A stretch of DNA of 64,000 bases from positions 5,146,001 through 5,210,000 of the forward strand of contig NC_090340.1 in NCBI RefSeq assembly GCF_035084215.1, read 5' to 3'. The position numbers were made by a program, and so were the translations under genes. Below are positions 1-64,000 of the stretch, one piece after another (positions within the stretch are counted from its first letter, which is position 1; every line of letters begins with the position of its first letter). This stretch comes from Heptranchias perlo (lineage: Eukaryota). The notes below the pieces were generated by a model. That model was not told the origin of the DNA. It saw nothing but the letters and a program-made list of their open reading frames with translations, and ran no database searches.

Positions 1-140
1 TACCTTCCTGCTTTTGTGTTCTCTTCTAGAAATGAACGTCATTGCTTTGTTTTTACTCTTTATGACCACCTGAACTTGTGCAGCTTCTTCGAACGATTTA
101 TCTATCTTTCCTCCCAGATGCCTTTGCCCCTCTGGTGTTA

Positions 141-550
141 GCTATGGCTCAGCGGTAGCACTCTAGCCTCTCAGGTGAGAAGGTTGTGGGTTCAAGTCCC
201 ATTTCTGAGCTGACACTCCAATACTAAGGGAGTGCTGCTCTGTCGTGAGTGTTTTTGTTCGGATGAGACGTTAAACCGAGACACTGTCTTTCCTCAGAGG
301 TGAAAACACCCCATGGCACTATTCGAAGAAGAGCAAGGGATTTCTCTCGTTGTCCTGGCCACTATTTGTCCTTTAACCAACATCACTAAAACAGATTATC
401 TGGTCATTAACACATTGGGACCTTACTGTGCACAAATTAGTTGCCGCGTTTCATACACTACAACAGTGACTACACTTCAAAAGTATTTCATTGGCTGTAA
501 AGTGCATTAGGATGTCCTGAGCTCATGAAAGGCGCAATATAAATGCAAGT
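141..550 (+). mobile_element. tRNA-headed SINE with Deu-domain-like core (SacSINE1/AmnSINE-type)
   Basis: A box TGGCTCAGCGG and B box GGTTCAAGTCC. Core GATGAGACGTTAAACCGAG..CCCATGGCACTATTCGAAGAAGAGCA. Tail GAAAGGCGCAATATAAATGCAAGT. Several copies in the window. Confidence 0.8.
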
Positions 551-559
551 CCCATTTTA

Positions 560-1160
560 TTTCTTTTTCCACCCCCATTTAGTTTCTTATCCACCAAGGA
601 ATAAGTCGCTTCTTCCATTCTCCTACCTAAATGAACCACCTCAGAGTTGCCTACATTGAATTTCATTTACCATTAATGCACCAACTCGACAACCCTGTTT
701 ATGCATTAATTTATTTTGGTATTGTCCTCCACATTGTTAGCTTTATCCCTCCAATTTGATATAATCTGTCAATTTTGTCACCATGCTTCCAATTACTGCG
801 TACAAATGATTTCTCTATATGGTGAAAAATAGTGGTCCCACAACCGATCCTCTGTTTTCTGTTATGTAGCCATGTTTCAATCCATTCTGCTAACTGGCCC
901 ATGACTCCACACGCCCTGACCTTTGTCATGAGTCTCTCATGAGGCACCTTTTTGAAGACCTTCTGAAAACCCATGTATGCCATATTCATTACATTTCCCT
1001 TGTCTACTATTTGTGCTATTTCGTCAAATAATTGAATACGGTTGGATGAACATGATATCGTCCCTATAGAAATCCTTGTTGACATTTTTTGTTATGTTCT
1101 ACTTCTGCAGTTGATTTTAGCAAAGATTCTTGCATATTTCCTATATCTGACATTAAGACA
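560..1160 (-). mobile_element. Old CR1 LINE RT fragment (continues at 1..135 beyond the SINE)
   Basis: ORF 711..1085: YMGFQKVFKKVPHERL..WIETWLHNRKQR. Confidence 0.8.
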
Positions 1161-2238
1161 TCGCATTGTTCAGTATATTTATTTTCAGCCAGTTATTTCA
1201 AAGTAAGACAGCATGCTACCATGAAGTGATGAATAAACTGTAACTTACCATTGGTAACTTTACGTAAGTATGCAAGGGTAATCGTTTTAAACATTGCGAC
1301 TGTGCACGGCCCTTTTACCTCCAGATTAAGATTGAATCTACCCCGAATGATCCTGAACGCCTCTCCAGTCTGCCTGTTGTGCAGGTATTGGACAGAATGT
1401 TCTTCTACTGAGTTCCCAACCAGTGTAGGCTCACACTATGAAATTGACATTGAATTGGTAAACAAGTTTTCAGGGCACAAGAATGGTGGGTACATGAATT
1501 GCCAATATCACACTTGCGTCTGGTGATTTAGCAAGGCATATTTTGAGATATAATAGAGGGAGCTCTAAAATGCCACCTATATTTGCCCTGGTAATGCATG
1601 GGTCGAAAATGGGTGGCATAAATAAACAAAGTATTTTTATTGTCCAGCACTTTTACACTTCAATTGAAAAACAAAAGCTTAATTTGTGGAACGCTAAATA
1701 CGTTAAAGAATTAATTCACGGAATACTAAATTAAACATTATCAGCAAGGAACAACATATTGACTTTAACATTAACTGGAGATCTGTAAAATAAGTCTATG
1801 CCGCTTGCTGTAGTTGCATTCTATCTTTTAATAGATTTCTCACTAGACCGGAAGTGAAGAAAGGACGTCATAATGTTAATATAAACACTTCGGGAACATT
1901 TCACTTAACCAGAAATAAACTGTAGATCAGCATCTGATAAACAAAGCTAGGTTGATGTCTGGGATGGAATGCCTCATAGGAAGCATTGATGTGAGATGCT
2001 ATTGTGGTTGTCTACTATTAACGATTTTAAATTGAGATTGACAGAACTGTAGGGTTGGCTTTTTTATATATATTTAACACGGATACAGACGGCCCGCACG
2101 GTCCAGTGAAATGTTACATCCACTATTAGCCACATTTCGATTTGTGTTCTGTTAGATAATCCACGGTTCTTTCCTTATTGATCCGCTTACGTGTTTCATT
2201 CTCTTTAGTTTTCCGACTTTGATTGCAACATATGCCAT

Positions 2239-2274
2239 CTACAGCAATCTATTTTCAACCGTCTCTTTCATGGT
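2239..2274 (-). CDS. Gene A putative terminal exon TMKETVENRLL* (degenerate Tyr-motif exon)
   Basis: ttttacag|ACC, phase 0. Aligns with gene B TKQRAPENKLTY, with TAG at the Tyr codon position. Residual MAYVAI and, in another frame, KERTVDY lie downstream. Confidence 0.55.
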   Translation of the reverse strand, partial: TMKETVENRLL

Positions 2275-5200
2275 CTGTAAAATTGAAGCGTTTTCCGGTT
2301 AGCTGGATTAGTCAGCAGAGTGATGTATGGAACAGAACGCGGTCGGCTGTAACTAAATTAATGTTTCAACGAATATGTCATTTGAATAAAGAATATATCA
2401 TAGCAGTATATCATTATTGAAATTTCACAACTTTTATTTTTGACCGCATCGTGCATAACATTTTCCGCCTGATCAGAGCGTCTTACAATCACGAAGATAT
2501 GTAAAAAAACACCATTACAATCCTTCGAATTCTAAAAATTCCTAGAAACTTAAAAGTAGAAGAATTTTCTTCCACACTCAGTGAACAACTGCATTGTGCC
2601 CAGAATGTGTGCCTCAGACATGGATTCAATGACACACAAAGAGGTGTTTTATCAATATTGAGAACTAGATGGCCAAGTGAAGTCGTGCATTGGGACCTGG
2701 AGTTTGAGTTCAGCCTGTACTGATAGATGACTCTCCATTTCTTGACTCATCTCGATCTCACTCGTCGTGTTGTGGTTTACAGCATCAAATGTACAATTTA
2801 TTAAAAATCGACATTGAAGAATTATTAACCTCACTCAGAGAAGCCAGCGATGAGTCGGCCCGAGAGTGGGGATGATACGCAAGGGCCAGTTGTCGTGTTC
2901 TTCATCAGGTGGAGCTTTATGCATTTTATTGAAGCCTAATTAATTAATCAGTTAATCAGTCTGTATCGAACTCTACTGCACCAGACCTCGGGGTGTTAAA
3001 TGGGGGAGTGTCGACGATGTTCTATTCTGCTCTGGGAGTGTTTGATGGGACAGAGTAGAGTAGAATTTGTTCACTATCCACCCCCTGCTGTACATGACTG
3101 GAAAAGTTTAAAGCTGGAAATGGGACTGATGGGGATTTATTGATTTTGTACATTGGCCCCTCGTGGACATGAACATAAATATTTACCAACAATCTAAATG
3201 TGAAAAATACGGGATAATCGCATAAGGCAGAGATTTCAAATATGCCCAGTTTTGGATCACATTCTTTTAAGACCTCAAGCATTTTCGAAAATGTACGAGA
3301 GAAACATACCCGTTCTTCGAAGTGTTGAGATTCCTCTTCTTTTCTGCGTGCGCCTAGTGAAATACAACATTTATCTTTCACCATACATCAGGAAGTGAGC
3401 CACTGAGAGCAGGAAAATCCGACTTAGTCTCAGCCAATAACACCTTCAGGATCGCAGCTCATGACAAGTTTTGAAAATTTCATCGCAACCAACCCCCACC
3501 CCCCTCCACTTCCTTTGAACAATTTTGAATTAAAGTTCCTGCAATCCATTCGGCCCATAACACATGGAATTACTGATTGGAATCTGTGAAAACAACCGAA
3601 AAATGTAAATAGCTTTTCTCATTAATCATTTATTTTATGTTCATGTGAATGACTCTTGGACAAATCATCTATATCAGATCGTGGAACCAATTAAAGCGGT
3701 TCAACAAATCAACAGAATTCGATTCCTGTAGCAGCTTCAACGCGTCTTAATCTGCCTGGCGTCATATTGTTCCCTTTTTTATTACAAATGTATCACAATG
3801 AAACTGCAGATTTGTCTCCTTACCTTTACAGTTACTGAGCTGACAACTCTTCCCAATGACGGCGACGAGGGCTAGAAGTATCAATGCACCCCCTGTACAT
3901 CCAGAAATCAGTAGGTAATGGGGGATGTGTTCATTGCCTATAGTAATAATAATGTGTTAGTTGCACGATTTATGTATTCAGTGCCTCCACAGCAGTGCAT
4001 GAGGACTGAGACTGTTAACTCGGGCAAGCTGATTTAGTTCTAGATATCAAATAGACATTTATTGTTCTGGTTTTCCCTTCAGCTGAATCTGGCCTGTGAA
4101 TTGTCTGCATTACAGGGGCAAAATATAATTTTCCGATTTTCATTGACACGACAATGATGAACTTTGAAGCTAAGAAGACTGTGGCGCAAATTGCAGCCGC
4201 ATTATTCATCCTTGGTTGATGCCTCCCGGATAGCGTCAGCTGAAACAGGGATTGATTTGGATCGGCAGGGTATCAATAAAGGGAAATATTTAATTAAATG
4301 AGAAAAAGACAGTCTATGTATTTTCTCTCTTTTAAAATACGAGGAATTGAATTTGATGAACATTAGTATATATCAGTTCATAATTATAATCTTTATAGAT
4401 TAAACTCTTTTCCTCTAATGGGGACGTTTTACTTTTGTATCCGTTTCACAAATCCGCAAATAGTAACAATCTTTAAATGAAAACTCTTTAAATTTATTGT
4501 CTGCCAAAAACAAAACTGACTGAGGGCAAATACGCAGATTTATAATTGACGATGGCTGCCAATATCTGTAAAAATGTCAACATCTTACCTGGGTTAGACG
4601 TGGAATCAAAGTAAACAGCCACGGCTGGACTCTGCAGTGTGAGGTGAGACACGACACAGGTATATATAACCCCGCTCTCGGCTAGCTGTGTCGCATTCAA
4701 ACTGCTGGAAGCTTCATATATTCCCTCCGAATTCAGTTTTTTAATGGTGGTGATTCCAGTCACAATGTTGGTGTCATTTTTATACCAAGTGAAGGTGAGA
4801 GGCTCTGGATAGAACACAGCCGTTGCACACACAAGAGTCAGAGCAGATGAGTTGGTTCCGGACACTTTGGGAGACAGACTCACGGGTTCTGGGGAAGCTG
4901 TGGAACAAGGTAGGGAATACATTGTCTCCGTGTTGCTAAGTTAGTCCGGTTTGGCGCTCATTCTTCTCGAATATAACAACGTGACTCTCAGTCACAGGTA
5001 CAGAACTAAACCACTGATTGTAACTGACCTGGATCTGAACAATTCGAAATAAGCTAGTTCCCATAACTTTCTATACTAAAATGCGGACTATTCACAACCG
5101 TGTTGCAGTAACAGGAGAATGCATTTCAGTGCGAGTAGATATTCAGGCCGTCGGTGCTTCGTGCTTAGTCCAGGGAAAGATTTAGATTTACCTATTAACT

Positions 5201-6196
5201 CAGCAGCTTTTTGCTCTTTTTTGTTATTGGGCAGCGTTTAATAAATAGGCGAAACGTATTCAGGGAATATAATTTCAAACTGTTCGCGTTAAGAATTGCA
5301 AATTTGGAACAAAGGGGCAAAATCATTACCGCCCAGAGTAGTGTTACTTTAAAGCCGGGATTATTGTCGGTACATTATAAATGGAGTCACAGAGTACAAA
5401 AGCCAGGAAGTTATGCTAAACATTTACAAATCGATGGTGAGACTTCAGCTGGTGCATTGTGTCCAATTCGGGGCACCATATTTTAGGAAGAATGCAAATG
5501 TTGTAGACGGGTTTACCAGAATTATACCACGGATGAGGGACTTCAATTCTGTGGAGAGACTGGAGAAGCTGGGATTGTTTTCCTTACAGCCGAGAAGGTT
5601 AACGGGAGATGTAATTGATATGTGCAAGATGATGTGGGGTTTTGCAAAAGTAAATAAGGAACAACTGTTTCCTTTGACAGGAGGATCGGTAAACAAAGAA
5701 CATGGATTGAAGACAATTGGCAAAAGAACTAGACGAAACAAGTGGAAATTTATTTTTTAAACAGCGAGATGTTATGGTCTGGAATGCCCTGAGTGAACCG
5801 GTGGTGAAAGCAGATTCAATAGTAACCTTCAAAAGAGAATTGAATGTATACATGAAATGTAATTTTGCAGGGTTATGGTTGAAGGGAAGTTGAGAGTGAC
5901 AAATGGGATAGCTCTTTCAAAGAGCCGACACATGTACGATGGGCGGAATGGCCGCTTTGACTGCTGTACGATTCTATGAAATTAGAAGCATTGTGACAAG
6001 AGTTTTTAAACACACAGGAACAAGTACATAAGACAGGAAGGATCTTAAAATACTCAGTAGCCCAGCTGTCCATTCCATAAATCTAATACCTCTGTAGCGT
6101 CCACTCCATCAAATATCGAATCAATTCTCCCGTAAAATTTTCAACATTATCTGCGCCCATCGGACAGTCCGTTTCGCATGTTTACCACCTTCTGCG

Positions 6197-6233
<37 letters not shown>

Positions 6234-7336
6234 CAGTTAAATCTAATGTCTCTGCCCACCTTCCCTCCGATAAGTTTCAGCCATTGTGCTTTGGCTGCCG
6301 TCTTTGTGGAAATTTCGAGCTAACTATCCATTCTCTTAATAGTCTTGAACACTTGAATAAAATACTCCATGCCCATTCTGTGCTCCAAAATAAACACGCC
6401 CGTGCTCCGCAATGTCTCATCGTTACTCAGGTACCTTAAACTAGTCTTCAGTTTGGCTGCCCTGGTTGAAAACTGCGTCCAATGCTTGTGTATCCTCACT
6501 GTCGTTTTTTGATAGAATTGTACACCGTATTCAAAGCGTCGGCGTGCCAGTTCCCCAATAATTTTACAATGCTAACACCAGGGATGAATTCAGTAAATAA
6601 GCAAAACAACTGATGATACAATATATTTAACTCCAGATACTTAAAACACTTTAAATATACCTGTACTGTAACTATCCATATATAAATATACTACAGATTG
6701 ACTGATAGCAATGTTTGAACAAAAGAAATCTCATAACGTGGCCATCTGCCTCTTTTCGTTATTGTGGAATGGCGGTAGTGCAATACCAAGGATCGCATAT
6801 ATCTGCAAGATCGCTTACCGTGCACAACAAGCTTCGATCCGGTTCCATTTACGATCCGGTTTCCCGTGTATCTCACTCCGCAGTAATAGAATCCGGAGTC
6901 TGGGACACGCACATTCACGATCTGGAAGGAAGCCTCTCCGTTTTCCAAAGGGAAGAATCGTTTACTGCCGTCAGAACTTGGTTTTAATAAGTGTTTGTCG
7001 CCAAGTCTCCACCAATAAACATTCACATCTGAATTATCATGGACGGAGCTCGTCAGGCATTTGAAAGTAACGTCTGCACCTGAAATCACACTGGTGCTTT
7101 CAGGGGTTTGGAAAACTTCAGCGGGAGCAACTATAAAACAGAAAAAAAACATTAATTTCAAAATAGGGATAAAAGATATTTAGGCACGGATAGATAAATT
7201 GATCGCCAAATAAAGAGATAGATGGATAAATTGATAGAGATAGAATATAGATCGAAGAAAGAAAGAATGGTCCATTATAGCAGATAATACCTTTGTAAAT
7301 AATCCCTAGCACCCATATGTACTGACACACAAACAT
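2239..7336 (-). CDS. Gene A: VJ-C1-TM immunoglobulin-superfamily receptor paralogous to gene B, with a short Tyr-free tail, about 286 aa; join(7291..7336,6819..7130,4589..4897,3824..3937,3310..3353,2239..2274)
   Basis: GT-AG introns, with phases 1,1,1,1,0 in frame. The first five exons are clear. The last exon is assigned by similarity to gene B exon 7 and is less certain. Confidence 0.78.
3310..3353 (-). CDS. Gene A exon 5, 44-nt cytoplasmic exon (GARRKEEESQHFEER)
   Basis: tttcactag|GC ... CGG|gtatgt. Lies in ORF 3022..3384. Same size and phase as gene B exon 5. Confidence 0.82.
3824..3937 (-). CDS. Gene A exon 4, transmembrane (GNEHIPHYLLISGCTGGALILLALVAVIGKSCQLSNCK)
   Basis: Manual translation. 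Acceptor actatag|GC, donor AAAG|gtaagg. YLLISxCxxG..LAL...IGK is shared with gene B. Confidence 0.9.
4589..4897 (-). CDS. Gene A exon 3, C1-set Ig domain (LTLVCATAVFYPEPLTFTWYKN..EGIYEASSSL..YTCVVSH)
   Basis: Within ORF 4494..4922. Acceptor ttccacag|CT, donor CCAG|gtaaga. 309 nt, as in gene B. Confidence 0.95.
5300..5975 (+). mobile_element. CR1 LINE 3' fragment in gene A V-C1 intron
   Basis: ORF 5413..5760: RLEKLGLFSLQPRRLTGD. 3' UTR hairpin gatgggcggaatggcc and ATTCTATG end. Confidence 0.9.
6201..6230. repeat. (TA)n microsatellite
   Basis: Direct read. Confidence 0.95.
6819..7130 (-). CDS. Gene A exon 2, V-set Ig domain with J-like strand (..VFQTPE..VTFKC..VYWWRLG..DSGFYYC..NGTGSKLVVH)
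   Basis: Within ORF 6691..7161. Acceptor ttttatag|TT, donor CACG|gtaagc. Confidence 0.95.
7291..7336 (-). CDS. Gene A exon 1, signal peptide MFVCQYIWVLGIIYK
   Basis: ATG at 7336, donor AAAG|gtatta (phase 1), 160-nt intron. QxIxVLGII is shared with the gene B leader. Confidence 0.8.
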
Positions 7337-7824
7337 TGTACAATGGATATTGATCAGCCAATGAACCACGGCTCGAATGGTTTGGAAGTATCTGTAGATA
7401 ATGCGATCTGACTTGTGATATGATAAGGTGTCGTATCATGTGCCTAAACCTGCTTTCGATAAGCTATTTTAAGTGGCGAGATGTGAATGCAAATGTCATT
7501 TAATGTGCATGAGAACCTGACCTCAATAGAAACTGTAATCTGAAGTTAAACCAAAGCCTCTCTGGTTGGCCTGTATGCGGTTTATCTCACTGACGTATGA
7601 TTAAGCAAGTAACAGGTTCTCGACACGTTGATGAAATTCACTGACTTCGTGGAAGCAGTTCATATTATACAGAAGATGGAGAAAGGAAGGGATGTGGGGG
7701 GTCGGTTTTCCAGTAAGCGAAGGTCGGAAAGCTTCAGCAAGAAGACAATTTGCGCTGAATCTGGTCCAAGTGACCCTGCCCCTAAACCGTCAGTATTTCC
7801 TCCCTCGGTCTGTATTGCCCATGC

Positions 7825-8192
7825 GGACACGATGGGCCGAATGGCCTCCTTCCGTGCTTTAACTATTCTATGATTCTATGATTATGTGGTCAAGAACCAG
7901 AGGACATAGATTTAAGACGATTGGCAAAAGATCCAGAGGTGACATGAGGAAAATGTTTTTTACACAGCGAGTGGTTATGATCTGGAACGCAGTACCAGAG
8001 GGGGTGGTGGAGGCAGATTCAATCGTGGTTTTTAAAAGGGAAGTGGATAATTACTTGAAAGGAAAATAAATGGCGAGCCACGGGGATAGGGCGGGAGAGT
8101 GGGACCAGCTGGACTAGTCTTGCATCGAGCCGGCACGGACTTGATGGTCCGAATGGCCTTCTTTCGTGCTGTAACCTTTCTATAATTCTATG
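7825..8192 (+). mobile_element. Two tandem CR1 3' ends
   Basis: ORF 7878..8069: SRTRGHRFK..FFTQRVV.IWN. gggccgaatggcct hairpin and (ATTCTATG)n occur twice. Confidence 0.88.
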
Positions 8193-8394
8193 ACCCTATG
8201 CGGAACATTTTCGGAGCGGTAAAACGATGACGCTGCAGATTTCCAAAGGCTGCGGCCAGGTAAAGGAGGACATCAGAGCATGGATTCTCCTCTTCGGGTC
8301 GCAGTTCCTTCAGGATGGTATTTCCACCTGTCCGTCCGAATCCAACCCGATCATGATCCATTTTTTTTTCTGGTCGCGCTTCATCTGATGCACA

Positions 8395-8545
8395 CGGCAA
8401 ATCCCATCATGCACTCGTGGAGGTATTGCTGGCTCAGGTCAAAGCGAGAAGGGTGGTTCAGGCTGTTTTCAGGGAGGCTGCTGAGGATGTCTGTGCAACG
8501 TCACCACCAAAGTACTGCAGGAAGAGATTAAATGTACCACTGAAA
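8395..8545 (+). mobile_element. Degenerate Myb/SANT-like coding remnant (PIF/Harbinger accessory ORF type)
   Basis: Manual translation: HALVEVLLAQVKARR..EAAEDVCA..YCRKRLN. Confidence 0.45.
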
Positions 8546-9624
8546 CTTCACTGACCACCTTGCCTCAAACTCTTTCTCTCTGATGACCTGAGTGTTAGGA
8601 AAAGTCACGCATGCATAGGCAAACCTCTTCAAGTACTCCAGCGCCACTTAAACTGAGAATCACTCTGTAAACTCACATAAGCTGTCACAATGTTTCTGTG
8701 CGTCTTTTGGGACATTTCCTTTAAAGGCTTAATTCTCCAGCAACTCTCATCATCACATGGGTGATGTATCCACTCAAATTGGTGAAAACAACATCGCTAC
8801 CCCATTACCATTTAACAGTATCTTCTCCTACCACAAAGGGAAAGGGAAGTACACAAACCCCAAGGGGGCATTCGGTCTGTCATGACACTGACCCTTACGT
8901 GATACATGGTGTCATAAAATAGGTTAATAAAAGAGCATCATGGGTTAATTAGATTGAGGGGCTGCAGTGAGATAGTAAGAGAAAGAGGGTACAGCACATG
9001 CCAGAAATATCTCTTTGCAAAACAGACAGCTTGAGCAAGATAAAATATAATCGCAGAATTAAATGTAGCTGGTGTAGAAGTAATGAACAGTATTCCTCTA
9101 AAATTGAGCTTAGACAATAGAATCTCAGATGAATCTTATATCACATGACTTTAGGAGTGTATTAGTTAAAGCATTTAAGGGTGGGCGGTTGGTGTTACTG
9201 TGGAACAGACGAGTCTAAGAACAATGGAAAACTAGCTGGAGAAACAAGAACTAACCCTAACCGTAACCCTAACAACGAGATAAGAGATGGGGCCTTATAT
9301 CTAACGATTTCACCCTGCGACTAACTAAATGATGCACTGCCGAGCTGGGCAAATCAGGTTTGAGTCAGTTTTCAGACAAATGGATAACAATTGTTTCTAG
9401 CGTTAGGTCATATCTTATGACCAAAAGTGGATGTTTTAAAGTAAAAATCTAAATGCAGAACGCAATTTATCTTGGTGGGAGGGTGGGTGGAGGGGGCTGA
9501 GGACTTCTGATCAAGAACGGCCTGGTAAAAATTATAGACAGAGTTGCTTGCTTATAATCACCTGTGCGTTCAATAAGTTTTGAAAGATAAGTTGTCTCTT
9601 GATAAATTGATAAGAGGCCATAGT

Positions 9625-10435
9625 GACCAGAGATCAAGTGAGTGGGCAAAACTTTGGTCGATGTATTTCAGTGTGGGGAATTTTGAAGTTTGCACTTTGA
9701 ATTAAGAAAGATAGATCAAAATATGTAAGAAGTGGTGAGGAGCTGGGAACTGTACAGGAACAGAGAGATTTAGGGGTCCAAGTACAGGAATCGTGAAAAA
9801 CTCGTGGACAGGCACAAAAATAATTTAAAAGGCGAATGGAATGTTCGATTTATCTCAAGGGGGCTGGAATACAAGGAGTTGGAATTTATCCAACAGTTAC
9901 ATAACGCTCTGGTTAGACCCCTGCATTCAGTCATGGGCGCCACATCTCAGGAAGGGTAGAGTGGCCATGGAAGGGGTGCAGTGCAGATTCATCAGAATGA
10001 TACCAGGGCTAAAGGGGTTAAATTATAAGGACAAGTTGCATAGACTAGGCTTGTATTCCCTTGAGTATAAAAGGTTAAGTGGTGATTTAATGGAAATTAT
10101 TAAGATGATTTAATTCTTTGATAAGGAAGATAGAGAACAACAATTTCCTTTGGTGGGATAGTCCTGAACAAGTGGGCGTAATCTTAAAATTAGATCTAGA
10201 CCGTCCTTGGGCGATGTCAGGTCACGTTTCTGCACCCATTCTGTCCGTCAAAAGGCTGTTGAAATTAGGTCAACTGGAAATTTCAAAACTGAGGTTAATA
10301 GATTTTTGTTAAGTGAGGTTATTAAGATATATGAAACTAAGGGGAGTAAATGGATTTAAGATACAGATCAACCATGATTTCATTGAAAGGCGGAACTTTC
10401 TCAAGGAGCTGAATGACCTATGCCTGTTCCTATGA
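9625..10435 (+). mobile_element. CR1 LINE 3' fragment
   Basis: ORF 9841..10113: WAPHLRK..EGVQCRF.RMIPGLKGLNY. Ends with cctgttcctatg. Confidence 0.9.
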
Positions 10436-11339
10436 TCCTATTTTTGACCCCATTTCCATCAGTCATAAGTGGTCGCTGGGCAAAAGTCATAATTAAACGC
10501 TCGAAAGAAGGTGCAGTTTGTACTCCTTATATATACACTATTCATATCTGTGCGTGCAGCATGGTTTCCCCGAAGTTTGCTCTTAGTTACAGTGCAGCAT
10601 GTGGGTCATCTATTTTCGAATTCCGGGCCCCAGAAATTGCCACTTTCCTTTGGGGTAGCTCCTACAATAACGCCTCCAGGCTCTCTACACTAAAGGTAAC
10701 CGTTTCCAGAGTTCTTCCAGACATTCTTGGCCCCTTAAGGCAACCTGCAACATAAATTGATGCGTCGCTAGTTTTAACTCGATAAAACCAGCACAGCACA
10801 ATGGCCCGCTCCCCGTTGCTTACCCGGCCTGGACCGCTCTACCCATTAGGAGTTTGATTCACAGACGTTTCTGGGTTTGAATGGGAAGGTTACCTCCTCC
10901 GAGCAATAAGCTTAACGGTGCAGATCCATCAGTGAGCCAGGCTACCTGTTCAATCAGCAGCAATGTCCTGGAGTACCCCTGAGTACCTGGCTCATGCATT
11001 GCGCTACCCAGTCGTCCATGAAGGTTTAACTTGATTCTTAACATCTGCCACCTGCCTTGTTTTCTTGGAACAATCGCGACTTTCAATCTTGACTTACTTC
11101 CCTCAAGTACAATGATGATGATCGCCCGTCGATAACTATCGCCTGGAATTTACTTGCAGGAACCTCTAAACCCTGTTTGTGCAGTTTCTCCGGGGTTTTC
11201 GTTGATCTTCCACCGAAGTTTTGCTGGCCAATCCAGAGAACTGTCCAGGAAATTCCGGCGGGAGAGGCAAACTATCCGGCTGCATGTCTGTCAGATTGAT
11301 TCCTTCACTCTCTCTATGCAACATGATGTGTATTTTCAT

Positions 11340-11745
11340 AACGTAAAATGTTGCGGATGCTGGAAATCTAACTTAAAACCTGAAAATGCTGGAAATACTC
11401 AGCAAGTCCAGCGCATCGGTGGAAAAATAAACCGGGTTAACGTTTAAGGTCGATGAACCTTCGTCAGAACTGGAAGAAGTTGATGATTGAACAATTTTAA
11501 GCAAGTACAGAGCCGTGGAAAGTGATGGGGTTGGGGAGGTGGAGTGGAGGAATGAACAAAAGGGAAGGTCTCCATTAGGGTGGAGGGCATGAGTGATTAA
11601 ATGAAAAAAAAATATGATGGTGCAAGGCCACGAGGGTAGCAATGTGACATGTAAAAAAACACAAGATGTGGCTTGAGGAGCTTCAAATTGCAACATCAGA
11701 ACCGTTACCAGCATTTGCGGTCCAAAAAAATTGGAGCAGTGGTTA
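11340..11745 (-). mobile_element. Penelope-like element terminal (non-coding) segment
   Basis: gctggaaatactcagcaagtc..gttaacgtttaaggtcgat is the reverse complement of the tail (37430-37530) of the GIY-YIG element at 36645. Confidence 0.6.
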
Positions 11746-25980: not shown

Positions 25981-28108
25981 GATCCTGAGATTTTTATCCT
26001 CTCGAATTTATTAATTTATTAATTAATTAATTTTCTTCCCTTTTTCTATCCTAAACGTCTGTATATTGTTTTTGATCTCTTCTTCTATTGTCATGGCCAC
26101 CATGTTAGTTTTCCTGGCAAATACTTAGGCAAAGAAATTATTTAATATTTCTGCCATTTCTCTGTCATCACCTGTGAGTTTATCATGTGCAGCCTTTAGT
26201 GGCCCTATCCCTATCCTGATTTTACTTTTGCTATTTATGTGCCTGTAGAATACTTTACTATTTCTTTTTAAATTAACTTGGCAATTTAATTTTGTAGTTT
26301 CTATTTGCCTCCCTAATTGTTTTTTATACTTCTTTCCTAACCTTTTCATGTTCCCTTTTGTCATCCTCTCCTTGTTGTCCATGTACTCAATGTATGCCTT
26401 TTTCTTTCGTTTCAATTTTGTCCTTATTTCGTTATTCATCCATGGTGTATCATTACTGGGTAATTTGAGCTTGCTTTTTAGCTGGGTTATATTTTTCCTG
26501 GGCTCCACTGATCACCGTTTTAAATGTTACAATACTGCTGTTCTGCTTCTTTCTTTATCAGTAAATTTTCCAGTTTATTTCCCCTCATTCTATTCTCATC
26601 CGCTGAATATCACCTTTTTTCCAATTTACTACTTTGCTTTTTGTCTGACTTATGTCCTTCTCAATTTTCATCTTAAACCTTATTTTGTTGTGATCGATTT
26701 TGCCTGGATGTACCACTACACTTACTTCTCTTATCTGTTCACGTTCATTGGCCATTAGTCGTTCCAGCAGCGCTTCGTCTATTCTTGTGCTTTTTACATA
26801 CAGGGTAAGAAAAGAGTCCTGCACATATTGTAATAACTTAATTCCCTGTACCCCTTTACCTACCTCTTCTTGGCAATTTGTTTGGTGATAGTTAAAATCT
26901 CCCATTATAATTATTGTTTGTCCTTTACTCGTTTCACATATTTGCTTGCAATTTTTTCCTCCATCTCCTTTTCACTATTACGTGGTCTGTAGTATACCCC
27001 TATTGGCGTGATCGATCCATTATCTTTTGTTTCAATCCATATGGATTCTGTTTCTATCCTTCTATTAGTTATGTCCCCTTTTACTGCTGCTGTTCTGTTA
27101 TCTCTAATTAGTATAGCTACTCTATCCCCTACTTCCTTCCCTATCCTTACTGATTATGTTATAGCCTGCAATATTTAGTTGCCAGTCCTGTCCTTTATAT
27201 AGCCATGCTTCAGTTTTCCCTACTACATCTGGTTCCTCACTACGGATTATTGCCTCCAGTTCCTCCGTTTTATTGTGGCCGCTGTGTACATTGCTGTACA
27301 TGCAGCATAATTCATTTTAAAACATTCTTCATTTTACTGTATTTTTAACAATACTTTTATACTTCTGTTTTATAACTGTATTTTTACCTTGACCGTTTAT
27401 GTCATCGTCATTCTTTACCCTGCTCTGACCTTTACATTCATTTCCTGTTCCTCTTATCTTTAAGCTTTTGTTATTCCTACCAGAACCGCAACGCCCCCCC
27501 ACCCCCCACACCCCGCCATCTCGCTAGTTTAAAGCCTTATTTATCCTTCCCGCTAGGTCTCTGGTCCCATTCCTGTTCAGATGCAGCCCGTCCCAATGGA
27601 ACAGCTCCTTCCTGTCCCAGTACTGGTGCCAGTGTCCCATGAAATGGGACACCTCTTTCCCATACCAGTCTTTCAACGACGCATTCACCATTCTGATCTG
27701 CATATCCCTCTGCCAAATCGCACGTGCTATACCTGAGATTACCACCCGTGAGATCCTGCTTTTTAATTTAGTTCCAGTTCATTTTCAAATAATTCAAGTT
27801 ACTGATACCTGACCGATCACGATGATCTGTGGCCGGTTAGAGCAGAGCTTGGACAATTCTGTCATTGCGATTTCTATAATCTATTTCATCCGAAGCTTCT
27901 TAAACAAGGCAAAGGGGACAGTCAGACAGGAACGCCGCTTTTTAATCCATGCTGGCCGTTAGTTATGAAATGTTAACAAACGGGTACCCGTCACCATTCT
28001 CCTCAGAATAGTTGCAATTATTTTTCCTGTTATTGATGTTAGGCTAATGGACCTGTAGTTAGATATGCAGGCACACAAATAAAACGGGTTCCGCATTGGT
28101 CACAAATA

Positions 28109-28276
28109 TTACTTGGCTTTCCTTTCCGTGTAAATAACGTCTGATCTTTGGTTTTTCATCCGTAGCTGAGCGTACTCCGTGTTCTTATTCTTATGAATAG
28201 GCTTTGCAGTCTTCTTGGAGCCAGTCATATCTAGTGAAGCATAGGTCAGCTTGTTCTCAGGTGCCCTTTGCTTGGT
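28109..28276 (-). CDS. Gene B exon 7, terminal cytoplasmic (TKQRAPENKLTYASLDMTGSKKTAKPIHKNKNTEYAQLRMKNQRSDVIYTERKAK*)
   Basis: atttcacag|ACC. ITIM LTYASL and ITSM-like TEYAQL. TAA at 28109-28111. Confidence 0.85.
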   Translation of the reverse strand, partial: TKQRAPENKLTYASLDMTGSKKTAKPIHKNKNTEYAQLRMKNQRSDVIYTERKAK

Positions 28277-29124
28277 CTGTGAAATCAATGGTTGGACATC
28301 TCATGAGTTCGATAATTTACCTGTATGTAGGTTAGTGTTAATAATTAGAATAGCCGGAACCTCGCAGAATCAGGGTTAAATACAAAAGATTAGCAAAGTT
28401 CTATTAACGCTAGTTCGTGCACTACCCCGCATGCCCGTTAATTACAGGTAACTCGTGTCTCTTTGATCGACTCCTCGGCCGTACCTGGGCATATACTGTC
28501 CTCTCTTGATGCTTTGATCTTGGACCTTTCCAGGAATTAGTCAAATCTACTGCAGCATAAGGCGCCATCACATCTTCTGTTACCTGCATGGAATAAAAGT
28601 CAAAAATATACCTTTTTTTATTGCTATGCGGTTAGGCACTCCCTACGCAGAACGATGCGCGCAGGCCCAAAAATCCCGCGAAATTTCCAGGTCAAGAAAA
28701 TGAAGAAAAGTAAGGGATAAAAGTTCATTCCTGTTGTCCATTTATATGAATAGTCTGGTTGAAATAACCTGCAGCTGGCGAGGTTTATATCCTTGAAGTT
28801 TCACTTTCGTTGCAGCAAAAAGTATCAAAACAATTTAGATACTTTCTAAAATTGAGATGTTTCCATGAGAAGAAATGTGTTTTATAATTATACAATGCAT
28901 GGGATTGAATTAGAACAGGGACATTTAGAAAGGGGGTCTGAGGCTAACTTTCAGCAGACAGTTCACTTTCAACATACAGAAAAGTAAACATCATACAGAA
29001 TTCTGAAATCAATAATACGAACACAGAATACAAGAGGTTATTTTAAGCTATAAAATGAACATCTGGTCCACATTTAGAATCCTACCTTTAGATTTCAATT
29101 AATCTAAAATGTCACACTATCAAC

Positions 29125-29161
<37 letters not shown>

Positions 29162-32100
29162 CTATGTTTATGTCAACTGACATATATATATATATATTTA
29201 CTTATTTATGCATATTTAATATTTCTCTCTATTGCTTTATCCACCTCTCTCTGTCTCTGCATGATAGACTCTGATGACTCAAATGCGGAGATGAAGTAGG
29301 ATCAGCGATACAAATGGACAACAAACGTCGAAGAGATAGCGGGAAAGCATTTTTACTGAAAGAGTCAGATATGTTTGGGATAGCTTTCTTGATGACTTGC
29401 AATTTTCTGGAAAACTTGTCTGGATCGGAAATAACATGCAGTAGACGGCATATCTTGGAAAATAACGAGTTATTGCCCACACATTTCTGTCCATTGATTT
29501 CAATAAATGGGAAATGGCGTACAAATAACCCTCAATTTTCTGATAAGTTTTGCCGAGCTTGCTCGGTCTCTCGGCTGTTGCGGCGAACCAGCAAATTGCG
29601 TCCAAGAGTTGGAGGTAAAGACATTGGGAATGTTCCAATTTCAATTGGATGCTATAATGGGAGAAAGAGGGAACTGAACGGAATGCAAATTTCTCGCCAT
29701 CGGTCTCCGCGTGTTCTGAACATCGCAAAAAATTCGGTTACCACACAGTATGAAAATCAATTTCCGTACTCCGGTCACACGCGGGAAGCGCAAATTGCTA
29801 AACTAGCACTGCTAGCCTGTGACTTTCTGCCGTTTTCTAAAAAAAAACATTCTCGAGATGTGGGCATTGCTGGCAAGGCCAACATTTATTGCCCATCCCT
29901 GGTTGCACAAAGAAGGTGGTGATGGGATTGATAGGACACTGCAGAGGTCAGTTAAGAGTTAACCACACAGGTGTGGGACTGGAATCACATGTAGACTAGG
30001 AACATCGGAATACAGGAACAGGAGTAGGCCATTCAGCCCCTCGCCCCTGCTCCGCCATTTGATAAGATCATGGCTGATCTAGCTCCATATACGTGCCTTT
30101 GGCCCATATCCCTCAATAACTTTGGTTGCCAAAAAGCTAACTGTCTCAAATTTAATTTTAGCAATTGAGCTAGTACCAATTGCCGTTTGCGGAAGAGAGT
30201 TCCAAACTTCTACCACCCTTTGCGTGCAGAAATGTTTTTTAATCTCACTCCTGAAAGGGCTGGCTCGAACTTTTGGACTGTGCCCCCGACTCCTAGAATC
30301 CCCAAGCAGCGGAAATAGTTTCTCTCTATCCACCCTATCCGTTCCCCTTATTATCATATAACCTTCGATCAGATCACCCCTTAACCTTCTAAACTCTAGA
30401 GATACAACCCCAATTTGTGTAATCTCTCCTCGTAACTTAATCCTTGAAGTCCGGGTATCATTCTAGTAAACCTACGCTGCACTCCCTCCAAGGCCAATAT
30501 GTCCTTCCGAAGGTGCGGTGCCCAGAACTGCTCACAGGTGCGGTCTAACCCGGGTTTTTTATAGCTGCAGCATAATTTCTGCCCCCATGTACTCAAGTCC
30601 TCTAGATATAAAGGCCAGCATTCCATTAGCCTTCTTGATTATTTTCTGCACCTGTTCATAACACTTCAATGCTCTATGTACCTGAACATCCACGTCCCTT
30701 TGGACATCCACTGTTTTTAACTTTTTACCATTTAGAAAGTACCTTGTTCTATCCTCTTTTGTTCCAAAGTGGATGACCTCACATTTGTTTACATTGAATT
30801 CCATTTGCCACAGTTTTGCCCATTCACCTAATCTATCAATATCGGTTTGTAATGTTATGTTTTCGTCTACACTGCTTACGTTGCCACCAATCTTTGTGTC
30901 ATCGGCAAACTTAGATATGAGACTTTCTATGCCTTCATCTAAGTCTTTAATAAATATTGTGAACAATTGAGGCCCCAAAACAGATCCCTGCGGGCCTCCA
31001 CTAGTCACATCCTGCCAATGTCAATACTTACCCATTATCCCTACTCTCTGTCGCCTTTCGCTCAGCCAACTTCCTAACCAAGTCCGCACTTTTCCCTCGA
31101 TTCCATGGCCTTCTAACTTAGCTAACAGTCTATTTTGTGGGACCTTATCAAATGCCTTCTGGAAGTCAATATAATTAACATCCATTGGCATTCCCCTGTC
31201 CACTACTTTAGTCATCTCCTCAAAAAATTCAATCAGATTTGTCAGGCACGACCTACCTTTCACAAATCCATGCTGGCCCTCCCTGATTAACTGGAAATTC
31301 TCGAGGTGTTCAGTCACCCTATCCTTAATTACAGACTCCATCAAATTCCCCACAACACTGTTAGGCTTACTGGTCAAAATTACCCGGTTTCCCTCTCTCT
31401 CCTTTCTTAAAAAGCGGAGTGATATGTGCAATTTCCCCATCTAAAGGGACACTTCCTGAATCGAGAGAACTTTGAAAGATTATAGTTAGGGCATCTGTAA
31501 TCTGCTCACATACTTCCTTTAAAACCCTGGGATGGAAACAATCTGGTCCTGGGGATTTGTCACTCTTTAGTGCTATTGTTTCCCTTTTACTGTTGCTTTA
31601 CTTGTGTTAATTTTATTGAGTCCCTGTCCCCGATTCAATATTAGTTTTCTTGGGATTTCCTGCATGCTGTCCACTTTTTTTAAATGTAAATACTGACGGA
31701 AAGTAATTATTCAACATGTCCACCATTTCCCCTTTGTCAATGACAATATCCCCACTTTCAGTTTTTAAGGGGCCAACACTGCTCCTGACCACCCTCTTTT
31801 TCCTAATATAACTATAAACGTTCTTTGTATTAGTTTTGATATCCCTTGCAGGTTTCTTTTCATGCTCTATTTTGTAGCCCTTACTATCTGTTTTGTGATC
31901 CTTTGTTGATCTTTGTATCTTTCCCATTCGCCAGGATCTGTGCTATGTTTTGCCTTTTTGTATACCCTTTCCTTACGTCTTATATTGTCCCTTACCTCTT
32001 TAGTTGTCCATGGCTGTTTTTTTTTTGGCAAGTAGAGTTCTTGCCCCTCAGGGGTATAAACCGGTTCTGTATCACATTAAATGTTTCTTTAAACATTTCC

Positions 32101-35100
32101 CACTGATCATCAGTCGTTTTACCCATTAACAGATTGGCCCAGTTTACTGTGGACAGTTTCTGTCTCATCCCATTGAAGTCGGCCTTACCAAAGTCTAGAA
32201 TCTTAGCAACTGACTCACTTTTTTCCCTTTCAAACATTACATTGAACTCGATCATGTTATGATCGCTATTGGATAGATGTTCACGCACAGTTAAACTTTT
32301 ATCTAAGTCTGGTTCATTACTCATTGCTAAATCTAGTATGGCTTGCCCCCTTGTTGCCTCTAGGACATACTGCTGTAGAAAACTATCCCGGACACACTCA
32401 AGAAATTCAATACCTTTCTGAAAGTCGCTAGTCTGCTTTCCCCAATCTTTGTGAAGGTTAAAGTCCCCCATTAATACCACTATGCCTTTCTTACACGCTT
32501 ATCTAATCTCTGCATTTATACAATCTAGCATTTCAGAGCTGCTGCCAGGAGTCCTATGCACAACTCCCACTATAGTCCTAGATCCTTTCCTATTTCTCAA
32601 TGCAATCCATAAGGTCTCTGTTGGCTGCTTATCTCTCGTTATATCTTCCTTGATCAATGAATTGATTTCATCTCGAATCACTAAGGCTACTCCTCCAACT
32701 CTTCCATTTTCTCTATTTCTCCTGTAGACCTTATAACCCGGTATATTTAGTTCCCAATCCTGACCATCCTGCAGCCATCTCTCAGTACTAGCTATCATGT
32801 CATACCCTCCAATTTGAATTTGAACCTGTAGTTCATTTAATTTATTCCTTATACTCCGTGCATTTGTATATAGAACTCTTGGTATGGCCACACACCCTAG
32901 CCTGACCTTCAACTTTGATGCTGGGATAATCGCCTTACACCTTCTAGATTTCAATTCATCTGTAGTGTCTAACGTACACTTTCTTTCTGCTGCTCTACGC
33001 TTTTCCCTTTCACTTGTTCTTGAACAACTGTTTGTACTATTTTATTGTAAATTTCCCCTGGGTCTTCCATCTCTTGCTGCTCTCAACTTTACTCCCTTTT
33101 GACTCACCGCTAAGGGTCGAGTAAGGACGGCAACTTCCTTCCCTGAAGGACATTAGAGAACTAATGGGATTCAAGACAATCGAAAAGCTTCATGGTCACT
33201 TTTACTGATACCAACTTTTTATTTCCAGATTTTTAGAAACTGAATTCAAATTCTCAAACTGCCCTGGTTGAATTTGAACACACGTTCTGTAGATTTACTC
33301 CAGAGCTAATTAATGGGGATAACATTATGAACTGCGGTTGCAGCATTTTTCAACAAACGTGTCAGTTGTTTCCAGGAGGCAAAAGCAGATCGTTTTTATT
33401 ATTCGCCATAGCTGATGGTAAGTTTTAAGCAGTGTGTTATTTTACAATCCAGAGGTGACTGTTATATATCGGCTGCCACTGACCTACTGATACAGGCATT
33501 AAAAAATCTAGTGTTTCCTTGTGTGTGTGTGTGTGTGTGTGTTGCGTCAGTGCTGATACTCTGCACTTGTTTTGTGACAATCTTTACAGTGTTAGAATAA
33601 AACGGGGCAAATTATTGCATTAAATAGATTACAACTCTCTTATCTAAATATTTATAAAATAAATATATTAGGATGAATTGAGGAAACATACCGACTGTTC
33701 GCGATGGCCTGATCTTTCAGCATCGTTCTGAGGTCCTGGTAATGAATGAAGTTCAAGATTTTACAATGAAGCATTTTAACAACGTCGAAGGACGCTTCCG
33801 GGTAGACTCAATGTAAAGTATAAAATTATCTTGATATCACATTTTACGGAATTGCTTGGATTCTGAACTGTGTTTGACAACAGGGCTGGCATTGTTCAGC
33901 TGACCACGGGACTTTGCGTGCAGCAGGAGGCTGATTGGAAACTCGCTGGATCACTACCCGCAATTCTATGTTCACTGTCCTGAATGGGACAGAAAATCGC
34001 ACGCAATGTAAGGTGATTTTATAATAAAGCTCCCGCTGAATGCCAGCCTCCAGCGACGGTTGTGGGACCTTGGGAAATTTCGTCCCATTTTACCCAACAC
34101 TTTCGAAATCCGAATCTACCGATACACCGGTAGTGCTGAAATTTTATTCAAAACATTAGTTGCTGCAATTAGTATAAATAAAAATCAGACTGGAATGACT
34201 CTCAAGTATCCCTCATATTTTAAACCCAAGGTCTAACTGTTATATTCAACAATCGATCCAGTACCTGTGAGACAATGTAAATGTACTTTCAATCGTTCAG
34301 TTACAATTTACTAACTTTTTCTCTCGATGTATAATGGTATCATAGCAGGTACAGCATAGGAGGAGGCCTTTCGGCCCATCCTGTCTGTGCCGGCTCTTTG
34401 AAAGAGCTATCCAATTACTCCCATTCCCCTGCACCATAACCCTATATACTTTTCTATTCAAGGATTTTTCTAATTCCCTTTTGACAGATATTATTGAATC
34501 TGCTTCCACCACTCTTTCATTGCAGATAATTACAACTCGCCGTGTAAAATAATGTTTCCACATTTCGCCTATTGCTCTTTTGCCATCACCTTAAATCTGT
34601 GTCCTTTGGTAACCGACCCTTCTGCCACTGGAAACAGATTCTCCTTATTAATTCTGTCAAAATTATTCATTATCTTGAACGCATCTATCCAATCTCCTAG
34701 TAATCTTCTCTGTTGTAAGGAGAACAATCCCAGCTTCGCCAGTCCCTCTACATAACTGAAGTCCCTCATCCCTGGAACCATTCTAGTAAATCTCTTCTGC
34801 ACTCTCCCTAAGGCCTGACCTCCTTCCTAAAGTGCGGTGCCCGTAATTGAACACAATTCTCCAGCTGAGGCCGTAAAAGTGTTTTATGCCTTTGTTACCT
34901 CTAGACTTGACAATTCCAATGTTCTACTGGCCGGGCTCCCATCTTTCACCCTCCATAAATTTGAGCTCATCCAAAATTCTGCTGCTCGTATCCTAAGTCG
35001 CAACAAGTTCCGTTCACCCATCGCCCCTACATTGGCTCCCGGTCTGGGAAAGCCTCGACATTAAAATTCTCATCCTTGTTTTCAAATCCCTGCATGGCTT

Positions 35101-38100
35101 CGCCCATCCCTAACTCTGTAACCTCCTCCAGCCCTATAAACCTTTGAGATCACTGTGCTCCTCCAATTCTTGCCGCTTGCGCATCCCAGATTTTAATTGC
35201 TCCACCATTGGCGACCGTGCCTTCAGCTGCCGAGGCCCGAAACTCTGGAATTCCATCCCTAAACCTCTCCGACTGTTATCTTTTCTATCCTCCTTTATGC
35301 CGCTCCTTAAAACCTACCTCTTTGATCAAGCTTTTGGTCACTGTCCTAATATCCGCTTATATGGCTTGGGATCAAATTTTGTTTGATATTCGCGCCGATG
35401 AAGCGCCTTGGGACTGTCCCTTTAATCCTATGGGTTTTAATTTTGCTAACAAGTCTATTATGTAATATTTTATCAAATGCCTTTTGAAAGTTCATATACA
35501 CAACATCAACCGCACTTCACTCATTAACCCCTTCCGTTACTTCATCAAAGAACTCAATCAAGTTAGTTAACACGATTTTCCTTCAACAAATCCGTGTTGA
35601 CTTTCTTTTATTAACCCATACTTTTCCAAGTGCCAATTATTGTCTCGAAAAGCTTCCCCACCACCGACGTTAGGCTGACTAGCCTGTAATTGCCAGCTTT
35701 ATCCATCTCCCTTTTTTGCGCAGTGGTCTCAGATCGGCAAACCTCCAGTCCCCCAGCACCGCCCCATATCTAAGTTTGATTGGAATATTGTGGCCAGAGC
35801 CTCCGCAATGTCCCCACTTACTTCCCTCAGTAACCTAGGATGCATCACATCTGGACCAGATGACTTTCCTAATTCGTGTAGTGCCAATCTTTTAAGTACC
35901 TCCTCTTTATCTGTTCTTATCCTAGACAATATCACTACCACCTCCTCCTCTACTGCTACAATGGCAGCATCGTCTTCTCTCGTGAAGACAGATGTGAAGT
36001 ATTCATTTAGCACCTCAGCTATGCCCTCTGCCTCCACAAGAAGATCTACATTTTTCGCTAATCGGTCCCATCCTTCCTTTGACTGCCCCTTTAGTATTTA
36101 TATGTTGATAAAAGACCCTTGGGTTCCCTTTTATGTTGGCCACTAATCTATTCGCATAATCTCTCTTTGTCCCTCGTATTCCTTTTTTTAGATCTCCTCC
36201 GTACGTTCTGTGTTCAGCCTTGTTCTCTATTGTAGTATGAATGTTACATTCGTCATAAGCCTCATTTTCCTGTTTCATTTTAATTTCTATATCTTTATTC
36301 CTCCAGGGAGTTCAAACTTTGGATGCCCTTCCTTACCCCCTCGTGGGGATGTGTCTATTATGTATCCGAACCAAATCCTCCTTGAATGCCTCCCATTGTT
36401 CAATTACTGTTTTGTCTACCAATTGTTGATTCCAATCCACCTGGGCATGATCCCTTTTTAACTCACTGAAATTTGCCCTCCTCCAGTTAAGCATTTGCAT
36501 ATTTGATTAATCCTTCTCCTTTTCCATCTTCTAAACCTAACGATATTATGATCACTATTCCCCAAATGCTCTCCCACTGAAACATGCTCCACCTGCCTCA
36601 CTTCATTCACCAGAACTTGATTCAGCACTGTTTCCCCTTCCTTTTATTTGGCATGGCACTCGACAGTGTCCGTCCCATTTCCTGCACTTACGCCCTCACT
36701 CGTTCTCCCCCTTTCCCAGAACCATGATAGAGTCCACCGTGTCCTCATCTTCCACCCCACCAGCCTCCACATTCAACGTATCAACCTCCGCCATTTTCGC
36801 CACCTCCATCGCAATGCCACCACCAAACACATCCTCCCCTCCGCTCTGCTTTCAGGAGTCCATAGGGAACGCTCCCTCCGAGACACCCTGGTCCACTCTT
36901 CCATCACCCCCAACATCAGCTTTCCTCCCCATTGCACCTTCCCGTGCGAGTACTGGAGATGCAACACGTGCCCTTTCACCTCGTCCCTACCCACTGTTCA
37001 GGGCCCCAAACATTCTTTCCAGGTGAAACACAGATTTACTTATACTTCATTCAATTTAGATACTGTATTCGCTGCTCCCAATGCGTATCCTCTACACTGG
37101 GGAGACCAAACGCAGTATTATTGATCGCTTTGCTGAACAGCAACGCTCAGTCCGCAAGAGTGACCCTGACCTGCTGGTCGTTTGCCATTTTAATTCCCCC
37201 TCCCATTTCCACTTTGTCCTCTCTGATCGCCATCTCTTATATTGTTCCAATGAAGCTCAATGGAAGCTCGAGGAACAGCACCTCATCCTTCGATTCGGCA
37301 CTTTACAACCTTCCGGACTCAACATTAATTTCAATAACTTCAGATCTTAACCACTGCTCCCATTTTTTTCGGAGACATTTCTCTGTCTCTGTACTTAGTT
37401 AAAAACGGTTTAATCTGTAACTTGTTCCAGTGCTGATGAAGTGCTATCGAACTTAAACGTTAACTCTCTTTCTCCACAAATGCAGCCTGACTTGCTGAGT
37501 ATTTCCAGCGTTTTCTGCTTTTGTTTCAAATGCATTCTGTCTTTGACCCCCGCAACTACATCATCGCTTTCCAGTGCAGTAATAGTTTATTTGATCAATA
37601 CTGCCAAACCCGCCTTTCTTTCTTCCCTACCTTTCCTGAATACCTTGTAGCCAAGAATATCAATACCCAATCCTCCCCTTCTTTGAGCCATTCGTAGTAC
37701 CATTTGGTGACTTCAGTCTGCAGCTCTTCATCCTTATTTGCCATGGTACATGCGTTTACACAAATGCAGTCTAAACTTATCTTAAATTGCCTGGCATTTG
37801 CCCCGTATCGGATCCCTCCTGATTCTGAACTATTCTTTACCCTAGCGCTACTTGTCTCTTCCAATCCTCTGTGGACCTTGTTTCCCGACTCACATGTTTC
37901 GTCTTGGTGCTCATTCCCCTTGAGTTTAAACCCTACCCCACAGCACTAGTTAACATCCCCGCAAGTGCATTGGTCCCAGCTCTGTTGAGGTGCAACACAT
38001 TCATCTCGAACAGATCCCTTCTGCCCCAGAAATCGTCCCAATGCCCCAGGAATCTGAAGGGCTCCCTCCGGCACCATTGCTCCAGCCACTCTTTAACCTG

Positions 38101-41100
38101 TCTTATCCTACTAGGCTTATACCTACTAGAGTATATCACTGGGAGTAATCCCGGGGACTCCAGTACTCCCAGGGGACTCCTGCACTGCCTGCCTGTTCTT
38201 CCCAGTCTGTCTGTCCCACTTCCTCTCCGCCTCAATTCTCTGTAACTGCGAGATAACAACCTTCTGAAACGTGCTATCCATGAAACTCTCAGCTTACCCT
38301 ATTCATTGTAGTGACGCCAGCCGCGCCTCAAGCTCAGAAACTCTGAGCTCAAGCTCGAGCAGATGGCGGCATTTCGTGCACATGTGGTTTTCCAGGACAC
38401 ACCAAGTGTTCTGAAGATCCCACATGGCACGGGATGTGCATGCAACAGGCCCCTGCTGTCCTGCCATGTTAACTCCAGTTATTTAAACTGTTTGTTTACA
38501 TTTAAGGCAATTTAACATAGAAAATAGGAGCAAGAGTAGGCCATTCGGCCTTTTGGGCCTGCTCCGCCGTTCAAAATGATCATGACTGATCGTCTAACTC
38601 AGTGCTCTGTTCCAGCTTTTTCCCATATCCCTTGCTCACTTCAGCATTAAGAAATGTGTCTATCTCCTTCTTGAATACATCTAATGACATGGCCTCCACT
38701 ACCTTCTGTGGTAGAGAATTCCATAGGTTCACCACCCTCTGAGTGAAGCAATGTCTCCTCATCTCGGTTCTAAATGGTATAGTCTCTATCCTGAGAATGT
38801 GACTCCTGGTTCTGGGCTACACAGCCATCTGGAACATCTTCCCTGCATCTAGTCTGTCTCGTCCTGTTAGAATTTTCTATCTTTCGATGAGATCACCTCT
38901 CATTCTTCTAATCTCGAGTGAATATAGGCCTAGTCGACCAATCTATCCTCATACGTCACTCCTGCCATCCCAGGAATCAGTCTGGAAAACCTTCGTTGCA
39001 CTCCCTCCATGGCAAGGACATCCTTCTTCAGATAAGGAGACCAAAACTGCACACAACACTCCAGATGTGGTCTCACTAAGGCCCTGTATAACTGCAGTAA
39101 GACATCCCTGCTCCTGTACTCAAATCCTCTTGCAATGAAGGCCAACATGCCATTCGCCATCCTAACTGTTTGCTGCACCTGAATGCTCGTTTTCAGCGAC
39201 TGGTATACAAGGACACCCAGGTCTCCCTGCGCCTCCACTTTTCCCAATCTATCACCATTCAAATAATAATCTGCCTTTCTGTTTTTTGCAACCAAGGTGG
39301 ATAACCTCACATTTCTCCATGTTATACTGCATCTGCCATGTTCTTGCCCACTCACCCAACTTGTCCAAATCACATTGGAGCTTCTTTGCATCCTCCTCAA
39401 AGCTCACATTCCACCCCAACTTTGTGTCGTCTGCAAACTTGGTAATGTTACATTTAGTTCCCTCACTTAAATCATTGATATATATTGTGAATAGCTGGGG
39501 CCTAAGCACTGAACCCTGCAGCACCCCACCAGTCACTGCCTGCAACCCGGAAAAAAGAACTGTGTGTCAACTAATTCTCAATCCATGCCAGTATATTCCC
39601 CCCAATCCCACGTGCTTTAATTTACACACTAACCTCTTGTGTGGGAACTTATCAAAAGCCTTCTGAATATCCAAATACAACAGATCCACTGGTTCTCCCC
39701 AATCTATTCTACTAGTTACATTCACAAAAAACTCCAGTAGATTTGTTAAGTAATATTTCGCTTTCATAAACCCATGCTGACTTTGTCCAATATCGTTAAT
39801 GCCCACCAAATGTTCTGTTATCATATCTTTTATAATAGATTCTAGCATTTTCCCCACTGCTGATGTTGGGCTAACAGGTCTGTAATTCCCTGTTTTTTCT
39901 CTCCCTCCTTTTTTAAGTAGTGGGACTAGATTTGCCACCCTCCAATCTATAGGACACTTCCAGAGTCGATAGAATTTTGGAAGATGATCACCAATGCATC
40001 CACTATTTCCAGTTCCACTTCCTTTAGTACTCTGGGATATAGATTATCAGGCCCTGGGGATTTGTCAGCCTTTAGGCCCGTTAATTTCCTGAGCATTTTT
40101 TATTTACGAATACTGGTTTCCTTCAGTTCCTCCCTCTCAGGAGACCTTTAGTTCCCTAATATTTCTTGCAGGTTATTTGAGTCCTCCTTTGTGAAAGTAT
40201 GTGTTCAATTGTTCTGTCATTTCTTTATTGCCCATTATAATTTCCGCCATTTCTGACTGTAAGGGACCTACGTTTGTCTTCACTAATCTTTTTCGTGGGA
40301 ATTTACCCTTTATCTAACACTAAAACACTAACCACTAAAAAACAATAACCACTAAAGACACTAACCAATTAACAAATTAATGGCTGACTTGTATTAAACG
40401 CTCCTCTTTTTCTTTTGACGTCACTGTTTTACTTTCTCTATTTTTGATTCCCTGCGCCGGTCCCTTCACGCTCCGCTTAATACCCTCAGTCTCTCAGAAT
40501 ACCCTCTAACAACTTACCCACCACAGATGTCAGGCTCACCAGTCTGTAGTTCCCAGGCTTTTCCCTGCCGCCCTTCTTAAACAAAGGCACAACATTTGCT
40601 ACCCTCCAATCTTCAGGCACCTCACCTGTAGCTGTCCATGATTCAAATATCTCTGCGAGGGGACCCGCAATTTTCTCCATAACCTCCCATAACGTCCTGG
40701 GATACATTTCATCAGGTCCCGGAGATTTATCTACCTCGATGCGCGTTAAGACTTCCAGCACCTCCCTCTCTGTAATATGTACACTCCTCAAGACATCACT
40801 ATTTATTTCCCCAAGTTCCCTAAAATCCATGCCTTTCTCAACCGTAAATACCGATGTGAAATATTCATTCATGATCTCACCCATGTCTTGTGGTTCCGCA
40901 CATAAATGACCTTGTTGATCCTTAAGAGGCCCCACTCTCTCCCGAGTTACTTTTTTGCCCTTTATGTATTTGTAGAAGCTCTTTGGATTCTCCTTTGCCT
41001 TATCTGTCAAAGCAATCTCATGTTCCCCTTTTTGCCCTCCTGATTTCTCTCTTAACTCTACTCCGGCAATCTCTATACTCTTCAAGGGATCCACTTGATC

Positions 41101-44100
41101 CCAGCTGCCTATGCATGTCATATGCCTGCTTCTTAATTTTGACTCGGGCTTCAATCTCCCGAGTCATCCAAGGTTCCCTACTTCTACCAGCCTTGCCCTT
41201 CACTTTATAAGAAATGTGCTTACCCTGAACCCTGGTTAGCACACTTTTGAAAGCCTCCCACTTACCAGACGTCCCTTTGCCTGCCAACAGTCTCTCCCAA
41301 TCAACTTCTGAAAGTTCCTGTCTAATACCATCAAAATTGGCCTTTCCCCAATTTAGAATTTTAACTTTTGGGCCAGACCTATCATTCTCCATAGCTATCT
41401 TAAAACTAATGGAATCATGATCACTAGTCCCAAAGTGATCCCTCACTAACACTTCTGTCACCTGCCCTTCCTTATTTCCCAAGAGGAGGTCAAGTTTTGC
41501 CCCCTCTCTAGTCGGGCCATCCACATACTGAATGAGAAATTCCTCCTGAATACACTCAACGAATTTCTCTCCATCCAAGCCCCTAATGCTATGGCTGTCC
41601 CAGTTAATGTTGGGAAAGTTAAAGTCCCCTAGTATTACCACCCTATTTTTCTTGCAGCTGTCTGTAATCTCCTTACATATTTGCTCCTCAATTTCCCGTT
41701 GACTATTTGGGGGTCTGTAGTACAATCCTTTCAATGTCATCTCTCCCTTCTTATTTTTCAGTTCTACCCATATAGACTCAGTGGGCGAACCCTCGGATAT
41801 ATCCCCTCTCACTACTGCCGTGATGTTCTCCCTAATCAAGAACGCAACTCCCCCTCCTCTCTTACCTCCTGCTCTATCTTTCCTATAGCATCTGTACCCT
41901 GGAACAATGAGCTGCCAATCCTGCCCCTCCCTTAGCCATGTTTCAGTAATAGATATAACATCCCAGTCCCATGTACCCATCCATGCCCTGAGTTCATCTG
42001 CCTTTCCCATCAGACTTCTTGCATTGAAATAAATGCAGTTTAATCTGGAATTCCCTTGGTCTTTGCACTGCTTTCGCAGACCATCTGTCCGGTCATGTTT
42101 TGTACACTCTCCCTTACTGCCTTTTGTTTCTATCACCACTTTACTTCCCACTGACTTCCTGCATCGGTTCCCACCCCCCTGCCACATTAGTTTAAACCCT
42201 CCCCAACAGCACGAGCAAACACTCCCCCTAGGACATTGGTTCCAGTCCTGTCCAGACGCAGACCGTCCAATTTGTACTGGTCGCACCACCCCCAGAACCG
42301 GTTCCAATGGCCCAGGAATTTGAATCCCTCCCTCTTGCACCATCTCTCAAGCCACGTATTCATCCTAGCTATCCTGTCATTCCTACTCTGACTAGCCCGT
42401 GGCACTGGTAGCAATCCTGAGATTACTAACTTTGAGGTCCTACTTTTTAGTTTAAATCCTAACTCCCTAAATTCAGCTTGTAGGACCCCATCCCGTTTTT
42501 TACCTATATCGTTGGTACCTAAATGTACCACGACAACTGGCTGTTCACCCTCCCCTCCGGAATGTCCTGCAGCCGCTCCGAGACATCCCTGACCCTTGCA
42601 CCAGGGAGGCAACATACCATCCTGGAATCTCGGTTGCGTCCGCAGAAACGCCTGTCTATTCCCCTTACAATCGAGTCCCCGATCAATATAGCTCTGCCAC
42701 TCTTTTTCCTGCCCTCTTGTGCAGCAGAGCCAGCCACGGTGCCATGAATCTGGCCGCTGCCACCTTCCCCTGGTGAGCCATCTCCCACAACAGTATCCAA
42801 AACGGTATGCCTGTTTTGGAGGGAGATGACCGCAGGGGACCCCTGCACTGCATTCCTACTCTTCCTCACTCGGTTAGCAATACACTCCTTTAAAGTTTCA
42901 CTCCCTGTCTTTGCCAACCTCTGTACGCAAGCTTAGGACGTTCTCGCTCTCTCTTTGAAAGTTGTGTTCACTTTGGTAAAAAGACTAAATGGTTTCTTAC
43001 CTTTATTTTTCTTTGAGATACACCGTTTTCCAATGATGAGAGCCAACGCCAGGAATATCAATCCGCCCGCTGCACATGCTGAAATCAGCAAGTAACGGGT
43101 GAACTCACCACCTACAAGATTTAGGTGAAATGTACAAATATGAAACAGTGCACTGTTCAATTGAACAATATCATGACTTAAAAGGTCAGCAACATTTTAA
43201 TCAATTGTTGCTATTTTAGTAATGTTATATTTAAGGTATAGTTTTATGAAACAAAACACAAAATGCAGAGCTATGTTTATTTTTTTTCATGCGTGAGGAA
43301 CACATTACTGTTATATTATCTTGCCTTAAACTCAAATCTGATTGAAATAAGTTTGCGATATAAATGTGATAATGATTAATTTGTTACTTGTTATGACGGC
43401 TAACAGTAGTTGCTAAAATTGCAGCTTGCTGCAGATTTCGAGCAAGGTTTAAAGAATGCAGCAGGCAGCGGTCCCGCCTCTCGGCGTAACGACTTGGAAC
43501 TGCAGGACGCGAGTTACTGCTCGATGTTGTCCCAGGCGTCAGTTCCATGTCTCGACCGTGACTCCCACTGGGGCAAGGGGTGCCGAACAGCGTTGGCTTT
43601 GGAGCTGAACACCTGGCAGAAATCCATGGATAATTATATTTGCTCTTAAGCAAACAAATGATGGGGGAGGCATCTCAGAAAATAGTTTTACTTGCAGGAT
43701 AACTGAGACCTGCAATCTTACCTGTTGGGTAGAAGACAATGTGAGTGGCTATGGCAGGAATTTCGATGGTATTGTGAGTCACCAGGCAGGTATACACAGT
43801 CCCGGTCCGGACAGGCTGCGTCTCTTCCAAACGGCTGGAAGCTTCATATAGTCCATCTGTTTTGAGTTGAATAATGCTATTTATCCCTGGTGTAGTTTTA
43901 GTCCCATTTTTATACCAAGTGAAGGTGATATTCTGCGGGTAAAACGGATTTGTCGCACACACAACAGTTAGAGAGGAAGATGAATCCTTTCCAGGTTCCC
44001 GAGAGGTAATTTTTAGTGGAGTTGGGGGAACTAGAAAAAAGGAGGAAAATAACGTTATTCGGGCATCATTCAAGGTTATCAACATGTCGTTTTGTTTCGG

Positions 44101-45464
44101 CCCATTACTGACAGCACAAAGAGGGAGTTGTTCACTGTGCGTTATCCTTAACGACATCGTTAACGGCATCTTCATAAATTTTAACTTTAAATCGGGGGTA
44201 ATTTTAACATTTATCGCAGGGCGAGAAACGGGTGACAACTGATGGGAAAAAAATCGAGCGGGGTCTAAAAAGGGCGGTCGATTCACTATCGCCTGTTTTG
44301 CGCTAACCGCCGAAGCCCATATCCACTCTCAAGTACAATAACTGACAAGAAAGTACATTTGACCGAACGCGAGGGGCTTTGGCACACACGTTCTGGGTGA
44401 TATCCTATTTACTGAAGACTGAAAGGATGATGAAAATGTGGAGTGTGTGGTCAGGAAAGTTTTCGGAATTTAACTGTTAATAACATCGGAGTTGCAAGCA
44501 TCCTAACATATAGACCATTAAATTATAAACGCGGGAAGCTGAATTTTAATAGAAACTGTCAGCCCTCCTTAACCAACGCAAACAGAATAAACCGATAAGA
44601 TCCGTGCTTACCGGGCAAATGCGCGCTGGTATGCAATTCAGTCGATACGCATCCTTTAATCAGCAATTTTAACTTCACATGAATATTGGTGAAATATATA
44701 TCATTCTACCGGATAATTGGAATGTATACATATAATACAACGATTGTTATTTGAGTTTCAATGTGAATCCTTCAAAGTACAACCGACAAATGCGTATACA
44801 AGTGTGAAACAGTGTAGAATGTAAACAATTCTAAAGCATGATTCATGCGCTGGATAAATCTGCTGTGAAATGTTTCGGTCACGTTGATCTTATTCGCCGC
44901 TATTGTTATACTTACCCCATACAGTTAAATTGGATCCCGTTCCGTTTCCAACTAGTCTCCCTTGATGGGAGATAGTGCAATAGTATACTCCCGAGTCCTT
45001 TACACTCACACTGAGTAGCTGAAGGAAGCCGCTGAACTTAGTTCTGAAGCCAGTTAATTTTCTGTCATCCAGCACTGTACTTAGATATTCATTGTCACCC
45101 TGTTTCCACCAGTTCACCTTCACACGTGGGCCGGATTGAAAGAAGGAAATCGAGCAATGAAAGGAGACGTTTGCACCAATATTTCTGCTCACGGTTTCGG
45201 GGAGCTGAGTCACTTTGACCGAAGTTTCACCGGAGCCTATCAGAAAAGACAATCAAAACATAATTAGTGAGGTTATATTTCAGGAGGAAAAGCTCGAGGG
45301 CAGTGGAATCAGGCAAACAGTCCAAAGGGCAATGATACATTTTATGTGAAGGAGAAGTTATGCAATTATGCGTTTTAGCGAGAATGCAGGATATAGAAGG
45401 AACAGTTACCTGTGAAAATGATCCCCAGAACAGAGATGCATTGGAGTACAACACTCGTCAACAT
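28109..45464 (-). CDS. Gene B: complete 7-exon VJ-C1-TM-ITIM/ITSM immunoglobulin-superfamily receptor (SIRP/SHPS-1-like), 368 aa; join(45410..45464,44916..45236,43722..44030,43001..43111,33692..33735,28485..28583,28109..28276)
   Basis: All introns are GT-AG. Phases 1,1,1,1,0,0 join into one open frame of 1107 nt. It encodes a signal peptide, V-set and C1-set cysteine/tryptophan motifs, a hydrophobic TM and a four-Tyr tail. Exon sizes match paralogous gene A (C1 309 nt; first cytoplasmic exon 44 nt). Confidence 0.88.
28485..28583 (-). CDS. Gene B exon 6, cytoplasmic (VTEDVMAPYAAVDLTNSWKGPRSKHQERTVYAQ)
   Basis: ttccatgcag|GTA ... CAG|gtacgg. 99 nt, phase 0/0, two Tyr motifs. Confidence 0.82.
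29126..29197. repeat. Two (AT)n microsatellites in gene B intron 5
   Basis: Direct read. Confidence 0.92.
29865..33303 (-). mobile_element. SINE-like repeat (29865-29997 and 33101-33303) split by a CR1 insertion
   Basis: The two flanks read as one continuous shark repeat (..ggaatcacatgtagact / ..gtaaggacggcaacttccttccctgaaggacattag..). A degenerate B box gtgttcaaattc is present on the minus strand. Confidence 0.55.
29998..33100 (-). mobile_element. CR1 LINE with essentially complete but frameshifted ORF2 (APE plus RT), sense-oriented in gene B intron 5
   Basis: ORFs 32499..32954 (LYTNARSIRNK..TE.WL), 31992..32480, 31021..31440, 30559..31008 (PQGSVLGP..FADDTK) and 30079..30357. Confidence 0.95.
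33521..33542. repeat. (GT)n microsatellite
   Basis: Direct read. Confidence 0.95.
33692..33735 (-). CDS. Gene B exon 5, 44-nt cytoplasmic exon (GPQNDAERSGHREQS)
   Basis: ttaccag|GA ... TCG|gtatgttt. Same length (44 nt), same phases (1->0) and same gtatgtttc donor as gene A exon 3310..3353. Confidence 0.8.
34872..35415 (+). mobile_element. L2-clade LINE 3' fragment
   Basis: ORF 34837..35064: AFVTSRLDNSNVLLAGLP..LIQNSAARIL. ORF 35144..35386: GDRAFS..GPKLWNSIP..LKTYLF. Confidence 0.88.
36645..37530 (+). mobile_element. Penelope-like element 3' part encoding GIY-YIG endonuclease
   Basis: YCIRCSQC, then LYTGETKRSIIDRFAE..VVCHFN..EEQHLILRFGTLQPSGLN (ORF 37081..37350). Upstream RSLRDTLVHS..FPC..RCNTC linker. 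Confidence 0.88.
38515..40295 (-). mobile_element. 5'-truncated CR1 LINE
   Basis: ORFs 39567..39938, 39252..39545, 38930..39400 and 38580..38762. Confidence 0.93.
40486..42870 (-). mobile_element. Well-preserved CR1 segment: ORF1 SGNH-esterase, ORF2 APE and linker, with RT and 3' end missing
   Basis: ORFs 42519..42917 (LIGDSIVRG), 42187..42615 (HLGTND..DGL), 41018..42343 (YFNARSL..TETWL..GDFN..SDH) and 40486..41154. Confidence 0.95.
43001..43111 (-). CDS. Gene B exon 4, transmembrane (GGEFTRYLLISACAAGGLIFLALALIIGKRCISKKNK)
   Basis: Acceptor cttgtag|GT, donor AAAG|gtaaga. About 22 uncharged residues followed by a basic stop-transfer segment. Homologous to the gene A TM exon. Confidence 0.92.
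43722..44030 (-). CDS. Gene B exon 3, C1-set Ig domain (LTVVCATNPFYPQNITFTWYKNG..DGLYEASSRL..YTCLVTH)
   Basis: Within ORF 43675..44286. Acceptor tttctag|TT, donor ACAG|gtaaga. C1 signature CxxxxFYP..W..YxCxVxH. Confidence 0.95.
44916..45236 (-). CDS. Gene B exon 2, V-set Ig domain with built-in J-like strand (..VTQLPE..VSFHC..VNWWKQG..DSGVYYC..GNGTGSNLTVW)
   Basis: Within ORF 44890..45252. Acceptor gatag|GC, donor TGGG|gtaagt. Canonical Cys-Trp-DxGxYxC and GxG motifs. Confidence 0.95.
45410..45464 (-). CDS. Gene B exon 1, signal peptide MLTSVVLQCISVLGIIFT(G)
   Basis: ATG at 45464, hydrophobic core, phase-1 donor ACAG|gtaact, 173-nt intron before the V exon. Shares VLGII with the gene A leader. 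Confidence 0.85.
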
Positions 45465-48261
45465 TCTGACCCAATTGAACACTCAGACCGGGAGCTGGCT
45501 GATGGTTTGTAAGAACACTGAGTGGGCGGACTTTGAAATACGTCACCGTGAAGCGTGTCCTGTGTATGGGTTCAGAAAATGCCTTTTTTGTCCCTTTTGT
45601 GAGATTTGCTGAAACAATTGTATATTCGCCAGAAGAGGGCGTACCTCGCAATTTGAAGTTTTTACACGGAGCAGCTGGACGAGCCTCGCCTCCCGACCTT
45701 CCAACCTGAGGAAAACCATGATGCACAGCGGGAATTCGAGCTTTCAGTGCTCGGCGCCTATAAATTCCATGCGCGCTCTGTGGCAGCAGACCGACGGACT
45801 CTGGAAAACGGCGAGAATTGTTAATCCTGGCCAATTACCCTGTCTGTTCAGGGTTTCCGCTGATCATTTGCCGAAGAAACGGTGAGAGATTGTGAGAACT
45901 CCGGCAAAATTCTCCATCAGTGTCTTACAGTAGCTCAGATGAGACAGGAGAGATGTTTTGGACAGTGATGTAGGAAATTGTGAAAGGCACTACGTTCCAT
46001 AACTTCCGTGCGAAATCTCCAGATTTTCCGCGGTAGCTTCGGAGACTTGTGCTAACCTCGTAGAAACGACACGCCACTGTTTTTATTTGATGTTAGACAA
46101 AAGTATCTAGGATAAGTAACTATGAGTATTCGATCAGAGCTCTGTGATTGTACAATCAAAATCTCATTCAGCAATGCCGATCTTTCCCATATTTCAAACA
46201 CACGTTGAAGCGTCTTTACTGTTATTCAATGATGCAATTCGATAACTGTGGAAGAGGGCGGACTTGTCTGTTGCAGCATTTAACGGCTTGCAGATACTCC
46301 AAACGGCAAGGACACACATATAAACTGAACAAGTTTGTGTAAAAGCACAAAGGTTTATCGGAAAATAATCTCTGGCACGTGTGCAGGTGGATAGAGAGGC
46401 ACCAAGTGCATTGATGCAACTGATGACCTGAGACAGAGGCGGGGGTGGGGGGTGCGGTATGGTGGAGGAGACAGGGGGCGCTGGGCATACAATAGCGTAG
46501 GGCCCGAAAGAAAGAAGAACAGGGAAAATAGAAGGAGATTGCCAGGACAGTCAGTACTAAAATATCCACCATTCCCAACAAGGAAGAACAGTTAGACGTT
46601 CAGCGAGTTTAAAACGTTAGCCAAAATCAGAGCAGCCAGCATAACCTAAAAGAATGGACTCTTACAGTCACTTCCCCAGCTCGGCATCGTACGGTTTAAA
46701 TTGTTTACCATCATGCTCAAGTGGTGGCATTAGTTTGTTATGCCCTATTCTTCATCTAACAGCCTCCCTTCACTGGGAGTTCGGTGAGACCCCAATTCAT
46801 GCCGTTTCTTCAGGATTTCCATCAAAATTCCACCGAAGTTACGGGAGGAGATTGGGAGGACCCCGTGGAATCTCGGGGCTTATATCATGAAACCCTAACC
46901 ACTCCTTCTTCTGAAAGTGACATATCCTCAGTAGCCTATTCTAACATATCTTCATATTTTTCTCATCCAGCTGCGCCTAAAGAGAACGAACCCGGCTATA
47001 GCAGCTTTAGCCCTGGCAACGCTTCAGAGGATGTGCTATTGCTCGTTCTCGCCATTGCAAACACTAAACAAGAGACATGCACTGTGGGGAATTAGAGAGC
47101 AGAATGCATTGGCTGAGAAAGAGAACCCAAGTTGAGCAGAAGCAGCGGCTTGTGATATATGCAGAAAAGGTTCGAATATAACACCCCTTGGATGCGGGGA
47201 CTTGTAACTCATATTTCATGGAACCTGATTTTTTTATAAAGAAAGTTTATAGATCTCAAACACACGTACAGGTAATGGAGACGATACTGGATGATGTGCA
47301 CAGATGGCAGTTCATAGAGAGAACTCCACTGCCCGCATGTCCAGTATATTCTCAGATATCTTGACGATACTGAAGTCCACATTGGAAATTGTGACAGTTC
47401 CAAAGACATTTTTATTGCAGGTCCTGTAAGAGAATCCTGAAGGGCAGTCTGTCGTTAATCCGGGAATCATTACACATCTGCCATAGAAGCCTAGGGTAGC
47501 ATATTGGAAAGGAGCTATGTCAACCAGCGTCCAATTTAATAGAATTGTGGTATAGAAGACCGTCAGACGTCGGATCGCTGAGCTTGTCGCTGCTATTAGG
47601 CCTGTTCTTTCACACTTGAATGATCATGTGGGGGCAGTACACAGTACTCGTGGTACGAGAAGAATGGAAATAGATGATAGTGCTGCCCCTCAGAATGGCA
47701 AGCCATGTCGGCCCCTAGCAGCCATCTGCATTGCCTGCACGTGACGAAAGAATGCAAAATCAGGCTGCGCCTCATGCAGCAGAGGATTCAGTTTACGGAA
47801 AATACTTCTCAGGACTCAACTGCCACAGAATGAGGGCCATCTCAGTCCCTGAACGTTCCAATAGCAAAAGATAAGCTAGTTACCCCATGCACTCCAGTTA
47901 CTTGAGCTCGCATTTAAGGGAAGCACAAGGAAATGATTACAAGCACTTTCATCATAAACTAGCACCAATGGAGAACAGCAGCGCCTAAAAGCACTGTTCT
48001 TGGTCAAAATATAGGTTTCCATTAAACGAATTGTCGCGGTTAAGCTATTGCACTACAGGTATTCTTGCAAGGTTTGACCGTTGTTTTCATCAGGTGGCAC
48101 GTGTTAGTGCAAGGTATGTTCTCCTCTCTCTGCAGATGTTGACGTTGGAGTATGAGCCACTGGTCACAGAGGAGCACTCATGTAGCTTGGCTTTGCTAGT
48201 AACGTATGTTCGGCCCTCGTTTCCTTCGAAACATCCCCGATAGCGAGATTACTGTTGGGAA

Positions 48262-48660
48262 ACCCATTGGTAGCAAGCCTTTGTGTCAGAAGATCAAGGA
48301 TTCAAGGGCTTTTCCAGGATTTCAGCAACTAATGCCAGCTGACACTTCAGCGCAGTACTGAGGGCGATCCTGGATTGTTAAAGGGTAACATTAAACCAAG
48401 GTTGATGTTTGCCTGTTCATGCAACAAAGCCAATGCCACTTTTTTGGAAAAGAGCAGGCGAGTTCTCCTGCTGGGCTGGCGAATGTTTCTGCTTCAACTA
48501 CACCATGACAACGGATTAACTGATTATTTATCTTATGGATATTTATGGTATCTCGCTGCGTGCAAATTGGCTGCTGAATTTGCCCATATAACAATAACCA
48601 CACTTCAACGGCAGTTCTTTGGCTGCAATGTGCTTTGGGACGCCTGAGGAGACAATAGGC
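48262..48660 (+). mobile_element. Degraded Deu-domain SINE; further partial minus-strand copies at about 49000-49160 and 50005-50305
   Basis: ttggtagca..ttcaag..cagtactgagg..aaattggctgc..ctttgggacg pattern. Confidence 0.6.
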
Positions 48661-50419
48661 AATATGGAAATGCTTATTCTCTCTAACTCACCTTTTTTCT
48701 TTCTCTTCTTTCTTTCTTTTTCTCGCTCTTTCTTCCTTTATTATTGCAGCAATGGCGCTGGGACAAACACAAGCGGTTTTCCTGACCTCCTGCCATTAAG
48801 TCCTTTCTCTAGGGTTTCCAACGGTCTCTGCTGAAATTGGTGAAGGAGACTGGTGGTAACCCCATGGAATTTCAGAACCGTGACAACGGATTATAGATTG
48901 AAGTTGTGTCAGTGAAAGTATTAATTGTCTCTGGATACCTCATAGAATCATTCTACTACTTCAGGGGAATAGAATGAAACGTTGCTTCAACGCTGCTAAA
49001 GAAACAATTTGCATTGATATAGCGCCTACCTCGGGACGTCCCAAAGCGGTTTACAACCAACGAAGTACTTTGAAATGTAGGGAAACGAAGCAGCTAATTT
49101 GGGCAGAGTTTATTCCCCAAAAAAAACAATTATCAAATCTGTTTTAGTGATGTTGGTTCTTACAATCTACCGCTGTACCGTGGGCGATGGTTGCCGATCC
49201 ACTGGCGGGTTCCACTGTCCGCCCCTTCCATTGCCTACTCGAGATGGTCGAGGTGAAATCAGGGTATAGCTTCCGCCTTTAAAATATTTCAACCAAATTA
49301 GCCTAAATAATTAACGTTAAGAATATGTTTTCAAGTTAAACATCTGTCCCGATTTTAATTTTCACTCAAATCGATGGAGATGAAAACAGGGAGAGATGTA
49401 AAACGGGCTATTAACACCAGTTTTACAGTATCGTCACAAATCAAATGCATCCCCTTTCTCTTATATCAACTATCGGACTTGCTTTACTCGCTCTAATATA
49501 ACCCGTTATCCAATCCTTCATGTGTCTCCATATCCTGGACGCGAGATTGCCATGTCTCTTCCCTAAACTCAACTCACATACAGACAACGTTGCAGTAACT
49601 GTGCTGCTGTTGAATATTTTCTTTAACTCGATTGAAGATGAAAAAGGAACGATTCCCTTCCCAGTCGTAGTGCGTACCCTAACCTTTCCCCTCTCACCTC
49701 TCGCCTAGATATTCACCCGAGCCTTCAGCCTAGCTTGCAATCATTTCGAAGACTGACCTTCCCTAAAATTGGACCGAAAGTTTTGGCCGCGGGACTTGCA
49801 TTATTATAGAGGGAATAACGAAAGCATCTGGGCAAAATTTCCCGGCGCTGAAAATTTACCGAAGGAAATGTCTCGCAAAAAAAATGTCGCTTGCAGGGAA
49901 ATGAATGCTAAGCCAAGACAGTCTGGAATACAAAAATGAAAGATAATAGAAAGTTATCTGTGAGCAATTACTTAGAACGCAATTTGTTTAACAGTAGGCA
50001 AAGAAAGAACTTGGGTTTGTATTGCGCCACTTAACCTGTTTTTTGGTGATGTTTGTTGAGGGATAAATTTTGGCCAGGGGACCGCGGAGAACTCCTCTGC
50101 TCTTCCTCAAATAGCGCCATGGGATTTTTTACGTCCGTCTAAGAGGATAGACGAAGCATTGGTTAAACTTCCATCTGACAGTGCAGACTCCCTCATTGCT
50201 GCTCTGGAGTATCGGGCAGGATTATTCATTAAAGTCGCTGGAGTGAGGCTTCAATCCAAAACCTCTGACAGAGGCGAAAGCGCAACCACTGAGCCAAGGC
50301 TGACACATTTTAAGTGCAAAATAATTAAATTTAAGCTGTGGGACACAGTCCTGTGATTAACGTAGATTAGTGTTGTGTTCCACACCAAAATAAGTATCAC
50401 AGCATCATAATGTCAAAGT

Positions 50420-51000
50420 AGGTACAACACAAGAAGTGGCCAGTCGACCCATTATGCCTGTGCCAGCTCTTTGAAAGAACTATTCAATTCCCCTGCTCTT
50501 TCCCCATAGCCCTGTAAATGTTTTCCCTTCAAGTGTTCATCTAATTCCCTTTTGAAAATTATTATTGAATCTGCTTCCACCACTCTTTCAGGCAGTGCAT
50601 TACAGATCATTACAACTCGCTGCATAAAAAATGTTTCCTCATTCGCCTTTGGATCTTTTGCAAATCACCTTAAAACTGTTTCCTCTGGTTACCAACCCTT
50701 CTGCTACTGGAAAGAGTTCCTCCTTATTTACACTAACAAAACCGATCATGATCTTGAACACCTCTATCAAATCTCTCCTTAACCTTCTATGTTCTAAGGA
50801 GTGTAACTCCAGCTTCTCCAGCCTTTCCACATAACTGAAGTCCCTCATCCCTGGTACTATTTTAGTAAATCTCTTCTGCATCCTCACTAAGACCTTGGCA
50901 TCCTTCCTAAAGTGTGGTGCCCAGGACGGAACACAAATCTCCAGCTAATACCTAACCAGTGATTTAGAAAGGTTTAGCATAACTTCCTTGCTTTTGTACT
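50420..51000 (-). mobile_element. CR1 3' fragment
   Basis: ORF 50639..50887: RFTKIVPGMRDFSYVERLEKL. Confidence 0.9.
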
Positions 51001-51004
51001 GTAT

Positions 51005-52682
51005 GGGGGAAAAAAATCGACAGAGGCCGTTTTTGGAAGCAGGTAGCGCGATGCATTGGTAACCAATGCCCTGTGGCCCCTGCGCAGGCAGGAGGCAAGT
51101 TTGGACCCACCGCAGCACTTACCTGCAAACAGCGTTCCTTTCCAGGCCTTGCACGTGGACTCAATGAAATTCGCACTTTCCAACACCAGAGGGAGCTCAA
51201 TCTCTGAAAGGGAGGATGTTTCTTTGAAATATCTTAAAGGTAGCTGGTACCTGTTATTTGCTGAAAATAAAAGTCTACTGTCTGCAGGGTGTCTGAATGG
51301 AGATCAGACATCGCACAGATGTAGCTACCATCCCTATGTTAACACACTGATGAGTTATGTTAAAACTTTGAATAAAGATTGTGCCCTGCTAAATCCCACA
51401 ACCTCCAAATCTGCACGCCAGACCTCAACAATCTGCCAATCTGAGTTGGTACCAGGCGTGCGAGATTGCGTGACCAAGGTTCTCTGCTGATGCACTAGTC
51501 ACCTTGGGTGCAAGAGGTGGACAGAAGTAGGGACATCCTATATCCGCAGTGTCGGGGGTGGGGGGCGTGGGGGGAAGAGGCCCTCCAGAAATATACTCAA
51601 AAGACATTGGGAGGCAATGGGGGATGAAGCCAATGCTAGGCACACAGCATCATGAACATGGATGCAGTGTAGGATGAAGCTCAATGATTTGACATGAGTG
51701 GACAAGGTGAGTGAGGTCAACTGTCAGGTGGCGTCTCCTACCAATTGCACCAGGCACTGCACCCCCCATCACACACAGACCAATAAACTCTTTCCATCAG
51801 TACTCAACTCGTCCCAACAAATGCTTCCTCCCGCCCTTACACATGACCACTGTTTCAAGCTGCCTACCCATAATTCACGGCCACACACACTGTCAGCTAT
51901 TCAACCGTGACAGGCACATCACCCAGTCACATGCCTCGCTTTCTTGCAGGAGAAGGTGGCGCAAATCAAGAGGCATCAAATGGCAGTGGCATGTAGCCAT
52001 TCGAGCCTGTTGCACCATTCAGTGAGATCATGGTGGACCTATGACCTAACTCCATATACTCGCGTTCGCCCCGTATTCCTTAATACCCTTGGTTCACAGA
52101 AATCGATCAATCTCAGATTTAACATTCACAAGTGAGCTCCGATCAACTGCCGTTTTAGAAGTGCATTCAAAATGTCTCCCATCCTTTGCGTGTAGAAGCA
52201 TTTCTTTAGTTCACTCCTGCACGTCCTAGCTCTAAATGATTGGCTATGTCCCCGCATCCTAGTGTTGAAGTCTAGAAGACGTCCAAGAAACGGTCACAAA
52301 TGTCTCGGCAGTCAGAGCCAATAATCCAGCCACTAACCTGTAAATCCTACATGGTCCCTTTAAACAGCGCCGGTGGGGGGTCCTCCAGGCACTCTAAGAC
52401 ACATTCAGATGTTCGGGATTAAGACTGGGCGATGAGTTGTGCGTTAAGTCCTAACATGGTGTATATCACTTTAAATCAGCGTTGCACTGATTGAAGCCAT
52501 TTTCTCCCGACTTTACGAGTCCAGCGTTTGTTTTCTGCGCCTGCGCAAACTCCAATGCCAAGCTGGCATCTGGTGCACGTCACGCAGGAAACATGCGTGC
52601 GCATTCAAGACGCCATCTTGGATGTCCGAGAGACCGTGTGGAGCCGAAACAATGGCAGCGATACGCTCCAATTTAGCGCCCG
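51005..52682 (+). mobile_element. Non-autonomous PIF/Harbinger-type DNA element carrying a decayed Myb/SANT ORF (51455-51715), with a CR1 3' end inserted at about 51985-52260
   Basis: Manual translation PRFSADAL..VQEVDRSRDILYP..KRPS..LKRHWEAMGDEANA..TWMQCRMKLNDL, followed by donor AAG|gtgagt. GC-rich termini. Confidence 0.6.
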
Positions 52683-53699
52683 CTGTGTGGACCGGCGTCC
52701 AAATAATTGGGGCTCGGATGCAGACGAGTATCTTACATTATGTCTGCTTTCCTACAGAGATTGACCAAGTGGGCCCAATACTGGCGGCATGGAGCAATGG
52801 ACACTGATAATTATGCTTTTAGGATCCCAACATTCGTAGGAGATCCAGCTTGCCTCTTTCGATGCTTGCACGTACGTCTGAAAGATTCTCGGGCCAGGCT
52901 TTCCACGGAGCTACGCAAGAGCTTCAATTTGCAGCAGACCCATCTAATTAAGACATGGGCCAATTCATCTTAACAATCCGAATAAGAACGCAAGTCCGGA
53001 ATTTCACTTCACCAAATTTATGACTCGAGATGTGTGTTCTTGGTCTTAGTGCAGACAGTACGATATTTGGGCTCAGCCAAGTGGATTTTTAAATCCAACT
53101 TTTTAAATCCATGTAGGAATTTTCCTGTTAAGATATAGTTGCACAAATACTCTTGCAGTCGATTGCTTTGAATAGGCGTCATTACTTTACTTGCGAGTAG
53201 TGCTATGTTAAAGGTCCCGTAGTTATGTTGCTTACACGTGGAGCCTTTTAACTACATATATATATGTTGTCATCCCTGTAGAATCATAACAGTCTCCAAT
53301 GATTCCTTCATGCAAATTGCCAATGTCCAATAAATGTCCTCAATTAACTACAATACATTGGTGTACCAAAGGAATCTGTTAGTAAATTTGTGAAATTCTC
53401 TTTGGTGAATTATTACAGAAAACATTGGTTAAATAAATAACTGCTTTCTCGTCTTCTTCAGCTAAAGTTGATGACAAACAAACTGAGCAACAGAATTGAT
53501 CAATTTTCGACAAATATTGTTAAACGCCTGAATGGTTGGGAATATCGGTTTTCTGAAAACCTGTTGTGAATTGAGGCCATATTATGCGGGATTAGAATGC
53601 TTAGGTTTATAAGAGATGGGATATGTAATGTTGAGTTGCACTTAATGTGGATATTAGGCTAATATCTGTCGACAGTAATTTATTGACTAACACATCTTA

Positions 53700-55535
53700 G
53701 GGACATAGGAACAGGAGTAGGCCATTCAGACCCTCGAGATTGTTCCGCCATTAAATGAAATCATGGCTGAACTGTATTCTAACTCCACCCACCGCCTTGG
53801 GGCCATATCCTTTAATACCCAAAGCTAGCAATAAGCTATCAATCTCGGATTTAAAATTATTAATTGAGTTAGCATCTATTCTTTTTTGTTGGAGAGAGTT
53901 CCACACTTATATTAAACTTTGCGTGAATAAATTTTCCTAACTTCTTTGCTGAATGGCCCGGCTCTGATTTTGCAGTTGTTGTCCTGGACTCCCCCACCAA
54001 CGGAAAACGTTTCGCTCTATCTACCCTATCAATTCCTTACAAAATCCTAAAAACCTCAATCAAATCACCCCTTAACCTTCTATTATTATATGCCTAATTT
54101 ATGTAACCTCTCCTCATAACCTAATACTTGTAGCCCTGGTAATATTCTGGTGAATCTGCGCTGCAATCCTTCCAAGGCCAATATATCCATTCTAAGGTGT
54201 GGTGCCCATAACTGTGCACAGTACTACAGATGTGGTCTAATCAGGGCTTTGTATAGCAGTAGCAAAACATCCTTCCCTTTATATTCTAGCCCTCTCGTTA
54301 TAAAGGCTAACATTACATTCAACGTTTTGATTTTTTTTACCCGACCACTATATATTTGGTATGTGTTTACATTGACCTCTAAATCTCTTTAGACCTCCAC
54401 TGTTCCTAGCTTTTCACCACTTAATAATACTCGGATCTATCTTTTTTTTGGTCCAAAATGGATGACCTCGCACTTACCTGCGTTGACGTGCATCTGCCAC
54501 AGATTTGGCCACTCGCTTAATCTATTAATGCCTCATTGTAATTTTATGGTCTGGTCTACATTACTTACTATGCCATCAATCATAATATCATCGTCAAACG
54601 TGTATATACGACTCTCTATTTTATTATCTAAGTCATTAATAAATATAGTGAATACTTGAGGTCCCAGCACAGACCCTTGTGGGACACCCCTAGTCCTTCC
54701 AATTCTAGTGCATACCCATTATCCGTATTCCCTGCCTGCTACCGCCTAACCAATCTCTTAACCAGGTCAATCATTTTCCTTCAATTCCGAAAGCTTTAAT
54801 TTTAGACAACAGTTTCTTATGTGGAACCTTATCGAATGCCTTCTGGAAGTCCACATAAAATACATTCATAGACATTCCCCTTTCTGCTACCTTAGTTACT
54901 TCCTCCAAAATTTCAATTAGTTTCGTTAGACTTGACCTACCCTTTACAAATCTATGTTGGCTCTCTCTAATCAGATCAAATTTATCTCAGTGCACAGTCA
55001 CACGACCCTTAATTATACATTCCAATAGCTTCCTCACAACAGATGTTAGATTAACAAGTCTATAATATCCTGGTTTCTCTCTCACCTTTCTTAAATAACG
55101 GAGCTATATTTGTAATTTTCCAATCTATAGGGGCAATTCCTGAATCTAGAGAGCTTTGGATGATTATAGCTAAAGCATCTGCAATTTCCTCACCCATTTC
55201 CTTTAAAACCCTGGGGTGGAACCAATCAGGTCCTGTGGCTTGGTCAGTCTTTAGTGCAATTATTTATATAATACTCTTTTCTTGGTTACGTTAACTCTAG
55301 TGAGTTCCAGTCCTTGTTTCATTGATAGTTTCCCTGGAACGTCAGGCATATCATTCTCTTCCTCTACGATGAAGACCGACACAAAGTAATTATTCAACAC
55401 GTCTGCCATTTCCTTATTTTCATTTACAATATTACCCACATTTGTTTTTAAATGGCCCACATTACCCTTGACTATCACTTTTCTTCTAATATAATGGTAA
55501 CAACTTTTTGTGTTATTCTTGATATCCCTGTCAAG
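53700..55535 (-). mobile_element. Degraded CR1 LINE
   Basis: 3' UTR ataggaacaggagtaggccattca. ORF 55260..55478 (EMADVLNNYFVSVF). Confidence 0.9.
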
Positions 55536-55544
55536 ATTTATTGG

Positions 55545-56545
55545 TAATGCCAGCGATCAGATACATTTCTTCTCATCCTGGTTCCTTTGATAATTATCTT
55601 AAATCGGTGTCCTTTGGTTATCGCCCCCCCCCCCCCCCCACCCCCGCCAATGGAAACAGTTTCTCCTCATATACTTTATCAAAACCCCTCAAAATTGTGA
55701 ACACGTCTATTCAATCTCCAGTTAACCTTCTCGGATCTGAGGAAAATATTTCCAGATTCTCCAGTCTCTGCACATAAATGACGTTCCTTATCTCTGGTAT
55801 CGTTCTGGTAAATCTCCTCTGCACCCTCTCCAAGATCTTGACATCATTCCTAAAGCGTGGTGCCCAGAATGGGAGAGAATACTATAGCTGAGGCAAATCC
55901 AGCGAATTAGAATCGTTTGGCAAAACTTATTGCTTTTGTCCTCTATATCACTATTTATGGAGCCTATTATCTGGTATGCTTTTTAGCAGCTTGATCAAGT
56001 TGTCGTGCCGCTTTGAATGATGTATATGTGCACCACCAGGTCTCTCGGTTCCTACACCCCCATTAAAATTGTACCATTTACTTTATTTTGGCTATACCCT
56101 TTCTTCCTAACAAAATGCAGCACTTCACTCTTACCTGGATTAAATTGCATCTGTCGTCAGTCTGCCCATTTCACCAATCTGTCTATGTCCTCCTGAAGTC
56201 GGCTACTGCTCTTCTCACTGTTTACCACATTTCTAAGTTTCGTGTCATCTTAAAATGTTGGAATTATGCCCTGTATACCCAAGTCCAGGTCTTAATATAT
56301 CAAACAGAACAGTTGTCCTAATACTGTCCCCTGATGGACATCACTGTATACTTCCCTCCAGTCTGAAAAGCAACCAGTCATCACTACTTCCTGCTCCCGG
56401 CCTGTTAGCCAATTTCGTATCGACGCAGCCACTGCTCGTTTAATCCAGTGGGTTTCAATTTTGCTAACAAGATTAGCACCATATCAAACGCCATTTGAAC
56501 GTCCATATACACAAAATCAACAGGACCAACTTCATCAACTCTCTC
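55545..56545 (-). mobile_element. Older CR1 RT fragment
   Basis: Similar at the nucleotide level to the 16055..17330 copy. Confidence 0.8.
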
Positions 56546-58237
56546 AAATGCAATGATTGAAACCCTATCACATATCAGCTACATTCTCGAACTTCTTGTA
56601 TGAAAACTAAATATTTAATTTGTGCTCTTCTGCCGTTTGAAAAGTGATTGAATAAATTTAAGAAAATGGACACGAATGTTCGGGAAGTGGAAGAGATGGG
56701 TGATCGTTCGTAACTGGAACTTTGTGCACCGGACGAAGGCGACGGGGGAGGGGGACAGGGGCGGTGGGTGTGGCGGGGGGGATGCTCAGGAAACATTTGG
56801 AAGAGGAATTACAGTAGGACAGTTTCCGTAAACGTAAATGATTCTTAACTAAATCATCTAGAATGAGATAGCATGGAGAGAGTGAAGGGGCGTGCAAGGT
56901 AGGCATGTTACTACGAAACTGTTTTGAACAGTTTGTCCATCGGAATTGATATCTGACTTTGTCTGCTTCTATATATAAAAGAGCATTAATTTTTCATCAT
57001 TTGAAAACAAAATCTGAAATACATTTACTTCATACGTCAAAGGAAAATTACCCAAAAAATCCATAGACATAGCTCTATTTATGGCTGTTCAGGTATTTAC
57101 GAAGCCCCAAGCAACCTATAGTCTTATTAGTTGCTACTTTTCCCTGCCATTTTTGGGAGGGTGGTGTTGAAAGGCGCAGGATCACGGGCTGGTGGAGAAC
57201 GTGCTCAGTTTTCACTAAGATAACAATCACCAGCACGAACAGCAGCCACAGTATCAAAACTAGGCCATGTATCCTCAGAGTTAAGCAATCATTGCAGTCT
57301 AGCCAACTCGCGGTATTAACCTGCCCTTGAACCGTAAAATTACCTGATGTCGCATCAATACTGGAATTTGGGAAAGGTGTTAATGGCCAGCGGCATTGAA
57401 AATTTAGATGCAAGATTTCTCAGCTTAGCTGTTGCTAGCCAAATCTTAAAATGGTTCTAAAATAATTGGGTTGCAACAAATCTAGAAATAAATTCCCTGT
57501 TGCGTTTAAGATTTGCTAATATATGGGGACCTGACAGAAAACATCTCCGCAAATGTGTAATAGTTAGAATTAATATCCGCACATCATTTTTCCATTATGT
57601 TGCAATCAGAAGACTTACATTCAATGCTTGAAATGCTGGTGCCCGGAAATGGACCAATGAACAGTTTATTTCATTAGTCTCGAAATAGTGAGCTGCTTGT
57701 GATCACATCATTGCTCAACAAGACTTTAAAATAGGTCAGAAAGCAAACTGCTCCTCAGCTCAAAATGTCAGTTACTTCCTGTAGAATAATGTACGTCCAA
57801 GTAGGTAGAGTTTAGCCGAATAGTAGAAGCCACAAATGAACTATTTCACTGATGTAGATATAGTGCTTCAAAATGTATTAACTGGTTCAAAGAGACGCTT
57901 GATCTCTAATCCGAAACATTATCATGATCAGTAAATATATTTAAAAGAATTCCAAAGATAATCATGGACAATCTGCTATCGTTATGAAACAACTTTCCTT
58001 GTTAACAAATACTTTGAAATTCAATGTATCACTGTAACTGAATTAGAAAATGAATAACACGATATTTTTCATGGACTAGGGGCTGGCGGATCTCGCAGAA
58101 ACAGTTTTCATTTCCAATAGGTAATGGGAAGTGACCCCGAAGGTAGACAAAGGATGATAAAGATGATCTCGTCGCTGATGAAAGCCACCAAATAAATTCA
58201 TTGTAATCAGAGAACGGATTTATCACAGTGGCACAAT

Positions 58238-59450
58238 TCTTGTCTAAAACCTAGGCGATTTTTTTAAGGAGGTAACTACCGTGGGAGACAAGGGACTCTC
58301 TTATCGATGTTATTTATATGGACTTGCAGGAGGCATTCGACAAGGTTCCACATAAAAGACTGTTAACAAAAATGAGATCGCATAGAATTGTAGGTATCCT
58401 TTAGGCTTGGATAGGGAATTGGTTAGGAATTAGAAGACAGAGAGTAGGGATAATGGGTATGTGACTACTGATGATCCCTAGGTATCTGCACCGGGGCCTC
58501 AGCTCTTCACTATTTATAAATGATCTGGATGAAGGTATATCTAATTTGCCGACGACACCAAGTTGGGTGGCACAGTAAATATTTTAGATTGGAGTGGAAA
58601 GTTGTAAAGGGTCATTGTTAGATCAAATGGATTTGGAAAAGTGTGGCAGATCGTGTTCAAGGTGGGAAAGTGTGAGGTCATCCATTTTGCAGCGAAGAAA
58701 GATTGATCAGAATATTTTCTAAACGGCGAGAAGCTTCAAACTGTGGACGAGCGGAGAAATTTACAGATCCAAGAACAGTAATCACTAAAAGCTAGTGAAC
58801 ATTTACAAAAAGGAAGTTAAAAGCTTAATGTAATGTTGGGCTTTAGCTCAAGATGGTTGGAATACAAAGGTGTAGAAGTTATGTTATAGCTGTGTAGAGA
58901 TCTGATTACACCCCATCTCGAGTACTGCAGTTAGTTTCTGGCACTGAACATGAGGAACGATACATTGGCTTTGGAGGGGGTGCAGCACAGATTCACCAGT
59001 ATTATACCGGGGCTAAAAGGGTTAAATTATGAGGCCAAGCATTGAAAAGGCTTGTATTCCTTTGCTTATAAAAGATTAAGGGGTGATCTAATTCAAGTGT
59101 TTAAGATTATTAAAGGACTCGATAGAACAGATAGAGAGAAACACTATTGGGAGAGTCCAGGAAAAGGGGGTATAACTTTAAAATTAGAGCTAGGCCGTTG
59201 AGGGTGATGTCAGGAACCACTTATTCACATAAAGGGTCGTGGAAATCTGGAACTCTCTTCCTCAAATAGCTGTTCTGGCTAGGTAAATTGAAAATTTCAA
59301 AACTGAGATTGATAGATTTTTGTCAGGCAAGGGTATTAAGTGTTATGGAAACAAGCCACTTAGCTGGAGTTAGGATGCAAATCAGCATGGTATAATTGAA
59401 TGGCAGAACAGGCTCGAAGGGCTGAATGGCCTACGCCTGTTCCTATGCTA
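58238..59450 (+). mobile_element. Degraded 5'-truncated CR1 LINE
   Basis: YMDLQEAFDKVPHKRL and FADDTKLGG motifs read manually. 3' end ggctgaatggcctacgcctgttcctatg. Confidence 0.88.
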
Positions 59451-60207
59451 CCATGTTCCAATGAAATTGTAAAAATACTAACCTCATTCATATGAGGGAT
59501 GCATCGGTGCACCTTATTCCAACTTTGAAAATTATTTTCTTCATTTAGGATGCTATTTATTTAACCTACGTTTAATTGTTTCATATATGTTGGTAAGCAG
59601 AAAAGATAAGTAAAGAATTTTCAGGGTATAAGTTTTACAACTCGCCTGTAAAATCTTCATGATGCCTTTGAATGCGTTTTCTACACTGCCATTTTAGTTA
59701 AGAGACTCTACTTCTCCCAATCCATATGGCTAAGGACTGATTAATTTACAATTCTGTTGGGTGACAGGAAATCAAATAAAGGCCACGGGATCACAGTGAC
59801 ATAGCAGGAGGAAGATGAATGTCAGTCATTTTCAAGAAGAAAAATATCTGAGCTTAATTTTGTCAGCAATTGTTCGCAACAAATACCAACCTATCTACTT
59901 GAAGGCCTAGAATAGAAGAGCAGTTCCTTTGTAATCTATGGTGGTGTGGGTGGGGATATTTCCATTCGCCATGTGACGCATCGCTGCCAAGTTACGGATA
60001 ACACTGAACTGTGGATGAACGTTATTGTTTTTGCAAACTGAGGTGAAGTCATCTCCATCCACTTCACGTTGACTACAATCCAAGAGAGCAAGAAACGGGG
60101 AGGGTAGATTCCAATTCTTAGACCTGTGCCTGTGCCGAATTGGACTTGAGGTTATTGATTGAAATGATGTTCTAATCCGTTGTATTAGCTGGTTCTCATT
60201 ACGTTTA

Positions 60208-62410
60208 ATAGAATCATAGAATCATACAGCACAGAAGGAACCCATTCGGTCCATCGTGATTGTGCCCACGCTTTGAAAGTGCTATCCAATTAGTCCCACT
60301 CCCCTGCGCATTCATCGTCGCCCTGCAGTTGTTTTCCTTTACAAGAATATATCCAATTTCCTTTTGAAAGTTACTATTGAATCTGCTTGCACCACCCTTT
60401 CAAGCTGTTCATTCCAGCTCATTACAGCTCGCCTCTCTAAAAAAAATCTCCTCATCTCCCCTCTGGTTCTTTGGCTAATTATCTTAATCTGTATCCTTCA
60501 GTTACCGACCCGACCGCCAATGGAAACATTTTTTCTTAATCAACGCCCGGCATAATTGTGAACACCTCCATTAGATTTCCCCTTAATGTAAGCTGATCGA
60601 AGGCGATAAATCGCAGCTTGTCCAATTACTCCGCATGACTAATCCAAATCTCCTCTGCACCCTATCCAACGCTTTGGCATCCTTCTTAAAGTATGATGCC
60701 TTGACTTAAACATAATACTCCGGCTGAGGCTTAAACAGTGTTTTATAATGGTTTCGCTTAACTTCCTTGTTTTTGTATTCAGTGCCTCTAATTATAAAGC
60801 CAACATCCCGAATGCTTTTTAACATTTTCAACACCTTGTCCTGCCACCTTCAAAGATTTGGGTATGTGAACCCCCAGGTCTCTATGAAAGTACACCCCCT
60901 CTAAAGTTCTACCATTTAATTAATATTGCCTCTCCTCATTCATCCTTCCAAAAGGCATCATCTCACACGTCTCCGCATTAAATTTCATCTGCCATATGTT
61001 TGCCGGTTTCACGAGTCTGTCTACGTCCTCCTGAAGTTTGGTACTATCCTCCTCACAGTTTACTACATTTACGAGTTTAACATCATCTGCAAACTTTGAA
61101 ATTATGCTCTGTATACCGAAGTCCAGGTTATTAATATATATCAACTGGAGCAATGGTCCTAATACTGACCCTTGGGGTACACCACTGAATTATTCCCTCC
61201 AGTCTGAAAAACAACGGTTAACCACTCCGCTCTGCTTTCTGACTCTCAGACAATGTCGTGTCTACACTGTCACTGCCCCATTAATTCCATTGGATTGCGT
61301 TTTGCTAACAAGGCTATTATGTGGCACATTGTCAAACGTCCTTTGAAAGTCCATTAACAAAACAGCAGATGCACTACCCTCATCACCGCTTTTCGGTTAG
61401 GTCACTGAAGAACTCATTCAAGTTTTCCAGACACGATATGCGTTTCAAAAATCCATGCTGGCTGTCTTGTTTGAAAGTGTGCTTTTCGAGGTGACAATTC
61501 ATGTTGTCCCGGATTATCGTCTCTAGAAGTGTTCCCGCCATCGACTTTGGGCTGACTCACCGTTTCTCACTGGGTTTAGCTCTCTCCTCTTTTTTGAACA
61601 GGGGATTAACATTTGGAACCCTCCAATCCACATGCATCACTCCCATATGCAAGGAGGATTGAAAGCTTGTGACCAGAGCTTCCATTATTTCCACCCGCCC
61701 TTCCCTCAGCAACCTAGGATGAATACTATATGGACATAGTGACCTTTCTACATTGAACGCTGCCAACCCTTTAAATACCTCCTCATTATCTATGTTCATC
61801 CTATCCAATCTCTTTGTTCACTCCTTCTTTACTTTGACATTGGCAGCATCCTCTTCTTTTGTGACGACAGATGCAAAGTATTCATTTAGTACGTAGGCCA
61901 TGCACTCCGCCTCCACAAAAAGATTTCCTTTTTGGACCCTAATAGGCCCACCTTTCCTTCGACTATTCGATTATTCTTTATATGTTTATAAATTATTTGG
62001 TGTTCCCCTTTAGGTTATCTGATAACCTTTTCTCATAAATTCCCTTTGACTCTCATTTCCTTTTTCAGTTCTCGTCTGCAATTTCCCTATTCTGCTCGAT
62101 TCTCTATTCTTTTATGAACCTGATATTTATCATAAGGCTCCTTTTATCCATTTTATTTTAATCTCAATATCATTAGTCACCCAAGGAGCTCCATCTTTGG
62201 TTTCCCTGTCTTTCTCACTCCTAGGAATGTGTTTAGTTTGCACCCGAACTATCTCCTGCTTGAAGATCGCTGGTTCGCTGTTTTACCTGCCAAACTTTAT
62301 TTCCAATCAATCAGGGGCTGATCCCTTTTCAGCTCACTGTAATTAGTCTTCTTCCAGTTCAGTATCTTCAGCTTTGATTGTTTCTTGTTCCTTTCCTTAA
62401 CTACTCTAAA
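60208..62410 (-). mobile_element. Degraded CR1 LINE
   Basis: ORFs 60920..61153 (KFADD) and 61557..61808. (catagaat)n 3' end. Confidence 0.9.
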
Positions 62411-64000
62411 ACGTTTATTTCCATTTTTCCCTATTGCCCGATTCTAGGGTTAAAGCAGATTCACTGATCCTGCGGAAGCCTTGCTAAGATTACCAGTCCT
62501 ATTGGTTATTTCGCGTTTCACTGATCATTATCCTCCAGCATTTAACCTCCGGTAAATACCTAGAAGATTAGTTTTTAGAGAAGAAGAAACAGAATGTTTG
62601 TAACAACACCCGTATTATCACTGCAGAATGTTCTACGTAAGTTAATACTTAACATCTGCTAATATTCGACCGCCGCCTTCCGGTAAAATGTTTCCTCTTT
62701 TATGAGACGCTCATTATTGCGTCCCTGGTCGCCGTATGTGGAGCTGTAACTCAATCTCACGTGCTCCGTTCCCCCTGCGGTCTGGTCGCAATTCAATCCA
62801 GTAAGTGAATTCCACGATTAGCCCTTTATTGTATTCATCGTTAGCCTGTTTAATACAGTAAGACAAATATTTTAATCAAATGAGCTCTGGCATCGTTGGC
62901 ATTGAAATCAATGCAATGTTTTCACACGCACCATGACAGCTGGGATAGCCTAAACATTTAAAGTGTTACACGTGAGCAATGGATAGACGAAGGTGTTGAG
63001 AAAAATATAGAAATCATCCTCGACTGTGGGGTAAGACATTTGAGATGCTTAGAGATGCATTGTGACAGATTTACCTGTTCTAAATGACTAAAAGTTTATT
63101 TGCTCATGCAGGAAATTTATTGCCACAAGAAATAAGTGGAAGGACTGAAAGACTCTGTGGATTTGGATGATGTTCTCCGTATGTCTGCAGATAATCGTTG
63201 CGTAATGTTGAACAATAAGAATGATTTACTGTACAGTGGACTTTATTTTCCCAGATATCCATTTGCCTGATACTGAAATACCGAGCGTTCGAGGTCGGGG
63301 GTGCGGGGGGGTGGGGGGTGGGGGTCGGTGGTGGCTGCTGAAATGTTGTGAATATTGTAAATTATTGTTTTTGCACACGCGATGTTAAATCAATCAGTCG
63401 GCGAAATCAGGTCATAGGTCATAATTTGTTAGGGATCTATAGTCAGTGTTGCAAGTCATTCATTAAAGCAATTATAGTGTACAGATGCACTAGAAGACTA
63501 AAAATACGATCCTAATCATATAAAATATCATGATGCGGCTTCATACAGTGTTAGTGATATCAATTTTTAAAATAATTACCAATGTCAGGAGGAAGATAAA
63601 TGTCTGCAGTGTTCAAGAAGATAAAAATCTGATCTTCATTTTTTCAGCGATTTTTCTCATCAAACGCCACCCTATCTGCCTCGGTGCAGACGGCAGAAGA
63701 GTAGTTCATATATTGTTCTATGAGCGTGACATTTCCATTCGTCACATGACACATAGTTGACAAGTTGCAGATAACGCTGAATTGTGGATGAACTTTTTAT
63801 TTTTGGAAATTGAGTTGAGGTCATCTCCTTCAAGTTGCATCCAATTCTGAGGCATGTGCCGAATTGGAGTTGAGATTATAGGTTGAAATAATGTTCTAAT
63901 CCTTTCTATAAGCAGTACACATTCAGTTTAATTTATTTATTTTTCCCTGTATCCCCACTGTAGGTTTGAAACAGAATCTCTGTTCCTGGGGAAACGTAGC

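What the first reader, a model, noticed from the sequence alone, without database searches (positions are those of the whole stretch)
2239..45464. Tandem pair of germline-joined VJ-C1 receptors: an antigen-receptor-shaped, non-rearranging immune receptor cluster
Seen: two same-strand paralogues about 21 kb apart with the same exon plan (leader, V, 309-nt C1, TM, 44-nt cytoplasmic exon). Each V exon already contains the J-like G strand (NGTGSKLVV; NGTGSNLTV), and I see no RSS beside either V. Known: C1-set domains are largely confined to Ig, TCR, MHC, beta2m, tapasin, B7-family and SIRP proteins. A single V plus a single C1 plus TM is the topology of a TCR chain, whereas mammalian SIRPs are V-C1-C1. 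Inference: a cartilaginous-fish SIRP/NKp30-like multigene family resembling the proposed pre-RAG ancestor of antigen receptors. My hand alignment gives only about 37% (V) and 44% (C1) identity, so the duplication is old and both ectodomains have stayed open. Automated pipelines may already label such genes 'SHPS-1-like', so the novelty would lie in family identity and function.
Basis: partly seen in the sequence, partly recalled or inferred. Interest (0 to 1): 0.8.

Follow-up and report, generated by a model that had tools for sequence, protein, structure and literature searches.

The report
Shark non-rearranging VJ-C1 receptor pair
Two neighbouring shark genes encode ready-made, antibody-like surface receptors (one V and one C1 domain), one with an inhibitory tail and one without, and they belong to a large family seen only in sharks, rays and chimaeras that databases predict under misleading names.

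Summary
Two minus-strand genes share one exon plan: split leader, single-exon V with a J-like strand, 309-nt C1, TM exon and 44-nt cytoplasmic exon. All splice sites are canonical, and no RSS flanks either V.

- **Gene A (7336-2239):** it equals, exon for exon, a 286-aa RefSeq model from Heptranchias perlo named 'NCR3 ligand 1-like'. It stops before an ITIM-like remnant.
- **Gene B (45464-28109):** it has two further tail exons carrying five tyrosines, laid out much like the SIRP-alpha tail. One spliced RNA contig joins its C1, TM and 44-nt exons exactly.
- **Family range:** every relative found is chondrichthyan. That is 40 of 40 and 30 of 30 named samples.
- **Age:** the A and B lineages are older than the shark-ray split.
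- **Nearest known proteins:** the ectodomain is about equally far from lambda light chains, SIRP-alpha and UrIg2.

Best reading: a non-rearranging VJ-C1-TM receptor family, here one inhibitory member and one tail-less member. It is not a SIRP by architecture, since it has one C1. A link to PRARP stayed untested.

This scan had already found the family at several other places in this genome. I found no paper describing it.

The parts
7291..7336 (-). Gene A leader exon (ATG at 7336; MFVCQYIWVLGIIYK, phase 1 donor)
   Evidence: It is identical to residues 1-15 of RefSeq model P0182. A 160-nt intron to the V exon gives a split leader.
6819..7130 (-). Gene A V exon (312 nt), V-set domain with the J-like G strand NGTGSKLVV at 6849-6823
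   Evidence: Pfam V-set 6.2e-11. AG/GT borders. 103/103 identical to P0182. No RSS-like site nearby.
4589..4897 (-). Gene A C1 exon (309 nt), C1-set domain
   Evidence: Pfam C1-set 6.9e-12. 102/102 identical to P0182.
3824..3937 (-). Gene A transmembrane exon (114 nt; YLLISGCTGGALILLALVAVIG, no charged residue inside)
   Evidence: 37/37 identical to P0182.
3310..3353 (-). Gene A 44-nt cytoplasmic exon (ARRKEEESQHFEER)
   Evidence: Found by a splice-and-frame scan. It equals P0182 residues 262-275.
2191..2274 (-). Gene A last exon. Coding part is 2274-2239 (TMKETVENRLL, TAG at 2241-2239). After the stop come the remnant MAYVAI... and a kept GT donor at 2190.
   Evidence: P0182 ends with ENRLL.
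45410..45464 (-). Gene B leader exon (ATG at 45464; MLTSVVLQCISVLGIIFT)
   Evidence: 16/18 identical to the Heterodontus leader of P0007. 173-nt intron to the V exon.
44916..45236 (-). Gene B V exon (321 nt), V-set domain with the J-like strand NGTGSNLTV at 44946-44920
   Evidence: Pfam V-set 1.3e-8. Family V HMM 172.7 bits. 72% identical to Heterodontus P0006.
43722..44030 (-). Gene B C1 exon (309 nt)
   Evidence: Pfam C1-set 9.2e-14. An RNA contig covers 43855-43722 with 0 mismatches and splices to the TM exon.
43001..43111 (-). Gene B transmembrane exon (111 nt; YLLISACAAGGLIFLALALIIG)
   Evidence: It is joined to the C1 exon in the RNA contig; the skipped 610 nt have GT..AG ends on the minus strand.
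33692..33735 (-). Gene B 44-nt cytoplasmic exon (PQNDAERSGHREQS)
   Evidence: Scan. The loose end of the RNA contig beyond the TM exon matches 33705-33734 exactly.
28485..28583 (-). Gene B tail exon 1 (99 nt; VTEDVMAPYAAVDL...RTVYAQ; two tyrosines 21 residues apart)
   Evidence: Family TAIL HMM 60.4 bits. 78% identical to P0001.
28109..28276 (-). Gene B tail exon 2 with stop (168 nt; ...KLTYASLDM...NTEYAQLRM...VIYTERKAK*)
   Evidence: Family TAIL HMM 76.6 bits. 82% identical to P0001 over 57 aa.

Best explanation
These are two intact members of a large, non-rearranging IgSF receptor family of cartilaginous fishes. Each encodes a type I membrane protein with a split leader, one V domain whose J-like G strand is already in the V exon, one C1-set domain, a transmembrane helix and a cytoplasmic part.

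Gene B carries a two-exon tail with a canonical ITIM (LTYASL), an ITSM-like TEYAQL and two further tyrosine motifs (APYAAV, TVYAQT). They sit in two pairs, 21 and 22 residues apart. Inferred: on ligand binding these tyrosines are phosphorylated and each pair docks the tandem SH2 domains of SHP-1 or SHP-2, so the receptor inhibits the cell that bears it, as SIRP-alpha does.

Gene A comes from a different and much older lineage of the family. Its ectodomain is only 39-47% identical to B's, so it probably has another ligand. It ends at a stop codon just before the first tyrosine motif and has no charged residue in its membrane span. Inferred: it is a tail-less surface form, acting as a decoy, a competitor or a partner chain, rather than a classical DAP12-type activating receptor.

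Shown: gene structures, domain types, absence of RSS, one spliced transcript of gene B, family range and the age of the split. Inferred: surface expression, ligands, SHP recruitment and the role of gene A.
For: - Exon models have canonical splice sites and consistent phases.
- Pfam finds V-set and C1-set in both genes.
- Gene A is identical, exon for exon, to the 286-aa RefSeq model P0182.
- One 291-nt RNA contig with 0 mismatches joins gene B's C1, TM and 44-nt exons.
- No RSS lies at either V exon.
- The tail motifs and their spacing were read. They are conserved in Heptranchias P0001, Heterodontus P0007, Mobula P0012 and Callorhinchus P0017.
- SIRP-alpha's ITYADL/TEYASI pair is 23 residues apart in the peptide printed in PMC5589908 (passage). 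ITYADL and LTYADL are named as its ITIMs in PMC5413580 (passage).
- All relatives found are chondrichthyan: 5 of 5, 23 of 23 and 40 of 40. So are 30 of 30 named proteins that I picked from the 87 short hits.
- Gene A's Heterodontus orthologue P0039 (70% V, 77% C1) is also tail-less.
- A and B fall in separate well-supported clades. B's clade holds sharks and four batoids; A's V clade holds sharks and a Mobula.
Against: - No function was tested. The ligand, the expressing cell type and SHP binding are all inferred.
- RNA support is one contig in one of three runs from a single sample, and the run's type is only guessed as RNA. It covers three exons of gene B, not its V or leader exon.
- No RNA was laid on gene A.
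- No 100%-identical database protein for gene B was retrieved, so its full model rests on my exon calls and on cross-species similarity.
- Two of gene B's tyrosine motifs (APYAAV, TVYAQT) do not fit the ITIM or ITSM consensus as I recall it.
- Gene A could be a decaying copy. The stop sits just before an ITIM-like remnant, and the exon's donor is kept.
Confidence: 0.8

Rival explanations
1. The family is the cartilaginous-fish counterpart (co-orthologues) of SIRP. It shares an ancestor with SIRP-alpha and differs only by having one C1 domain instead of two.
For: - Many relatives are auto-named SHPS-1-like or SIRP-beta-1-like.
- The family profile aligns to SIRP-alpha d1-d2 in one stretch (54 bits) and to d3 (37 bits). 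The total of 91 bits is third among all PDB chains.
- The tail has two tyrosine pairs, with LTYASL and TEYAQL resembling LTYADL and TEYASI.
- One skate model (P0024) is V-C1-C1.
Against: - There is a single C1 exon per gene here and in nearly all relatives.
- A lambda light chain scores higher than SIRP-alpha on the same V-C1 stretch (61 against 54 bits).
- SIRP V is not among the 60 best PDB hits of the V profile.
- No bony-vertebrate SIRP appeared among the named hits.
- The two C1 domains of P0024 are near-identical copies, so they are a recent duplication or an assembly artefact.
- Short tyrosine motifs converge easily.
Confidence: 0.2
2. The family is the chondrichthyan branch of PRARP. 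As I recall the abstract of Fu et al. 2019, PRARP is a non-rearranging VJ(-C1) gene family with an ITIM, described in chicken with V-C1 orthologues in bony fish, amphibians and reptiles.
For: - The layout is the same as I recall it: joined VJ, one C1, TM and an ITIM.
- PRARP is listed among joined-VJ IgSF genes in PMC11599192 (passage).
- It is listed among VJ genes of the MHC in PMC10751288 (passage).
Against: - This was not tested. I had no PRARP sequence, and the paper is not held.
- The 40 named hits of the profile search and the 30 named samples include no bony fish, amphibian or reptile protein. A close orthologue there would be expected to score.
Confidence: 0.12
3. Gene A is a pseudogene in the making: a former inhibitory receptor disabled by a premature stop. 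It is not a working tail-less receptor.
For: The TAG at 2241-2239 sits one codon before the remnant MAYVAI. That aligns with gene B's MAPYAAV, and the exon still has its GT donor.
Against: - All six coding exons are open with canonical splice sites.
- The RefSeq pipeline models it as protein-coding, ending at the same stop.
- Its Heterodontus orthologue keeps 70% (V) and 77% (C1) identity and is also tail-less.
- Other tail-less members exist, P0015 and P0018.
Confidence: 0.12
4. They are germline-joined immunoglobulin light-chain or TCR genes, of the kind sharks are known to carry. Some auto-names say 'Ig lambda-1 light chain-like'.
For: - The best fold matches of the modelled ectodomain are Fab light chains. 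All 46 rows listed (ranks 1-50) have E about 1e-16 and 21-27% identity.
- Lambda V-C gives the best single-stretch PDB score, 61 bits.
- The leader is split.
Against: - Both genes have a TM exon and cytoplasmic exons.
- Gene B has an ITIM tail.
- Identity to light chains is only 21-27%.
- The family forms its own group of 87 short representatives, all V-C1(-TM-tail).
- The TM has none of the charged residues that, as I recall, TCR chains use to assemble with CD3.
Confidence: 0.02
5. Gene A is a B7-family ligand, as its RefSeq name 'NCR3 ligand 1-like' (B7-H6-like) says.
For: - The RefSeq name of P0182.
- A weak hit of gene A's V to CD276 (E 4.7e-5).
- An Atlas look-alike cluster named NCR3 ligand 1.
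Against: - No B7-family chain is among the 60 best PDB hits of the V, C1 or whole-family profiles.
- Gene A groups firmly inside the VJ-C1 family next to ITIM-tailed members.
Confidence: 0.04

Closest known systems
SIRP family (SIRP-alpha/SHPS-1, SIRP-beta, SIRP-gamma)
   Same: - N-terminal V domain with a joined J-like strand, followed by C1-set domain(s).
- Type I membrane protein.
- Gene B's tail has two pairs of tyrosine motifs, with LTYASL and TEYAQL resembling LTYADL and TEYASI at similar spacing.
- The profile aligns over d1-d2 (54 bits) and d3 (37 bits).
- Tail-bearing and tail-less members exist side by side.
   Different: - One C1 domain, not two.
- It is no closer in sequence than a lambda light chain.
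- The family is very large and is seen only in cartilaginous fishes.
- Gene A has no basic TM residue of the kind that, as I recall, SIRP-beta has.
- CD47 binding is unknown.
UrIg and UrIg2 (non-rearranging shark antigen-receptor-like genes; PMC12227049, introduction and UrIg2 section read)
   Same: - Single-exon VJ domain, split leader and C1-type constant domains.
- Non-rearranging and restricted to cartilaginous fish.
- UrIg2 (PDB 9dmx) is the top PDB hit by summed score for both C1 exons and for the family profile.
   Different: - UrIg has three C domains and is secreted. UrIg2 has nine to eleven C domains. Here there is one C1.
- Per-domain scores to UrIg2 (26-50 bits) are no better than to C-lambda or SIRP.
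- Here there is an ITIM tail, and there are very many gene copies.
Ig light chains and TCR chains
   Same: - V-C1 ectodomain.
- Split leader.
- J-type GxG bulge.
- Best fold matches are Fab light chains.
- Best single-stretch sequence score is to a lambda chain.
   Different: - No RSS and no separate J segment.
- TM plus a signalling tail.
- The F/W of the J motif FGxG is replaced by N of a conserved N-G-T sequon.
- No charged TM residues.
PRARP (Fu et al. 2019; not readable here, features recalled)
   Same: As recalled: non-rearranging joined VJ, one C1 in non-avian orthologues, TM and an ITIM.
   Different: No sequence comparison was possible. PRARP is reported from bony vertebrates, and none of those appeared among my named hits.

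Membership tests
SIRP family | V-set N-terminal domain with a J-like G strand encoded in the V exon | tested here: met
   Pfam V-set. NGTGSKLVV and NGTGSNLTV lie inside the V exons. PMC11599192 lists SIRP among joined-VJ genes.
SIRP family | Two membrane-proximal C1-set domains (V-C1-C1), as in the solved SIRP-alpha and SIRP-gamma ectodomains | tested here: not met
   One C1 exon per gene by six-frame HMM scan. The SIRP chains 2wng and 4i2x show two C1 matches each.
SIRP family | SIRP-alpha-type tail: four tyrosines in two pairs that bind SHP-1/2 | tested here: inconclusive
   Gene B has two pairs, 21 and 22 residues apart, with one canonical ITIM. SIRP-alpha's first pair is 23 apart. Only motifs were compared: no alignment statistic and no binding test. 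Gene A has no tyrosine in its tail.
SIRP family | Groups with SIRPs rather than other V-C1 proteins by sequence | tested here: inconclusive
   Profile against PDB: lambda V-C 61 bits, SIRP-alpha d1-d2 54, UrIg2 V-C1 50. No tree with SIRPs could be built because no SIRP sequences were at hand.
SIRP family | Conserved synteny with the SIRP locus; CD47 binding | not tested
Binding needs the bench.
Rearranging antigen receptors (IgL/TCR) | Separate V and J segments flanked by RSS | tested here: not met
   J-like strand is inside the V exon. No heptamer-spacer-nonamer at the V exon ends. Only 2 weak chance-level sites within 600 nt, out of 38 in the window.
Rearranging antigen receptors (IgL/TCR) | V-C1 ectodomain with split leader | tested here: met
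UrIg/UrIg2 | VJ exon followed by three or more C1-type domains | tested here: not met
   One C1 here. UrIg has 3 and UrIg2 has 9-11 C domains (PMC12227049).
UrIg/UrIg2 | Closest sequence relatives are UrIg or UrIg2 | tested here: inconclusive
   UrIg2 is the top PDB hit only by summing its three C domains. Per domain it scores 31-35.5 bits, against 47 for C-lambda and 41.8 for SIRP-gamma d3.
PRARP | Orthology to chicken and bony-vertebrate PRARP genes | not tested
   No PRARP sequence was available and the paper is not held.
B7 family (NCR3LG1/CD276), the RefSeq name of gene A | V and C domains group with B7 members | tested here: inconclusive
   Only a weak CD276 hit (E 4.7e-5). No B7 chain is in the top 60 of three profile searches. 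No tree was built.
Chondrichthyan VJ-C1-TM family (unnamed; defined here by alignment A1) | Matches the family profiles for V, C1 and TM, and nests among members in trees | tested here: met
   Family HMM scores in bits: V 94 and 173, C1 116 and 169, TM 33 and 62. Both genes nest in supported clades.

The most novel reading that the evidence does not exclude
This family, rather than UrIg/UrIg2, is the nearest living likeness of the membrane-bound VJ-C1-TM chain that the RAG transposon split. It has one V, one C1, a split leader and a TM, which is the exact topology of a TCR chain. It predates the shark-chimaera split and sits about equally far from IgL, SIRP and UrIg2. Tail-less chains like gene A may pair with ITIM-bearing or arginine-bearing chains as heterodimers, which would foreshadow two-chain antigen receptors.
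Probability: 0.06. Interest if true: 0.85.

Novelty: new variant of a known kind. Interest (0 to 1): 0.45.

Why it matters
Non-rearranging genes with a joined VJ exon and a C1 domain are sought as relics of the antigen-receptor precursor (PMC12227049; PMC10751288). This family adds a third chondrichthyan example beside UrIg and UrIg2, and it is the only one of the three with the one-V, one-C1, membrane-anchored layout of a TCR chain.

The family is very large, old (chimaeras to sharks) and comes in inhibitory, tail-less and, by earlier notes of this scan, arginine-anchored forms. That suggests a major innate recognition system in cartilaginous fishes whose ligands are unknown.

In practical terms, public annotation scatters the family over at least seven misleading names: SHPS-1-like, SIRP-beta-1-like, Ig lambda-like, tapasin-related-like, NCR3LG1-like, CD276 homolog and MHC class II beta-like. 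This can distort gene counts for those real families in shark genomes.

This particular locus adds little beyond the earlier finds in this genome. What it adds is an old A/B lineage pair side by side and a transcript-confirmed splice chain.

Tried and rejected
- **Germline-joined IgL/TCR:** rejected because of the TM and tail exons and only 21-27% identity to light chains.
- **B7/NCR3LG1 reading of gene A's RefSeq name:** no support beyond one weak CD276 hit.
- **RSS search:** a scan asked for a heptamer starting CAC with at least 5/7 matches, a nonamer with at least 6/9, and spacers of 11-13 or 22-24. It gave 38 sites in the window. Two lie within 600 nt of a V exon, and neither is at the V 3' end. 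The only stronger site (58224) has no V nearby.
- **Tail homology by tools:** Pfam gave nothing meaningful for the tail exons (SIT domain E 0.035 for P0001). The Atlas search of the tail gave one unnamed cluster at 0.81, which is chance level.
- **Atlas search of the ectodomain:** it gave only generic V-set + C1-set clusters.
- **Looking for bony-vertebrate relatives:**
  - The exhaustive profile search lists only its best 150 hits, down to E 3.8e-30. Of these, 87 are 520 aa or shorter and all carry family-type domains. The other 63 are long multi-Ig proteins.
  - IgL, TCR, SIRP or PRARP-level relatives would fall below that cut, so they were not seen. The gap is a limit of the listing, not proof of absence.
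  - I named only 30 of the 87, chosen by me towards weaker and tail-bearing hits, not at random.
- **Trees:** proteins over 520 aa were left out, as were domains covering fewer than 86 HMM positions or with E above 1e-5. The V tree had 94 rows and the C1 tree 115. The method was quick IQ-TREE with SH-aLRT only and a midpoint root, and many forks are unresolved. No outgroup was available, so I claim no order of events beyond clade membership.
- **Literature:**
  - I searched 'UrIg' and SIRP/cartilaginous fish/C1-set/ITIM.
  - I searched primordial immune complex/nonrearranging and antigen receptor precursor/nonrearranging.
  - I searched signal regulatory protein/shark/VJ domain and PRARP.
  - None showed a paper describing this family.
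  - The library lacks most subscription journals.
  - Fu 2019, Ohta 2019 and Flajnik 2023 were not held.
Table S1 and fig. S1 of PMC12227049 might bear on other VJ-C1 genes.
- **Error corrected:** I first set gene B's last exon to start at 28275 or 28274. The right start is 28276. The tail2 row therefore gave nothing and is not used.

Full report
**What is there.** The window has no N. On the minus strand there are two genes with the same plan. I read the sequence and set exon borders by frame and splice sites (refined).

Gene A:
- leader 7336-7291
- V 7130-6819 (312 nt)
- C1 4897-4589 (309 nt)
- TM 3937-3824 (114 nt)
- 44-nt exon 3353-3310
- last exon from 2274, with TAG at 2241-2239

Gene B:
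- leader 45464-45410
- V 45236-44916 (321 nt)
- C1 44030-43722 (309 nt)
- TM 43111-43001 (111 nt)
- 44-nt exon 33735-33692
- tail exons 28583-28485 and 28276-28109

All acceptors are AG and all donors GT. The phases chain correctly, and the coding sums are 861 nt (286 aa) and 1107 nt (368 aa). The two 44-nt exons came from a scan for AG...GT exons of length 2 mod 3, scored against the matching stretch of relatives. They were the top hits in each gene, and both have GTATGT donors.

A six-frame scan with family HMMs finds one V, one C1 and one TM exon per gene and nothing else of the family in the 64 kb. My identities are 39/99 for V and 46/98 for C1, and the intergenic gap is 20.8 kb.

**Independent support for the models.**

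Gene A: its six exon translations occur, each 100% identical and in order, in P0182. Single junction residues sit between the first five exons, and the last two abut directly. P0182 is a 286-aa RefSeq model from Heptranchias perlo named 'natural cytotoxicity triggering receptor 3 ligand 1-like', and it ends at the same stop. So gene A is already annotated, under a doubtful name.

Gene B: the run search returned three runs of one sample, with the library type only guessed as RNA. Laid on 42950-45900, run X1 gave a 291-nt contig with no mismatch. It covers 43855-43722 and skips 610 nt whose ends read GT..AG on the minus strand. It then covers 43111-43001 and runs on for 45 letters. The printed 30 letters of that loose end match 33705-33734 exactly, which is the 44-nt exon.

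That is one spliced molecule type joining C1, TM and the 44-nt exon. It is one contig from one sample, and it does not reach the V or leader exons. Runs X2 and X3 laid nothing. Two further X1 contigs are 90-95% alike to the C1 exon at higher depth and must come from paralogues. No 100% protein for gene B was retrieved. Its length of 368 aa was outside the window but inside those, so it may be unannotated or modelled differently.

**Domains and the non-rearranging state.** Pfam gives V-set and C1-set for the four Ig exons. The V exons carry the canonical features: the two cysteines, WW, DSGxYxC, and the G strand G-N-G-T-G-S-x-L-x-V. Against the J consensus FGxGTx(L/V)xV quoted in PMC11599192 (passage), the GxG bulge and the L and V are kept. 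The F is replaced by N of an N-G-T sequon, which is present in 11 of the 13 V-bearing rows of alignment A1.

The leader is split from the V exon by 160 and 173 nt, as in antigen-receptor genes (PMC12227049). No RSS-like heptamer-spacer-nonamer sits at either V exon end. The loose scan gave 38 sites in the window, 2 of them within 600 nt of gene B's V exon but not at its 3' end, and none near gene A's.

**Tails.**

Gene B's two tail exons give APYAAV and TVYAQ(T), 21 residues apart. They then give LTYASL and TEYAQL, 22 apart, plus VIYTER. LTYASL fits the ITIM consensus and TEYAQL is ITSM-like; I recall both consensus forms from memory. The layout recalls SIRP-alpha. ITYADL and LTYADL are its ITIMs, with TEYASI between them (PMC5413580, passage). 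ITYADL and TEYASI are 23 residues apart in the SHP-2-activating peptide printed in PMC5589908 (passage). The tail is conserved in sevengill, horn shark, devil ray and chimaera relatives.

Gene A's matching exon has a TAG one codon before MAYVAI and keeps its donor, so its cytoplasmic part has no tyrosine. Its TM has no charged residue. Its horn-shark orthologue P0039 (70% V, 77% C1) is also tail-less. That argues for an old, kept state rather than fresh decay.

**Family and age.**

Word-indexed searches found only cartilaginous-fish proteins: 5 of 5, 23 of 23 and 40 of 40 with the family profile.

The exhaustive profile search of 1.84 billion representatives gave 5105 hits at E up to 1e-3 and 143 at E up to 1e-30. 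Of the 150 listed, 87 are 520 aa or shorter, and all of these carry family-type V and/or C1 domains, most with TM and many with the tail. The other 63 are long multi-Ig proteins whose scores add up over many domains. I looked up names for 30 of the 87, my own choice leaning to weak hits. All 30 are chondrichthyan, from 15 species spanning sharks, rays, skates and a chimaera.

The names are inconsistent: SHPS-1-like, SIRP-beta-1-like, Ig lambda-1 light chain-like, tapasin-related-like, NCR3 ligand 1-like, CD276 homolog, MHC class II beta-like and uncharacterized.

In quick ML trees, gene B's V falls in a 13-row clade (SH-aLRT 97) and its C1 in an 18-row clade (99). Both hold sharks and four batoids. 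Gene A's V falls in a separate 15-row clade (99) with sharks and a Mobula, and its C1 in a separate 8-row shark clade (96). So the A/B split is older than the shark-ray divergence. The trees have no outgroup and many unresolved forks.

**Relation to known families.**

- The top PDB hit for each C1 exon and for the profiles is UrIg2 (9dmx), but only by summing its three C domains. Per domain, the C1 profile scores 47 bits to a lambda constant domain, 41.8 to SIRP-gamma d3 and 31-35.5 to UrIg2 C1-C3.
- The V profile's best single-domain matches are TCR, IgL, CD79b, shark NAR and pIgR V domains. No SIRP V is in the top 60.
- The whole-family profile aligns in one V-C1 stretch to a lambda chain (61 bits), SIRP-alpha d1-d2 (54) and UrIg2 V-C1 (50).
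- An AlphaFold model of the horn-shark member P0007 has mean pLDDT 61 (V blocks 60-88, C1 blocks 72-93). It matches Fab light chains in all 46 rows listed (ranks 1-50).
- So the ectodomain is antigen-receptor-chain-shaped and roughly equidistant from IgL, SIRP and UrIg2.
- It fails the SIRP architecture (two C1 domains) and the UrIg/UrIg2 architecture (three or more C domains).
- PRARP, which as I recall has the same V-C1-TM-ITIM layout in bony vertebrates, could not be compared.

**How it most likely works.**

Shown: two intact type I receptor genes with V-C1 ectodomains, one with an ITIM-type tail.

Inferred for gene B: the V domain binds a ligand, Src-family kinases phosphorylate the paired tyrosines, and SHP-1 or SHP-2 docks through its tandem SH2 domains and damps activation.

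Inferred for gene A: it has a very different V (39% identical) and no signalling motif. It may serve as a decoy or competitor for another ligand, or as a partner chain. It lacks the basic TM residue of classical activating partners. Earlier notes of this scan report such arginine-bearing members elsewhere in this genome (not checked by me).

The conserved glycan site at the J bulge, where Ig and TCR V domains bury an aromatic residue in the V-V interface (recalled), hints that these V domains do not pair the antigen-receptor way. This is inference only.

**Novelty and limits.** This scan had already met the family at about -2.4, -2.3, -1.1, +9.7 and +10.1 Mb on the same piece and on other pieces. 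Earlier follow-ups reached the same family-level view and also found no paper. First-stage notes also place further copies about 10 kb beyond and 37 kb before this window (not checked).

My seven literature searches found no description of the family. But three key papers and all supplements were out of reach.

I rate it a new variant of a known kind: a non-rearranging VJ-C1 inhibitory receptor, SIRP-like in tail and light-chain-like in ectodomain. It is of moderate interest, and this locus is one more instance of it.

Noticed in passing
window 35700-42920 and 30000-33000 (minus strand): Decayed LINE copies lie inside gene B's two long introns, on the gene's own strand. Their ORFs include an endonuclease domain (41018-42343, Exo_endo_phos 6.6e-17), an RT fragment (30559-31008, RVT_1 5e-11) and an ORF1-like GDSL esterase (42187-42615, 4.7e-8). 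They account for much of the 9.3-kb and 5.1-kb introns.
   Followed up: partly
window 5375-5979 (gene A V-C1 intron); copies at 50434-51000, 16057-16672, 34340-34868, 60214-60797, 55648-55958: A repeat of about 600 nt, 67-72% alike between copies, occurs six times in the window. It overlaps ORFs that look like the C-terminal part of a LINE reverse transcriptase.
   Followed up: no
window 58224 (+ strand): This is the only stronger RSS-like site in the window: CACAGTG, a 12-nt spacer, then TCTAAAACC (7/9). No V-like exon is nearby by HMM scan, and one such site in 128 kb of two strands is within chance.
   Followed up: partly
window 43809-44029 (gene B C1 exon), run X1: Two RNA contigs 90-95% alike to gene B's C1 exon have a higher contig depth (29-32.5 against 6.7). 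So at least one paralogue is transcribed in the same sample.
   Followed up: no
window 44031-44169 (gene B V-C1 intron) versus protein P0001: The RefSeq model P0001 comes from a sevengill paralogue (76% C1). It starts at an ATG inside the intron upstream of its C1 exon and lacks the V domain. Its first 46 or so residues align with the translation of gene B's intron. The model is therefore probably truncated, and the two genes are close enough for their introns to align.
   Followed up: partly
protein P0024 (Amblyraja radiata): One skate model is V-C1-C1-TM-tail with two near-identical C1 domains. This is either a recent exon duplication giving a SIRP-like three-domain form, or an assembly or model artefact.
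   Followed up: no
window 6849-6841 and 44946-44938; alignment A1: The J-like strand starts with an N-G-T glycosylation sequon in both genes and in 11 of 13 V-bearing relatives aligned. It sits where Ig and TCR J segments have F or W.
   Followed up: partly
window about 6190-6240 (gene A V-C1 intron): A (TA)n microsatellite of roughly 40 nt.
   Followed up: no
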